64,000 bases of DNA, from NCBI GenBank assembly GCA_030704615.1, contig CM060734.1, positions 12,152,001 to 12,216,000 of the forward strand, in the 5' to 3' direction. Positions within the stretch are counted from its first letter, which is position 1. Each line of letters opens with the position of its first letter. Origin of the DNA: Takakia lepidozioides. Its lineage: Eukaryota > Plantae > Bryophyta. This document shows, one piece after another, positions 1 to 64,000 of the stretch. The position numbers were made by a program, and so were the translations under genes. The notes beneath the pieces are model-generated. The model did no database searches and was not told where the DNA came from. It saw only the letters and a program-made list of their open reading frames with translations.

Positions 1-1055
1 CTCACTAAGCCTTCACGGCCTACTCGGTGGTTATTTTTTCCACCTATGTGATACAATTTTTAATTAATTTGATTAAAAGGGTCTCCGTCCCCTTTCTTTA
101 AGAAATAAAATAAAAAATCATGTATCTAATGTGAGGGTTTACACTAGACATGATGGGAGTTTAATGCGCGCATGCGAGGCTTGCTGGTACAATCCTCGGA
201 GCTAACCGGAGGGCCCGCAGTCAAATCCCCACCCCCGCTTCCCTCGTGTATGCTTCACGCCCATCCGAGGGTCCCACGCTCCATGTTCCCAGCCCTTGCT
301 CCTTTGTTCCCACTGCGGCGCTCCACTGTTACCGCTCCGCCGCTCCCCTGCTCCCCGCTCCTCCACTCCCATGTTATTGCTCCCCGCTCCTCTGCTCCAT
401 TGTAGAATTGATCAAAAGATGTAAGATACTAAGTGGTCCTGAAAACGCTAAAGGAGGACAGGAACTAAGCTGCATTAGAATCACAGTCCAATGGTCATCT
501 GGAGATAAACAAAGCAGCTTGGAGGCGGTGAGGCTTGAAGGTAAGGAGCTGGACAGGAGCTGCGGTGACATTATCAAGAAGAGGTGCAGTAATCAGAACT
601 TGAGCTGAGTTCTAAATTTGGGGTCTCGACTTTTCTTGTGTCGCCAGTTGAAATCTGCTTCCTCCCCATCACCAGGGGACTTCCCATTGAGGGGGATGGA
701 TTGTTGCCAGGTAAAGCGCATGTTGGGAAGACTGGAGCCGAGCAAGTTGCCTTTGCCAGGACTGATGGAAATCTTGAAGCAACTTCCTTCCTCGTTGCTA
801 CTTATAAAGGATCTGACTCTTTTTTCTTTGTCCAACTGTGACAAAATTTCAGGCGCTTTGCTTGATTTGCTGCTCACAGGGAATTTACCAAAACTCCAAG
901 GAAAACTGATTGCTCGGGATTTTGTTTCAACCGGACTCTCATCTATATCTGAATTCCAGCCAAGGAAGTTCTGGGAAGAGCTGCACATACAGTGTCCCAC
1001 ATTTTCCGCCTCTCAGTTAACATATCATGATAAGTATGAAACAAGACTGATCTGC

Positions 1056-1673
1056 CCCTAGGGGGTTTTCCCTCATAAACCCAATTACACCTGGTTCTCC
1101 ATAAATTCCACAAAGTGTGGGCTCTAAGAGTGGCCCACATTGGGCAAACACTCATTGGCAGACCAGGCAAAAAGTTCAAAAGCAGGAGAGATGGAGAGGG
1201 AGGAGATGGGAAGGAAGCCCAGTGAGAATAGAATGTGAGAACCAGCCTCCAGATCATGCTAGATAGATTGTAGAACAGCAAGCAGTGTTCAATGGATTCT
1301 GTTTCTGCAAGACAGAGAGTGCATGTAGGGTTATCCTTGTGTGTTTGTTGTCTGACTGGAAGAATTCTATGCGTGAGCTTCCAAAGCTGGAAGCCTGAAA
1401 TCTTTGCGGGTCTCTATTTTCTCCATATATCTTTCCGTATCTTATCCGAGATTCCTTGGGCGAATTGGATGTTGCCCCATTTAGTGGACCATTTGCCTGC
1501 AAAGGAGCAGGGTGGGTTGACAAGGGAGTACCCATTTTTCACAGAGTAGCTGAAAAATGGGCTTTTCTTCTTATCCATCCACTTCCACTCCCCCGGGTCA
1601 AACTGCAGATCTTCCAGAGGGCATGTGAGGAACTAGGTAAGAGTTTCATGACGAGCCCATTGAGCTTCCATCC
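1056..1673 (-). pseudogene. LINE (L1-like) ORF2 C-terminal region with degenerate zinc knuckle
   Basis: Minus strand reads KDNPTCTLCLAETESIEHCLLFY (Cx2C..H..; last Cys lost) at ~1270-1325, followed by WATLRAHTLWNLWRTRCNWVYEG, the typical plant L1 ORF2 C-terminal W-rich motif. Confidence 0.85.
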
Positions 1674-2739
1674 CTGGGGGGTGCACTCTTTATAAAATGT
1701 GCGTATCACGTGCGTTCGTCGGCTAATAAAAAAAACCCCTGTATATGGGTCCTGGTATAATTTATACCCCCTCTGTACATACTTTTTGAAAATTATAAAA
1801 CCCTCTTCTGTAAATATATAGAAATTTTTAATTTTTAAAAAGTACTTGAAAATTCATATCTCCCACACCGCAAGTCCCAAAATTATGAGACCAAGCCGGT
1901 GCACCCCTCCTCATTGAGGGCTTTCCAATGGTACCAAACACCAGGGCTGGGGCCCCGCGGTTTGGGAGATCTCAACGATGACACAAAACACAACAAACTG
2001 TCTTTCATCTATATTACTGTTAATCGTGACATTTGTTTCAAGAATCGTGGAGTAACCTAGTGGTATGCAGGTACTTGTGGTGTGTAGGTGGTCTTGAGTT
2101 CAAATCTGTGTAGCGAAATACATGTATTTTTGAAGTTTTTGAAAAACTCAAGATTACATGGTGATTTTGAACCCACGATGAGTGTCATGACAATGCTAAT
2201 CTTCACCACTATGCTACCTTCTTAATCACGATAACTCGTTGCTGTAGACTTATATTTAAGGTATTGTTTACCCCCCTATGTATGTATAATGTTGTACATG
2301 GGGAGGTCCCTTCTTCACCGTCTGCACAACTTTCTCTGCCAAGCCATCGGCCTCAGGGTGATCCCGAGAAATGGTACGGTGGTCTATCAAGGCTTTATCA
2401 CACAAAGCCTGAAACTCCCCCAAGAACTATCTCCCTTGGTCCATGAGATGGAGCACCGAATCGGCTAAGCACACGATCCAAGAATGCATATGCAGCCCCC
2501 TTACTAGCCTTGTCAGGCAACGGAACCAACTCAATCCACTTGGAGAAGTGCTCCACCATCACCAACACATATTTGTGGTGGCGCATCGTCAGTGGCAACG
2601 GTCCTGCGAAGTCAAGACTCCACCTGTAGCCCAATCCCATGATCGAAAAGATGATGCAATTGTGGCGTAGAGGCGTTGAATGAAGCACACAATACCCCCT
2701 CCTATGCACGCACGTGGCTGGTACAGGTGCACCCCCCAG
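1674..2739. mobile_element. Non-autonomous TIR DNA transposon (Mutator-like by TSD length) inserted in the LINE
   Basis: Perfect 13-bp TIRs CTGGGGGGTGCAC (1674-1686) and GTGCACCCCCCAG (2727-2739). A 10-bp TSD GCTTCCATCC lies at 1664-1673 and 2740-2749. Removing the element restores LINE sequence. Confidence 0.85.
2300..2688 (-). pseudogene. Ty3/gypsy integrase catalytic-core fragment (frameshifted) captured in the TIR element
   Basis: Reads ASFNASTPQLHHL/IMGLGYRWSLDFAGPLPLT..KYVLVMVEHFSKWIELVPLPDK..AYAFLDRVLSRFGAP/..DQGR*FLGEFQALCDKALIDHRTISRDHPEADGLAEKVVQTVKKG, which is the D,D(35)E core. Confidence 0.9.
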
Positions 2740-3645
2740 GCTTCCATCCCTGCGGTAACGGGTTAACATTTCCTTTGTCATCAAGCACTCTTATGTGGAA
2801 AAAGATTATCTTATCCACCTCCACAATTTCTGTATATGCGAGATCACCCTCACAATCAGCCTATCAGGCAGGGGCTATCCAATTCCGACTTTCCTCACTC
2901 AGTATGGGAGTCATGTACTGTGAGACATTGGCAAGAAGAGTGCCCCCCATGCCTTGGATATCCTTCTGCCAAACCTTTCTAATATAGCCTCTTCTGTTAG
3001 GAATTCCTCTCCTGAGCGCATGGCTGCAATGTGGGTGAAACCTTGCCCTCCCCAGAAAGCCTATCTGGGGGTTTGCGTGAGCAAAATACCTGAGTCCATG
3101 TTGGAGTTTGCAAACAGGGGTTGCCGTAGACATTCTTGCCGGTTGCCAGGCATTCTTTGAGTAAGGTTTCCTCTGATGCTTTACCAAGCTTTCCATATAG
3201 ATTGCCCGGGGTCCAGAGCCAAGTGTCACAACAGCGTTATTACCTTGAATGATCCATCTGAGTGGTTGAGCCCAGAGGGTGGAGGTTGCAGGTATGGAGC
3301 CCATGAGGTAGGGTTTAATTAGCTTGCTCTAGGGGGAGTTCCTATGAGTGATCGCCCTAGGAATCCATTTTGCCAACAAAAGCCTTTATCTGTGCACCAG
3401 GGTCCATGATTCCCAGGTCGCCTCGGCTTTTCTTTTGACACATTGATTCCAAAAGAGGAGTGCTCTTCTCACCGGTGTTGTTGGGGGTGGCTCCCCAAAT
3501 AAAGTTGCGTGTGAGGCCTATAATTTCCTTGACCATGACTGAATTGGGGTTCTAGACAGCGAAGAACCATATTGCGAAGAACCATATTGAGGCTTGCAGT
3601 ACTTGGTTTGCCACGAGGGCCCTTCCCACAATTTAAAGCATTGCA
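2740..3645 (-). pseudogene. LINE ORF2 post-RT region (decayed)
   Basis: Reads ML*IVGRALVANQVLQASIWFF...IIGLTRNFIWG and MCQKKSRGDLGIMDP..AKWIPRA, matching the L1 LS.xGR..L..VL and PKxxGGLG motifs. It continues in frame from AFWSSA on the far side of the CACTA (29242). Confidence 0.85.
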
Positions 3646-4039
3646 CACTACAACAGATCGCGGTATATCTGACTACCGAGCCGCGGTAGTCATGGTTTCC
3701 TAACTTTGACCATGACTTCCCTGTATTTTTGGGCCAAATGGGGCTTCACGTAGTCGTTGAAATGACTACGTGACCACGTGGTCCTCTGGGCGACTACTTT
3801 GGTAGACGTCGTCATGACTGTATGGCTCCGCACTAGATGGAAGGGTGGTCAACGAGGTTGACCAGCGCGAGCTTGCCACCAAATAGTCGCTGGAATGACT
3901 TCTAGTGCAAGCTTGGTAACCAAAATGTTTAAAAATTTAAGAAGTTACTTATAGGGTTGCCCATTAGAGGACTGGGACTTGGCCTCTTTTTGGCTTTTTT
4001 TTCTCCTGAGCATTTTCTTAGTAGTATTGAATCAAGAGA

Positions 4040-4140
4040 TGAGAGATGGAACGCGATGATCAAAGGATATGTAGAGGCGTGGGATGGAGGCTTTGCAGAG
4101 CAAATGATGCAGGAAGGGGCGAAGCGCAACCTGCACCGCA
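4040..4140 (+). pseudogene. PPR motif fragment
   Basis: Reads RDERWNAMIKGYVEA..EQMMQEGAKRN, a degenerate P motif. Confidence 0.6.
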
Positions 4141-4143
4141 ACC

Positions 4144-4675
4144 GCAAATGTGGGCTCTTGGCTCCTTTTAGTACCATGATTTGGTATTCTTCCTGATGTT
4201 TACAAGGTTCTTGGGAGAGTCAGCTTGGTCTTAGCAGTCCGTGTTTCAATCGACGCCCGCTCAGCTACACCGTGGTGGTTCTCACAGACTAATCCGACAT
4301 TACCTGACTACAAACACAAGCAGCAGACACAAGAGGTCATCTTGGGTTCATGGTCAGTCAAATCCTCCATGGGTCATGACACAAGGTCAAGGACAATGTG
4401 GTGAGGGCACCTTCTTCTTCGACCTATTTCAGCCTGTTTTGACCTCTCATCAGACTCGGCCCTGAATTTCTTCACGATGGTGGGACAACCCCAATCACAA
4501 GGTGTGGTTTTTTCTTAATGTACCATGTGAAGAAGTTAGTCCATCCTGCAAATGTGGGCTCTTGGCTCCTGTTATGATTTGGTATTCTTCCTAATGTTTA
4601 CAAGGTTCTTGGGAGAGTCAGCTTGGTCTTAGCAGGCCGCGTTTCAATCTCTACCTGCTCAGCTGCACCGTGGTG
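4144..4675 (+). repeat. Module R1 (~400-bp unit plus partial tandem copy); inverted copy at 7424-7992
   Basis: GCAAATGTGGGCTCTTGG..GATTTGGTATTCTTCCT.. recurs at 4144 and 4548. ORFs 4241-4465(+) and 7606-7830(-) are near-identical translations. Confidence 0.9.
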
Positions 4676-4689
4676 AATGTCTGTTGGAA

Positions 4690-5440
4690 GCAGATGCAAG
4701 TCAGCATAGGAACAAGTGTGATAAGTAGGGTTGGGTTGTTTGCTGGAACAATTCTAGGCTATCATTGTTAGCTGCTAGCAGCAAGGCAAGGATGTATGCA
4801 TGATTTGTGCAGAGGCATGGATAGCTGAAGGAGCAGGGATAGAGTGTGGGTCCAGATTCATCCAAGAGGGCCGGATTTCAAGCTCCAGATTACCTATGAC
4901 TCCCTGTGGAAGGATAGCTACAAGAAACATGCATGGGTAGATGGTCAACTGGAAGTCGCAGCAGCAGCGGCACAATTGATAAAATGTGGCACTGCTACTC
5001 AAGGCACCTTCTTCAACACATTTCGCCTTGTTTTTTCCTCTTATCAGAATCAGCCCTAAATTGGTGAGGGTACCTTTTTTTTTCAACCTATTTTAGTCTG
5101 TTTTTCCCTCTCATCATTAGGGGTTGGGGTGTTTGCTAGAAGAAGGCCGGATTTCAAGCTGGATCCATTGCTACAAGAAACCTGCATGGGTAGATGATGA
5201 ACTGGAAGCCGCAGCAGCAGCGGCACAATTGATAAAATTAGGCACTGCTAATGAAGGCAACCTTCTTCAACACATTTCACCCTATTTTCCCCTCTTATCA
5301 AAATTGGCCCTAAATTTTCATGTTGAATTCTGCAAGTTACTGGTTGAGTGAACCTTTGATAGTTTGCAATGCGTGTGCAAGCCTGGCACCTCTGGAGAAG
5401 GGAAAAGAGGTCCATGGCAACATTGTCAGAGCTAGCAATA
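4690..5440 (+). repeat. Module R2 copies (unidentified, possibly exon-derived) plus a PPR fragment
   Basis: The ..GGATAGAGTGTGGGTCCAGATTCATCCAAGAGG..GCTACAAGAAACCTGCATGGGTAGATGGTCAACTGG.. module recurs at 21280-22385, 24700-26375, 27604, 28040 and 62085. 5360-5435 reads VCNACASLAPLEKGKEVHGNIVRA (PPR). Confidence 0.85.
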
Positions 5441-6496
5441 CAGATCCACCCAACGAGCTTCTATCTGTTTGAGTTGAACCCTTGAATCATCATCAAAAGA
5501 ATCTTACAAATCTCTCACCTTCCTCTATTCCATCTCTCTCACACAAATAGCCAGATTGTCATCCATTGTTGTCACACTTGTGTTGGTAACCAGCTAGACT
5601 CCTGCAAAATCAGCTGTGAGTAACTATGGCCACTTCATAAAGAGACTGCAAAGGAAAAAGCATTGGAGATGGAGAGATAGAGATGGAGAAGACTAAGTGG
5701 CAGACTTGTCCATAGAGGAAAATACTCAACAAACCTCTTGGTTACTGAGAGACCTTCTCCACTTGTCAAACAGGGATGAGTCTGAAACAACATCGACCGA
5801 GACCAGGGAGCTCTCACGAAACACGGCAGATGCAGATGACACAATTTGCAGTCTTGCTGCTACCAGCAGCCCTGTGAGTAGAGCCCCTCCTAAAACACTG
5901 GCCAGTGCTGCTACCCACAAAGACAGTCATCATTTCAGTTTGATTGGATGTTTGCATTCATGCTCCACCAGAAAGTGCCACATACACATGCCATTCGCAT
6001 GTAAGTATCTCCATACTACTACTATTGAGCCCAAGCCTTGATGTGATGTTGCTTGGATGGCCATGGAAGATTATTATAACAATCACCAAGGAGCCTAATA
6101 GGCATTATCACAACCTCAAAAGCCCTGGCAAAAGCACTTCCAATTAATGTACTCTTCATTGCCCCTATGGTCTGCACCCTCTCAACAACTACGTGTGTGG
6201 GTGCAAGCTGGATGGAAATTAGCAACAACAATATTTCAATCTCCTTGCACATTCAGTCCCAAAAATGCCTTCCTTACTGCTGACCTAAGCAATAAGTTGT
6301 ATAGAATAAGTTGATACTTAACTTACCCAAATGTCAAAGTTTCCATTAATACCTGGAAGTACTAATCACCACATCCCTCATCTTCTGCAACCCAAAAGCG
6401 AGTGAAACCTAATCCCAGATTCCATTCAACCCTAAACCCTGTACTGCCTGAGACAATGACACGAGCAGAAATGCAGCAAATGAGGATGTAACTCAC

Positions 6497-7134
6497 AAGC
6501 TGCGTTGATATACTGCTATGGTGAGCCGAGCGGCCTGGAATAAGAGTCTCGACTATGGTCATGAGTGCTTGGCCCTTAGCAAGCTCTTCGGGGCAGTATG
6601 GCCACCATCTGCAGCCATAGCTGCAATCGCCTGCCATGGAAGAGCATCCCCATTCACCTCTAACGTGTATACATCATTCCTGTATGCCCTGATCATTGGA
6701 TATGCCTTTGATCTCTCCAGTAATTCTCCCTTCTCCCTTTCAGTGGTGTAGTTCCTCATGTTCCCGACATTGTTCTTCCATTTACTCGCCTGACTGTCAC
6801 TACTGTCAATTTTGTTGTTGTCCTCATATTGTCCATGGCTCTCCTTTTCAGTGGCACCGCTCGATGGCTGAGCTCGAGCCTGAAAGCAGCAGCATTGCCG
6901 CGTACCAGTGAATTTTGTGTGGCGAAACAAATTTGTCATACTGTGAGTGTATTCTAGGAAGGTCTATTAGGTGATGTCCGATTGCCACTCCTCTCGAGAA
7001 TGTGGAATTGCATCTAGTTTCCTCACATGTGTGTCCTTCCCTCGTATAGTTCCCAGAGCATGGATGTAAACTACACCAAGAGTCTTTTCTACAACCACGT
7101 TCAGAAAACAACACGGACTGTAAAAGAAGTCCAT
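6497..7134 (-). pseudogene. Captured first exon of a plant gene resembling the ANU10/At1g28530 plastid-protein family
   Basis: Reads AYPMIRAYRNDVYTLEVNGDALPWQAIAAMAADGG, then after a frameshift EELAKGQALMTIVETLIPGRSAHHSSISTQL, ending at a CTT|GTGAGT donor (6496). Internal stops are present. The family assignment is from recalled similarity only. Confidence 0.5.
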
Positions 7135-7423
7135 AATGAAGCCTTTGGTCCCTTACTAAACCATCTTGGCCAATACTCCCAATACATCGACATAAACTGC
7201 ACTTTTGTCGTAACCTTTGATGTTGCTGAGATGCAATAATATAATATGTTATACTAGTGGCTGAGAATTGCAGGGATTCTTGTGGATATGTCACATGCAT
7301 TTGCCTCTGAATCAATTCCCCTGAGGAGGAGCAACCAGGGGTCTGAGCACCGAATTGCATCTCTCCCAAAGGGGAATTCAAGCTCGGGTCTTGTGGTAAC
7401 TTCCTCTAGTACCATCTAGTACT

Positions 7424-7992
7424 TGTAAACATCAGGAAGAATACCAAATCATGGTACTAATGGGAGCCAACAACCCACATTTGCACTATGGACAAACTTC
7501 GTCACATCGTACATTAAGAAAAAGCCACACCTTGCGTTTGCGGTTGTCGCACCATCGTGAAGGATCTTTAAAAAACTCATGCCAGCTCTGCTCCGTGCTG
7601 CAAATTCAGGGCCAAGTCTGATGAGAGGGCAAAACAAGCTGAAATAGGTCGAAGAAGAAGGTGCCCTCACCACATTGTCCTCGACCTTGTGTCATGACCC
7701 ATGGAGGATTTGACTGACCATGAACCCAAATGGACCTCTTGTGTGTGCTATTTGTGTCTGTAGTCCGGTAATGTCGGATTGGTCCATGAGAACCACCACA
7801 GTGCAACTGAGCGAGCAGAGATTGAAACACGACCTGCTAAGACCAAGCTGACTCTCCGAAGAACCTTGTAATCAGCAGGAAGAATACCAAATCATGGTAC
7901 TAACAGTCGCCAAGAGCCCACATTTGCACGATGGACAAACTTCTTCACATCGTACATTGAGAAAAAGCCACACCTTGCGATTGCGGTTGTCC
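7424..7992 (-). repeat. Module R1, inverted copy
   Basis: Reverse complement of 4144-4675 with scattered substitutions and a short extra segment. Confidence 0.9.
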
Positions 7993-8070
7993 ATCCGCTT
8001 CCCATAGTAGTCGATGGCCACATCATGCACCACATCTTCATGCCCCGATTCTAGGGTTTGAGTCCCTGTC
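7992..8070 (-). pseudogene. SEC13: N-terminal fragment of SEC13 (WD40 COPII/nucleoporin), fused to R1
   Basis: TQTLESGHEDVVHDVAIDYYGKRM matches the highly conserved Sec13 N-terminus (GHxDxxHDxxxDYYGKRLAT) and is truncated immediately afterwards. Confidence 0.85.
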
Positions 8071-8098
8071 TGCCCCCTATCCCACCAGCTCCGCTCGT

Positions 8099-8260
8099 CG
8101 TCTCTCATGATCAGACTTGACACTAAAACAAAACAAACATAGCTCCCCCCTGTTTGACGTCTCTCATGATCAGACTCGACACTATAAGAAAGCAAACACA
8201 ACTCCGTCTTGTTTGTCATCTCTCACGATCAAACTCGACACAAAGAAAACAAACAGATGG
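8099..8260. repeat. Tandem 3 x ~60-bp repeat
   Basis: TCTCTCA(T/C)GATCA(G/A)ACT(T/C)GACAC..AAACA occurs at ~8101, 8160 and 8219. Confidence 0.85.
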
Positions 8261-9128
8261 CAGGGGAGACAAAAAAACGCTAAGTCCCCTACTCATGACT
8301 GGATGGATGAATGTAGCGATAGATGGATGGATTTTGGGTTTTCCATCAATACATCCATCCATTCATTTGTTTTTCCATTTTTTGGCCATTTTAATTTCAT
8401 CCATTCATCCAAAATGAATCATTAAATGAGTTTCACTGTTAGTTCATCCAATAGCTGCAAGCTCAGGGTTTGCATTATCATTTGTTCCTATGTTCATCCA
8501 ATAGTTGCCAGCAAGGCGTTTGTTGTATCATTCGTTCATACGTTCATCCAGTGCACAAAAGTTATGTTTGATACATTCATCCAATAGTTGCCAACAAGGC
8601 GTTTGTGTATCATTCGTTGAGATAATACAGTTGTTTTGTGTCACTAACCTTAACTAGCAGTCGATTAGTTTACTATTAATCTGCTGGGTCAGTGAAACAG
8701 TAGTTAAATAATTTTACTACTTATTATCCTCATACTTAACACTGCGACCTAGCAGCCCTAAATTCGAGCACATTCATCCTAATTCATCCTAGTTCACTCA
8801 TCCTAATTCATCCTAATCATTCATTCATCCATTCATTACTTCATTCACAGGGTGTGGCTTAGTGCCCGCGAGCAATGATATGTTGACACGTCGTCATTTG
8901 CAATCACATCCTGCATATGTTTCATCCATTTATGTTTGCATCGTCCACGTAGACACTCCTTGGGCGACCGGCAATCGCCACGTGCAGTCGTGAATACTGG
9001 CAGTCATACATTCACATGCCCACATCATCTTGTTGCAGTTTTGCCATGACTCCTAGTCGTATCTACCATCTTTCCCTATCTGGTCAAACGTGTTTGACCG
9101 CAGATCCTGACGTGGCGGAGGTACAAGG

Positions 9129-12100
9129 TGTCAAGTTATTTTACCACTAGTGTGAAACTAGCTAGGAAATAGCTAGCTTTTACATATTGACAATTGGGAT
9201 TGGCCCAAATGTCAATCCAGGTGTCATGGTTTTAGTCATGGTTATCTAGAATTATCTACTTCTAGTTAACTAGGACATTTTAGATATTTATATTTATATT
9301 TTGTGTGTTGGGACTTCATTTGGTCTCACATGCCAAGTGAGGTGTCGAACCTCACTTGAGACATGGAAATAGGTTTTCCCCTTGTGAGTGTTGAGGAGGC
9401 TCATCTTCTTGTAGTTGAGCCTCCATGAGCTTCTCTCACCTCCATAGCTCTAGGTATTGAGAGGGAGTGTGTTGAGGGCTTTGTAGGGTGGATTCCTTTA
9501 GCAAAGGTGCCCTTGGCTTGACTTAGTTTATGTGATAGAGTGGATTTCACTTGGAAGGACTAGGGCTTGTTCTTCATGTGATTGCTTCATGCTTTGAGAG
9601 CTTTCATTGTCTTCTACTTCTCTCATTTCTCATCTCTTATCACTACAAGAATATCACCTTATGCTTGTGAGTGCGGAGTGTAAGGATTAGTTTTGCACTT
9701 GTATTTTAAAGAGGTTGAGAGCTAGGAGAATTTAGCTCTTGTATCACAAGGCTTGCAAGGGGTTGCAAGGAAAGGTGCTCAAGTATTGCCTGCACCAAGG
9801 AGTTGGAGAGCTTGAGAAGAAAGCTCTTGAGTTACAAGATTTTGCAAGGATTGTAAGGAGGAAGTCTTGTGTGTGTGGAAGCATGGATTCTAGGGTTTGA
9901 GAATCCTTTGTATGCATTATGGAGTCGATGGTGTGCGCCATGGCTTGTGGAGAGTGACTAAAGGCTTGTTAGTGCTCATTTCACTATCAAGCTAGGGTTA
10001 AGCAAGTTCAAAGTGTGGATGTTGTGGAAGAGAAGCCAAGGAGCTATATATGCTTGGGCTTGAAGACAACAAGGGCAAGCACTTGGAGAGCACTAAGAAG
10101 CTCAAAGAGGTTTTGAAAGGGAGCATGTGAAGAAATCTTCCAATCATGGTGGTGTGGAGCCAAGCTTAGGGTGCCATTGGAAGGGCTTGGAGAACATGTG
10201 GTGGGAAATCATCATTCAATGTATGCATAGCTTCACCCTAACTATGTAATGTGACAAGAGGGGGAGGCAATACTTGGCTATTCATGCTCTTGGTAGTGCG
10301 AGCTTTGTGGTGGATAGTTGACCAAGCAAGTGGTGCATGTGTGGAGCATGCTCGCTTGAGTTTGTAAGTTCAAGTTTGAGAAGGGGAGCTCTTGAACTAG
10401 CAAGAGGTGAAGGCCTTTGAGATCCATTTGTGTGTGAAGTGGAGAGGTGTTGATTCATGTTATGATGAAGGAGAGCAATACATAGGCCAAGAGGTCATGA
10501 AACATGCATTCAAATGACCACGGGGAGCACATGGATGATGGATTGGTGCAAGACCCCAAATGAGGTATATGGCGTGAGAGTGGGATCCAAGGCGGATTGC
10601 TTGGGAGCATTATTGTAAGTTACAAGCATTGCTCCTACACATTGAGATAATTTGTGTTGATTTGGAGCAATTGTCAAGTGATGAGGAGACAAATGCATGA
10701 TTGCTCGGCAATGGAGATATGGTAGTTTGCAATCAAATCCCAAGGACTAGAAGGGGGATTGATTTGGTGGACAATGACTTGCAAGTTGAGTTGGACCACT
10801 CTTGGTTGCACATTGGGGTGGAAGAGAGCAAGAAGATGCCTCTTATGACCACCTAGAGACCATATTTTTGCTTGAGTAGAAGCATAGAAGTCAAGGACTT
10901 GCATTCTAGCTCTTCATTACAAACCCTAGTAGTGTATGCTCAGACTATACCTCTGTTAGTATACCAAACAGGAGCTTGTCCCTTTGACTATACCTCTGTT
11001 GAGGTATCACCATATGTGAACCCTAATGTGAGACTATACCTCTGTTAGTATACCAAACAGGAGCTTGTCCATTTTACTATACCTCTATTGAGGTATCACC
11101 ATATGTGAACCCTAATCAGCTCAGACTATACCTCTGTTAGTATACCAAACAGGAGCTTGTCCCTTTTACTATACCTCTGTTGAGGTATCACCATATGTGG
11201 ACCCTAATCAGCTCAGACTATACCTCTGTTAGTATACCAAACAGAACCCTCATTTTCAGACTATACCTCTGTAAATGTATCATCAACATAAGGGACCCTA
11301 GCAACCTCAGACTATACCTCTGTTAAGGTATCAACAGTGAAAGGACTTAGTGAAATTTAAGGGCCTTTGGAGGATTGTTTGGAAGATATTTGAGGGCCCT
11401 TGGAGGAGTATTTGGAGGATCTTTGGGGTCATTGGAGGAGTGTTTGGAGGATCTTTGGGGTCCTTAGAGGACCCTTTGAGGAGCTTTGGTGGACAATGTT
11501 GAAGAGCTCTTGAAGGATTGATTGAGGGATATTGAAGGATACTTGCCACGGCCATACAAGCGAGTGGATAGAGACAGGAGGGAGAGTGGTGGGATGAGAG
11601 CATTATGGGGTTAGGAATTGCTTTAGTTTCTCTTCTCCATAGTCTTTCACCCTCTCTGTAGGCCAAAACCTTTCCGTAGGTGGAGGCAAGAGTCAGTCCG
11701 GGTTTGGGCTGGGGTGTCTTTGCAGGAGCGACACTGTGGAGTGTTTTTGGTGTGGGGGAGTTGTTGTCTTGATTTTTTTGTGTTTGGATCCCCTCCACAC
11801 CTGCATGCTTGACTGTGCGCCATGTTAGCTTTGTGTGGGCGCTTGTTTTCATAGGAGGTTGGTCCGGATTTGATCACCGGCCAATCCTAGAGTATGTTGT
11901 CGGTGGTGAGGCTGGAGTGATGACCAGCAAGACCACCAGTGTTTCTTCTATGGTGAGGCTGGGTTGATGACCAGCAGACCATAAGAGTGCTTGCGGTGGA
12001 TGCAGGTGCAGGTACAGGTCTACGTTAGAAACCTATTATTCCTGCTTGAACCAGTAGCCGCAACAGGTTCTTTACCCGGTTACCTTGTAGAAAGTGGGGA

Positions 12101-12148
12101 TTAGAGACAGGTTGACAACCGGTTGGGTTGTGAGTTTTCATCACGGAG
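9129..12148 (+). mobile_element. Putative 5' LTR/leader of the DNMT-bearing retrotransposon (boundaries uncertain)
   Basis: Non-coding region directly upstream of gag. It starts near a TG and shares motifs (GGAGGCTCATCTT, TTGGCTTGACTT, GCATGTGTGGAGCATG) with 17350-19050. No PBS was identified. Confidence 0.45.
10938..11333 (+). repeat. Tandem array with nine ACTATACCTCT(G/A)T cores (~92-bp dimeric unit)
   Basis: Cores occur every ~42-50 bp (10944, 10987, 11034, 11076, 11126, 11168, 11217, 11260, 11311). Alternate units form ATACCTC-TGTT-GAGGTAT hairpins. Confidence 0.9.
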
Positions 12149-12513
12149 GTGCCACCAGCTGCTGAGGGGAGTGCCGGTACAAGCACCAGCGATACTAGTG
12201 GGTACACAAGACAAGGTGTGCGGTTTAGGCCACTTTCACCTTCAGTGTCTTCTGAGGAAGGTTCAGACTCGGAGTCAGGAGGATTCTCGCCGAGGGTGCA
12301 AGTCATTTCCGTGCCATTGTTGTGGGACACGATGGAGGAGATGTATGGAGCTACCAAGGGGCCACGTAGGTACTCTTGAGCTGTGGGCACCATCGAGCTT
12401 GATGACTTTATACAAGAGTTTGACAGTTGGTGTGATTTGCAGCAAATGCGCAATCCACAACTGTTTACGCCCTTTATGGCGTGGAAGGGGCTATTCCAGC
12501 ACCTTGAAGGCCC
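12149..12513 (+). pseudogene. Disrupted N-terminus of gag
   Basis: Reads MEEMYGATKGPRRYS*AVGTIELDDFIQEFDSWCDLQQMRNPQLF..WKGLFQHLEGP. There is an in-frame TGA at 12377-12379 and a frameshift at ~12513 into the 1267-aa ORF. Confidence 0.7.
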
Positions 12514-15500
12514 ATGGATGATTACCATGAATTTAGGCGGGGACATGCGGTGGAGATTGAGGAGTGGCGAGAGTATTGGTCACCTAACTATGTCTCAATC
12601 ACTAGAGGCAAAAGGGCAGCGGTGACACCAGCAGCTACACAAACATCTCCAACTACAAGCACTAGTAGTGGAACAAGTAGTGCCGGCACTTCTGCAGGTG
12701 GTACCAGTTCAAAAGGTGCTACTACTCCTCCTGCCACAATTACAACACATGTGCCTAGATTCAACCCGGTGGTGGAGTTCTTCCAGGAGTTGCGGAGGAA
12801 CTACCAAGGTGTACGGACAGAGAAGCTGCGAAGTTTGCAAGACTTCCAGCGCAAATCCAGTGAGAGCTTGCGAGAGGCCTACACTCGTATGAGGCGCTTG
12901 ATAAGTGTGACCCAAGGGATTACTGAAGCTCAGGCAGTCCAGTTCTGGTATGGAATTTTGAACAAGGAGCTCAAGAGAAGGGTGCGGGATGCAACCCTGT
13001 TACAAGCGGCCCAACCCACATTAGCGGATGTGTTTCTGCTGGCTGAGCGGATTGAGCTCAACATGGTGGAGGAGCGAGTTGTTACCATTGGATTTGGCAA
13101 GGACATGCCTGCACAAGGTGCAGCTGCCAGCCAACAGGTACAAGGGACTGCCCAACAGCGTGGTCAGGGGGGCAAGGTTGCCCAACCCAAGTTCCATGGA
13201 GCTTACAATGGACCTCAGGTGCAGAGGCCCGTGACATCTTTTGCAGGCCAACAGCAACCAGGGGTGATATGTTGGACATGTGGAGGACCCCATGTCAAGA
13301 GAGATTGCCCAGAGAGTGGCAGAAGGCCGGCACAAGCACAGCCTGCACAGTTGCAGTGTGGGCATTGTGGCAAGCATGGGCATGGAGCTGCCCAGTGTTA
13401 TGACTTGCATCCTGAGTTGCGCCCAGGCCAGTTCCAAGGGAACAATGGTGGCCGGGGGCGAGGTGGACCAGCCCAGAGAGGACGAGGTGGTCGGGCACGA
13501 GGTGCAGGCCAAGGGCAAGCTCAACATGGCCAAGGACGCGGAGGTCAGGGTGTTGACCAAGGCATGGCCAACCGGCTTCAGCAGTTAGAGCAGAGGCTCG
13601 CTGCCATGGCTACAGCTCAGGTGGTACCAGCTCCCAGGCAGGATGGTCCACCTCCTACTCCTGAGGGAGGAGATATGGGAGGCATGGGATTCATGTGCGG
13701 AGCAGCACTACCACTAGTGCAGGTGGAGTCTGCTGCAGCCGTGACTCGAGGAGCAGCACGAGTTCCTGAGCCACGAGGTGCAGAGGTGGAATTGGATCCA
13801 CACCGTGGGGAGGCAAGCCGTCAGGCGAGGCTTCCTCAGTCATTCACATTGGCGGAGATAGTGTCGACGCCATCCATGGCACCTAGTTCTCGCCCGACTG
13901 TTACCGAGGCGGAGGTTACTATGCCATTGGGGAGAGCTACACGTGCAGCACCGACACCTGCTACCAAGGCTAGTGCAGCCGGTGTGTTATCGGGGGCAGC
14001 CACCTCTGTGTGTCAAGCCCCACTGTTCTCGGCAACCATGATTGCGACGCCGGGGGTAAGACCAGCTGCAGTGTTCAGACTAGCAGCAACACTCTACGAG
14101 AGTGAGGAGGTCACTTTATCTTCTGCGGAGTTACTGGAAGGTGTAGTGGCAGAGGGATCTTCGGATTTGAGGGTCAAGACTGCCATGGCTGCGCCACGGC
14201 AAGCTGCAGCTGCCAGGTTGACGGAGCTGCCAGCTAGACCAGCCTTTGAGCACGCCATGGTGACACATGGAGTTGTCTTGTTAGACAACCAGGGAGGCAT
14301 TTTCACTTTGAGTGGACCGGCAGGCAAGAAGTACCGGCCACTGCGGGTCTTGTTGGACTCAGGAGCTCAGCCACTGATGTTGGGCAGAGCTGCTATTGCA
14401 GGTTTGGGCTTCATGGAGGCGGATATGGAGCCTTGTCCTTTCCAGATACAGACATCTCTGGGAGGATCAGAGCAGGCTCGGGGCATGACACGGCGTGAGT
14501 TGGCCATTGGACTACAACCAGATCATCCTGTAGATGGCTCAGTGATGCGAGCCAAGGCCATTGTGACAGACGCGGTCTCTTACAATGTCCTTGTTGGTGG
14601 GGCAGTGTTATATCCCATGGGCTTCACCCTGGACTTTTGGGAGGAGTCAGCATCCTACAGGCCTGGATGGCAGTCAGGGGATGGTCGTCGTGCACAGCTC
14701 CCTGTGACATTCATTGGGGGTATTGCGGCTGCCCAGCGGGGCAAGATGCCAACACTAGCCGCCTTTACAGCTGCAGTTAGTTGGCCTGGAGAGTTGTTGG
14801 AAGGCAATGCCCATGCAGAGGATGTGCCACCTCCAGCAGAGCAGGATGACATGCATGGTACGGCGGAGTTGTCTGCCATGGTTGCTCACACTCCATTATG
14901 GGGTACGAGCAAGGATTTGCAGCAGGCTGCTGATGGACGGGTAAAACAAGCTTGGGTAGAGGCCTTCATACCGTCAGGAGAAGAGGAGAGTGCGGTGATT
15001 GCACCAGGACCACCTCAGTTGTCGCCATTGGACACCACACCTCTTGTGTGGCAGTGCCCGGATGAAGGCATATGCCTTCTGGACTTGTTTGGCGGGATCA
15101 GCACTGGATTGGCTGCAGTACTGCAGGCAGGTGTACGAGTTCGATGTTACCTGTATGTGGAGAGGGATGAGACTACACGACGCGTCTCACTGTGCCATGT
15201 TGCTCAGTTGGTACAGCAGTACCCTGACTTGTTGCCAGTGTCTGCAATTCGTGGATACCAACAAGCCTTGCCAGCAGACATTTCGTTGCTGGGGGCGCAG
15301 GATTTGGAGGGGGTTGGCTCCATTGATCTGGTAGTGGCAGGTTGGCCCTGCCAAGGGCATTCATCAGCCGGGCATGGCAATGGATTGCGAGACTCGAGGA
15401 CGGGTCTGTTTTGGGAGATGGTGCGGATTTTGCGCCACCTGCAGCTTCATCAAGCTGTATCTCCAGTATACATCTTGGAGAATGTGCCACTGATGGGTGA

Positions 15501-16317
15501 TTCTCGGGCCAGGGTGATGGCCAGTGTGCATCAAGTCCTGTCGTGGCTTGGGTCAGCAATGTTGCTGGATGCAGCTGCAGTGGGGTCAGGGGCTCATCGT
15601 CCACGGCTATGGTGGACTAACTTGATGTCACCCGCACTGCTCAAGCGTGTATTTGATGGGGTGCAGCGGCCAGCACACCTCACAGTGGATAGCATTTTGG
15701 ACACAGGGAGGCAGTCTCAACGTGTGAGACACGATGACCGTTTGCCTTTGGCAGTGGTCAACAGGGTGGGTCAACCACGAGCAGCATTACCTACACTGCT
15801 CAGCTTCCCAGGATCCCATGCTTTTCGGGATGGTGGACCTGGCCTCTTGTGGGATAGCCAGTTGCAACAATTAGTGGAGCCCAATGCTGACGAGCGCGAG
15901 CGGGCGATGGGTTTTACCACAGGTACCACGGCGGTGCCATCTCTTTCTGAGGCATCACGTCAGGTGTTGGGGCAAGCAATGGATCTAAATTGCTTGACCT
16001 GGATTATCAGCTTGGCTATGGCTGAGCAGCGCAGAGTACGGAGTACACTTCCCTTCATGGTCTCCCTGCCTACCGAGACGGTACAGGCAGCGAGTGGGGG
16101 CGAGCACGTGAGGACCACGAGGTGCAGGCCGCATCCATGGCACACGTGGGAGGTGCTCGGTGTTCAGAAGGAGTTGGCAGCCAAGGCGGCGGTGATGGAT
16201 CAGGTTGGGGATTTTTCTCGGATTGAGGAGGTCCTCAAAGATGGGATGATGGGGCAGGATGGGACATTGTCACTGACAGAGGAGGCAGTGATCACTGCTC
16301 AAGAGGTTGCAGCATAG
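12514..16317 (+). CDS. Ty3/gypsy-type polyprotein: Gag - 2 zinc knuckles - aspartic protease - C5 DNA cytosine methyltransferase
   Basis: Gag core FQRKSSESLREAYTRM. Knuckles CWTCGGPHVKRDC and CGHCGKHGHGAAQC. RGG tract. Protease LLDSGAQ (Asp codon 14356) plus VLVGGAVL. The C5-MTase motifs follow in the same frame. Confidence 0.9.
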   Translation: MDDYHEFRRGHAVEIEEWREYWSPNYVSITRGKRAAVTPAATQTSPTTSTSSGTSSAGTSAGGTSSKGATTPPATITTHVPRFNPVVEFFQELRRNYQGVRTEKLRSLQDFQRKSSESLREAYTRMRRLISVTQGITEAQAVQFWYGILNKELKRRVRDATLLQAAQPTLADVFLLAERIELNMVEERVVTIGFGKDMPAQGAAASQQVQGTAQQRGQGGKVAQPKFHGAYNGPQVQRPVTSFAGQQQPGVICWTCGGPHVKRDCPESGRRPAQAQPAQLQCGHCGKHGHGAAQCYDLHPELRPGQFQGNNGGRGRGGPAQRGRGGRARGAGQGQAQHGQGRGGQGVDQGMANRLQQLEQRLAAMATAQVVPAPRQDGPPPTPEGGDMGGMGFMCGAALPLVQVESAAAVTRGAARVPEPRGAEVELDPHRGEASRQARLPQSFTLAEIVSTPSMAPSSRPTVTEAEVTMPLGRATRAAPTPATKASAAGVLSGAATSVCQAPLFSATMIATPGVRPAAVFRLAATLYESEEVTLSSAELLEGVVAEGSSDLRVKTAMAAPRQAAAARLTELPARPAFEHAMVTHGVVLLDNQGGIFTLSGPAGKKYRPLRVLLDSGAQPLMLGRAAIAGLGFMEADMEPCPFQIQTSLGGSEQARGMTRRELAIGLQPDHPVDGSVMRAKAIVTDAVSYNVLVGGAVLYPMGFTLDFWEESASYRPGWQSGDGRRAQLPVTFIGGIAAAQRGKMPTLAAFTAAVSWPGELLEGNAHAEDVPPPAEQDDMHGTAELSAMVAHTPLWGTSKDLQQAADGRVKQAWVEAFIPSGEEESAVIAPGPPQLSPLDTTPLVWQCPDEGICLLDLFGGISTGLAAVLQAGVRVRCYLYVERDETTRRVSLCHVAQLVQQYPDLLPVSAIRGYQQALPADISLLGAQDLEGVGSIDLVVAGWPCQGHSSAGHGNGLRDSRTGLFWEMVRILRHLQLHQAVSPVYILENVPLMGDSRARVMASVHQVLSWLGSAMLLDAAAVGSGAHRPRLWWTNLMSPALLKRVFDGVQRPAHLTVDSILDTGRQSQRVRHDDRLPLAVVNRVGQPRAALPTLLSFPGSHAFRDGGPGLLWDSQLQQLVEPNADERERAMGFTTGTTAVPSLSEASRQVLGQAMDLNCLTWIISLAMAEQRRVRSTLPFMVSLPTETVQAASGGEHVRTTRCRPHPWHTWEVLGVQKELAAKAAVMDQVGDFSRIEEVLKDGMMGQDGTLSLTEEAVITAQEVAA
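15070..16020 (+). other. DNMT3-like C5 cytosine methyltransferase domain within the retrotransposon polyprotein
   Basis: Motif I LDLFGGISTG (~15079). Motif II YVERD. Motif IV DLVVAGWPCQG (PCQ 15346-15354). Motif VI ILENV (15478-15486). Motif VIII AHRPRLWWTN (15598). Motif IX ERERAMGF. Motif X QVLGQAM (15961). Canonical, non-permuted order. Confidence 0.93.
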
Positions 16318-17349
16318 CAACCACGGGACGCGTCTTCTACCTCTAAGCCTGCTGGACTCAAGGTTGCAGTCACGGAGGACAACTGGGAGCCTGATGTTGG
16401 ACCTATAGTCACCGGAGGAGAGAGACGACATATACGGCGGTTCTTGAGGGCTTACAATAACTTCTTTGCCTTCAGTTTGAAGGACATAGGAGCACTGAAG
16501 GGTCAAGAGATTCACATTGAATTGGCTACTGACACGTCAATCTTTCGAAGACCCTATAGATACAGTGACATGGAGAGGTCCTTGATTCAGATGAGAACTC
16601 AGGACCTTTGGGAGGCTGGTTTGGTGGAGCTATCTGGGGGAGAGTATGCTTCAGCCACAGTGATGCCAGCCAAGAAGGATGTCTTTGGCAATTGGACGGA
16701 GAGACGTATGTGCGGTGATTACCGACCTGTAAATCGTCAGACCAAGTCCGATAGGTATGTCATGCCAACACCAGAGGAGATCTTTGATGCCATTGGGCAT
16801 GCCAAGATCTTTAGCACGTTGGATTTACGATCCGGATATCACCAGTTGCTGATCAAGGAGGCGGATAAGCAAAAGACGGCATTATGGGGGATCAATGAGC
16901 ACGGGAAGGATTGCCTATACCAGTGGCGGTTCTTACCATTTGGGCTTAAGAACGCTCCGGCAGAGTTTCAGAGAGTCATGGACAGGATTCTAGCAGGGGT
17001 GGAGTTTGCTCGGTGCTACATAGATGACATCATCATCTTTAGTGCTACGGTGGAAGAGCATGAGAGACACCTTCAGGGGGTATTTGAGCGCTTGAGGGCG
17101 CACGGATTGAAGTTACATCCGGGAAAGTGCAAGTTTTTCCACAACCAGATTGAGTATCTGGGTTACATGATATATCCTGGAGGATTGGGGGTACAGCAGA
17201 CTAAGGTAGAGTCCATTGCACAGGTTCCACGCCCCACGGATGTGAGCCGAGTTCGAGCTTTCATGGGGTTAGCAAACTATTATAGACGGTTTGTTAAGGG
17301 ATTTAGTGCCATTGCAAAGGCTCTAACCAAGCTGACCAAGGTGGACCAT
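16318..17349 (+). CDS. Ty3/gypsy reverse transcriptase, same frame as the DNMT ORF, truncated before RNase H/integrase
   Basis: Motifs [53 protein letters not shown] and FMGLANYYRRFVKGFS. No stop lies between TAG 16315-16317 and the RT. Homology is lost after KLTKVD at ~17349. Confidence 0.92.
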
Positions 17350-19050
17350 TGTGGTATAGCTTTCTAGGATTGTGTGCTTAGATTGTGTGGTGGACAACGA
17401 TGTATGTTGTGGCACGATGCTTAGATGCACGACACAGGGGTCAAGGCAGATTTAGGCCCTGGAGTGGTTATCTTCACGGCAAGCACGGGAGGCTCATCTT
17501 TCTCGAGTTGAGCCTCACCGCGCCTAGCTATGGCGCCATAGTGTGGATTCCCCATGGCGTGGGGTGCACTTGGCTTGACTTGTATTTGAGTGATGAGGTT
17601 ATATATGCATGAGTTTATGCTTCAGCTTTGTGAGCTCGCATGAGCTTGTGCTTGTATTTTTTTTTTTTTATCACTCAAGAAAGATGAGCTCGTATCTGTG
17701 AGTGCCAGATACGAGTTAGTTGTAGCGCTTGTGGTTTTTGCTTGAGAATGAGAGAAACCAGGTTGTTATGCAAGGAGCACCGTGGAGCTCTTGGTTGTTA
17801 GAAGTGGAGGCGATGTGGGTTACGAGGTGGTAGACCTTGGCATTCGATCTTCAGCTTCAGAGATGAAAGCACCATGCTGCAAGATTGCAAGACCAAGCGA
17901 AAGGGCTGATTTGGCTTGGGGCAAATCAGTGCACTTTGTGGAGTATGTTGAGATTGGGTTTCAATCTTGAGCTTCAGCATTGAGAGGGCTCTTGTCATGG
18001 CAAGAGCAGGGCTAGAACAAGAGCTAAGAGGTGCGGCAAGGCCATGGAATGTGCACCTAGGGTTTCAGAGCTTGGAAGAAGAGCTCTTGCACCACAAGAG
18101 GAGTGTCTTGTGGCTGGAAATGTAAGCCTTAGGGTTTCAGGAGCTTGGCAAGGGCTGTGGAGTGCTTAGTCTTGTCTTAGAGAGCATCAAGGAGCTAAGG
18201 AGCCAAGATAGGGGGCTGATACCTCTTGTGTGAAGAGGTTGCATGTGTGGAGCATGTATTCAGCTCATTGAAGCTTCCATCTTCAAGCTTGGAGGGCAAG
18301 CAAGGAAGAGGGAAGGGCTGACTTCCCTTATGTGAGAGCAATGCATGTGTGGAGCATGCTTTTAGCCTATTGAAGGCTTGTACTTTCAGGTTTGGGAGTG
18401 CAAGAAAGGAAGGAAGGGGCTGGTTTCCCTGTAGGGCATGTGTGGAGCATGCTTCCAGTCCGCTGAAGCGTGTATTTTCAGGTTGGTGGGTGCAAGAAAG
18501 AAAGCAAAGGGGCTGATTCTCTGGTGGTGAGAGTGGGGCATGTGTGGAGCATGCCTTCAGTCCATTGGGCTTTTGTTTTCAAGCTTTATAGAACTAGAAG
18601 AGAAGGTAAGGGGCTGATCTGCTCTTATGTAACAGTCCGACACTTGTAGAGCGTGTTCTGAGTTGGGGTTTCAACCTCAAGCCTAGATAGAGCATGGCTC
18701 TTGAAGTGGCAGATGTAGGGGGCTGGAATAGCCTCTAAGACAGATACTATGGCCAAGGGAAATGTTTGAATGAGTGCTCACAAGGGCTGGAAACCAGCAA
18801 GGCTTGGTTGTTTGCCATTGAGTTTAGTGGCGTGTTTGGGGAGAAGGCTTGGTTTGTGGCAACCATCTTCCTCATGGCTTAGGGCTACTATTGGTGGTGT
18901 GTGGGAGCCGAAAGAGCAAGAATACCTTGCTGATTTCTTCACAGCCACCATAGCTCGGTGCAAAGAAGCCTAGAGTCCAAGAGACACAAACCCTAGCTTG
19001 GCGTGGCTAAACCCCTTGGAGAAATGCCTAAACTGCCATGAGTGGCTTGT
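17350..19050 (+). mobile_element. LTR-like non-coding segment related to 9129-10900; truncates the DNMT element
   Basis: Begins TGTGGTATAG at the RT break. It has patchy motif identity to 9395-9680 and internal ~100-bp repeats with GCATGTGTGGAGCATG at 18241, 18343, 18436 and 18538. Confidence 0.55.
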
Positions 19051-19051
19051 G

Positions 19052-19160
19052 GGGCTGTGACGGGCTGTGATAGGCTGTGATGGGCTGTGGTGGGCTGTGA
19101 CAGGCTGTGCCCTGTGACCTGTGTAGGGCTGTGACAGGCTGTGCCATGTGGCCTGTGGGT
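19052..19160 (+). repeat. Degenerate 10-bp tandem repeat (RGGCTGTGAY)
   Basis: Reads gggctgtgac gggctgtgat aggctgtgat gggctgtggt gggctgtgac aggctgtgcc... Confidence 0.85.
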
Positions 19161-21273
19161 GAATCGGAAGCGGAGGGAAGTGAAGTTTGAGGCAGGCACG
19201 GAGGTCTGGTTGAACATCAAAAATTTCCGACTACCTCCGGAAGTGAGTCCAAAGTTCGTACCTCCATATGCGGGACCCTTTCGCATCCGGAAGGTTATGA
19301 ATGAGGATGTGTATGAATTGGAGTTGCCGGCAAACAGCAAGGTGCATCCAGTATTCCACGTCTCCCTTTTGAAGCCTTACTTCAAAGAGAAAGCGCGTCC
19401 AAATCGGCATCAAGTGTTGCGTCCGCCACCTATGCTGTTAGATCATGAAAATGAACCTGAGTATGAGGTGGAGGCAGTACTTAAGTCGAGGAGGTTCAAG
19501 AACCGAGAAACAGAGTATCTCGTCAAATGGAAGGGCTATCATCATGTGGAGGCATCTTGGGTGCGTGCCTCAGAAATTGGAAACACATCCGAGGCGGTTG
19601 CAGTTTTCAAAGGGTGACCTCAAAAATGGAAGAAGCGTTGATGGGGACATCAACCTTGGAGCGTGGGGGAGGAAATGCATGCTTAGCCCGGCTTAGCTAG
19701 CTTAGGAATCCGATTGCAAAAACTTGTATTGTACAAAAATTTGTTATAAAGGAAATGGATTCCAAATGTTGTGCGTCCTATTTTGTTTGGAATGGTGATG
19801 CATGGTGTGGTTGGCTAGTGTGTAGAATGCATGCTAGCTTACAAAAGTGGGAGAGGTAAATTGGGTTAATCGTGTGTTTGCGCAGTGCCAAAATCGGGTG
19901 ACTTCCATCCAAATGGGCAAGGAAACTTGCGCGTTCTTTAGGAGTTCACGTGCTAGTGCGCACCTGGCGCGTGCGCATACTATAACTGCGCTACCGAGGG
20001 GGTTGCTTTGTACTGCGGGCTAACGCGGAAGCTACGTGCTTCCGTTCACGTACTATAATCGTGTAGCCTTGGGACGAAGTCGTAGTGCGGCTTCGGCGTG
20101 TTCCCGTACCTTAGGCCAACATTCCGAGGCGGACCCAATTGTAGTGATTGGGGCGTGCGGTTGGTTCAAGGTTATCTTCCTAGTCAAAGAGGGTTCGAGG
20201 TGAACCCTTGCTCAAGGTGATGCCGAAAGCGGCATCATGAGCGGTCGCAAGCAATGTTGTTGCAGTAAGGCGATTCGATCCTCGGGGAGGATCGTTCCTT
20301 GGCCTTGAAGTAGGCCAAGAAGAGTGCACTAGGAGGAGCTTGAGAGGTTCCACCCTTGGCCGGGACTTGGAGGAAATCGGCCGAACTAGCTAGTGGAGAG
20401 TAGAGTCAAGTGTGGGGTTTGGTTCTTTGCCATGGGACGCCATGGTACGGAAACAAACTCCTTGATGTGGGACGCCACAACTTGGATGTTCGTTTCCACA
20501 AAATGTACAAGCCGATGAGGACATCGACTCCCTGTTGGTAGGGGTGTGTGTCGCGGCCCTTTGCCTTGAGGGTAGGGGGTCGGGACACAAGAGGAGCTGC
20601 CCCTGTGGTGGGGGCAGTGGCAGCGATAGGTATGGGGGGCTGAAGCACCCTTGAGTGCCCAAAGCACTCAAGGAGGCGGAGGCACTCACTAGGTGGAGCC
20701 CCGCACACCGGGTTGCGGTGGGGGTGGCTCCACAAGGGGTGGTGGTAGCTTAGCGGGACTTAGTGGGGGTGGCATAGGACTCACCCTGGGGCAGAGACCT
20801 CGTGGTGGGAGTCGTGGGGAGTCTTGGGACTCATCACGGTCCATAGGGGCCGTGGTGAGTGGGCCAAGACTCACCGCGACTCATCACCGGGAGTCGAGGG
20901 TGTTCGTGGTGGTTCGCCATAAAATGGCATGGTTGTTTGTGAAACCCCCGCGGACAGCTACAGAAGTATATATAGGGAGTAGTAACCCCGAGAATGGTGC
21001 AAGCCCGCTGGTGACCAAAAGCTAGTGAGTAAGCAAGCGAGCCGGAAAGTGACCAAAGAGTGGGGAGCTGTTCCGGACTGCCAACTACCAAAGGGAATTC
21101 CGCTAGTTCTAAATCATTGGAGGGTTCTTTGGGAGATCAAGGGGGGACTGTTATGTCCTGGTGAGCAGCCGAAGCTCCAAGTTGGCCCGGCGGCCAGGTT
21201 GGGAGTTAGGCGCGCGCATCAAGCGAGTAACTATGACTTGAGGGGGGAGCTTACCGAAGTGAGGTGCGCGACA
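19161..21273 (+). mobile_element. 5'-truncated older copy of the chromovirus: integrase C-terminus/chromodomain, 3'UTR and 3' LTR (20549-21273)
   Basis: ORF 19141-19617 is nearly identical to the C-terminus of pol 33026-36229 (GPF motif, chromodomain). The LTR runs TGTCGCGG...GCGACA. A premature TGA at 19615 corresponds to CGA in the intact copy. Confidence 0.93.
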
Positions 21274-21279
21274 CTCTAT

Positions 21280-24200
21280 AATCTAACAGGCATTCAGCTT
21301 TTTGCCTCGGTTGTCCCACCATTGACTGGGTCAGAAAAGTATTCATTCCACAACTTCTCCTCATCTCAGTTACACGGTTTTGGATACTTTCCTGCTGTCA
21401 CTTTGGCAGTATCATATCAAAGTCAAGTTCCAAACTATCAAAGGTTCACTCAACCAGCTAACTTGTAGAATTCAACATGAAAATATTTTAGGGCCGATTC
21501 TGATAAGAGGGGAAAACATGTGAAATGTGTCGAAGAAGGTAACTTCATTAGCAGTGCCTGATTTTATCAATTGTGTCGTTGTTGCTGCGGCTTCCAGTTG
21601 ACCATCTACCCATGCAGGTTTCTTGTAGCTATCCTTCCATAGGGAATGATAGGTAATCTGGAGCTTGAAATCCGGCCCTCTTGGATGAATCTGGACCCAC
21701 ACTCTATGCTGTTCCTTCAGCTATCCATGCCTCTGCACAAATCATGCATACATCTTGCCTTGTTGCTAGCAGCTAATAATGACAGCCTAGAACTCTTCCC
21801 GCAAACACCCCAACCATACTTATCACACGAGTTCCTATGCTGACTTGCATTCACCTTTTTGCCTTGATTGTTCAACCATTGACTTGGGTCGGAAACATGT
21901 TCATTTTGGAGCTTCTCCTCGTCTCTGTTATCTGTTTTTCGATACTTTCCTGTTGCCACATTGGCAGTATCATGTCAAAATCACTCCAAAACTACCATAG
22001 ATCCACCAACAAGCTAACTTACAGAATTCAACTTGAAAATTTAGGGACGACTTTGATAACAGGGAAAACAGGATGAAATGTGTTGAAGAAGGTGCCTTCG
22101 TTAGCGGTGCCTGGTTCTATCAATTGTGTTGCTGCCGCTGCTGTTTCCAGTTGACCATCTACCCATGGAGGTTTCTTGTAGCTATTTATCCACGGGGAAT
22201 CAGAAGTAATCTTGTGTTTGAAATCGGGCCCTCTTGGATGAATCTGGACCCACACTCTATCCCTGGTCCTTCGGCTATCCTTGCATGTATACAAACCAGG
22301 CATACATCCTTGCCTTGGTGCTAGCAGCTGACACTGACGGTGTGGAGTTCTTCCAGAAAACACCCCAACCCTACTTATCACACTAGTTCCAAATCTGAAA
22401 TGCCTCTGCTTCTCTTTGTAATCCAATAGGCATTCACCTTTTCTAGAGCTGCTAGGCTTGCACACGCATTGCAAACACAAACAAACGTAATGTGGTTGGG
22501 CTTCACCCCTTCCTGCATCATTTTGCTCGTATGTCTCCAAAGCCTCCATCCCGCAACCCTGCTATGCATGTCCTGCGATCATTGCATTCCACAACACCAC
22601 ATCACATTCAGCCATAATGTCAAACACCCCCCTTTGCATCTTCAATACTCCCACATTTGGCATACATATCCAGCAAGGCAGTGTTCAGAATGACATTTGG
22701 TACAATTCCAGCTTTGACAATGTCACCATGGACCTCTTTGCCATTTTCCGGGGCTACCAGGCTGGCACATGCATTGCAAATGCCATCTGATTGGGCTTTA
22801 CCCCTTCCTACATCATTTGCTCATAGGTCTCCAAAGCCTCCATCCCACGATCCTGCTGTGCATATCCTGCGATCATCGCGCTTCACGACACCACATCACG
22901 TTCAGCCATTTTGTCGAACACTGCCTTTGCATCTTCAATGCACCCAAATTTGGCATACATGTCCACCAGGGCAGTGTTCAGAATGACATCTGGTACAATT
23001 CTAGCTTTGACGATGTCAGCATGGACCTCTTTGCCATTTTCCAGGGCTGCCAGGCTCGCACACGCATTGCAAACGCAAACAAATGTAATGCGGTCGGGCT
23101 TCCCCCCTTCGCACATCATTTGCTCATAGGTCTCCAAAGCATTCATACCACACCCATTCTTGGTAAATCCTGCCAACATTATATTCCACGTGATCAAAGA
23201 TCGTTAAGGGATTCTGTTGAACACTTGGTGAGCATAGATGTACACCAGGGGAATGTTCAGAATGACATGTGGTACAATTCCAGCTTTGATAATGTCAACC
23301 ATGAACCTCTTTGACCATTCCCAGGGCTGCTAGGCTTGCATATGCATATTATAAACACAAATGAACATGACCTGGTCTGGCTTCATCCCTTCCCACATCA
23401 TTTGCTCTTAGGTTTCCAAAGCCTTAATAATCCCATACCCATGCTGCACATACCTTCAATCATGGCACTCCAAAACACCACATCTCGTTCAGCCATATTG
23501 TCAAACTCTCCCTCCGCATCAGGCTTGCTGCACCCACATTTGGCATACATGTCCACCAGGGCAATGTTCAGAATGACATCTGGTACAAATCCAGCTTTGA
23601 TGATGTCACCATGGACCTCTTTCCCTCCAGAGCTCCCATGGTTGCACACGCATTGCAAACACAAACACACGTGATGTGGTTGGGCTTCACCCCTTCGCGC
23701 AGCAGTTGCTCATAGGTCTCCAAAGCATTCCTACCACACCCATGCTTGGTAACTCCTGCCAGCATTATATTATATGGAGACAAGGGTGTTGAGTAGAAAA
23801 ACATTTGGCGTGCATCCACTTTGGATAATGTGAGTGTGCACATGCTTTAATCCAGCGTCCAGACCTTCCATCTTGATGCACTTAAGCAAGGGACAGACAT
23901 GCGTACCTGAATCTGCTGAAATGCCTCATTGGTTTGAAGTATGTAGAGCCTATGTCAGTCTGTTTGCCGCAAAACATCTTCACATGCCCAGAAGTGCCAG
24001 AAGAGGCATTGTGGACTCCCTCTCTTGATCCTCTTTCAGAAGCTGTGGTCATGGTTGAGGTGCCTGGTTTTATGAACTGTGCCACTGCAGCTACAGCCTT
24101 TAGTTGACCATCTACCCATGCAGGTTTCTTGTAGCTATTGATCCACAGGGAATCACATCTGGTATAATTCCAGCTTTGGCGATGCAACCACGCACCTCTT

Positions 24201-26500
24201 TGCCCTTTTCCAGGGCTGCCAGGCTTGCACACGCACTGCAAACGCACACAAACCTGATGTGGTCGGGCTTCACCCTTCCCCAATCATTTGCTCATAGGTC
24301 TCCAAAGCCTTCATCACGTGCCTTTGTTGTGCATACCCTGCAAGCATTGCATTCCATGACATCACATCTCGTTCAGCCAGAGTGTGGAAAACTCCCTTCC
24401 CATCCTGAGTGCACCCACATTTGGCAAACATGTCCACCAGGGCAGTGTTCAGGATGACATCTGGTACAATGTCACCATGGACCTCTTTCCCCTTTCCCAG
24501 AGCTCCCAGGCTTGCACACACATTGCAAACACAAATAAATGTGATGTGGTTGGGCTTCACCCCTTCGCACATCATTTGCTCATAGTTCTCAAAAGCCTCC
24601 ATCCCACACCCTTGCTGTGCATATCCTGCAATCATCACACTCTAAGACACCCACGTCTTGTTCAACCATACTGTCAAACACTCCCTTCATACATGTCCAC
24701 GAGGGTTTGTGGCAGCAGGAAAGTATCCAAAAACAGATAACATAGCTGAGGAGAAGCTCGTTGGTGGATCTATGGTGGTTTTGGAGTGATTTTGACATGT
24801 TGCTGTAGGTAGGGTTAGGGCGTCAGTGTTAGCTGCTTCAGCTGCTAGCTGCAGCAAGGCTGAGGATGTATTCACGATTTGTACACAAGCATGGATAGAT
24901 TGTGGGTCCACATTCATCCAAGAGGCCCGGATTTCAAGCTCCAGATTACCTATCATTCTATGTGGAGGATAGCTACAAGAAACAGATGGTCAACTGGAAG
25001 CCCCCGCAGCAGCGGCACAATGGATAAAATCAGGCACTACTAACGAAGGCACCTTCTTCAACACATTTCACCCTGTTTTTCCTTCTTATCAGAATTGGCC
25101 CTAAATTTCCATGTTGAATTCTGCAAGTTAGCTGGTTGAGTGAATCTTGTTTGGAGTGACTTTGATATGATACTACCAATGTGACAGCATGAAAGTATCC
25201 AAAAATAGGTAACAGATATGAGGAGAAGTTGTGGGATGAATAATCTTCTGACCCCAGTAAATGGTGGGACAACCGAGGCAAAAAGGTGAATGCTTGTCAG
25301 ATTACAGAGAGTAGCAGATGCAATTGACCATAGGAACTAGTGTGATTAGTTGAGTTGGGTGCAATTGTACTCTCTGTTTCCTCTCTGCTTCTGTTTGCTA
25401 TTCAAAGGTAGGATTCCTGCCCTAAGTTTAAATTTCAGTCTAGTGCCGAGAGTGGGTAGACCCTTGAGGTCATCCATGATGTCCTCCCCCATGTCACAAA
25501 CTGGAAACAAGTCCAGGGAAGTTTTCTACCTAACTTCATTTTCATCAGATAATTTTCTGGAAACAGACATGGCTTTGGACACTACAACCTCTAAGTCAGT
25601 AGGGTTGGGGTGTTTGCTGGAACAATTCTAGGCTGTCATTGTCAGCTGCTAGCAGCAAGGCAAGGATGTGGGCATGATTTGTGCAGAGGCCTGGATAGCT
25701 GAAGGAGCAGGGATAGAGTGTGAAGATGCTTTGTGAGGCACGCAGACTGACAGAGGCTCTACAGACTTTAAACCAACGAGGCATTTCAGCAGATTCAAAT
25801 ACATATGTCTGTCTCTTGCTTAAGTGCATCAAGATCAAAGGTCTGGAAGCTGGAAACATTAGCACATGCAAAGAGGTTTGGTTGCATCACCAAAGCTGGA
25901 ATTGTACTAGATGTGATTCTGAACAATACTCTCGTGGGCATGACTGAAGGAGCAGGGATAGAGTGTGGGTGCAGATTCATCCAAGAGGCCCGGATTTCAA
26001 GCTCCAGATTACCTATGATTCCCTGTGGAAGGATAGCTACAAGAAACCTGCATGGGTAGATGGTCAACTGGAAGCTGCAGCAGCAGCACAATTGATAAAA
26101 TCAGGCACTGCTAATGAAGGCACCTTCTTCAACACATGAGACCCTATTTTTCCCTCTTATCAGAATCGGCCCTAAATTTCCATGTTGAATTTCTGCAAGT
26201 TAGCTGGTTGAGTGAATCTAGTTTGGAGTGACTTTGACATGATATTGCCAATGTGACAACAGGAAAGTATCCAAAAATAGGTAACAGAGATGAGGAGAAG
26301 TTGTGGAATGAATACTTTTCTGACCCTAGTCAATGGTGGGACAATCGAGGCAAAAAGGTGTATGCCTGTCAATTACCAGATGTCATTCTGAACACTGCCC
26401 TGGTGGACATGTATGCCAAATGTGGGTGAATCGAGGATACAAAGGGAGTGTTCAATACTATGGCTGAATGAGATGTGGTATCGTGGAGTGTGATGCTTGC
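21280..26500. pseudogene. Patchwork of PLS-class PPR gene fragments interleaved with R2 modules, both orientations
   Basis: Repeated ALVDMYAKCG..EDAK.VFD.MAERDVVSW.AM.AGYAQQG.G.EALETYEQM..EGVKP..ITFVCVCNACASLAALE.GKEVH at 22430-23990(-), 24150-24700(-), 25720-25940(+) and 26375-26500(+), with many frameshifts and stops. No E/DYW domain was seen. Confidence 0.9.
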
Positions 26501-26829
26501 AGCCACCGCGCTACCTGTCAGCAAGACAACTCCCAAACTCCAGTCCTTGACTGCCACAATGGGGTAAGGGTTCCCTACCTGTAATTTTCCATTTTGCACA
26601 CATCGAGTTTGTGTAATGGTCCTTAGACATATTCTTAGCGATGTTAGTTTGTTTCACATATGTCAATGTTGTGGTTGCTATGGTATTGCCTGAAAGCTTG
26701 CTCATGTATCTTTTGCCGTTTTTGGGCTGGATGGCAGTTGAAGGTGGGTGACCAAGTCCGGCCAAGCCAGTGTATGCATCTTCTGCTCAGGCATTTGGAA
26801 GTCTACTTGGACTTTGCAGCTTTGTGCAT

Positions 26830-27603
26830 TTTTGTAGCGGCACCGGATTAGATTATGGAACGGATCTCTAAACATTAAGTCACGTTGTATTTGAATTGAT
26901 GTTCCAATTTCAAATGTGCTTTCATGTTTCAGTGGTGTTTTCGTGTGTTTTCAATGGTGATTTCATGTTTCAATGCTGATAGAGTCAGGCCCATGACTAC
27001 GGTCATGTACACGACTACCTCCCATCCACAGAGCCTCCGCCACGTGCCACTTTCACCCCTCGTGTTCGCCTATACTCGTGCCACGTGCAGTATCTAGAGT
27101 GCGCCATGGAAGTCATATGTTCCAGTCATAACGACCACCCCACCCCCATCCTGCATAATTTGACTCCACGTGTGGACCTAGGATTAAACGTCCGAAGTCA
27201 TATATGCCAGTCACGAAAGACCCTCCCGCTCCATATTGTCATGCCACGTGTCATGTCCAGTCTAATCCACGTGTTATCCTGGGGTTAATCCGCGGAAGTC
27301 GTATATGCCAGTCGTGAAGACCCTGTTGCCTTCCCTTTGACATGACATGTGGCATATCCCTTCCGTTCCACGTGAAGCCGACATGGATTCGCAGTCATTT
27401 ATTATGGTCTTATCAATGACTATGATTAGGCGTCCCCGTTGCCACGTCAACAGTGAGCTCCACGACTGGCAGATATGACTCTATGGCGCTTACGACTCAT
27501 TTGTCACAACTGACTAGGTTTATCTGACTAGGCATTCATGCAGTCATAAAAGGCTGATACAACTAGAAAATAGCAGACGTAAAAGCCAGAATCTGTTGTA
27601 GTG
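26830..27603. mobile_element. Internal orphan CACTA right terminus with subterminal repeats
   Basis: Ends ..AATCTGTTGTAGTG (reverse complement CACTACAACAGATT) and is preceded by many ATGACT/AGTCAT/CCACGTG motifs. It abuts an R2 module. No matching left end with a TSD was found. Confidence 0.7.
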
Positions 27604-29241
27604 AGCCCTCTTGCATGAATCTGAATCCACATTCCATCCCTGCTCCTTCAGCTATTCCTGCCAAGAGAAAGAGAGAAGGAGGGCACGACAGGGAGAGGGT
27701 AGCCAGTGCTGTACTCATTGTTTGGGGGGGTGGCTGGCATGTTGCTCACGAGCTGAAGCAAGCAGGCTGCGCCGCCGCCGCAGCAGCTAGCCAGCCACCA
27801 GCAGAGAGCTCCCGCATTTGGTGAGTATTCAGCGATGCTCCCGCACTTAACATACATGTTGACGAGGCAGGCGTTGCATAAAAAAATGTCTGGGTTAAAT
27901 CAAGTTTGGATAAGGTGAATGTGCACCTGCCCACCAGCTTCCACGCTTTTTCATCTTTATGCTAAAATGTCTCATCGGTTTAATTAAAGGGGGCAGGGCA
28001 GCGAATCGACATATTACGTAGCTTTGTGCTTCAAATCCAGCTTTGCTCGACGAATCTGTACCCACACTCAACCCCTGCTCCTTCAGTTATCCATGCCAAG
28101 AGAGAGAGGGAGAGAGAGTGTAGGGCAGGGCAGGGCATGGAGAGGGAAATCCATAGGTTCATATGTCGTTCAGAGAATGAGTGAATTTTAAATAAAGCCA
28201 CTGTGAGGGCAACATGTGAGGGCAACATATATGTTATGCTGCCCCCCTTAGACTGTTTTGAGGAGCCTGATTTTGGGACTGTAGTGCAATTTTGTAAATC
28301 TGAGTGACACTTGTTTAAGACAATATCTTGTTACTCTACTGCTATCTTCAGTGCCTATGTAGTGTCCTTTGCACTTTGTCAAACTGTTGTTTGAGGAGCT
28401 AGATTTTGGGACTCCTGTGCTATTTTGTAAATTTGACTGGCAGTTGTTTAAGACAAGGTCTTTTTATATCTTAAGTTCCTATGTTATGTCCTTTGCACTT
28501 TCTCACTTTGTTCTTTCTTGTGATTCCTTGCCTGTGAATGAAGCATTGATTTGTTCTAGTATAGGTAGTAAGCTGCAATAGGTAGAATCACTATAGCAGT
28601 AGAAGTATAGATTACAGAAAGACATGTGCATGACTAGGGTTCTACTATAGGTAGTAAGCAATATCACTTTAACATCACTAAACAACCTTCAATCATGCAT
28701 TGACACATGTCATATCCAACATAAAACACCTGGCAACGAGCTCCTATAAGCATAGTCGTGGTTCTGACTGTTATATACATTTAACAAACCCCTCATATGA
28801 TGCCACGTGTCCACATATCAGGATGTTTGTAGTCACGACAATGACTGCAAGACCTCCTCATTATATGCCACGTGTCCAGATATTAGCATGTTTGTAGTCA
28901 GGATAATGACTGTAGGACCTCCTCATGGATATGCCACGTGGCAGTTTCTGGAGACGTCATATGGCGCACATCCACAAAACCTCCTGGACTTATTAAAAAA
29001 AGACACGTGTACATTTTGCAGCAGCACACTAAGTCATGTATGGTAGAAATACATATGACTGCCAAATGACAGTGAGATGTATCACTTGGTATCATCTGAC
29101 TACAGTCATCCATGACCGACCATCCTGTACTCATTGTATTCACTTGGTTTGCACGACTTGCAGCTAGCGCAGTCATATGTACGATTTATGACTACGGGAT
29201 AGTCATATATACAGTCATATATACCGCGATTTGTTGTAGTG

Positions 29242-30476
29242 GCAGAACTCCAGAATGCTAGTTTTCTTTTATATTTTGCAAGTACTTCTCTCATCCTGCT
29301 TTGCTGCATCATGTTTAAACCCACCTAGTGGCCTAGCAGAGTGTGAGTTTCCCCTTCTTGGAGCCACCTCAAGCCAATGTCAGCACCCCAGGATTGACAG
29401 TGTGCAGCACTTGTACCATTTTGCAGCACAGAATGCCAATAGACTTTTTCCAGTTGACCTTTAACACGGAACCTAGGCAAAAGGTATGCAGGGCATGGAG
29501 TGCCCTATCAATGTTGCTCCGAGTGGAATTGTCAGTAGCAAAACAATGTCGTCTGCGTACATTGATAGTTTGAACATCTCTGGTATGAATGTTGGCAACT
29601 GCAGCGCAATAATGTCCACTCTGTGGTCAACTAGGTGTCCCAGCGAGTCTGCTGCTATTAGAAAGAAAAATGGAGCTAGGGGACAGCCCTGTCTCATATA
29701 TCTGGATATGGGAAAGCTCTTGGATACCACGCCATTCATCATTACTCTGCTCAAAGCAGAATGCAACAGGATGTGAACCCAAGATAGAAAAGGACCCCCA
29801 AGCCCTGTTTTCTCCAAAGCCCCCATCAGAAATGTCGAGTCTAGGGAATCAAATGCCTTCAAAAATCTAGAATTAGGAATGCCAAAGGTTGATTGTTCAC
29901 TTGTGCTCTGTGTAGGGCCTCATGTGCCAGCAAGATGTTGTCAAGAATCATACAATCCTTGAGAAATCCAGTTTGATCATGTCTGATTATCTTTAGCAAA
30001 AGAGGTTGCAACCTCAAAGCAAGGGCCTTTGCTATTATCTTGTAGGTGGAATTCAGCAATGTGATAGGGCGGTAGTTGGCCATTTCCTCCCTGTCTCCTT
30101 TCTTGAAAATCAGGGTGATCAGCCCCTCAGAAATCTGTGATGGCATAATTTTTTTCTCCAACATGTCATTGGCCATGAGCAGGTAATTGTCGCCAATAGT
30201 CTGCCACATTGCTTTGAATAGCTCTATTGGGAGCCCATCCAAGCCAGGCGGTTTCTGGGATGCCATTGAATCGACTGCCTTCCCCAATTCATCCATGGAG
30301 AATGGTTCACTCAAGGCTGTTTTGTCCCTTTGAGAGATTGGACAGGGAATGTGTTGTAATAGGGATGTTGTGGCACGGTCCTTTTGATCCGATGGCTATT
30401 GTTTTTTAAAAAGCTGCTTGAAATAGCCTGCAGCCACCGAGGCCATTATCTTGGGACTGTCCACTATGAGGCCCGA
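29242..30476 (-). pseudogene. LINE ORF2 reverse transcriptase domain (frameshifted)
   Basis: Motifs KPPGLDG, NYRPITLLNSTYKIIAK, DQTGFL, LDF/KAFD, MRQGCPLAPFFF and MYADD. Confidence 0.95.
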
Positions 30477-31070
30477 GGCAGAATCCCACAAAGCCAAACC
30501 TCTGCCAAGCATGTCTGGACAGATTCTATTGTACAGCCACTCTCATGTCCTGGTCTAGAGAATTCCACTCCAGCCCATATAGCCTGGCTTGATCACGCCT
30601 CGGTCCACATTATGCTAAACACTCATGGCTCCAGGGTGAAGGGCAGGGGTTTCTTTAAATTGAACCCTTCATTTCTCAAGGATCCGCTGGTGATTCAAAC
30701 TCTTCAGGAGACATGGGCTGCTGCGGATGTACCCTTCACTTCCCCAACCTTGCTCTTCCTGGTAAAACTTGGAATTCTCAGAGACAGATGTCAGGAAATC
30801 TCCAAAAAAAATGCAGAAGATAACAATAGAGGGCAGCAAGCTTTGACGAAGTGCCTGGAGGTTTTCCAGTTTCAATTGCAGACTGGGCATGAGGGTCCCC
30901 AGACAATGCTTTCATATAAAACTGCCAAGAGGAATCTGTCCTTGCTTTTACACGCCAAAGAAGAGTTCATGAGGATCAAGGTAGGAGAGAACTGGTCACT
31001 CAAAGGTGAAAATTAGATGAACAAATATTTCTTCATCAAAACAGCTCAAAGACATTCTGCAACCCTAGTA
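30477..31070 (+). pseudogene. Inverted internal segment of the same LINE ORF2 (end of endonuclease plus tether)
   Basis: The plus strand reads LDRFY..DH..FFKLNPSFLKD...W...ENWSLKGEN*MNKYFF. This is the region expected between EN and RT, but on the opposite strand. Confidence 0.85.
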
Positions 31071-31129
31071 GGGAGTGGGGTTTTGTTTGTTTGTTTCTTG
31101 TTGTTTCTTCCCATTATGAGGCGCCATTG

Positions 31130-31400
31130 AGGCCCGCTCAAGCACCAGATGAACTTTAACTCTCCATGTCTTGGGGCTGTAACATCCAATAAGCCCACAG
31201 CCCATGCACAGTGTGTCCTAGGAATTCTTTTCTGCTAAGGATAGACCATGAGCAGACTGCCCTAGTCTGTCCGCATCTTCCTCCACCATGTTGAAATCTC
31301 TTCCCATTATCCAGTGTTGGATATGTGTGTGTTGCAATAGCTTGTCCCTAATTTGATCCCAGAGACCAACCCTCTCATCTTCCCCATTCGGGGCATAAAT
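31130..31400 (-). pseudogene. LINE APE endonuclease, part downstream of the gypsy insertion
   Basis: Reads IYAPNGEDERVGLWDQI...WIMGRDFNMVE and joins ..GVLNIY from 38367. Confidence 0.9.
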
Positions 31401-33025
31401 TGTCGCACACCTCAGTTCGGTAAACTCCCCTTCAAGTCATAGTTACTCGCTTTGATGCGCGCGCCTGACTCCCAACCTGGCCGCCGGGCCAACTTGGAGT
31501 TTCGGCTGCTCACCGGGACATAACGGTCCCCTTCCGCTTCCCTCTAAACCCTCCACCTATTTGGGACTAGGAGAATTCCCTTTGGTAGATGGCAGTCCGG
31601 AAGAGCTCCCCACTCTTTGGTCGCTTTCCGGCTCGCTCGCTTACTCACTAGTTTTTGGTCACCAACGGGCTTGCACCGTTCTCGGGGTTACTACTCCCTA
31701 TATATACTTCTGTAGCTGTCCGCGGGGGTTTCATAACCAGCCATGCCATTTTATGGTGAACCACCACGAAAACCCTCGACTCCCGGTGGTGAGTCGCGGT
31801 GAGTCTTGGCCCACTCACCGCGGCCCCAATGGACCGTGATGAGTCCCAAGACTCCCCACGACTCCCACCTCGAGGTCTCCACCCCATGGTGAGTCCTATG
31901 CCACCCCCACTAAGTCCCACTAAGCTACCACCACCCCTTGTGGAGCCACCTCCACCGCAACCCGGTGTGCGGGGCTCCACCTAGTGAGCGCCTCCGCCTC
32001 CTTGAGTGCCTTGGGCACTCAAGGGTGCTTCAGCCCCCCATACCTATCGCTGCCGCTGCCCCCACCACAGGGGCAGCCCCTCATGTGTCCCGACCCCCTG
32101 CCCTCAAGGCAAAGGGCCGCGACACACACCCCTACCAACAGGGAGTCGATGTCCTCATCGACTTGTCCATTTTGTAGAAACGAACATCCAAGTTGTGGCG
32201 TCCCACATCAAGGAGTTTGTTTCCGTACCATGGCGTCCCATGGCAAAGAACCAAACCCCACACTTGACTCCACTCTCCACTAGCTAGTTCGGCCGATTTC
32301 CTCCAAGTCCCGGCCAAGGGTGGAGCCTCTCCAGCTCCTCCCAGTGCACTCTTCTTGGCCTACTTCAAGGCCAAGGAACGATCCTCCCCGAGGATCGAAT
32401 CGCCTTACTGCAACAACATTGCTTGCGATCGCTCATGATGCCGCTTTTGGCATCACCTTGAGCAAGGGTTCACCTGGAACCCTCTTTGACTAGGAAGATA
32501 ACCTTGAACCAACCGTGCGCCCCAATCACTACAATTGGGTCCGCCTTGGAATGCTGGCCTGAGGTACGGGAACACGCCGAAGCCGCACTACGACTTCGTC
32601 CCGAGGCTACACGATTATAGTACGTGAACGGAAGCACGTAGCTTCCGCGTTAGCCCGCACTACAAGGCAACCCCCTCGGTAGCGCAGTTATAGTACGCGC
32701 ACGCGCCAGGTGCGCACTAGCACTTGAACTCCCAAATAAGGCGCAAGTTTCCTTGCCCCTTGGATGGGAGTCACCCGATTTCGGCACTGCGCAAACACAC
32801 GATTAACCCAATTTACCTCTCCCACTTTTGTAAGCTAGCATGCATTCTACACACCAGCCAACCACACCATGCATCTCCAAACACAATAGGACGCACAATA
32901 TTTGGAACCCATTTCCTTTATCACAAATTTTTGTACAATACAAGTTTTTGCAATCGGATTCCTGAGCTAGATAAACCGGGCTAAGCATGCATTTCCTCCC
33001 CCACGCTCCAAGGTTGATGTCCCCA

Positions 33026-36000
33026 TCAACGCTTCTTCCGCTTTTGAGGTCGCCCTTCGAACGCTGCAACTGCCTCGGATGCGTTTCCCATTTCTGAGGC
33101 ACGCACCCAAGATGCCTCCACAAGATGATAGCCCTTCCATTTGACGAGATACTCCGTTTCTCGGTTCTTGAACCTCCTCGACTTAAGTATTGCCTCCACC
33201 TCGTACTCGGGTTCATTTTCATGATCCAACAGCATAGGTGGCGGACGCAACACTTGCTGCCGATTCGGACGTGCTTCATCTTTGAAGTAAGGCTTCAAAA
33301 GGGAGACATGGAATACTGGGTGCACCTTGCTGTTTGCTGGCAGCTCCAATTCATACACATCCTCATTCATAACCCTCCGAATGCGAAAGGGACCCGCATA
33401 CGGAGGTACGAACTTCGGACTCATTTCCGGAGGTAGTCGAAAATTCTTGATGTTCAACCAGACCTCTGTGCCTGCCTCAAACTTCACTTCCCTCCGCTTC
33501 CGATTTGCCTGCCTTTCATACCGTTTCCTAGCTTTGGCAATGTTGTACTTTGCGAGCTTCAACAAACGCTCGCGTTCTTCCAGTACCGCCGCTACTGCCG
33601 GTTCCTCAACGTCCTGGGCGGCCCAACTTGTCGGCACCAGAGGTGCTTTTCCATAGACCAACACAAAAGGGGAAACTCCCGTCGCGGAGTGTTCTGTGTT
33701 ATTATAACAGAACTCTGCCGCGTCTAAGTGTTCCATCCAGTCTGATTGGTCTGCCGACACGTAATTCCGCAAGAATTGCTTCACTACGGAATTCACTCTT
33801 TCCGTTTGGCCGTCCGTCGTAGGTCGGAAGGCGGTGCTCATCTTCAGCCTCGTCCCCATCTTCTTCCAAAGTGCTCTCCAGAATTTACTCGTAAACTTTG
33901 GGTCGCGGTCCGAGACAATATCCTTCGGGACTCCATGATGCTTTAAGACGTGGGCGAAGTAAAGTCGCCCTGTCTCCTGCGCAGTTGCCGTCTCCTTGGT
34001 GGGGATGAAATGGGCCATTTTACTGAACCTATCTACCACCACCATGATTGCATCGAATCCTTTTGACAGCGGCATAGCAGTCATGAAATCCATCGAGACG
34101 CTTTCCCAAGTCCCCTCTGGAATCGGCAAGGGTTGTAACAGCCCCGCTTGCTTTTTATACTCGCTCCGGTTTTGTTGGCATGTGGTGCATGTCTTTACAT
34201 ACTCCTCTGCCTCCTCCCTCAGTTTGGGCCAGAAATACTCTTTCTTCAAGAGTGCCGCAGTGCGCTTGGCTCCACCGTGGCCCGCAAGCGGGCTATCATG
34301 GCATTCTCTCAAGAGACTATCCCTGATCCCTCCCTTTGGCACATAGAGACGTTTTTGCTTATACCGGAGCAGTCCGTTTTGCAAGTGGAACTGCGATTTA
34401 ACCCCCATTCTCAAGTTCTGCATCACGCACTTTGCCAGCTCATCCTTCCGGCAAGCCTTCCGGATCTTCCTTTGGAGCGCCGTCTCGCCCTTGTACACCA
34501 ACAAGAGCTGTTGCTTTCTACTTAAAGCATCGGCCACCACATTGTCCCGTCCCGGTTTGTACTGGATATCCAAGTCAAACACTGCCAAAGTATCTTGCCA
34601 CCTAAGTTGTTTTGGGGACAACTTGGGCTGCGTGGCAAAATACTTCACCGTGACATTGTCCGTGAACACCTTCACTGGGTTGGAACCAACATAGTGGCGC
34701 CAGAGTTCAAGGCAATGTACCACCGCCTTCATCTCTTTTTCGTGCGTCGGCCACCGTCGCTCCACTTCATTCAGTTTCTTACTTTCGTAAGCCACTGGAC
34801 GTCCATCTTGCATAAGTACACCCCCAATTGCGAAGTCCGATGCATCTGTATGAATCTCAAACGGACGATCGAACTCCGGGATTTTTAAGACTGGAGCTTC
34901 CGTCATCCGCTGCTTCAATTCAGCAAAAGCTTGGCCACAAAATGTGTTCCATACCCAGACTTTGGATTTACACAGAAGGTCCGACAGCGGCCCCGCGATC
35001 TTGGCGAAATTTCTCACATACTTCCGGTAATAGGAGGCGAGTCCTAGGAAGGATCGCACTCCCGGGACCGAAGTCGGAGGCTCCCAGTCCAAGATCGCCC
35101 TCACCTTTCTGTCATCCATTTTGATCCCATCCTGTGTAATCACGTGCCCCAAGAACTCCACTTTTGTGACCCCGAATTCGCACTTTGAAGCTTTGGCATA
35201 CAGCTTCCCTTCTCGCAATTTTTGGAACACCCTTTTGAGGTGCTCCAGGTGCTCCTCCTTTGTTTTCGAGTACACCAAGATGTCGTCGATGTACACGATC
35301 ACAAAGTCATCCAACCACTCCTGGAAAAGGCTGTTCATCAGCGTGCTAAATGTCGCTGGTGCATTGGTGAGCCCAAAAGGCATCACCAAGAACTCATATG
35401 AACCATACCTTGTCCTGCACGCGGTCTTCTCCTCATCTCCTTCCGCCACCCGAATTTGGTGATAGCCGGAGCGCAAGTCGATCCGGCTGAAATACTTCGC
35501 TCCTGCCAACCGATCGAAGAGGTCGTCGATCCTTGGCAAAGGGTACCGGTTTTTGATAGTCACCTTATTCAGAGCCCTGTAATCGACACACATCCGCAGC
35601 GTCCCATCCTTCTTGTCTGCAAATAGCACCGGGGCTCCGTAAGGTGACTTACTCGGCCGGATGTACCCCTTTGACATTAGATCTTTGAGCTGAGTCTTCA
35701 GCTCGACCAACTCTTTGTGGCTCAACCGGTAGGGCGCCTTGGCAGGCGGTTCCGATCCCGGTATCACCTCAATTTTGTGGTCAACTCCTCTTCGCGGTGG
35801 CAAGCCGCTTGGTAAATCCTCCGGCATCACATCCTGGTATTTCTCCAAAATCCCCTTGATCCAATCTGGGCTCGGCTCCCCATCGCCTTCTCCTTTCACT
35901 TCTCTAATGTAAAGCAAAAACTGGGACTCGTGTGTCTCCTCCACGGCCCACTCCTTTGCTGATAGAAGGTTTATTCGCCCTCCCACGGATTTGGGCGTTT

Positions 36001-36240
36001 CCGACACTCGTAAAACCTCGCCACCATTCCCACATGGCAGCGTGACTACTCTCTTGCGGCCATCTATGACCGCTCCGGATTTGCTCAAAAAGGTCATTCC
36101 CAAAATGAGATCCACTCCATCGATCTCGCAGATAGTGAAGTTCTCACGTCCCTCCCAACTCCCCAGTTGAAGAGGAACATCAAACGCCAACCTTGTCGCC
36201 AACTGAGGTTCTCCTTTGGCAGAGCGCACCTCAATAGAGG
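33026..36240 (-). CDS. pol: pol: protease C-terminal half, RT, RNase H, integrase, chromodomain
   Basis: Motifs [63 protein letters not shown] and [24 protein letters not shown]. Confidence 0.95.
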
Positions 36241-37587
36241 CCCCACGTCACTTGTCGGGAGTCCCAACTTTCGCGCCGCCGCCGGCGTCATGAAGGAGTG
36301 CGACGCTCCTGTGTCCACCAACAACGACACATTAGTTCCGGATATTATCCCATCCACGAACAATAACTGACTCCCTTTTCGTAAGGCGCCAGTTTCCTGA
36401 TACAACTCACAAGAAAATTTGCCTACCTTGCAAGTCCTGGCGACCACCGCTTCCACCAAGCGACTGATGGTATCTTCCGACAGCTCCGTGGTCGCCCGAG
36501 TCATGTTCAATTGCCGGGGCTTCGTGCACTTCTTGGCCATGTGCCCGGGCTCCCCGCAATTGAAACACACTCCATCAAAGGTCGCCTTCTGTCCGCCATA
36601 AGTCGCTCCACCCGCTTTTCCTTTCGAAGCACCGGGTGCCGCCTTGACGTGTGAAGGACCTCCCTTCGATTTCCACGTGCCATTTTCGCCGCGTGGCCTA
36701 TCCCACTTCTTTTCCGGTCGGGAGGAGTCACCTTCCCGCCGGGTCTTCTTGTGGTTCAGCTCCGTACGGCCTTGTCTCTCACCCCTAGGGACATCCGAGA
36801 AACATTCAGCTCTCTCAATTGCCTCGTTCAAAGTCTTGGGTGGCTTCTCCTCCAACTTCCGCCTAGCCCATGGGGCCAGTCCCGCCACAAAGTTGAAGAC
36901 CATTTCTGGTTCTGCCATGTCCGCGACTTCGAGCAACAGCACATTGAAAGCCTGGACATACCCCCGAATGTCATCTGTTTGCTTCAAATTCCTCATCTTG
37001 TCCCGGGCAAGCCAGGACGCGTTGAGGGGCACAAACTGTCTCTTCATCAATTCCTTGAACTCACTCCAGTTCAAGGTTTCCGGGCTTGGGCCTCGGTCGT
37101 GAAGGCGTTTCTGCCACCATTGTTGAGCATAGCCCCTCAAATAGGTGGGAGCCACTTCCACCCGATCCTCGTCACTCAACTTGGCCGCCCGGAAGTACTG
37201 CTCTAGCTCCAGGAGCCAGGTGTTGAGTGCCTTCCGGTTTCGAACGCCCTTGAAGGTGCCGGGTTCCTTAGGCTTCACCTTAAACTTTGCCTTGGTGGAA
37301 GTGGCATTAGCCGCCTTCAACACGTCTTTCAACGTCCCGCCAAACTGCGCCAACAACCCTTCCCAAAAGGCTGCCGGCATGGGAGGCATCTCTTGGTTTG
37401 TCGGAGCTCTCAAAGATTCCTCGGGCTCCGACTCCTCGGATTCCTCCCGCTCCTGAGCGGCCTCATTTTCGGAAACATTAATCGCTTTCTCAAACGGCCG
37501 CCTCGGTGACACGTCGCCCCCATCGGGCTCACCGGGATCATCATCTTTTGGGCTGTTCCGCTTTCGCTTCGGCTTGCCCGACCCCAT
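36094..37587 (-). CDS. gag: gag with zinc knuckle and protease N-terminal half
   Basis: ATG at 37587. Motifs [28 protein letters not shown] and [11 protein letters not shown]. The frame diverges from pol at ~36240. Confidence 0.93.
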
Positions 37588-37628
37588 GATGAGGCCAATC
37601 CCAAGGACGATCGCGTACTGAACTCTAA

Positions 37629-37640
37629 GCTCTGATACCA
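37629..37640 (-). promoter_or_regulatory. Primer-binding site, tRNA-iMet
   Basis: TGGTATCAGAGC lies 2 nt inside the 5' LTR. Confidence 0.95.
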
Positions 37641-38366
37641 AGTGTCGCACACCTCAGTTCGGTAAACTCCCCTTCAAGTCATAGTTACTCGCTTTGATGC
37701 GCGCGCCTGACTCCCAACCTGGCCGCCGGGCCAACTTGGAGTTTCGGCTGCTCACCGGGACATAACGGTCCCCTTCCGCTTCCCTCTAAACCCTCCACCT
37801 ATTTGGGACTAGGAGAATTCCCTTTGGTAGATGGCAGTCCGGAAGAGCTCCCCACTCTTTGGTCGCTTTCCGGCTCGCTCGCTTACTCACTAGTTTTTGG
37901 TCACCAACGGGCTTGCACCGTTCTCGGGGTTACTACTCCCTATATATACTTCTGTAGCTGTCCGCGGGGGTTTCATAACCAGCCATGCCATTTTATGGTG
38001 AACCACCACGAAAACCCTCGACTCCCGGTGGTGAGTCGCGGTGAGTCTTGGCCCACTCACCGCGGCCCCAATGGACCGTGATGAGTCCCAAGACTCCCCA
38101 CGACTCCCACCTCGAGGTCTCCACCCCATGGTGAGTCCTATGCCACCCCCACTAAGTCCCACTAAGCTACCACCACCCCTTGTGGAGCCACCTCCACCGC
38201 AACCCGGTGTGCGGGGCTCCACCTAGTGAGCGCCTCCGCCTCCTTGAGTGCCTTGGGCACTCAAGGGTGCTTCAGCCCCCCATACCTATCGCTGCCGCTG
38301 CCCCCACCACAGGGGCAGCCCCTCATGTGTCCCGACCCCCTGCCCTCAAGGCAAAGGGCCGCGACA

Positions 38367-38725
38367 TAAATGTTCAGCACACCCACCATGCCAAGCGTTT
38401 GACCCAGGTTCAATACTAGAAACTGGACTCTACCCTGGATCCAGACCTCGTTAGAAATAGTAGATTGTTGTAGAGAAGGAGCGACCAGAATTGTAGTACC
38501 CCCCCTTGAGTCTATGACTGTTGGGTTCCAAAAAGCAGTGGCAGAGGGCCATAGAGACGCCCCAAGAGAGGTGATTTTAGTTTGATCTAACTTACGCTCT
38601 TGTAAGAAAAAAAGGTTGAAGCCACGAATAAACCCCGAGGCCCAGGTTGTAACCCTTGCCCTTTTGGGGGCAAAGTGGTCTGATCCTAGGCCTCTTACAT
38701 TCCAAGAGCAGAAGGAGAGGTTCAT
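38367..38725 (-). pseudogene. LINE ORF2 N-terminal APE endonuclease
   Basis: Reads MNLSFCSWNVRGLG...FLQERKL...SRGGTTILV...GRVQFL...VLNIY. Confidence 0.93.
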
Positions 38726-39489
38726 GTGGGGGTGATTGAAAGGCCCGTGGGGTTAGCACGATCTGATGGCCATATAGGATTGAACAAGAATTTTGTACGT
38801 CTGTCAGATGGGGGAAGAGCAGAGACCCATTTGAATCCCCTGGGAGGGGGGAACAAAGCTGGAAGTTTGCAGGTGAACACTGTACTGGACCTCTTCCTTT
38901 TGCTTTTGTAGTTCATGGGTAGAAATTGGTTTGCACTATCTCTGTGAATTGAGGTTTTCTAGATGTTCCAATAAAGAGCTTGTGAAAAAACAAAAAAACG
39001 TTGAGGGGGATGAGGGGAGGACAGAAGCATCCCACCAACCTGGGAGAAGTTTCTGCTGACTTGGATGGCTGTCCAACATAAGGGTCCAGACCCTTTTGCA
39101 ATCAGCAGCATGCATGAGAGCCAGAGAGCAGAGGGGGGAGTAAGTATGAGAAATCATGCTTACCATTGGGGGTGATTCGACCGTATCCTCCGGTAGCGGA
39201 AAAGTGATGGAGTTGTCTGGAGCGGCGTTGGAAGAGATATTAAACTGATTGTCCATAGCCAACATCAGCTCCCTGTTCATGTTTGGCTGCTGCTGGGGAA
39301 GTCCACCCTTCTTTTTTTGCATGTCGTAATGCTCGTCCACCATTTGAGGCCCTCCTCAAAGATCTGCTTGTTGCAAGCCCATTCATTAGGATCCTTGACC
39401 CTGCAAGACAGGTAATATTTGCACACCCAAATCCAAGAATTATGGGCACCCGTGGTGTCCAGGTCTCTACTGTAGATAACAAGCATGAC

Positions 39490-39511
39490 CACTACTACGT
39501 TTGCCAAGGGT

Positions 39512-39543
<32 letters not shown>

Positions 39544-40350
39544 AGCGATGCCTCAGCGACCTCCAAACGCCCCGCGTAGCGACGGAAATACACTACAGCG
39601 CCCGGGGCAAATCGTGCGGGAAGTCGCAGCCACGTCAGTTCGACGTCGCTCCTGAAATGTCGCAGATTAGCGACCTCGGGGAATCGCTAATCCCCCGGGC
39701 CCCCCTGGACACGACCTCCGGCGGCGGAATGACGCCACCCCTCTGGGCAGTCACAATATTGCGACTCCCGGGAGTCGCAACTAGGGGCTAGGAGGGGGGG
39801 GTCCATCCCTCCCCCTGCGTCGTGGGGCAGTCACAAGGACGTCGCCCATCCCCAGCAATAGCCACGCGCCGGCGTCGCAGGCACGTCGCACCCTGGGACA
39901 TTAAAGCCCCCGCTCTGCGACGCTTGGACATCGTATAGGGGAGCGATTCTGCCTAGGGGACCGGCGACACCCGGGAATCGCAATTCCGTCACTGCCATTT
40001 CCGGGCATCGCTAGTCTGCCATGGGAAGGGGGGTTCGCTGGCGACGCCCGGGAATCGCTAAGACGACGCAGCCCCCCTAGGCTGTCGCTAGCTCCAGGGG
40101 AGAGCACATTCTTATACAACTCCCGGGAGTCGCACCAACGTCGCAGCCCCTGGGCAGCGTCGCTCGCTCCACGATGGGGCGGTTCTTTTGCGACGTCCCG
40201 GAATCGCTAGAGTGTCGCTGGTTGCCCGGGGCCGTCGCTGGGGGGGGGTGGATAGGAGGGTAGCCAGCTGGTTTTTGGGGTGGGGTTTTGGGGGTTTTTT
40301 TTTCGTTTGGGGGGGGGTTGGGGTGTGGGGTTTTCTTGGGGGTTGGGGTG
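39490..40350. mobile_element. Probable left terminus of a second CACTA-like element
   Basis: CACTACTACG at 39490, then poly-G and a CpG-rich array of TAGCGAC/GTCGCTA/GGGA(A/G)TCGC motifs in both orientations. It interrupts the LINE 5' region. No partner end was found in the window. Confidence 0.55.
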
Positions 40351-40423
40351 TGCCTTGTGCTTGCAAGAATTGCATGCATTCTAATCTATAGGTCGACACA
40401 CCATATCCACATGTCCATTAAGG

Positions 40424-41574
40424 TTAGAATGAGGATCGAAATGGCAACTGAAAAAATATATATGGAAAGCGACTACGCCTCTTTCCCTTACGCTCTCTCT
40501 CCTCGGCCTGTCCTTTCCCCTTCCCCTCGACTACTTCCCTCCCCCCCTCCACTACTTCCCTACCCTCCTTGATGATTAAGGGAACCTTGGGGACACGAGG
40601 TCTTTTACTCTTTCTCTTACCATCCCCACGGGCAGGCACCACCACTGTCCCTGCTTTGTCGGTGGCAATCCCACTGCCTGCCACAAGCTTAGCCATGAAT
40701 GCGCCAAGCTCCTGAACACAAAACCCACAAAATTAGAATCAAACCAGAAACAAAATGAAAAGCAAAGGAAAGAAAAAAAAGTGAAGGAAAGAGGCTCACC
40801 TTTGCGTCCGTGACCTCAATGTTGCCCTCGGTCCCCGCTTGTGGTGCACCCCCCATAAGGCCCTCTCGGAATAAGGGTGGAAGCCTGTCCCATGCACCCA
40901 ATAGGCTCGCAGGCGGCGCCCCAAAGTCCAGGGTCTTCTTCATTGATCATTCAAGCGACGGACTTCGCAAGGGGCCCTCCAAAGCCAGTGTCACCCTCTC
41001 CTCTTCCCCCTCCCTTTCCCGTGCCCCCCTATTTCCCTCTTCCCTCTTCTTGTCTTCCTCCCTCTTCCTTTCCTCCTCCTTCCACCTCATTGCGGCCTCC
41101 GTTGCAGCCTCCCTCTTCTCCCAAGGTGAGGAGGAACCCACCCCCTTCTGAGCCCCCCCCCTTATAAGCCCTCTTGGCTGCAGAAGAAGGGGAAAAGACA
41201 TTGGTGGTGGGGCTAAGCTCAAGTTGCCCATACCTGGCGCCAGATCTGAGAATGCGCTTCCCCGCGCAAAAGTCAGGGCCCTCCATCAGCCCATGGGGTG
41301 GCGTCCCAGCCTGAACATTGGGTGCACCACCCTCAAGTGGAGGCTCATCCCCAGCCTCTTTCGAGGGCGTGGAGGCCTCGACGGCCTTACGGCTTGGTCC
41401 TCTCACATAGCCGCCTATAGGGCTGGTGAGTTTGGACCAAGTGGTCCGTGTCACACGGCCGTCAATGACGGGAGCATTGTCAGGCTTCCCTACCTTAGCG
41501 GCAGGCGATTTCTGCTCCTTCGCCAGTGCCTTCTCATTGTCCTTCGCTGGCGCCTTCTCCTTGTCCTTCGCCAT
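40424..41574 (-). pseudogene. Decayed spliced ORF of unknown function (K/E-rich, low complexity), probably a transposon accessory gene
   Basis: ORF pieces 41574-41029, 41231-40947 and 40943-40800. A GT-AG intron at 40799-40712 joins ..VTDAK to ELGAFMAKLV.. in frame. Confidence 0.5.
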
Positions 41575-41924
41575 ACTACGAGCTTATCCCTGCGCCCACA
41601 ACACTACTACCGTGTGATTTCACATGCCAAAAACAAAAAAGGCCTGACTTGCTATTGCTGTCAGCCCCCCCCCACCATTCCAAAAGGAAAAGAAAAAAAA
41701 GGGTGGGGGGGGGGACTGAGAGCAGCAGCAGCAAGTACTTGCTGCCGTAGCTCTCAGCGCCCCCCACCATTGCCAAAACCAAAAATGTGGGGGGGGGGCT
41801 AAGACCAGCAGCAGCCTCTCATCACCCCCCACCATTCCAAAAACAAAAAACGAAAAGGTGGGGGGGGGGGGGATTGACTGAGCAACAACTTCTTTTCTAT
41901 TTTTCTTCCCTCATCTCTCCCACT

Positions 41925-43667
41925 CTCTCCCTCTCCCTCTCCCTCTATAACTCTTTGGATTTCATCTGGCCTTAACCTTTTGAGGTTATTTAGTTTTTCA
42001 TCCCAACCTTTTTCATCCAAATCTGGATGATTTTATTATAGGGTGATGAAACTTAATGTACAGAAAGCTGGATTTACCATCTATTTCTTTCATCTAAACT
42101 GGATGATCTACATAAATAATGGTTACCTATTATCAAATCCAAGAGAATAATAAAACTCCCATCATAAATGATGGCAGTTATTAAACCTAAGCCTATACCA
42201 TAACCCTAAAAGATACATTTCTATGGGATGTCATCCATTGATAAAGTGCCTCTCTTGGTAAAATGTGATTTTTCATCCACCCTGGATGAAAAATCGGGAA
42301 GTTTTGCCCTAAGCAGGCCGACACATTTCACAGCACTGAACTCGTGCTTCAGTGAACCTTGATGATGCGCCGTATAAACCTGCTCCCCTGCTGCTCCATG
42401 GTACTCGTGATGACTGGCTCTTGGGATGCGCATTGGTGGTTAAACAGATTCTTCTCTGGCAGACGACAAAGCGGTGATCGCTTTGATCAGAAACTCATGG
42501 TTTTTTATTTTGTAGCGGCGCTTTTACTCCTTGTTGGGAAGTACTCTATCCCTATTTATCTATAGATTACATGTTGCTCTCTCTTTGTGTATGAGCCATT
42601 CTCTATCTGTGAACGCTTCTACTCTGATTGCGTTCTGTTGGAGACGATCTGTTGGATGCCATGGCGCAGGGCATACCACAAACACTCAAGGTTTTTTGAG
42701 TTTACCCTCGCTTGAATTGTGATCTGTACTTGCTTTAGAATTCAACACTGACATGGATAGCAACTGTGAAGACCTGCCATTTACCTGCTGCATCCTCACT
42801 AACACACATCGCTATGTGGTGGTTTTTGGGACGAGCACAGGTGAGGGTCTTCACTTGTCTTGATTTCTTGAAAGCTTGCAGCTCCTGTTCTTGCAAATGT
42901 GGATTCTGCTGTTGCCTATGCTGCTGATGCCATCTACTGTTTCAAACTGCCACCATGCCGCTTCAGACCTGCTCCAAGATGGCTCCAATGAGGATCTGCT
43001 TCTCTCCTTACCCCTGTTTCTGGTTTTTTACAACCACATTTGCATGTGTAGGAGTTAAGCTATGAAGGATACAAGGATACAAAATAGCAGTTATTACTCT
43101 GACAGCCTTGATACTTGGCTCTGAAATGAAACTTTTTGGTATGACTCTGATGGATCAAAAGGATAGGCTTTGATAGATAACACACATTCTTCAAGGCCCT
43201 CATATCATTTTGGTTTCATGGCTTGATAACAAACAGGGGTTTCTGAGCTGCTCTTTCACCTTGGCAGAACTATTTTATGAGGCCTTAAAATACCATGCTA
43301 GGCCTAGACCTGCTTAAGGGGCTCTACCCTTTTGTTTCTTCTTCCTTTTTAAGAATCTTGCTTATATCTTGGTTCTAAAACATCATCTTCAAACCAAACC
43401 TGCAATCTGGTTTTTGAAATAAGTTTGAAATGAATTTTTGGGATGATGATGCATACTATGGTGCTTTCATGATATGAATGACCTGAAATCCCACCCTCCC
43501 GCCCTGTTTTTTCAGAGACCCTGAAATGTAATGGGGTATTCAAATGAGATTGTAAACATGAAAGGGAATGTTAGATGGTGCCCTGTAAAGGGATGTTTTG
43601 TCTTTCAATGACAATGACCTTAGCGGTCTTGTCCATGTCTTGACATGCATGTATATCTTCCCTCTCT
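41925..43667 (+). repeat. 1.74-kb direct repeat U1 (pseudo-LTR candidate)
   Basis: Near-identical to 47898-49642 (offset ~5973, matching spurious ORFs). The start is rich in TTTCATCC/GGATGAAA. Confidence 0.95.
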
Positions 43668-43802
43668 TTATTTGATCAGTGTACTTAGTGGTTTTTGTAC
43701 ACACCATCTACCCCTTCTCCTTTTCACCTTCTCATTTTGATATATTGACAAATGTTCTCGGGGGGCTTTGACAGAAAGTCAGCAAAGGAGGTCCTAGCTA
43801 GA

Positions 43803-45393
43803 ATGAGGACCTCATAGCCCAGGGGTATCAGTCCCCACTACCTCCTCCAATTCCTGCTGTGCAGGCAACCCTCGCACAAGTCACACCAAGTGACTTCCAT
43901 GCTGCATTGCAAAAGATGGATACTGAGGCCGTGGAAAATTCAGGTGATGAAAACCCCGTGTTATTACTTGAAACCTTGGCTTTGGAAAATTGGGTTGCAC
44001 TTGGCATCATGGCAAATAAGAATGGCAGGTACCTGGAGAAGCTCCAGGAATTCAATACTAAAATGATTGAGGTACTGGAAGATGATGCCGAGGAGCTGAT
44101 ACAATGGAAAAAGAAGGGATCAGCCATTGAGGCAGCTCTTAGAATGGCGAACCCAGAAGATGACCAGACTGTCTCCATGCAGAAATCTACAAACACATCT
44201 GAAAAAGACTTCATCCCTTCTGTAAGTAATCACCCAATCCTTGGGCACATGATTTTACCGGATGAAGAAAAAGAGGCAGTGAGAGAATTCTGTGAACAAG
44301 TAGAAATCTCACAAGTGGAACAAGAAAGGGCAGCAGGTGCCACTCCTGGAAATCTGTAGTTTGTCCCTTGGTTGCCTCCCCGTGCAGTTGAATTAGAGGT
44401 TGCCAATAACGACCACATGATGTGGCACCCACATGCTAATATCAATTTATTGGCACCCATTTCTATTGAAATGTGGGTCAAATGGGGCAACATAACTCCT
44501 GCTGAACGCAGTAGATGTGCACAGGATGCTAAGGAGGGTTTTCAGAGAATAAAAAAGGAACCTATTGCTGTGGCATGGCCACTAAGGACCTTCTACTACA
44601 AGCTCTGTGACAAAGGTGAGAACCTTACCTTGAGGACCAAAAATGACTTGCCGACTGGTTCGGCCAGATCCAAAAATCACAAGAGTCAACTCTTCAACTG
44701 GCATCGTCCCTACATAAGATGTAACTGTGGACAAGGAGGGTCACCCTCTTCTTGCATTGGGAGTGTTGCTTGGTTTGACCATATGGTATGGTATATGCTG
44801 AACAATTTGATTGTGTTCTTCCCTGATGATGCCTATCCTTCGGTGCAAACCAAGTATTACAGCTTTCTGGTGTGGATCATGCGGGCTGCCAGATCTGCTG
44901 TACTTGCAAAAATTACCTTCCAGATGACCCGGGGCTTCATAATGGAAGCAGCTTGTGAATTCTCAATTGACCCCAAGCCAAGTTGCTTGGGAAGTTAGGA
45001 GAATCCAAGGGGGCTAGATACATTGAGAAACTTCTGAAACCTGGGTCTTTTTCAGACAGCCTTCCCAGGCCACAATTCAATAGCTACAAACGGCAGCGTA
45101 TGGAGGGGCAGACGCCTCCTCAACAAGGCAAGAACAATGCCACTCGAGGCAGAGGCACCCCTGGTCGTGGAAGAGGTCTCTACCAAAGAGGAGGACGCTC
45201 TGGCAGGGGACAATACTCTACCAACACCTCTGAGAATTCAAGAGCAACGAATCGGTCATCACTTGGGGGTTCGGGTGCTAATTCCAGTACCACCATCAAC
45301 ATCGCCAGCCAGGAGTCATACAAGACTCGTCGTATCACTGACGAGTTCTCCCCAATACGCAAACGAGATTTTGGATCATGGACAGATCTTTAA
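43803..45393 (+). pseudogene. ORF1 of Penelope-like element (unknown protein; acidic helical N-terminus, RGG-rich C-terminus)
   Basis: 43859-44359 and 44372-44998 share a frame across one TAG. A frameshift leads into 44983-45393 (RGRGTPGRGRG..RGGRSGRG). No GIY-YIG motif is visible. Confidence 0.6.
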
Positions 45394-45409
45394 AAATCTC
45401 ATTTTTTGT

Positions 45410-47608
45410 ATGTTCCTCTATTTTGTATGTGCAGATGCGTTGTTTGGTCTTGAGGATGGTTGCAGACAAATTGAAACTCATGCCCATGGCAGGAAATTCA
45501 TAAAACAGGCAGCAAAACCTGCTCCCTTGGGATTCATTCATATGTTGTACCCAAACTGTGGTATGGAGTGGATAAACCCTAGGAACTTGATAAAAGAAGC
45601 TTTTTTGGAATTTGGACAAAATGACTTGGCTATTCTCATCGATGAGATATTTTTTGGATGGACATATCATAAACAAAGCAACTCTGAATACTATCAGCCT
45701 GCTGCTGTTTTCCGTGATTTTTGCTTTATGCAAGACCTGATTCACTCACCAGATTGTCTATGTGCCAAGAGGTTTCATGATTTTCGGGATGTGGATACAA
45801 AAACAGAATTCCATCTATCTGGTTCTACACCTACGCAACACGTACGTACCATGGACCTAAATATTATTAGACACGCAAGGCTGAAAGAACTATTCAGCCT
45901 AGGTATGAATCACATCCTTCTCAAACGTACTTTGCTGAAAGACGTTGTTGAACAAGTGCTTTGGCTTTCCATAGAACCTGTGAAATTTTACATGTAGACC
46001 CATGTGAATCTTGGGCCGCAACCTGCAGCCAATGGGTAAAAAACACATGCTGGGATAGATTGAAACAAAAAGCCGGTAGAGGAAGGTACAACTTCACTCA
46101 CCATGAACGCAATCCTCTTACTGTAAAAGAGGCAAAAGATGAACTTTCATGGCTTCTCAATCACCTGTATTTTTCTGGTCTTGACAAGGCTAACAACAAC
46201 GTATGTTTTATGTGTGTAAAGCACATAAGAACTCAAGCCTTCCACAGATTGATGGGTAAAGACTTTACACCATGCAAGCAAGCTGAGGTATGGCTGCCAC
46301 CTGACCTTGTTCTAGGAAACATTTCCGTGGAAATACAGAGTCTGATTCCGGAGATACCTGCTCCCTCCTATAGACTACCTTACATTATGGGAATCTACAA
46401 GCTACATAAGAAAAAATACAGATGGATTACCAATGCCCATAAATGTGTTTTCAGTGAACTAGCTAGCCTTCTTACAAGGGCTACCATGAATCTTCTACCA
46501 TTGGTAAAAGAATGGGCCAAGACAAGGCTGGATACTTATGAGCAATTTTTCAAAGTATCTACTTGCTATGTATTGGATTATTGACTCCATCACTGACTTT
46601 ACACTAAACCTGCCTGAAAAAGTCCATAACATCTTTGTTGCTGACATTACACAATGCTATGAGAACATACCTTTGACAGGACAAGATAACTTAGGGGACG
46701 CCATTGAACACGTGGTGAAGATTGCATTCCAGCAACACCATCGGTCTCACCCCCGAGCACGTCATACTCTATGGATTCCAGCCAAAAACGGTACTTTCGG
46801 AAAAAGTAGATGGGGCACGTCTTTCCCAAAATCAGGTACCTGGATTGAACTTTCTGAAGTCAAGCTACTTATGCTCCACAAATGGCTTATGTCACACTGT
46901 TTTGTTGCCTTAGGGGACCGTGTGTGGCAGCAGATTTCTGGAATACCTATGGGTTTTTCATGCTCACCATTATGGTGCAACATGTACTTCCTTTCTTATG
47001 AAATCAAATTCATCTTAAGGCTTGCAGCTTTAGGACAATTCCAGCTTATGCCTATGTTTAAATCTGCCTTCAGATACATTGATGATATATGCTGGCTGAA
47101 TGTGGGTGATGCAATGCTATTCCTGGACCCATGGGCAGACAGAAGTAGCAACAACCCTTGGTGGATCTACCCACTCAATGTAGTGGAGATCAAACCTGAG
47201 CTACTACGCACTAAAACCGATTCCCAATACGTGGGGTTGGAAGCTTGTTTCATGAATATCCAGATTACAGTCTCAAACAGTGACACAGGTGAGTTCCATT
47301 TCCAGAAATATGACAAGAGAAGACTACTCCCTTTCTCTTACACTCAATATATCCAGTTCTTATCCAATAGGCCTGTGAATCAATCTTATAACATTGTGAT
47401 TTCACAAGCTGTGCCTATTCTATACATTTCCAGCAATGCTGATTTGGCTGGGAAGGAGTGTAGCATTCTGATTAACACTCTTGGGAGGAATGGTTTCAAG
47501 ACCAGAAAACTTGCTCGTATCTTGACAAAATTCCTTGAACGTGGTTCATTCCCTGGCCTGCTCTTCCCTGTACAAGAGCTTATTGAGAAACTGAAAGGTA
47601 CTTTCTAA
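45410..47608 (+). pseudogene. Penelope-like reverse transcriptase (Naiad/Chlamys-type), two frameshifts
   Basis: Motifs CLC..HVRTMDLNII, LDKANNNVCFMC, LPYIMGIYKLHK..YRWI, ADITQCYENIP, QQISGIPMGFSCSP (46940), FRYIDD (47075-47086), IYP and YDKR..SNRP..SYNIVISQ. Confidence 0.88.
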
Positions 47609-47897
47609 AAACTTATACAGAGCTAAGTTATACCATTGAACTCTCCGTTCTTTTCTAGTGATACTATACTAGTTTTGCTATGATACATTTTATGCCATCG
47701 TTTCATTCTTGATCCGAGGAAGTGAGGATGTAGGATTCTACTCCTTTGGATAATATAATCTGAGGATAGAACTACATGGAAGAGGGAAAACCTTATGAGA
47801 AGAGGTCTGGTATGCACTCCCTTACGGGGTGAGTGCATACCACACTCACTCCGTAAGGTTCTGCCATGCCAGGGGATTGGCTGGTGGGTCCCTCTCT

Positions 47898-49642
47898 CTC
47901 CCTCTCTCCCTCTCCCTCTATAACACTTTGGATTTCATCTGGCCTTAACCTTTTGAGGTTATTTAGTTTTTCATCCCAGCCTTTTTCATCCAAATCTGGA
48001 TGATTTTATTATAGGGTGATGAAACTTAATGTACAGAAAGCTGGATTTACCATCTATTTCTTTCAACTAAACTGGATGATCTACATAAATAATGGTTACC
48101 TATTATGAAATCCAAGAGAATAATAAAACTACCATCATAAATGATGGCAGTTATTAAACCTAAGCCTATACCATAACCCTAAAAGATACATTTCTATGGG
48201 ATGTCATCCATTGATAAAGTGCCTCTCTTGGTAAAATGTGATTTTTCATCCACCCTGGATGAAAAATCGGGAAGTTTTGCCCTAAGCAGGCCGACACACT
48301 TCACAGCACTGAACTCGTGCTTCAGTGAACCTTGATGATGCGCCGTATAAACCTGCTCCCCTGCTGCTCCATGGTACTCGTGATGACTGGCTCTTGGGAT
48401 GCGCATTGGTGGTTAAACAGATTCGTCTCTGGCAGACGACAAAGCGGTGATCGCTTTGATCAGAAACTCATGGTTTTTTATTTTGCAGCGGCGCTTTTAC
48501 TCCTTGTTGGGAAGTACTCTATCCCTATTTATCTACAGATTACATGTTGCTCTCTCTTTGTGTATGAGCCATTCTCTATCTGTGAACGCTTCTACTCTGA
48601 TTACGTTCTGTTGGAGACGATCTGTTGGATGCCATGGCGCAGGGCATACCACAAACACTCAAGGTTTTTTGAGTTTACCCTCGCTTGAATTGTGATCTGT
48701 ACTTGCTTTAGAATTCAACACTGACATGGATAGCAACTGTGAAGACCTGCCATTTACCTGCTGCATCCTCACTAACACACATCGCTATGTGGTGGTTTTT
48801 GGAACGAGCACAGGTTAGGGTCTTCACTTGTCTTGATTTCTTGAAAGCTTGCAGCTCCTGTTCTTGCAAATGTGGATTCTGCTGTTGCCTATGCTGCTGA
48901 TGCCATCTACTGTTTCAAACTGCCACCATGCCGCTTCATACCTACTCCAAGATGGCTCCAATGAGGATCTGCTTCTCTCCTTACCCCTGTTTCTGGTTTT
49001 TTACAACCACATTTGCATGTGTAGGAGTTAAGCTATGAAGGATACAAGGATACAAAATAGCAGTTATTACTCTGACTGCCTTGATACTTGGCTCTGAAAT
49101 GAAACTTTTTGGTATGACTCTGATGGATCAAAAGGATAGGCTTTGATAGATAACACACATTCTTCAAGGCCCTCATATCATTTTGGTTTCATGGCTTGAT
49201 AACAAACAGGGGTTTCTGAGCTGCTCTTTCACCTTGGCAGAACTATTTTATGAGGCCTTAAAATACCATGCTAGGCCTAGACCTGCTTAAGAGGGCTCTA
49301 CCCTTTTGTTTCTTCTTCCTTTTTAAGAATCTTGCTTATATCTTGGTTCTAAAACATCATCTTCAAACCAAACCTGCAATCTGGTTTTTGAAATAAGTTT
49401 GAAATGAATTTTTGAGATGATGATGCATACTATGGTGCTTTCATGATATGAATGACCTGAAATCCCACCCTCCCGCCCTGTTTTTTCAGAGACCCTGAAA
49501 TGTAATGGGGTATTCAAATGAGATTGTAAACATGAAAGGGAATGTTAGATGGTGCCCTATAAAGGGATGTTTTGTCTTTCAATGACAATGACCTTAGCGG
49601 TCTTGTCCATGTCTTGACATGACATGTATATCTTCCCTCTCT
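47898..49642 (+). repeat. 1.74-kb direct repeat U2
   Basis: Copy of 41925-43667 with few substitutions. Confidence 0.95.
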
Positions 49643-52600
49643 CGCTTTGTCCCTTTGTCTCCCTCTGTCCCATCAGGATGTGGAGAGAGAGGGACTGTTG
49701 AGGGGAAAAAAAAAAAAAAAAAAAAACGGTGGGGGGTGTGGAAGTGACTGGAGGAGCTGCTCTCCCTCTCTCCCTCGCTACCTCTGTCCCTCTGACCCTC
49801 TGACCCTCTCTCTCCCTCTGTCCCATCACGATGTGGAGAGAGAGGGAGAGAGAGGGAGTGATGAGGGAAAAAAAAAAAAAGAAAAAAAAAGTGGGGGGGG
49901 GAGTGACTGAGCAGCTCCCTCTCTCGCTCTCTCCCTCTCTCTCCCTCTGTTCCCTCATCTCTCCCCTCTCTCCCTCTTTTCCCTCATCTCTCCCATCAGG
50001 ATGTGGAGAGAGAGAGAGAGAGAGGGAGAGAGAGGGAGTGATGAGGGGAAAAATAAAAAATAAAATAAATGGGGGGAGGGGGACTGAGCATCTGCTGCTC
50101 AGCCCCTACCTTTTTTTTTTTCTCTCTTCTCTCTCATCTCTCCCTCTCTCTCCCTCTGGACAATGGGCTTATGGAATTGTTGTCCCGACTTCCATCCTTG
50201 AGGAAATTGAAAAAAATTGCAAAATTGGGTTGCAGGGAATTTTGGATGTTCTTTATCCAAAATATTTTTATTAAAAAAAACTATATTTTTAGTGAAATAT
50301 TTCTTCACTAAAAAACTGTGAAATTCCCGTCAGTTTCTACTTTTTCAATCCAACCTGGATGAAAAAAAAAGACTTCATCTGACATGACCTAAATACAGGG
50401 CAAAACAGTTTTTTTTATATAAAAAATCCCCCATGTTTTTCATCTAACCTAGATGAAATACGGACTACATCCGTTGAAGTGCAAGATAGGATGAAAGCAC
50501 GATGTCTTTCATCTTCCACGAATGAGAAACGGACAACGTCCGTCGGATGGACAGACTGGTGGATGTTTTTCATCCTGAGAAGGATGGATGACGGGCCAGG
50601 CAGGAGAAAACCCTGCGCGACCCTAATGTCTTTCTTTTTGCGCTGCGAGAGCGTGCACGATGGCGGCTTGTGAGGAGTGATGGTGCTCGTGCTACAGATA
50701 CCTTGAGCTGCCAATCGTTGAGTGTTTATGGCTCCTGTGAGCAACGCCTGGGCGAGCTCTTTAAGGCGATGGCGGTGGCTTAGTGATGAGGGAAGATTCC
50801 CTGTCTCAGTTGTCTGTTTTTTTGCTGCACAAGGGAACTGCGGCAGTGATGGCGGAGGCACCACCTGCATGCCTAGGATGTTTCCCTAGTAGCCCTCCTC
50901 TGGATCTTTGATGAATGGCGGCACAAGGAAGTCTCTCTCCCTCCCTTTTATAAACCCTACCTTTTGAAACCAAGCTCTTTTTTTCTTGTGCTTGGCAAGA
51001 TCTTGTTTTGGTTAAGGTAGCAGTGTTGTGGTGTTGGCGGAGTCCTCCCTGCACGGTTAGGCTTGTGGAGAGATGATGACTCTCCCCCAAACAGTAAAAA
51101 AGGTTTTTTTTTCTGTTGATTTTGCTTCCTTGTTTCCTTTGGCATTCTCTGCGCTTAGATTGAAGTGCATTTGACCTCGATAGCAAGTGTGGAAACCTCA
51201 CTAACTCACAATGCGTTGTGGTTGTTTTTGGGACGGGCACAAGTGAGGGCTTCCACTTAATATTATGATGCTGCTGGATGCCAAGTGGGATTGCAGAGCA
51301 GGGGAAGGTTTTGTTTGCCAGGGACTCATCCTAAAATGTTGAAAAACTAAACTACTCCATGGTTTTTCTTGATCATGCCTCTTTCTTTCCTTGATTTTTG
51401 AAGAACAAGTGTAATGCTTTCTACGATGGGCTAGTTCGGCCCAGCCAGTGGAAAGACTTTGTTATGATGTGACAGTCGGGTTTATGATGGCTTGTGGAGA
51501 GACACACATCTCCAGGCCCTAGTTTGCATTGCTTACCTTATGGTAGTTGGAAACAAATTGAGAGGCTGCAAGGAACTGTTTGCTGCAGCTACTCGGGTAC
51601 CTCTGTTTAAAAGACCCCTGTTATGTTCCAACCCAGATGGCTTTGATTAGCTAGATGCTTAGGCTAGGGTATGGTGAAGTTTCTGCCTGTGGCTATTCGG
51701 CTGACACTAAAATATGGCAGTAATATAAATGGTAACTGGTTTTTGAGGCAGCCAGGGTGGTCAAGTGCAAATACCCCCTGGACATGGTGTAATGACATGG
51801 TCAAATGTGGAATGATGTGAAGGGTGTACTGACAGTACCATATACTGTCACAGGATGTGTATGCAGTTCTTTATATTTACCTTGCTTTGTCACGAGCTTT
51901 GATTTTCAGCTGTAGCAAGAAATAAAGGTATAGGGGTTTCTGGAAAACTTACCAGACATATCCACATCCCCTGTGGGGGCAAGCTGTAGTGCACACCAGT
52001 CTAAACAAATACTGGCAAGACAAGGTATTTAAATTTGTGATATCCAAGTGTTCCTTTCCTTTTTAAGAAAACCCTCCATGACACCCATGGGGTTTTAGTA
52101 AGTATTGAAGACAATAAATCTGTATGACTATGTGACCTGCACCACATCAAGGCCAAAATATGGCCAAGTACCCGCCAACCCACCCAGACTTATGTAAGTG
52201 TATCATGATCTTGACTGGTGGTCAATCAGCATCAGTGGATTATGAATCATACTGACATGAACACATTACTGTGCATGGATGTAATTCTGGATTTTCTGAG
52301 CTTGATGATTGATGGATGGTGCCACTGTTAAGTGGCTGATATGTCTATTTATTCTTTCGTGACAATGACCCTAGGGGTCCTGTCTTTGTCTTGACATGGC
52401 AAAAAGTATCTTCCCTCTTCCTCTTTTCCCTCATGTGTCCCTTTGTGCCATCAAGATGTGGAGAGAAAGGGAGGGATGGAGAAAGAGGGAGTGATGAGGG
52501 AAAATAAAAATAAAAAAGGAGGTGGTGGGGGGGGGGGGGGGTTACCTGAGCAGCACCAGCTGCTCAGTCACTCCCCCCCCCCACCTTCTTTTTTATTTTT

Positions 52601-54840
52601 TTTGCCTCATCTCACCCTCTCTCCCTCTCTCTCCCTCCCTCTCCCTCCCTCCATGGATCTGGCTGGTTCTTTTAAAACTTGATAGTTTAAGACCAGTGGT
52701 ATGTACCTAACCCCTAATTAACCTTCTTGGAATTTGGTTAATTTCGGTTATTTACATTACCCGGATTTTTGGTATAAGGTCAGGATCATAATGGAGCCAT
52801 CCTATTATTTAATTTTTTCATCCATAAATGGATGTCATCCTCAGATGATGACACAGAGATGAAAAATCGAGAGACAATTTCATCCAACGCGGATGAAATC
52901 ACGATAGATTTCATCCTGCGCGGTAGAGTTCATCCCATGTGATGTATTTCATCCCGAATGGATGAAATCGTGGGAAATCACGTGGATGAAATCGCGGGAA
53001 ATCGCGCTTCCTCTCTTCCCTGCCCTAATCCTCTGCACGACGATCGTGCTTAAGGGATGGCGAGAGCTGAGAGATGGTGGCGGGGGGCGCATGAAGCTCG
53101 ATTCAGGCGCCCTTGAATGCTATGGAGCTGCGCCATTAAGGCATTTAGGTGTTCTGGCAAGATTCAGTATCTTCTTCCCCTCTTGGGGTGCGCAATGGCG
53201 GCAGTACCTGCAATTTCCCTGTGGCGGTTGTCTCTAATGCTTGGCGGGCGATCTACCTGTGTTGTGGTTGCTTACTGTGACCTTCATTGATCAATAAGAT
53301 ACAAGCGGCGATCTTAAGGCCTCAGGGAAGTGTCTGAACTCTTTGAGTTTGGGCGATTCACTTTCTTTGTGCATGCTTTGTACATTTTGTTGTGCATTCT
53401 TGTTTGCTGGTCTTGAGAGCTATGGCGCAGGCCTCTCTTCCACAAGCCATCAAGGTATTGGCTTGAATATGTTCTGATTCTTTTTTGCCCCTGCTTTGTA
53501 TTGCATGTTGTACAGCGATAACAAGCGTGAGACCTCCGATTCACTTGGGGTTCCACATCGTCTCTAACTTGACTGTTTCTGATTGCATGAGATGGGACCA
53601 GGTGAGGGTCCTCACTTAACATGGATTTTAAAGCTTGAAGTTGATTGGAATCGAGTTGAAGAAGCGACGTCATCTGTATCTTTGGGGGAGAACAATCATT
53701 TCTTCCTCTTTCCTTTGATCTTGATGGCTCCTATGTTTAACCTAGTATGGTGGACAATCAATCATTAGGGCGACTATCTCTTGTTCCCTATGGCATACTG
53801 ATGTGACAATGGAGCAATGATATGACAAGCTAATGGCTTTAAAGAGATCTGGTAACATGCTACAATGTAGGGCAGACCTGTTTTCATGACCAGACAGTGT
53901 TCTTGAATGTACAAGCATTGGAAACTTGGCCTCTTTTAGAAGCTGGTGTAGATGCATATATTGGTACATATTTCTTTTCAGATCGTTTTTTATCTTAAGG
54001 CAGACAATTTAGGCATTGTACTGCCAAAGCAGGGCAGTTTGTGAGTTATCTGGGAATCGCTGGTAAAGCACGTAGGAATTTAGATTGTGTCTGAGATGAC
54101 CATGGAGGAGCTCTAGCGTCAAAATGACCGTAGGGAGCTGCATCGACAGCGAGTTAGGCTGCCAATTCGGTACCAGTAACGACAACATGCACCTGTTCAA
54201 AACAATACATGGCGACTGTTCCAGTCCCGGATTGCGATCTCTCTATTCTCCTGCCTTTCAAGTCCAGTAGGAGCACACGGCGAGGAGTCTTGGCAATTGG
54301 AGGAAACAATCTGTACAACAATGAAATATCGCGACAAAGCAAGTGCTGCATCGGAGCAAACGACGGATGAAGGAGCTTCCCGGCAAAGTTTTGAACTCCT
54401 CAGCAATGCAAAGTGTGTAGGAGGAAACTCCAGATGATTTGAGACCTAATGGCAGGGCCAAAGACCCCTGGGGGCACCACCAGTATTTTTACTGCCAGGA
54501 AGCGGCAGACTGCTTGTATGGCAAAACCATGGAAACCAACCAAAGGTGTGGCTTTTCTTCCCCGATTCCCTTGAGATTTTGTGGGCAGCTATGGTCCATT
54601 TTATTGTAAATTTTCACCAAGTTTGAGGATTTTTGGAGGTGATGGGAGACGGCATCAAATTATCACGCCGGAGGCAGTTGCGAAAGGCGATTAAATGGAA
54701 TTCTAGTTCATCCAATGGATGAAAACTGGAAATTCAAACTGCAAGCTGGAGGGATGAGAAGACAACCTAGCGCCAACTGGTCATCCATTGGATGGATGAA
54801 AAACCAGATTTATCATTAACACCAAGGTTTTCCATCCATG
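49643..54840 (+). repeat. GA/CT-microsatellite spacers and two diverged U-like units
   Basis: Spacers at 49643-50160 and 52420-52650 resemble 41620-41925. U motifs recur: GGGAC..GTGAGGG..CACTT (42827, 51230, 53594) and GACAATGACC.TAG.GGTC (43610, 52361). GGATGAAA clusters lie at 50350-50590, 52800-53000 and 54700-54840. Confidence 0.65.
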
Positions 54841-57501
54841 GTTATTATTTTATGGTGTTCTATCGTTTTTAAATTATAGATTCATGTAGGAAATAATAGT
54901 TTAAGACTATCCTTCACTAGTTTAAGAGGCCCCAAAAACACAATAAAAGAAGAGCAGGCTCCTCTTGTTCTTCAATCTAGTCTCATTTCCTTGTTTTGGC
55001 CTCTTGCTTGTGTAGTTAGTTTTGAGCTTGAGGGAGCTAGTTCCTAGAGAGTTGAGCTTGTGGCTCTCTAGTATTAAAAGCAAGCATAGTGAGAGCAGGA
55101 TAGTCCTAGCTCAAGGCCTTGTGGCCATTTGAGGCAAGGAGTAGAGGAAGCGCTCCATGAAGTGGGAGACTTGAGGACGAGTAGGAGTGCTGGAGGAGGA
55201 CCAGGCTTGAGTACCATTCTATCGAGCAATTTAGTGCATCCCAAGCACCACTTGTTTCAGAGGGTGACTTACCATACATTCTTGAATTCATTTATTTCAT
55301 TTGTTGTTCAAGCTTTGTCCAAGAAGGGATCTTATAAGCATTGTTTGCTAAAAATCTATAAAAACTAACCTTCTTTCAAAGAGGATGTGTGTGCATCTCT
55401 ATGTACATGTGTGAAGAGCACAGGTGTGAAGCCCCATGAGACAAGGCCTTAGGAATCTAACCCAATTACGTCATGGAAGTGAAGGTAGATGTCCATTATT
55501 ATGTTTAAGGAGAGGGCGAGCTTGCATGAAGTGGCGAAGCTCTTGTCAAATTTCCCTTCCTAGCTTAGTGGCAACGGCCATATTGCATGAGACGGCAAAG
55601 CTATCGCCAAAATTTCCATATTATTAAGTTCATATCTATGATTCATAAGCCCCCTGGCCATAGAGGACCATGGGAGGCGTTGCTAACTAGCTTTATAAGT
55701 GGTTAAGCTATTTTGTAGAGGGCTGCCAAAAAGGCAGAGCCCAGCACTTAAGTGCCGGCGCCTTAGGCGCCTTTGGGTTGGAGGTCAACCAAGGAGGTTG
55801 CCTAGAATCGCCATGGAGAGGCGCATCTAACACGGGTGGCGTGAGGGGAGTTGACCCCTGGAGCAAAGTACGGGTTGTTGGTACACTGCGTGGCAGCACC
55901 AGGCGCCATAGCTGGGCCCGTGCAGGTACGACACGAGCGGCAGAGACACGGAGCTTGCCTATTACCTACTGAACCCGCGCCAGCAGCGGGCCAGTCACGC
56001 CGCGCCACGTAGCAATGGCCGCGGGGTATCGGTTTTAACCACTGGATATTACGACGGACCCTGCCAGGGACTGTTGGTCCCTGGGACGGGTATTTTAAGG
56101 GGGGTTTTCTCCCTATGCCTTTGATTTCTTGTGCACTATTCATGGTGTTCTTCTTGCATGGGAATGAGGGCGTGTTTTAGCAAAGGATAAGAAATGGTTG
56201 GAACCATTGGATAGGCCCCAGTGAGGCCATCAGTTTGATATGTATTCCAGGGCTTGTGAAAGCACAGCTCACGGGTGGATGCCACAGGCAGAGAGAGGAG
56301 CCTAGAGACAGGGAGGAGAGAATCCCTGGTAGGGGTTTCACAAGGTAGAAGATGACATGTTTCAACTTCGTTCTAGGCTGGTTGCTTGCATAAATTAATC
56401 AGATTATATTGGAAGTAGGTGGAAGAGGCGCAGGGAATGGACCCTGGGACCCACTGAATGTTTAATCATTGTTTACACACCAGGATGGCGAGCAGATGAG
56501 AAACTGATGGGCGGCAGATTTCATTAATCATGGCCCGGTGATGGTTTAAGTTGCTAATGCGTTCTTGAGTGGTTTGGTATAGGAATTTAGGGGCGCTCCC
56601 AAGTGGAGAGCGGTTCCCCAATGCTCCCGACATAAAGGGCGTTCCCAGGGCATTCCCCTGGTACCTTGAGGGTAATTTAGTTAGCTCCAGCACCCTACGA
56701 TGATTATCTATTTCTACGAATTTCATGCATTTGTAGGAATATTTTAATGATTTGTTCTTTATTATTTAGCAGGGTAATTCGCCTTTCTTAAGGGATTTTA
56801 TCCGGACCCCCTTAACTTAACAACGGAAGTTTAAAGGGCGGTATCGCCCCCTTCCGCCGAGGATATTTGAAGTCAAGTACCCGGCCGCTGGGGGGAGGCT
56901 TGGGCCAAGGAACGGCCATTGTTTTATAAGACCTCGGGAGTTACATAGAGGTTTGAATTGTTATCATTCACCCGATGGACTGACCATTGAGGTTGAATTT
57001 TGGGATCGCTCTAAGCAGGAAAGACTGACTTGGGAAAGCGGATCCGGTCCCTTCCTAGGAGGTAGGACACTAATCCACCTCGGGATTTTGGGGGGTGCAT
57101 TTGGGCGGGGGATAGATGATCCCCGTCTCCCTGGGCTCGGGATTCGTTTTGTGAAGGGATTTGAAGGTTCGTCCCGGCTATAAGCGTGTTGGGAGTCGAG
57201 GCATGTAGGAAGTAGTAATAAACAAAGACTTGGAAGGCAATTACGATTAAAGACGTAGAAAACCCATAAACAAAACGTAGGACTAGGAAACGCAAATCGC
57301 CCTGTGAAGTGGAGTTGTTAAGCTTTGCTTTGCCGGTAGGAAGTTAGACTATTTAGATCCGTCCATAGCTGCCACGGACCCCTGCACTTACCGCAGCCGG
57401 GTAGGCGGTTCGTTGAGCCCAACCTACACCGCAACTTGCCACGACCCCCTAGGCTAGTATGTCGTCACCCTGGCCACGCGCGACCAGGGCTCGTCATATT
57501 T

Positions 57502-57516
57502 TGGTGCGTCTGCCGG
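57502..57516 (+). promoter_or_regulatory. Primer-binding site complementary to tRNA-Gly(UCC); LTR 3' end at ~57496
   Basis: TGGTGCGTCTGCCGG lies 5 nt after ..CTCGTCA and matches the recalled plant tRNA-Gly(UCC) 3' end (CCGGCAGACGCACCA). It is upstream of a gag ORF. Confidence 0.75.
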
Positions 57517-57680
57517 AGGTAGGTAAAAGTCAGGGCCTCTCAAAGTACTTATGGATGAAGTAATGATATTTGTCCTTGTGCTAGTTTTTTCTTACTTTTT
57601 GTTTTATTGCTTATTCATGAAGTTACTTCATCACGTGGAGGTCGAGGAACCCCCAACCCCCCTTCTTAGGGAACCTCAAC

Positions 57681-59000
57681 GTGCAATCCTCGCTTGAAGC
57701 ACATCTCACCTGGCAAGTGGCGTATTTAGGGTGTTGCCCTCTATGTCGAACCATCGCTGACAAGGGAATCGATTTTCATCGTCCTCGTCCCACTTTCCGG
57801 AGGTCTAGAGAAGCTATCTCCTATCTAACCAAGAAGAGTTTTATTGACCTTCCTTTTGATTGGATGTGTTGGTTGTTTGGGTGTGGATTAGAAGACTATT
57901 TGGAGGTAGAGGAACGCCTGCCTCACCCGAACACTACCATCACCTATATCTGTCCACCCAGATTTTACAACAGCCGCAGTGAAAGTGCAGCAGCATTGAT
58001 CATTGAATTAATCACTGACGGCCGATTGGACGTGGCACCGACCATACATGATATTACTTGGATTGAAGGTCCTCCTTCAGCAGCTCCTCAAGGCGTCATT
58101 GCGGACCCAGAGCGGCCACCGCCATTTTATTTTGCACGGGAAATCCCCACCAGTTTCCTCATATCATTCCCTTAAAGATAGTGCATGCTATTTCTTCCAT
58201 TAGCAGCTCTCCTTGGACCTCAGCGCCAGGGTCACCTATGGGAATAGACGAGGACTTGTCAGCAGCAGAATAGGTAAAGCTGCCTCCAGCGATCGGGGAA
58301 GACCCCACAGTTGCATTTATGCTTTCCATTTCATTTAACCATGTTTGCCAATTGGCACAATCAATGCAATGCTTGAAATCTAAAACGTCATCCACATCAT
58401 GCTTTGGAGTGATAAGAATTTGCCGCATGAACTTCTAAAGTGGGTATGATTTTTGAGGCTAGGATCAAGAGGATTCGAAGCAGATTCTGGCAACATAAAC
58501 CAGAAATTCAACTTATAACAGAAGCGTACATCGATTGCTTAGCTCAACGGAAAGCCATCAAGAAAGGGTGGATAGACGAACGGGTTCGGTGTGAACGACC
58601 CTCGTCAACAGACACATCGGAGCATTTCTACTGGTGTAACAACAGGCTTAACTAGCTGTATTGTTCATGCCCGGGGATATACCTAGGGGCCTTGCACCCC
58701 AGGTCTTCCTTCACAACGCATTTAAGGTGGCAGGTAGATTTCTTCACTCATTGTCACATATGCCAGCTCTTGGCGTCCCATTATGTGCGTAGACTGGATG
58801 AGTGTAGGTATTGCAGCATACCTCGACCACCTAAAGATTGGAAGATACCTGGAAGATTGCACACTGACGTGCCTCCATCGCCACGGTTTCATGGAAGGTA
58901 TGCAAATTTGACCTTGTTTATTCTTGACATGGTAGTTCAAGGAAATATAGGTCCTTCAGTACAGACTGAGGCAGGAGAATCCTCGTCGGTACAACAGTGA
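57681..59000 (+). pseudogene. Extra 5' ORF(s) upstream of gag with a duplicated HLxWQV-x5-CxxC domain
   Basis: SSLEAHLTWQVAYLGCCPLC..PPRFY..LIIELITDGRL aligns with SSFTTHLRWQVDFFTHCHIC..SPRFH..LFILDMVVQGNI. Confidence 0.55.
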
Positions 59001-59337
59001 GTGTATGTCTAGCTCAGGATCGAGAGACACACTCCCAAGCTTGGATAGCATATCGTTTGACACCAGGTTAGAGAGAAGACTGGCTAGAGAAGCCGTCCGT
59101 GATCAGTTGCTAGGGAAAAACCCAGCATTGAGTCTAGAGTCAGACTCAGAAACTAGAAGTTTGGGAAAGATAGAGTGGGAAGGAGAGGACACGGAAAGTT
59201 CTTCGGACGTCGAGTGTTCACGAGTGGTTTCCCCTATATCTAGTCCCCCTTATACCCCACCGGCCAGGTCAAGGAGTCCCTTGCCGTCATAAGTGTCAAT
59301 CATGGCACATATTCCATGACCTCCTGAGGTACCCATT

Positions 59338-60210
59338 GTGGTTCCAGCAGGTTTACCCCCGCTAACATTGCCCAGGCATCTGCCTTGGTTCTCCGGGGAA
59401 GCACATGAAAATCCAGAATATCATGTGAAAAGCTTCATTCAATGTTGCTACTCTAACCAAGAACTAAATGATGCCTATTGGCTGATATGGTTTCCCACAA
59501 CCATGAGGGGAAGAGCATCTACTTGGTATTGGCAACAGGCTCCAGGTATATTTATTACTTGGCAGCAGATTCGGGACGCATTTCTCGATCATTTCCGGGC
59601 AGTCCACCAGTTCACCAGTGTCTTGATGGCACTGGCAAGGATTCGCCAAGGCCCCACAGAGGAGGTAGCAGACTTCGAAATGCGAATCAGGGAGCTAATG
59701 CGACTCCAAAACCCTTTGACCCCCCTAGATGATGGGGTACTCCAAGATTGTTTTTTGAGTGGATTACGAGAGGCCACTCACTTTCATGTTTTGCAGCAAA
59801 GACCTGCAACTTTGGTAGATGCCATACAAGCGGGCAAGGAATTTGACAACATGCATCGCCAAGTACAACGAGCTAAGATGCCCGACTTTGCTGTACCATC
59901 GTACATTTCAATCGAGCCCGCGCAGGAGCCGGCACCATTAGCGGTAATCCAGCCTGCGCTGCATTACACGCCATCTTATGTAGGAGGAGTGAGACCCTAT
60001 GCCCCAGCAATGTCCCCGACACCCGTAGTAGCGCCAACGGTGCCGCAATACACGAATGTTGTTCCTACCAACTCACAGGCAGATTCAAGCGGGCAATCCG
60101 ATTCGCGAGTGGGCCATCTAGACGCACAAGTCACTTCTCTCATCAAGACCATTGAAACAATGGGCGACCGCATGAGCTCAATCGGTCAGCAGATTACCAG
60201 CTACAAGTGA
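59338..60210 (+). CDS. gag: Retrotransposon gag (non-chromovirus Ty3/gypsy type), truncated; no pol follows
   Basis: Motifs LPWFSGEAHENPEYHVKSF, FPTTMRGRASTWY, ITWQQIRDAFLDHF, IRQGPTEEVADF and FLSGLR. Confidence 0.85.
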   Translation: MVPAGLPPLTLPRHLPWFSGEAHENPEYHVKSFIQCCYSNQELNDAYWLIWFPTTMRGRASTWYWQQAPGIFITWQQIRDAFLDHFRAVHQFTSVLMALARIRQGPTEEVADFEMRIRELMRLQNPLTPLDDGVLQDCFLSGLREATHFHVLQQRPATLVDAIQAGKEFDNMHRQVQRAKMPDFAVPSYISIEPAQEPAPLAVIQPALHYTPSYVGGVRPYAPAMSPTPVVAPTVPQYTNVVPTNSQADSSGQSDSRVGHLDAQVTSLIKTIETMGDRMSSIGQQITSYK

Positions 60211-62084
60211 GTGGTAAAAGACATTACGTGGCACCGGTGGTTAAGGACAGTGATTCGAACCACTCACGTCCGGGTCCACCTGTTAGCTGCACACCAGTGA
60301 CAATTCCATTGGCAGCCCTGTGTCGTGGTAAATGAGGATCATACAGGCTGATTTTGTCCTTCAACTTAAACTGCACACAGCACCCACCATAAAACCCACA
60401 TTAATCAACCCATGAAGACATACATGTACATTGAATAATGAGGACCGCCCAGTATAAGCAATCACTGAAAGTACTGAAAGTGTAGAGTACTTTTGGTAGC
60501 ATAAGAATATCTGCCACTGTGGCTTGGGGTTGATATTTGGGGGTTGCCTTTTAAGGCGCCGTAGTTGGTGCACTGTCGGTGGCAGTATCAAGAGCGGCTT
60601 TCTCAGCCTGCGAACATCACGCCCAACACCCCTTAGCAGTTTCATTTAGCAATGCATCTACTAATAGTTTGAAGTACCCAACATGTAAATGGCCACATTG
60701 TACAGAACTGATAGCCAACAGGTGCATGCATGCTCACCTCTAGTACGGAAACTGCTGCATGGAGAGGTGCCTCCTGAAGGCCCACCTGACTCTTGCTCCC
60801 GCTAGAACTTGGTGTTATGTCACCATTTGCATCAGTCAAGGACTTTGTGCCTTTGGCAGCAGTGGCTCTGGTTACACGCTCTCCTTTTCGCATGTACTTC
60901 TTCTCAGCTCCCTTCACGATGGCTGGGGTAGGGTCCTCTGCTTTAGTCCCCTTCTACATGCCAACAAAACAACAAGGTATAGTACATGAGTACGTCTATG
61001 AATACCTGATGCATAGAATTCATGGCACACACCAATAAATAGATCATTCATGAAATGTTTTTAGAGTAAAAAACAGAAAGCCCAAGGACAGGAACAAGAT
61101 AAAGTCTTTGAGGGCGTACCTCTTTCTGTGGGGAAGTTGGCTTCACATGCTGATCTGCCAACCCCCCTACTGTCACCCTTACCAGCACTCTCGGTGGAGC
61201 AGACGTCCTCACCAGCAGCCAATATTGGTGTCCCGCCAGCTCCACCTCCCTTCTTACGTGGCAATTTATCAGGAATTCCCTTGCGCCCCAATTTTACTTG
61301 GGTCACCACAAGGTCCTCAATGGCAGACGACTTTGGCTTTTCCCCAACCTCAAGAGGTTCTCCCTGCACCCAAGCAAAACATACCAGAGCAATAAACTTC
61401 AAAGTCAACTAACACTGAATGGATGACAACCACAAAAATAAGTTGGGGTGAAGGTGCACAATCCACCTTCTCCGTAGCAGTCTTGCCTCCCAAGCCTGCG
61501 TCGGAATCGCAAGGTTCAATAACAGTACATATTGGGATAGTAGTTGGAGGAGGGGCGGTTGCTGACATTCCCAACATCATTGCCATCAATGCATCCAGTT
61601 GCAGCCCAACACAAGCCCCTCCACCCCACAAAGTTAGCAATTATGGAAAATAAGGTCAACCGGGCAACAAGCAAGGTCGGCAGTTCGTGAACGCATACAA
61701 ACCTTGGTCCAACGTGCCAAAAAAAGTTTGGCATTCAATGGCGTGAATGCATGGAATGTCATGCTCTGGCGCCCTAGCAATGTCCCACATCCATTCAATA
61801 TTAAGACCCTAACACATGTTCTAACCCTTTGAAATTTAATCCATGGGTGAAGCCATACATAGTTCAATTCGTAAGCCATTCATCTTTCTAAACAAGGTTT
61901 CCAGGTCATTCACATTTAGGAAAGAACCTTGGTTTGATATATAACATTTACCACATATATGCAGATTGTAAATTCATCACAAAAGCAGATTGCAGGTCTG
62001 GAGATAAATCTCCGGAACCAGGCTCAAAGCATATCAGGTTCGAAATGAAACAATCAGCCACTCATGCCTTGAGTTCATGAAGTT

Positions 62085-64000
62085 TTTACCTCGGTTGTCC
62101 CACCATTGACTGGGGTCAGAAAAGTATTCATTCCACGGCTTTTCCTCGTCTCAGCTATTACCTGTTTCTGGATACTTCCCTGTTGTCACATTGGCAGTAC
62201 TCGCACCAAACTATCAAAGGCTCACTCAACCAGCTAACTTGCAGAATTCAACATGAAAATTTAGGGCCGATTCTGATAAGATGGAAAAACAAGGTGAAAT
62301 GTGTTGAAGAAGGTGCCTTCATTACCAGTGCCTGAGTTTATCATTGTGCCGCTGCTGCTGCGGCTTCTAGTTGACCAGTCACCATCTACCCATGCAAGTT
62401 TCTTGTAGCTATTGATCCATCTGGTACATTTCCAGCTTTGGTGATGCAACCATGCACCTCCGATGCCCTTTTCCAGGCCGCTGCCAGGCTTGCACACGCA
62501 CTGCAAACGCACACAAACATGATGTGGTCGAACTTCACCCCTTCCCCCATCATTTGCTTTCAGGTCTCCAAAGCCCCATACATCGCCTATGCTCTACACA
62601 CCCTGCAAACATCACATTCCACAACACCACATCTCATTCAGCCATAGTGTTGAACACTCCCTTGGCATCCTCAATGCTACCATATTTGGCATACATGGCC
62701 ACTAGAGCAGTGTTCAGGATGACATCTGGAACAATTGCAGATTTGATCATGTCACCAGGGATCTCTTTGCCCTTTTCCAGGGCTGCCAAACACACTGCAA
62801 ACACACACAAACCTTATGTCGGCGGGCTTCACCCCTTCCCCCATCATTTGCTCATAGGTTGGAGCCTCCATCCCGCACCCCTGCTGTGCATACCCCGCAA
62901 GCATCGCACTCCACGACACCACATCTCGTTCAGCCATAGTGTTGAACACTCCCTTGGCATCCTCGATGCACCCACATTTGGCATACATGTCCACCAGGGC
63001 AGGGGCAGTGTTCTGAATGACATCTGGTAATCTGACAAACATCCTCCTTTTAGAATTGTTCCAGCAAATGCCCCAACCCTACTGATTTAGAGGCTGTAGT
63101 GTCCAAAGCCATGTCCGTTTCCAGAAAATTGTCTGATGAAAATGAAGTTAGGCAGAAAACTTCCCTGGACTTGTTTCCAGTCTGTGACATGGGGGAGGAC
63201 ATCATGGATGACCTCAAGGGTCTACCCACTCTCGGCACCAGAGTTGACCAGTTGGCCATCGACCCACTCGTAGCCATTGTGCTATTGAAGAAGGTGCCCT
63301 CCCTTCCCCCATCATTTGCTCATAGCTCTCCAAAGCCTCCATCCCACGTCCTTGCCATGCATACCATGCAAGCATCGCACTCCACGACACCACATCTCGT
63401 TCAGCCATAGTGTCGAACACTCCCTTTGCATCCTAGATGCACCCACATTTTGCAAACATGTTCACCAGGGTTTTGTTCAGAATGACATCTGGTACAATAA
63501 TAACTCTGAAGATGTCGCCATGCACCTCTTTCCCCTAAGCTGCCAGGGCAGTGTTCAGATTGACATTTGGCACAATTCCAGCTTTGATGATATCCCCATG
63601 CACCTCTTGCCCTTCTCCAGGCCGGCTGCCAGGCTTGCACAAGCATTGCAAATGCACACAAACATGATGTGCTTCCCCCATCATTTGCTCATAGCTCTCC
63701 AAAGCCTCCATCCCACGTCCCTGCCGTGCATACCATGCAAGCATCGCACTCCACGACACAACATCTCGTTCAGCCATAGTGTCGAACACTCCCTTTGCAT
63801 CCTAGATGCACCCACATTTTGAAAACATGTTCACCAGGGTTTTGTTCAAGATGACATCTGGTACAATTCCAACTCTGAAGATGTCGCCATGCACCTCTTT
63901 CCCCTAAGCTGCCAGGGCAGTGTTCAGATTGACATTTGGCACAATTCCAGCTTTGATGATATCCCCATGCACCTCTTGCCCTTCTCCAGGCCGGCTGCCA
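62085..64000 (-). pseudogene. Second patchwork of R2 module and PLS-PPR fragments, with a 369-bp tandem duplication
   Basis: Reads ALVDMYAKCGCIEDAKGVFNTMAERDVVSWSAMLAGYAQQG etc. 63311.. is repeated at 63680... 63050-63240 is an inverted copy of 25443-25631. Confidence 0.9.

Follow-up and report, generated by a model that had tools for sequence, protein, structure and literature searches.

Structure of the locus

The window, a stretch of 64,000 nt from the bryophyte Takakia lepidozioides (contig CM060734.1), contains an interval at 3646-29241 that interrupts a LINE retrotransposon and is bounded by short terminal inverted repeats (TIRs) and a 3-bp target site duplication. The interval encloses host-gene fragments, internal subterminal arms and the remains of LTR retrotransposons. 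The features are as follows.

2790-3645, minus strand: 3' side of the host LINE, in register across the insertion (blastp, tblastn)
3643-3645: left copy of the target site duplication, GCA (sequence inspection)
3646-3910 (inner edge approximate), plus strand: left arm, with a 29-nt TIR starting CACTACAA and a subterminal motif array
3930-5433, plus strand: decayed remnants, with PPR and PDF (OSB-type) motifs, of a family present in many copies (tblastn with P0204/P0206)
5735-6873, minus strand: ANU10-like gene fragment, with a frameshifted exon 1, an intron, part of exon 2 and a later exon
7422-7992, minus strand: repeat, in inverted orientation, of the PDF/PPR fragment at 4144-4675 (82-91%)
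7986-8060, minus strand: N-terminal 25 codons of SEC13 (phmmer E 5.8e-6 to a SEC13 chain)
8876-9128, plus strand: putative third subterminal arm of CACTA type, lacking a TIR and truncated by the LTR at 9129
9129-17348, plus strand: LTR element A, with a 5' LTR starting TG and a reverse transcriptase (RT) cut at about 17348
17350-19161, plus strand: part of a second LTR (A'), related but divergent (local score of 317 against the LTR of element A, shuffled maximum 151)
19162-21273, plus strand: 3' end of a chromovirus-type Gypsy (fragment B), with SH3, chromodomain and LTR
21274-26502, both strands: scrambled PDF-motif and PLS-type PPR fragments
26503-27603, minus strand: complete right arm of a CACTA from a related subfamily, internal to the element, its TIR ending at 27603
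27604-28250, plus strand: PDF/PPR remnants, beginning mid-PDF fragment directly after the internal TIR
28250-29241, minus strand: outer right arm, with a subterminal array (28700-29212) and TIR (29213-29241)
29242-29244: right copy of the target site duplication, GCA (sequence inspection)
29245-31400, minus strand: 5' side of the host LINE, with RT (Pfam, tblastn)

On the 5' side of the LINE part of the endonuclease region (about 30590-31070) is inverted, and on its 3' side an integrase fragment related to relatives of the DNMT-Gypsy is inserted at 2310-2790. The endonuclease region also holds a complete chromovirus-type Gypsy (31401-38366) with identical LTRs and a TAAAT duplication, which is a very recent insertion. 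Further downstream, 1.75-kb direct repeats (98.7%) at 41918-49642 surround ORFs of 185-366 aa; apart from a weak match to RVT_1 at 46508-47605 (E 0.022), Pfam recognises none of them. This is an unclassified LTR- or DIRS-like element.

Termini, target site duplication and host LINE

The outer TIRs (3646-3674 and 29213-29241) are identical at 27 of 29 positions, a match with a chance probability of ~1e-14, or ~5e-5 over all position pairs of the window. Both the TIRs and the flanking GCA duplication had been given in the preliminary description, and both were confirmed. Removal of the interval together with one GCA copy restores the ORF2 frame of the LINE, and the empty site reads, on the minus strand, ...AFWSSA|ML*IVGRALVANQVL, as had also been described. 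The rebuilt site was compared with 120 LINE proteins fetched with the RT piece to the right of the element, and 43 blastp alignments span the join. Among the 37 viewed, 31 are ungapped over the 10 residues before and the 14 after it and six are gapped. LINE copies do therefore join at this point, with a zero-offset register in 31 of 37 alignments, and the stop codon at the join corresponds to Ser or Thr in most homologs. In tblastn without any joining, residue 817 of P0004 aligns with the final LINE codon of the right flank, and residue 821 with the position four codons into the left flank, which gives the exact register independently of the reconstruction.

Public DNA contigs are identical to the window at 2699-3673 and 29213-30200 (0 differences). 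They reach 28-29 nt into the TIR and break off there, as contigs of a repeated sequence would, which leaves them 2-3 letters below the 31-letter threshold for bridging. The runs concerned (X1 and X2) may be the window's own source, so these junction contigs are not independent of it. That a genuine CACTA element lies here is practically certain.

Assignment to the Pack-type CACTAs

The element carries three marks of the CACTA superfamily: TIRs beginning CACTA, a 3-bp target duplication (the LINE rejoins with one GCA copy) and subterminal arrays of short direct and inverted repeats, the last being a described CACTA trait (available text of PMC8978399). The density of subterminal motifs is 33 per kb in the left arm and 33-43 per kb in the arms, compared with 3 per kb window-wide; these motifs were picked from the arms themselves, and the leave-one-out test given below is therefore the fair one.

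The transposase scan covered 226 stop-to-stop frames (minimum 38-45 aa) at 3646-12500, 17340-19161 and 21274-29241 as well as three long retroelement ORFs, and Pfam detected no transposase in any of them, in agreement with the preliminary description of the cargo. The sole related match, to Transpos_assoc (E 0.049; 14.2 bits, where the cut-off is 27.7), sits inside PPR sequence. Outside the element, 91 frames of at least 75 aa at 38400-62100 also contained no transposase. Thus, within the frames scanned, the transposase and second ORF of an autonomous CACTA are lacking, and what lies between the ends is host-gene fragments. GT-AG introns are present in the ANU10-like and PDF pieces, and such retained introns indicate capture at the DNA level, as in Pack-CACTAs. 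Ends, duplication, cargo and the missing transposase together support a non-autonomous Pack-type CACTA, the class proposed earlier.

Captured host-gene fragments

Fragments of at least three host genes (PPR, SEC13 and ANU10-like) had been recognised before, and this count is borne out by Pfam, phmmer and matches to Sphagnum proteins with DUF4335. The bulk of the cargo consists of PPR fragments, with Pfam E values down to 2.5e-16, mixed with PDF motifs. The latter had escaped the preliminary description; a profile-free search with the cargo motif retrieved OSB-type proteins with PDF motifs, and the motif is described in the available text of PMC6963530. In P0204, three PDF motifs are naturally fused to a PLS-type PPR array carrying an E motif, which makes a single gene family the probable source of both the PDF and the PPR pieces; a limited literature search found no description of a fusion of PDF motifs with PLS-type PPRs. 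The piece at 3930-5433 has only a weak PPR match (E 0.04), and loose contig ends continue from it into PPR sequence. Within 21274-26502, a GT-AG intron of about 164 nt splits a PDF motif.

The ANU10-like fragment consists of 6873-6455 (residues 12-158 of P0173), 6207-6103 (part of exon 2, residues 145-181) and 5923-5735 (a later exon, residues 413-475); homolog residues 182-412 are missing. A GT-AG intron occupies 6496-6208, and the Sphagnum run-through ORF P0172 leaves the frame at the same place. All three pieces match Sphagnum proteins carrying DUF4335, and clusters with Sphagnum proteins are the sole matches. DUF4335 is a weak domain reported for ANU10 (available text of PMC4036511), and the label ANU10-like is taken from this domain of the Sphagnum homologs. 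A contig guessed to be RNA-type tracks 6446-6108 at ~94% and diverges where exon 2 is cut in the window, which hints at an intact ANU10-like parent gene.

PDF (OSB-type ssDNA-binding)-PLS PPR sequences appear to be very abundant here, at 3930-5433, 21274-26502 and 62083-64000, and are also prominent in runs guessed to be RNA. On the side of the 62083-64000 mosaic that lies within the window there is no CACTA end, which shows that the family also occurs outside these elements. A 192-nt piece of the cargo (25439-25630) recurs inverted, at 95%, in the outside PPR mosaic (63051-63242), 37 kb away; local capture, or membership of one subfamily, may be behind this. From the SEC13 piece to the cut arm (7888-9128), summed contig depth is high (about 5,400 at 8025 in X1), and the SEC13 fragment may thus be common to many elements.

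Internal arms

A search with the first 13 nt of the left TIR returned three matches in the window (3646, 29241 and 27603), compared with 0.21 expected. The third, identical over these 13 nt, ends an arm that has its own subterminal array and is oriented like the outer right end. In another study (P2), a contig tracks 27181-27605 and then continues into other DNA, which identifies 27603 as a true terminus of a related subfamily. This end adjoins a PDF fragment at its middle, the second half of that fragment being absent, and no partner or target duplication was found for it in the window. The sequence CACTACAACC at 25580 was rejected as its left partner; it stands in the same context at 63101, in the shared 192-nt piece, and its flanks differ.

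The segment 8876-9128 is the top-scoring one outside the known arms in four of four k-mer models, with scores of 36, 31, 19 and 17 against 95th percentiles of 15, 12, 7.5 and 7. Models trained on any two or three arms recovered the held-out arm, the sole further peak being at 8876-9126, and in these leave-one-out tests the four arms share one motif vocabulary. Linear alignment of 8876-9128 to the other arms is not significant, so that its status as an arm is inferred only. A single left arm is thus accompanied by three arms of the right type (the outer arm, that at 27603 and the putative cut arm), an arrangement missed in the preliminary description.

The LTR nest at 9129-21273

A single retroelement had been implied for 9129-21273. 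This did not hold: the segment contains the remains of three LTR elements, its ends are of different families without twin LTRs, and its flanks (CAAGG and CTCTA) share no target duplication. To account for it one must assume a minimum of three insertions plus a deletion, and 30, 41 and 42 contigs continue into intact relatives at 17348, 19161 and 21275, respectively. The size and complexity noted earlier do belong to a real element, but both were overstated, since 12,145 of the 25,596 bp are this nest of three broken LTR elements; 13,451 bp remain as CACTA.

Element A has an ORF (12508-16314) encoding Gag, protease and a C5 DNA methyltransferase followed by an in-frame stop, with Pfam matches to DNA_methylase (E 3.9e-13) and RVT_1 (E 1.2e-31). 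It contains the motifs LFGG, PC and ENV, which we take to be the catalytic motifs of C5 methyltransferases. As in DNMT-bearing Gypsy elements, the methyltransferase lies in the Gag-Pol ORF upstream of RT. The closest proteins are from Calypogeia and Marchantia (65-69%), and identity to a Klebsormidium protein is 34% over 900 residues. The element appears young and high-copy, with relatives in Marchantia, Calypogeia, Sphagnum and Klebsormidium. Both element A and the algal KnitGypsy-Dnmt3 have a C5 methyltransferase in a Gypsy polyprotein, but element A is from a land plant and its RT is cut off (de Mendoza et al. 2018, available text of PMC5890265, for the algal element, which has a DIRS-like repeat layout). 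Fragment B is 94% identical to the complete chromovirus copy at 31401-38366.

Copies in public contigs

Flank contigs have depths of 55-62 in X1 and 35-36 in X2. Single ANU10-like contigs reach 179 and 134, about 3-4 times the flank, a ratio that could include the parent gene, and single contigs over 27856-28623 reach 96-231; over the remnants at 27604-28250 the ratio to the flank is about 2-3.5. Cargo contigs are 94-99% identical to the window on both sides of the nest. Summed contig depth in X1 is 10,000-37,000 for the arms and 180,000-780,000 for the PDF/PPR stretches; such sums are inflated by overlapping contigs and give ranks only, not copy number. The resulting order is low-copy cargo, then repeated arms, then the far more abundant PDF-PPR family. 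This suggests a few near-identical cargo copies and many arm copies, and a cargo depth of 2-4 times at 94-99% identity points to sister copies. The short public contigs examined contained no second complete element, with arm depth high and cargo depth 2-4 times that of the flank. Metagenome scans gave no match to the outer TIR, and four matches to the internal TIR were set aside as chance: they lie in AT-rich loci with no subterminal motifs and no further similarity.

Probable composite origin of the element

We favour, with some reserve, a non-autonomous gene-fragment CACTA in an old LINE, likely assembled from several units, with the LTR nest probably acquired after arrival. Composite origin itself is likely. 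In the model of Catoni et al. (available text of PMC6379663), closely spaced insertions of the same orientation lose their inner ends. On this model, related elements, all oriented alike, would have landed beside or within each other; with the loss of inner ends, host DNA and older arms would have become enclosed by the outer pair. A transposase from an autonomous family member would have recognised the outer ends in trans, and the roughly 13.5-kb composite would then have moved into the LINE. LTR elements A, A' and B would have inserted later, a deletion fusing their remains. The arms fit neighbouring insertions that lost inner ends, and nesting followed by deletion fits too; fusion of neighbours and nesting with later deletion are indistinguishable here.

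Arrival of the nest later than the last jump is probable. The cargo looks older than element A: an LTR segment of the latter and a contig about 100 times as deep as the flank differ at 1 of 232 positions, while six low-copy cargo contigs differ from the window at 38 of 1354 bases, a comparison that uses one LTR segment and the longest records only and leaves out a seventh, overlapping contig with 6 differences in 147. The nest requires three or more insertions plus a deletion, and the neighbourhood has repeatedly been targeted by LTR elements, the same LINE holding the brand-new chromovirus at 31401-38366 (LTRs identical at 723 of 723 positions). Transposition of the whole 25.6 kb as one unit, with the DNMT-bearing Gypsy as a passenger, had been suggested and appears rather unlikely, despite a nest wholly between the paired ends and reported CACTA elements of 16-20.5 kb (available texts of PMC6431247 and PMC2613891). 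Fragment B speaks for it, in that its 114 differences in 2101 positions (5.4%) from the complete copy, with 18 synonymous and 13 non-synonymous changes in 152 codons, mean that its age could match that of the divergence among cargo copies; its retained CpG (observed/expected 0.78 vs 0.80) favours later arrival instead. Among the contigs listed, none has nest junctions at raised depth, which weighs weakly against a passenger; the 15 of 700 contig joints listed include no empty form skipping the nest, which carries no weight either way.

Another reading is that only a smaller CACTA jumped into the LINE, with the internal arms and much of the cargo added in place by nested Pack-CACTAs and then trimmed by deletions, so that the composite would never have moved as a unit. 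The internal end at 27603 cuts the PDF fragment as an insertion would, with the other half of that target absent; a left arm could have been lost through a deletion in the nest, and a contig from another study (26443-26797) bridges the PPR/arm junction at 26502, so that this arm exists with its cargo as a unit elsewhere. However, two nested elements must both have lost their left arms while sharing orientation, and low-copy cargo has a similar depth on both sides; we consider such growth in place improbable. Still further down the scale, and hardly credible, is a pairing of unrelated ends of different families with a chance GCA, or an assembly join. A third end in the window does mean that the pairing is not automatic, but that end matches over only 13 nt and has a different flank, whereas the 27/29 TIR match, the duplication and the zero-offset LINE register coincide at the outer ends and the junction contigs agree with the window. 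The LINE register refutes this reading.

Relation to known Pack-type elements

Comparisons with published elements refer to the available parts of the papers cited. The Arabidopsis Pack-CACTAs (Catoni et al. 2019, PMC6379663) share with the present element TIRs starting CACTACAA, a 3-bp duplication, no transposase and captured chromosomal DNA. They consist of terminal stretches of 337-451 bp around one gene-like piece, whereas here 13.45 kb without the nest include three or more donors and visible inner arms; their mobility was observed, and that of the present element is only inferred. Fused elements with internal copies of their own family are also known among the Pack-TYPE elements of rice and maize (Gisby and Catoni 2022, PMC8903248), such as Os-Pack-Mariner groups AB and BB in rice. 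Pack-CACTAs in these species are mostly low-copy, as here, but the Pack-TYPE examples measure hundreds of bases and come from angiosperms only. Soybean Tgm-Express1 (PMC1947982) is likewise a CACTA with several unrelated host fragments, captured as exons and introns, but it is 5.7 kb long with five donors and was shown to be spliced into transcripts. DNA-level, intron-containing capture by TIR elements in a non-seed plant is known from the Pack-MULEs and GingerRoot elements of Selaginella lepidophylla (PMC6839031), which average about 8.6-8.8 kb and belong to superfamilies other than CACTA.

Multi-donor CACTAs, CACTAs of 16-20.5 kb and Pack-type capture in a lycophyte are thus already known according to these sources. 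The preliminary description had regarded Pack-type CACTAs as known from angiosperms, which is correct for the name Pack-CACTA, but Pack-type capture as such has been published for Selaginella (PMC6839031). In the literature searched, supplements being outside its scope, we found no report of a Pack-CACTA in mosses, liverworts, hornworts, lycophytes or ferns. A survey of 23 species (available text of PMC13477047) includes pteridophytes and reports exon capture by all major superfamilies, and its tables may contain CACTA cases from non-seed plants. The words bryophyte, moss and fern are absent from a 2026 review (PMC13317346).

Implications

The element at this single locus is decayed repeat DNA with no sign of function, and today it is probably no more than inert cargo. 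With it, Pack-CACTA capture is extended to a bryophyte lineage. It retains inner arms, which are predicted by the tandem-fusion model but usually lost, and the model can therefore be tested on sister copies. The PPR-dominated cargo, derived from a seemingly very abundant family, raises the question of whether such elements shuffle PPR modules. A bolder proposal, which we regard as unlikely, is that a bryophyte CACTA family builds giant composites by serial fusion, moves at least 25 kb in a single piece including a methyltransferase retroelement, and is a main engine that spreads and reshuffles the very large PDF-PPR family. If this were true, Pack-CACTA activity would feed the expansion of organellar RNA-binding factors in non-seed plants.

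Follow-up and report, generated by a model that had tools for sequence, protein, structure and literature searches.

The window, a stretch of 64,000 nucleotides from Takakia lepidozioides (contig CM060734.1), holds on its forward strand a copy of a retroelement at 9,222-17,434. It is flanked by a 4-bp target-site duplication, CAGG, seen in the window sequence at 9,218-9,221 and 17,435-17,438. An earlier note, made from the letters of this DNA alone, had placed the element at 12,149-17,349, and both bounds had to be moved outward. The flank left of 9,218 matches a loose end that is joined to 17,435 in run X5, which shows the site unoccupied in a different copy of the host repeat. The element begins with terminal repeat A (9,222-9,642, +; 421 bp), which starts with TGTCATG, as the A of relatives does, and ends with CA. 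It closes with terminal repeat B (17,350-17,434, +; 85 bp, TGTGG...CACGACA), which was recognised by alignment to the B of a relative, L070 (score 50, where 1,000 shuffles reached at most 37). In a contig of run X6, the last bases of A were joined to B.

Immediately behind A lies a putative primer-binding site (9,643-9,651, +), which is not of the usual TGG tRNA type. Nine bases inside A (9,406-9,414, +) are complementary to it, which was expected by chance at 0.7% of 5,000 random window positions, and they likely represent the RNA 5' end of a self-priming transcript. Complementary pairs of different sequence were also found in L070 and L054. Among 17 A ends of the family, five had an exact self-priming complement of at least 11 nt, four had one of 9-10 nt and eight had none. 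The long leader includes about four tandem units of about 92 bp (10,938-11,325, +). The leader may be subfamily-specific, because the read depth at 10,500-11,600 is about one tenth of that of the coding part.

The start of gag (12,188-12,520, +) lies in a different frame from the rest and was located by tblastn with the Marchantia protein P0123 (83% over 63 aa) and with P0468. A stop at 12,377-12,379 interrupts it, and the frame shifts near 12,510-12,520; position 12,377 differs in most other copies. The main part of ORF1 (12,508-16,317, +) is a stop-to-stop frame of 1,269 codons, slightly longer than the 1,267 residues given before, and encodes Gag, zinc knuckles, a protease, a DNMT3-like domain and a tail of 94 residues. 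Two Cys/His knuckles (13,270-13,398, +) were recognised by motif, CX2CX3HX4C at 13,270-13,308 and CX2CX4HX4C at 13,357-13,398, and neither scored in the Pfam profile scan of the window ORF1. The aspartic protease region (14,263-14,697, +) carries LLDSGA from 14,350, with DSG within 14,350-14,367. The gag and protease profiles did match, as anticipated, but both below the Pfam cut-off in the window (Retrotrans_gag E 0.014; protease E 0.04-0.09), while proteases of relatives such as P0135, P0151 and P0156 are above it.

Behind ORF1 follows a reverse transcriptase (16,318-17,348, +; RVT_1 E 1.2e-31; YIDD at 17,017). The earlier note had read Gag, knuckles, protease, methyltransferase and reverse transcriptase as one frame. 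This is right up to the methylase; RVT_1 is in the same frame but sits behind a TAG at 16,315-16,317. The reverse transcriptase is cut at 17,348, where other copies continue. RNase H and integrase are missing because an internal deletion joins the reverse transcriptase to the terminal repeat, and neither RNase H nor PHD of the family was found within the 64-kb window. The window copy is dead and internally deleted, with the gag stop, the frameshift and the missing RNase H and integrase agreeing with what had been noted. Two other observations concern the surroundings. One unlinked integrase fragment is present at 2,307-2,643 (-). PPR remnants lie near the element, and eight of their ten best hits are to Diphasiastrum; median best identities were 52% for Diphasiastrum (25 proteins), 53% for Ginkgo (15), 51% for Calypogeia (2), 41-45% for ferns (3) and 45% for Sphagnum (1).

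The methyltransferase domain (15,061-16,032, +) matched PF00145 with 50 bits (curated cut-off 22, E 3.9e-13). Motifs I, II, IV (PCQ), VI (ENV), VIII (RPR), IX and X follow in order at 15,079-15,984, so the description as a complete, unpermuted C5 methyltransferase holds, and the predicted catalytic motifs are intact in the window copy. One codon near 15,957 that is present in other copies is absent here. DRM enzymes are permuted. A DNMT3-like identity had been proposed, and DNMT3A/B came first in PDB searches by both sequence and fold: the profile search gave DNMT3A at E 3e-19, DRM at 1e-10 to 9e-9 and HaeIII, HhaI and DNMT2 at 2e-6 or weaker, and the fold search with the predicted domain gave DNMT3A at E 7.6e-14 (TM 0.57). 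In the predicted model the target-recognition region is poor (pLDDT below 50 at residues 226-260). Judged by sequence and predicted fold, the unpermuted domain is of DNMT3 type; DRM, DNMT2 and bacterial enzymes are more distant.

The catalytic Cys was kept in 46 of 46 full-length domains, as was the Asn of ENV, and the Glu of ENV in 45. The dN/dS of the domain was 0.11 (L054-L058), 0.13 (L054-L056) and 0.16-0.17 (L009 with L002 and L007); for the window with L002 and L007 it was 0.06, at a dS near saturation. Close Sphagnum-type pairs gave 0.35-0.88, as expected for decaying copies, and are not supportive alone. The comparison of copies that had been proposed thus gave 0.06-0.17 between diverged copies, which points to purifying selection on the methylase domain. 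Distances of reverse transcriptase and DNMT were correlated (rho 0.96 in 19 elements with the domain before RT, pairs not being independent), and the two trees agree, that of RT being made with a quick method. These trees took in the element domains and one viral-contig methylase. Viral contigs gave one distant methylase, L081 (39% over 94 aa), and the ESM Atlas held PF00145 clusters of viruses and streptophytes.

Marchantia, Calypogeia and Sphagnum carry domains 67-73% identical to that of the window. In metagenome copies the order is Gag-PR-DNMT-RT-RH-INT-PHD (e.g. L007, L048, L054, L070), although several loci are probably one insertion assembled twice. The relatives score rve and Integrase_H2C2, which means a DDE integrase, and no tyrosine recombinase family scored in the 34 + 12 proteins scanned, so the family is not DIRS or Ngaro. 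Eighteen Marchantia proteins cluster at 90% identity, among them five ORF1 products about 1,280 residues long with intact motifs; Marchantia polymorpha bears a young family with open ORF1s. Among the first 20 protein clusters looked up, 18 had no organism beyond Marchantia. On these sequences, we regard the element as a member of an old, multicopy land-plant lineage of Gypsy type with its own methylase in ORF1.

It could be argued that a host DNMT3 exon was captured here just once, or that the contig is algal or a contaminant. This has a negligible probability. The same domain order recurs across dozens of loci and among named proteins of liverworts and mosses, the domain is under purifying selection, and introns and the host-type C-terminal DUF3444 were sought in the element domain and not found. 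Very many contigs of one organism cover the element, and the nearby PPR remnants match land-plant proteins, so both the family and the land-plant host that the earlier note assumed stand. In the literature we found no paper naming DNMT-bearing retrotransposons in land plants. For the Phygy and Selgy lineages, the main text of PMC6317226 does not mention a methylase domain in the parts consulted, and Troyka (PMC12440569) is unrelated.

The TAG at 16,315-16,317 does not reflect decay of the window copy but is conserved in the family: of 56 loci with both domains, 55 retain a stop ahead of RT. It is TAG or TAA at the homologous place in 53, stands ahead of an insertion in two, and is replaced by a sense codon in one. 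In the window it is followed by CAA CCA (16,315-16,323, +), a likely readthrough site that fits the type I signal UAG-CAR-YYA of tobacco mosaic virus as described in PMC3542737. Of the relatives, 52 of 56 have CARYY at the stop and five of 56 strict CARYYA, in addition to the window, which is exact; the background of CARYYA behind TAA or TAG was 57 in 18,143. The contexts CAACCA, CAGTTA and CAATCA occur in lineages with domain identities of 50-67% to the window. Among the 40 of 1,067 differences between host copies that were listed, none falls at 16,315-16,323. L054 has an ORF1 of 1,369 codons, a single stop and an ORF2 of 1,047 codons. Also, 31 of 48 proteins with protease and DNMT terminate 40-170 residues behind the domain; the stops of the Marchantia and Calypogeia copies were inferred from such protein ends. 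RNA structure behind the stop had nothing in common among copies (z from +1.5 in the window to -3.8, with mononucleotide shuffles).

In-frame stops are also described for SIRE1, MuLV and Tca2 (PMC2194720, as far as consulted). Our family shares with these and with the type I systems an in-frame UAG or UAA, and with type I the CAR-YY(A) context; it differs in that the stop stands behind protease and methylase, which would put both at the level of Gag if the stop is read through. RT-RH-INT might instead be made by splicing, an internal promoter or reinitiation, with the CAR-YY context incidental. We consider this improbable, although 45 of the 56 junctions come from one Sphagnum-type family with CAACCC and then ATG, one base off the consensus, where the ATG 6 nt behind the stop is open to reinitiation. 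Moreover, Tca2 is a case in which pol need not depend on reading through the in-frame stop behind gag (PMC2194720, in the part seen), and the Marchantia and Sphagnum gene models P0126, P0127, P0132 and P0164 join DNMT and RT. These joined proteins are automatic models and may be artefacts (P0164 is without most of RT and RH). The frame is kept, three different CARYYA hexamers stand in diverged lineages, and the window, L054 and L009 have no nearby in-frame ATG: in L054 none in the next 300 nt, and in the window the first lies 252 nt behind the stop, after residues common to relatives. Since the conserved stop in a readthrough context precedes RT, the methylase is likely made at Gag level, and pol very probably arises by readthrough, which would leave RT and integrase at a few per cent.

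The ends of the family are unusual. The element had been called an LTR retrotransposon, and the Gypsy enzymes, TG...CA ends and target duplication support this, but an ordinary LTR pair is missing. The copies that were predicted elsewhere do show the order Gag-PR-DNMT-RT-RH-INT, with permuted ends in place of paired LTRs. L007, L048 and L070 too lack ordinary paired LTRs. The layouts are A-coding-B or A-coding-B-A-B around an internal palindrome, and no two identical LTRs at the two ends were found in the family. At 25 of 25 loci A stands upstream without B before it, and a polypurine tract precedes B. The complete A-coding-B-A-B was found in L048 and L070, and its 3' half in L010 and L041. 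Nine loci had both outer ends, and the 4-bp target duplication was exact in seven and had one mismatch in two. The B|A junction forms a palindrome, GACA-GC-TGTC in L070 and L058 and GACA-GT-TGTC in L054, which appears to have the CA-NN-TG geometry of processed integrase ends. With these permuted ends the element is no canonical LTR element, even though its enzymes are of Gypsy type.

Permuted ends around a palindrome suggest an integrase cut within the LTR, perhaps on a circular molecule. Probably, self-primed reverse transcription would yield a cDNA with the true LTR B+A, and the integrase would cut the palindrome inside this LTR and not the ends. Whether the A-coding-B-A-B form comes from end-joined, probably circular cDNA is evenly balanced. 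A simple symmetric circle model misfits because A-B-A-coding-B is absent though a 2-LTR circle has two palindromes (0 of 25, whereas 5 of 21 3' ends carry B-A(-B); Fisher p 0.015). This absence, together with an A|B join that is short and alike in three of four loci, is in favor of a route without a circle, in which a template switch gives A-coding-B-A-B and later B-B recombination gives A-coding-B, like that proposed for split-repeat tyrosine-recombinase elements. We think this rather unlikely, as the polypurine tract before B and the primer site behind A make B and A the termini of the cDNA, L048 has extra bases at its A|B join, and the palindrome appears to have the above geometry. Cutting inside the LTR, our preferred reading, resembles foamy virus, whose integrase cleaves the palindromic junction of a 2-LTR circle (PMC1180852, from the part consulted). 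By analogy, a DDE integrase would open an internal palindrome in both; in the virus it is the LTR-LTR join, while here it lies within the predicted LTR, and integration yields a permuted copy.

The closest known system is KnitGypsy-Dnmt3 of Klebsormidium nitens, described in PMC5890265 (consulted in part) as a Gypsy element whose DNMT3-like domain is intronless, unpermuted and subject to purifying selection, and whose repeats are laid out "as in DIRS", A-coding-B-A-B. The window family has the same kind of domain in a Gypsy coding region, and copies of the family show the same repeat form, which bears out a kinship in layout to the charophyte element. The hosts differ, being land plants here, and the stop separates DNMT from RT, while the authors state that a single ORF encodes DNMT, RT and RNase H in their Gypsy elements (peer-review file of PMC5890265, in the part seen). 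The window family is therefore a variant and not a plain member of KnitGypsy-Dnmt3. The main text of that paper, as far as consulted, says nothing of a PHD finger, a target duplication or readthrough. The Klebsormidium protein P0376 (KFL_013780020) has Gag, a knuckle, a DSG protease and then a domain 38% identical to that of the window; this domain falls outside the stop-bearing clade, and P0376 is partial and without RT.

Other systems are more distant. SymbioDIRS-Dnmt3 of Symbiodinium is of DNMT3 type, has A-coding-B-A-B repeats and methylated CG in yeast (PMC5890265, same part). Like SymbioLINE-Dnmt it is a retroelement with a C5 methylase, but these use tyrosine recombinase or LINE machinery, whereas ours relies on a DDE integrase (rve, H2C2) and is flanked by 4-bp duplications. 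EpiLTRs of Cymbomonas and Euglena, as far as described in the part of bioRxiv 10.64898/2026.05.21.726589 consulted, combine a DNMT4-related enzyme, DAM and a chromodomain; they are similar as LTR elements with a cytosine methylase and a chromatin reader, here DNMT3-like and PHD. Host DNMT3 of non-flowering plants carries a C-terminal DUF3444 (Yaari et al. 2019, PMC6453930, in part); it is unpermuted like the window domain, which lies inside a retroelement ORF.

As a whole, the explanation that we find best, and hold slightly more probable than its negation, is a dead copy of a land-plant lineage with a methylase in ORF1, pol by readthrough and self-methylated cDNA. It rests on domain order, intact motifs, spread, purifying selection, the stop with its context, permuted ends and the 4-bp duplication. 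It is quite probable that in intact members the protease of the element would release the methylase and that the enzyme would be catalytically active. The methylase would then be abundant in the particle. The idea of self-methylation is the proposal of the 2018 paper (PMC5890265, in the part seen), and we give about equal weight to both sides of whether the substrate is the element's own cDNA, which would enter the genome already marked, probably at CG.

Alternatively, the methylase may act mainly elsewhere, on the insertion site, other host DNA or element RNA, or serve as a DNA-binding or shielding module, which we hold unlikely. Gag-level output would exceed the apparent need of marking one 9-kb cDNA, and the 2018 paper, where consulted, lists RNA methylation and host benefit as alternatives (PMC5890265). 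CG observed/expected of the element is 0.45-0.59 (0.27-0.34 for C3-G1), compared with 0.88-0.89 (0.74-0.79) for a chromovirus in the window and 0.78 for its copy diverged by 6%. The window mean is 0.49, and a Penelope-like ORF in the window, at 0.30-0.39, is just as low. So CG depletion is not specific to the element. Conservation of the catalytic residues across lineages speaks against a role that is structural alone, and in yeast the related DNMT3 domains of DIRS elements methylated DNA at CG (PMC5890265, in part). A bolder reading, which we hold less probable than not, is that a lineage of mosses, liverworts and possibly vascular plants would replicate by a route so far unrecognised, combining self-priming, Gag-level supply of the methylase by readthrough, methylation of an end-joined or circular cDNA and a PHD-bearing DDE integrase cutting an LTR palindrome.

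Why transposons carry their own silencing enzyme has been an open question since 2018 (PMC5890265). The sole example in the green lineage gave no activity, its enzyme producing no methylation in yeast, a result called inconclusive by its authors (same paper, in the part consulted), and it sits in an alga that is hard to manipulate. The lineage is now placed in land plants including Marchantia, so the steps are testable in a model plant, and the conserved stop predicts the amount of enzyme made. The permuted ends bear on whether a DDE integrase can normally start from end-joined or circular cDNA. Where a survey demands paired LTRs, these elements would presumably be missed, and counts of methylase genes in seed-free plants may include their copies.

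The methylase element, a retrotransposon copy at 9,222-17,434 of the window, carries a DNMT3-like domain in its ORF1. A frame scan placed the main ORF1 frame, 1,269 codons long, at 12,508-16,317, followed by the RT frame at 16,318-17,367. The earlier note had read Gag to RT as one frame; the phase is indeed the same, but the frame is not a single open one, as a TAG at 16,315-16,317 separates the DNMT domain from RT. Pfam gave PF00145 50 bits (cut-off 22) and RVT_1 110 bits, so the methyltransferase of the note is matched by profile, while Gag and protease of the window copy fell below their cut-offs; the protease of relatives was above. Motifs I, II, IV, VI, VIII, IX and X follow one another without permutation, as expected for the complete C5-MTase that was claimed. 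The resemblance to DNMT3 also held: with a profile built from 24 relatives, DNMT3A/B/C were top among 51 PDB sequences matched, and the AlphaFold model of the domain (pLDDT 71, pTM 0.78) had DNMT3A as best fold match (E 7.6e-14, TM 0.57). This copy is dead, as the note had stated: gag is interrupted by a stop at 12,377 and by a frameshift around 12,510-12,520, and RT is truncated at 17,348, past which it continues in other copies by contig comparison.

Two protein searches with the domain returned 221 and 64 proteins, with named matches in Calypogeia fissa (73%), Marchantia polymorpha (up to 72%) and Sphagnum (67%), and also in M. paleacea and Riccia. One Marchantia cluster had 18 members, and five of those examined were 1,278-1,281 residues long with motifs IV, VI and VIII intact. 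Among the best 80 of 129 matching metagenome loci, every locus of sufficient length showed the order Gag-PR-DNMT-RT-RH-INT-PHD, and the catalytic Cys was present in 46/46 full-length domains. The dominant metagenome family clusters with named Sphagnum proteins. Between diverged copies the dN/dS of the DNMT domain was 0.06-0.17, higher than RT and similar to protease; close pairs of the dominant family gave 0.35-0.88. A quick RT tree put the window in a 13-row clade (SH-aLRT 96) with other stop-bearing elements and one Marchantia protein, and RT and DNMT distances gave rho 0.96 for 19 elements and 0.71 for all 64. One run contributed 120,812 contig pieces to 10,500-21,500, a stretch that includes other repeats, with high depth over the coding part. 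Judged from these sequences, the methylase element is to be regarded as a family member and no accident, and the one-off neutral capture considered earlier is not borne out.

Nor is an algal or contaminant contig. Decayed PPR gene remnants on the minus strand (22,400-24,700 and 62,400-64,000) have land-plant proteins as named best matches, and a land-plant host of the element is well supported. The lycophyte Diphasiastrum gave eight of the ten best matches, with identities that fail to separate lycophyte, gymnosperm and liverwort. A lycophyte host would be about as likely as not, and a bryophyte host somewhat less likely than that.

The stop before RT is conserved. In 56 loci carrying both the DNMT domain and the RT start, TAG/TAA was at the homologous place in 53, was kept ahead of an insertion in two and was a sense codon in one; of the remaining 24 loci, four have the junction motif within the next 420 nt and the others end early or are rearranged. 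The hexamer behind the stop was CAACCC in 45 (one family, with ATG next), CAACCA in two, CAGTTA in two, and CAATCA, CAACTC and CAACCT in one locus each. The window junction, TAG CAA CCA, is an exact UAG-CAR-YYA, which is the readthrough consensus of tobacco mosaic virus (PMC3542737), and TAG TAG CCA at L063:1789-1797, a metagenome locus, may be a single C-to-T step away from this context. In the same DNA, CARYYA was found behind TAA/TAG in only 57 of 18,143 cases. The related locus L054 has open frames of 1,369 and 1,047 codons on either side of a single stop. In the window the first in-frame ATG behind the stop comes only after 252 nt, and in L054 there is none over 300 nt, which disfavours reinitiation in both. 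Among 48 protease-plus-DNMT proteins, 31 end 40-170 residues past the domain, and nine run on into RT. Of these nine, four are gene models from plants and five are single-ORF proteins from sister lineages. An in-frame stop does not necessarily imply readthrough (PMC2194720); we consider the conserved stop a likely, predicted readthrough site. It is reported that retroelements require about 20 Gag per Pol (PMC2194720), so the methylase would fall on the abundant side.

Paired LTRs had been expected in full-length copies; the ends are instead permuted. The relatives have two terminal repeats, A of ~340 bp and B of 112 bp. Where A is present upstream (25 loci), it is never preceded by B, and the 3' side showed B alone in 15 (one at a contig end), B-A-B in four, B-A cut short in three and rearrangement in two. 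Nine loci have both outer ends, and the 4-bp target duplication was exact in seven and had one mismatch in two. With the A/B key of the relatives, the window copy resolves as CAGG, A (9,222-9,642), coding part, B (17,350-17,434), CAGG. The element is nested in another high-copy repeat (9,187-9,217 and 17,439-19,160), and the empty insertion site of this repeat is visible in run X5, whose contigs match the window's repeats. In a contig of a second such run, X6, the last bases of A are followed by the first of B, so near-identical copies with an A|B join exist.

In the relatives a polypurine tract lies ahead of B, and the B|A join is palindromic (16 bp in L070; GACA-GC-TGTC in L058). Bases behind the 5' A pair with a stretch about 30 nt past a TATA-like box in A, over at least 11 nt in 5/17, 9-10 nt in 4/17 and not at all in 8/17; the complementary pair differs in sequence but persists (9 nt in the window, 15 nt in L054). 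Self-priming is known in Tf1/Tcn1 (PMC6317226). We infer that the true LTR is probably B+A and that integrase would cleave the palindrome inside it. A-coding-B would then arise when both palindromes of linear cDNA are cut or a 1-LTR circle is opened, and A-coding-B-A-B by opening of end-joined cDNA. The mirror form A-B-A-coding-B was found in 0/25, against 5/21 for its counterpart at 3' ends (p 0.015, with some loci duplicating one insertion), so the route would be asymmetric or different.

The window has other mobile elements. A complete-looking chromovirus on the minus strand (31,395-38,366) has a Gag-PR frame at 36,094-37,653 and an RT-RH-INT-chromodomain frame at 33,026-36,247, and its LTRs are identical across ~725 bp, meaning a very recent insertion. 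The 3' end of a second copy (SH3, chromodomain, LTR; 19,162-21,279, plus strand), 94% identical to it, is separate from the methylase element. An integrase fragment of the methylase-element family (2,307-2,643, minus strand; 72-88% to a Sphagnum fallax protein) is unlinked to the main copy. Fragmented plus-strand frames at 44,360-47,608, within a ~6-kb direct duplication (41,916/47,889; 43,319/49,293), end in an RT-like ORF that has YIDD, matches no Pfam family and is Penelope-like in appearance. The Gag of another Gypsy element lies at 59,320-60,210 on the plus strand (Retrotrans_gag, E 3.5e-10).

The nearest described system is KnitGypsy-Dnmt3 of Klebsormidium (de Mendoza et al. 2018), for which the accessible text of PMC5890265 gives DIRS-like repeats, purifying selection and activity undetectable in yeast; the authors' reply to reviewers there places DNMT inside the ORF of RT. 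The land-plant family has the conserved stop between the two; its permuted A/B ends resemble the layout given for KnitGypsy-Dnmt3, A-coding-B-A-B. A Klebsormidium protein shares the Gag-PR-DNMT order of the window element at 38% identity and, like Closterium proteins, falls outside the clade of stop-bearing elements. The lineage extends to zygnematophyte algae (P0322, P0339, P0420, P0487, P0183), with related domains in Closterium, where P0487 is Gag-PR-DNMT-RT in one protein, and a fragment in Spirogloea. A second, large group of elements (P0305-P0445), which forms a separate clade, has a related domain placed after RNase H and ahead of integrase (RT-RH-DNMT-INT-PHD, in 57 proteins); E 1e-30 or better is reached by 470 clusters at 50% identity.

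The 2018 survey table, as far as available, has rows for Physcomitrella and Selaginella and no Marchantia or Sphagnum match, and a 2026 preprint (bioRxiv 10.64898/2026.05.21.726589) and PMC12344493, in the portions accessible, say "streptophytes", citing the 2018 work. The literature searched (for the most part papers outside subscription, including the available text of PMC6453930, PMC11982613 and PMC10952607) names no land-plant elements of this type and reports neither a conserved stop before RT nor a permuted A/B layout together with integrase. The methylase element is best described as a land-plant variant of the Klebsormidium-type methylase-bearing Gypsy element, with a conserved stop, likely readthrough and permuted ends.

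CG depletion of the methylase element is real, yet not specific to it. Most likely, the methylase would be synthesised together with Gag, freed from the Gag-level product by the element's protease and carried in the particle, where it would mark new cDNA, its putative substrate. The cDNA would then integrate already methylated, with target-site chromatin being read by the integrase's PHD finger in this model.

Follow-up and report, generated by a model that had tools for sequence, protein, structure and literature searches.

Among described retrotransposons, the closest to the locus analysed here are the Gypsy-Dnmt3 elements. One of these, KnitGypsy-Dnmt3 from the alga Klebsormidium nitens, belongs to Ty3/Gypsy and encodes a Dnmt3-type domain on which purifying selection acts; its published description places this methyltransferase (DNMT) within the Pol ORF (PMC5890265, de Mendoza et al. 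2018). The same paper reports no activity of this domain in yeast, a result that its authors call inconclusive, proposes cDNA methylation for DIRS elements, and states in its Discussion that the role of transposon-borne cytosine methyltransferases is unclear. Gypsy-Dnmt3 elements are called streptophyte elements in passages of PMC12344493 and of a 2026 preprint (bioRxiv 10.64898/2026.05.21.726589), and in a passage of a 2019 opinion paper methylase-bearing transposons are said to be absent from 'land plants, such as tracheophytes' (PMC6338049). Figures or supplementary files accompanying de Mendoza 2018, Sarre 2025 and the 2026 preprint may already include bryophyte copies.

Recoding at an in-frame stop is described in plants for tobacco mosaic virus (TMV), in which six nucleotides are essential and tyrosine is inserted in N. 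benthamiana; TMV-type signals work at about 10% in vivo and at 9–32% in plant reporters, and as of 2009 the verified plant readthrough cases were all viral (PMC2754532). For plant retrotransposons, stop suppression between pol and env is cited for the soybean copia element SIRE1 (PMC2829016, PMC2194720), and the rice gypsy element RIRE2 is cited as a candidate (PMC2754532). The full-text literature that we searched, a scope outside which most subscription journals fall, yielded no report of a readthrough signal in Gypsy-Dnmt3 elements. Gypsy-Dnmt3 elements, and a DNMT placed between protease (PR) and reverse transcriptase (RT), are thus known already; what appears to be new at the locus described below is a conserved stop between DNMT and RT.

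Results

A single in-frame TAG lies between DNMT and RT

The window, by which we mean the whole stretch of 64,000 nucleotides of Takakia lepidozioides DNA analysed, reads GCA TAG CAA CCA at positions 16312–16323. Upstream of the TAG, 1269 codons are open (12508–16314), and downstream of it 349 (16318–17364), both in the same frame, and a Pfam search with the window protein placed DNA_methylase (PF00145) upstream of the TAG and RVT_1 (PF00078) downstream. A sequence-only reading of this DNA had claimed a lone in-frame TAG between Gag-PR-DNMT and RT, followed by a perfect CARYYA, and both parts of the claim hold: the TAG is the only stop from the gag tail to RT, and the letters CAA CCA fit the consensus. 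The features of the copy are:

12332..12520, + strand: gag N-terminus, in a frame that differs from the rest, with a TGA at 12377–12379 and a frameshift near 12510–12520 (tblastn, three-frame translation)
12508..16317, + strand: remainder of ORF1, 1269 codons, comprising gag tail, CCHC-like knuckles, protease, DNMT and linker, then the TAG
14263..14742, + strand: aspartic protease region with motif LDSGA, D at 14356, boundaries approximate (motif reading)
15058..16035, + strand: Dnmt3-like C5 cytosine methyltransferase domain with motifs FGG, GWPCQG, ENV and HRPR (PF00145, E 3.9e-13)
16315..16323, + strand: in-frame TAG and CAA CCA hexamer (CARYYA), a putative readthrough signal, conserved in relatives
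16318..16536, + strand: 73-codon head of ORF2 ahead of the RT anchor, without in-frame ATG and with protein-level constraint between families
16537..17349, + strand: reverse transcriptase, ending at about 17349 (PF00078, E 1.2e-31)

Residues 1–63 of the Marchantia protein P0005 match 12332–12520 at 83% in frame 2 and the remainder matches in frame 1 (tblastn), where the rest of ORF1 is 52% identical to P0005 over residues 46–1268. Two CCHC-like knuckles were read by eye at about 13270–13398. The protease region of the window protein gave no Pfam match, and the matching region of a related locus, L029, matched Asp_protease_2 at E 2e-4, weaker than the curated cut-off. At the other end, likeness of the window copy to L029 ORF2 and to L014 DNA stops at 17348–17349; RNase H and integrase are absent from the copy, and no long terminal direct repeats were found around it. 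A chromodomain and LTR at 19135–21126 were considered as the 3' end of the DNMT element and rejected, as they match an element at 31398–38366; the chromodomain (19135–19617) belongs to a different element family. The window copy is a dead remnant, and cannot make the polyprotein because its gag is broken.

Taken by itself, the TAGCARYYA motif is barely above chance: there are 8 matches in the 64-kb window against 3.66 expected, with at least 8 in 3 of 100 shuffles, and CARYYA stands behind 4 of the 89 CAG, TGG or TAG codons of the window frame. Judged on this copy alone, with its damage, decay would have been a reasonable competitor to readthrough; it is conservation in relatives that lifts the junction signal above chance. 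A stable 3' fold is absent behind the window stop, where the RNA folds worse than shuffles (z +2.0 and +1.2); in six relatives z ranges from −0.6 to −4.5 against shuffles.

Sister copies share the TAG

Contigs of four public runs were aligned to 16262–16372 at 80% likeness, and differences were listed from 1%. Over this stretch run X1, which may be the window's own source, has 616 contigs, X7 has 7, and X5, which bears another organism label, and X10 have one each; summed contig depths in such runs do not equal copy numbers. Sister-copy variants occur at 16311, 16312, 16324, 16325, 16330, 16335 and 16336, and no variant of at least 1% was found at 16313–16323 in X1, X7, X5 or X10, although in an alignment of this length variants close to either end are poorly detected; TAG is hence the family state, the X5 run included. 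In X1, 170 of 1201 sites (about 14%) vary at 1% or more, so that about a quarter of all 9-mers would be invariant anyway, and the constancy of nine letters in close sister copies is by itself not significant. The sister copies exclude private decay and by themselves are no demonstration of selection on the hexamer. One contig of run X10 spans the stop unspliced; the RNA label of that run is a guess, and the contig carries no weight for expression.

The stop is conserved in metagenome relatives

We scanned metagenomes with 10 aligned ORF1-type proteins and obtained 50 loci, 36 of them informative in that the DNMT end and the RT start are both present. The other 14 were set aside: in three the C-terminal part of the DNMT is missing, and in 11 no RT start follows it, owing to short contigs, insertions or a different domain order; three of these 11 have an in-frame TAG CAA CCC, TAG CAA CCA or TAG CAA TCA. 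Scanning viral contigs gave one locus only, without the DNMT C-terminal part. In 35 of the 36 informative loci the RT frame has a stop 68–75 codons ahead of the RT anchor (TAG in 28, TAA in 7), the sole exception being L026, a frameshifted copy with TAC CAA CCC, and neither CAG nor TGG stands at the site in any of the 36. The sequence-only reading had proposed aligning this codon across family copies and related species as its check, with CAG or another sense codon in most sister copies as the refuting outcome; that outcome did not occur, no sense codon reaching 1% in sister copies and a stop standing in 35 of 36 relatives.

Across seven family representatives the letters of the stop are invariant, and the hexamers behind it are CAACCA in the window and in L022, CAGTTA in L028/L029, CAATCA in L032 and in L042, CAACCC in the most abundant family, and TAGCCA in L037, a damaged copy that reads TAG TAG CCA. 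Perfect CARYYA is present in only 5 of the 36 loci, a point against readthrough given that all six positions of this consensus mattered in a mammalian reporter (PMC4132726); by family it is present in four of the six among the loci, and in five of seven with the window. The most abundant family accounts for 29 of the 36 loci, and we call it peat-moss-type after the match of the L014 head to the Sphagnum fallax protein P0011. Its copies read CAA CCC in 26 of 29 cases, off consensus at +6, and in 28 of the 29 the next codon is ATG. The TAA in seven of the 29 copies was considered as a trace of stop-preserving selection and rejected, other TAG sites of these same copies showing G>A in 25 of 116 cases (22%); these variants are ordinary decay, with no bearing either way. 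As controls, none of 27 decay stops within RT is followed by CARYY, and across all loci, junctions included, CARYYA follows 45 of 9004 TAGs.

Intact relatives carry an open pol frame and a Dnmt3-like domain

Two relatives are better preserved than the window copy: in L029, 1369 open codons (Gag-PR-DNMT) lead up to TAG CAG TTA, and 1047 further codons (RT-RNaseH-integrase-PHD) follow the TAG uninterrupted, while L032 likewise has 1047 open codons past the stop. The Ty3/Gypsy order Gag-PR-RT-RNaseH-integrase is present in L029, L022 and P0017, and the C-terminal end of L029 is a PHD finger, not the chromodomain of chromoviruses. Among four loci examined, flanking direct repeats were found in L014 and L031 (8.5–8.7 kb apart, 85–94% alike) and not in L029 or L032. 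The best PDB sequence matches of the window methylase are DNMT3A (E 1.3e-8), which together with similarity to a K. nitens protein points to an enzyme of the Dnmt3 type; GWPCQG, ENV and HR.R are invariant in all seven aligned rows, and the named proteins nearest to the window DNMT are from liverworts, at 72–73% identity, which by itself would suggest a non-seed land plant as the likely host.

The junction is constrained between divergent families

RT is 0.61–0.83 identical in DNA between families and under strong purifying selection (pN 0.05–0.14, pS 0.28–0.83), with synonymous sites near saturation (pS 0.52–0.83 in five of six pairs), and despite this saturation five of seven families keep the perfect CARYYA. 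The R and Y letters vary within the consensus, and the second codon is Pro, Leu or Ser, which argues for a constraint on the RNA. The 150 nt upstream of the stop are mostly 43–59% alike between families, about the level of noise, with L028/L029 at 65–67% to L032. Behind the stop, the head has pN 0.03–0.31 against pS 0.23–0.75 in six of six pairs; the 67–74 codons between the stop and the RT anchor are under protein-level constraint, and the 50 codons upstream of the stop mostly are not. No ATG occurs between the stop and RT in the window, L029 or L042, and a constrained head without an ATG must be reached from upstream. DNMT is likewise under purifying selection, with pN 0.03–0.24 against pS 0.22–0.77 in all five pairs with DNMT coordinates.

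Stop-bearing elements group together

In the protein database, 31 of 43 PR-DNMT proteins without RT end 55–181 residues past DNMT, compared with 93 residues in the window. The short ones include proteins of Marchantia polymorpha and Calypogeia fissa, known here from proteins alone, and several more distant PR-DNMT proteins also end past DNMT; both protein searches scored about 8000 candidates only. The K. nitens protein P0062 has the fused order PR-DNMT-RT-IN, with 44% DNMT identity to the window and 154 residues between DNMT and RT in what is a partial gene model. A DNMT downstream of protease, which had been held unusual, is thus not out of the ordinary for elements of this group. In two RT trees, midpoint-rooted for drawing, the stop-bearing loci and two Marchantia models form one clade (support 98/99 and 96/96), fused PR-DNMT-RT proteins, P0062 among them, fall outside it, and elements of a third group have DNMT between RNase H and integrase. 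From these trees the stop-bearing elements, those of liverworts and peat moss included, appear to be one derived clade with one origin and not a repeated invention, and the simplest reading is that the stop was gained once from a fused ancestor.

Discussion

The comparisons argue strongly that the element, itself of a kind already known, has a real signal of the recoding type that is conserved over deep divergence, and programmed readthrough of the conserved TAG in a Dnmt3-carrying family of Ty3/Gypsy LTR retrotransposons is very probably the best reading of it. Ribosomes would read through the UAG at low frequency owing to the TMV-type CARYYA hexamer. In intact members most of them would stop and release Gag-PR-DNMT, and the smaller share would decode the UAG as an amino acid, by analogy tyrosine, and produce Gag-PR-DNMT-RT-RNaseH-integrase-PHD. 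Protease and methyltransferase would then be present at one per Gag, which would put DNMT at the level of Gag, and RT and integrase would be several-fold less abundant. We infer readthrough, and with it a rate, an inserted amino acid, a stoichiometry, enzyme activity and packaging, from the sequences compared here. That the DNMT might enter the particle and methylate cDNA would be a step further. Beyond this lies a proposal that we put forward tentatively and incline to doubt: a land-plant Ty3 clade may have gained a virus-type leaky stop to put Dnmt3 on the Gag side, where the enzyme, at capsid-level copy number per particle, could methylate cDNA before integration while the PHD-bearing integrase picks the chromatin, so that the element would write its own epigenetic state. 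Conservation of an in-frame stop has proved deceptive in an earlier case, no readthrough having been obtained in yeast with the gag stop region of Tca2 (PMC2194720).

Two alternatives to readthrough survive best, and both seem improbable. One is partial splicing of the kind known from Ogre elements, in which a partly spliced intron splits Gag-PR from RT-RH-IN (PMC6317226): the AG of the TAG would be a 3' acceptor, and removal of an intron ending there from some transcripts would bring pol into frame. The invariant AG is compatible with an acceptor, a T run precedes it in the peat-moss-type family, and gene models in Marchantia and Sphagnum (P0001–3, P0011) join DNMT to RT. These models, however, each skip a different stretch, as would be expected of introns guessed around a stop; the previous AG lies just 3–5 nt upstream in three of eight loci examined, pyrimidines make up a fraction of 0.44–0.64 in the 25 nt upstream, and the eight loci share neither an AG-free zone nor a pyrimidine tract. 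Moreover, splicing does not predict a CARYYA hexamer, a single codon separates the frames here compared with an Ogre spacer of about 274 bp, and GT..AG ends were found in none of seven joints listed in the public runs, which are mostly DNA.

The other, about as improbable for the clade as a whole, is that the stop is tight and pol is made separately, by reinitiation past it or from an internal promoter. An ATG as third codon past the stop, together with the missing A at +6, in 28 of 29 peat-moss-type copies would suit it, as would a Met at position 5 in L028 and L037 and the weak promoter at the Tca2 junction (PMC2194720). Yet the window, L029 and L042 are without an ATG ahead of the RT core, while their head is constrained as protein, and both the hexamer and the strict frame would be left unexplained; separate expression may hold for the CAA CCC ATG family alone. 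That family is the weak point of the readthrough reading, and its pol may depend on reinitiation or on a leak of lower efficiency.

A non-autonomous family, copied from an ancestor with a nonsense change and supplied with RT by other elements, is a good deal less probable than either. The stop-bearing elements do form one clade, and most copies are damaged, but purifying selection on pol (the RT values given above) largely refutes it, and the 1047 codons open past the stop in both L029 and L032 speak against it. Weakest of all is ordinary CAG>TAG or TGG>TAG decay with CAA CCA behind it by chance, the deamination that had been offered as the alternative to readthrough: damage elsewhere in the window copy, CpG depletion (O/E 0.48) and the 4-in-89 occurrence of CARYYA in frame would allow it, but CAG and TGG are absent from the site in sister copies (at 1% or more) and in all 36 informative relatives, and it is excluded.

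A conserved readthrough switch, if true, would supply DNMT at the Gag level and RT at a fraction of it, and would offer a direct handle on what a transposon gains from a DNMT, through a testable signal of nine letters and through the close relatives of the element in Marchantia polymorpha, a model liverwort. Plant genomes would also gain a gypsy-type example of TMV-type readthrough. The copies described here place methylase-bearing transposons in land plants, contrary to the statement in PMC6338049, and bear on annotation, as current gene models split such frames or bridge them with guessed introns.

KnitGypsy-Dnmt3 is like the window family in being a Ty3/Gypsy element with a Dnmt3-type domain, intact motifs and purifying selection, P0062 having the order PR-DNMT-RT-IN. 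It differs in that P0062 runs continuously from DNMT into RT, whereas the window family has a conserved stop between them and close relatives from liverworts and peat moss; since DNMT and RT are split by a stop both in the window and in 35 of the 36 informative loci, we file the stop-bearing elements as a derived variant rather than as KnitGypsy-Dnmt3 itself.

Type I (TMV-type) signals share with the junction an in-frame UAG, CARYYA and a polymerase frame behind (PMC2754532, PMC4132726). A stop with CARYYA is present in five of seven representatives, the window among them, and the frame behind it is conserved and startless except in the CAA CCC ATG family. In contrast to TMV, the window family is a retrotransposon, with hexamers CAA CCA, CAG TTA and CAA TCA compared with CAA UUA.

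SIRE1 and RIRE2 resemble the window family as plant LTR elements with two frames split by one stop. The stop contexts of both are CARYYA-like, and the stop of RIRE2 lies between gag and pol. That of SIRE1 differs in lying between pol and env, and neither element puts an enzyme such as DNMT on the abundant side.

Among retroelements with other means of expression, Ogre has an equal split point in outcome, with Gag-protease abundant and RT-RH-IN rare (PMC6317226, the main text of which contains none of the words 'methyltransferase', 'PHD' and 'Marchantia'). Ogre relies on a partly spliced intron of ~274 bp, however, whereas just one in-frame codon separates the frames of the window family, which also has a DNMT and an integrase with a PHD finger. 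MuLV gag-pol and Candida Tca2 likewise have an in-frame stop within a retroelement polyprotein, but there, according to PMC2194720, the stop lies ahead of protease, with an actual or putative pseudoknot behind it, whereas the window stop, which has no stable 3' fold behind it, lies downstream of the protease.

Other elements in the window

Besides the Ty3/Gypsy copy that carries the DNA methyltransferase (DNMT) domain, the window holds a further piece of its family and other repeats:

2307-2686, minus strand: second fragment of the DNMT-bearing family, integrase region, with protein-level likeness to L029, a related metagenome locus
10942-11330: tandem repeat of four copies of a ~92-nt unit, upstream of the DNMT-bearing element's gag
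19135-21126, plus strand: chromodomain-bearing Ty3 fragment that matches the element at 31398-38366
22000-24700 and 62400-64000: decayed repeats, ~293-nt unit
31398-38366, minus strand: chromodomain-bearing Ty3 element, separate from the DNMT-bearing one
33026-36247, minus strand: its pol-chromodomain frame
36094-37653, minus strand: its Gag-CCHC-protease frame
41900-49600: ~1.7-kb direct repeats around broken frames

The integrase fragment is 78-83% identical to L029 at the protein level. The chromodomain element at 31398-38366 is apparently intact, and probably young because its terminal repeats are 100% alike (300 nt compared); its two frames overlap in different reading frames, likely at a frameshift junction. 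The direct repeats within 41900-49600 are 97-99% alike at a spacing of 5973 nt, and the broken frames between them give a weak reverse transcriptase (RT) match (E 0.022) and contain the motifs GIPMG..SP and RYIDD; this may be a Penelope-like element, as a guess. Translation of the ~293-nt repeats reads, presumably, like PLS-type PPR motifs; the open frames scanned there, which may not be the coding ones, had no match in Pfam.

Junctions and architectures among relatives

A second architecture, with DNMT between RNase H and integrase, is found in database proteins P0020-P0025, P0053, P0067 and P0073 and in metagenome locus L043. It forms its own RT clade, most members have a PHD finger, and one protein related to this group bears the name of the green alga Monoraphidium. 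Six more distant PR-DNMT proteins (P0044, P0045, P0061, P0064, P0069 and P0070) also have little sequence beyond the DNMT, no more than 13-14 residues in three cases, and their ends may mark another recoding site. In the peat-moss-type family (29 loci within L002-L050), the junction is TAG CAA CCC ATG, 68 codons before RT: the hexamer CAA CCC departs from the CARYYA readthrough consensus at +6, its last letter, and a start codon follows directly, an arrangement that could reflect a switch from readthrough to reinitiation.
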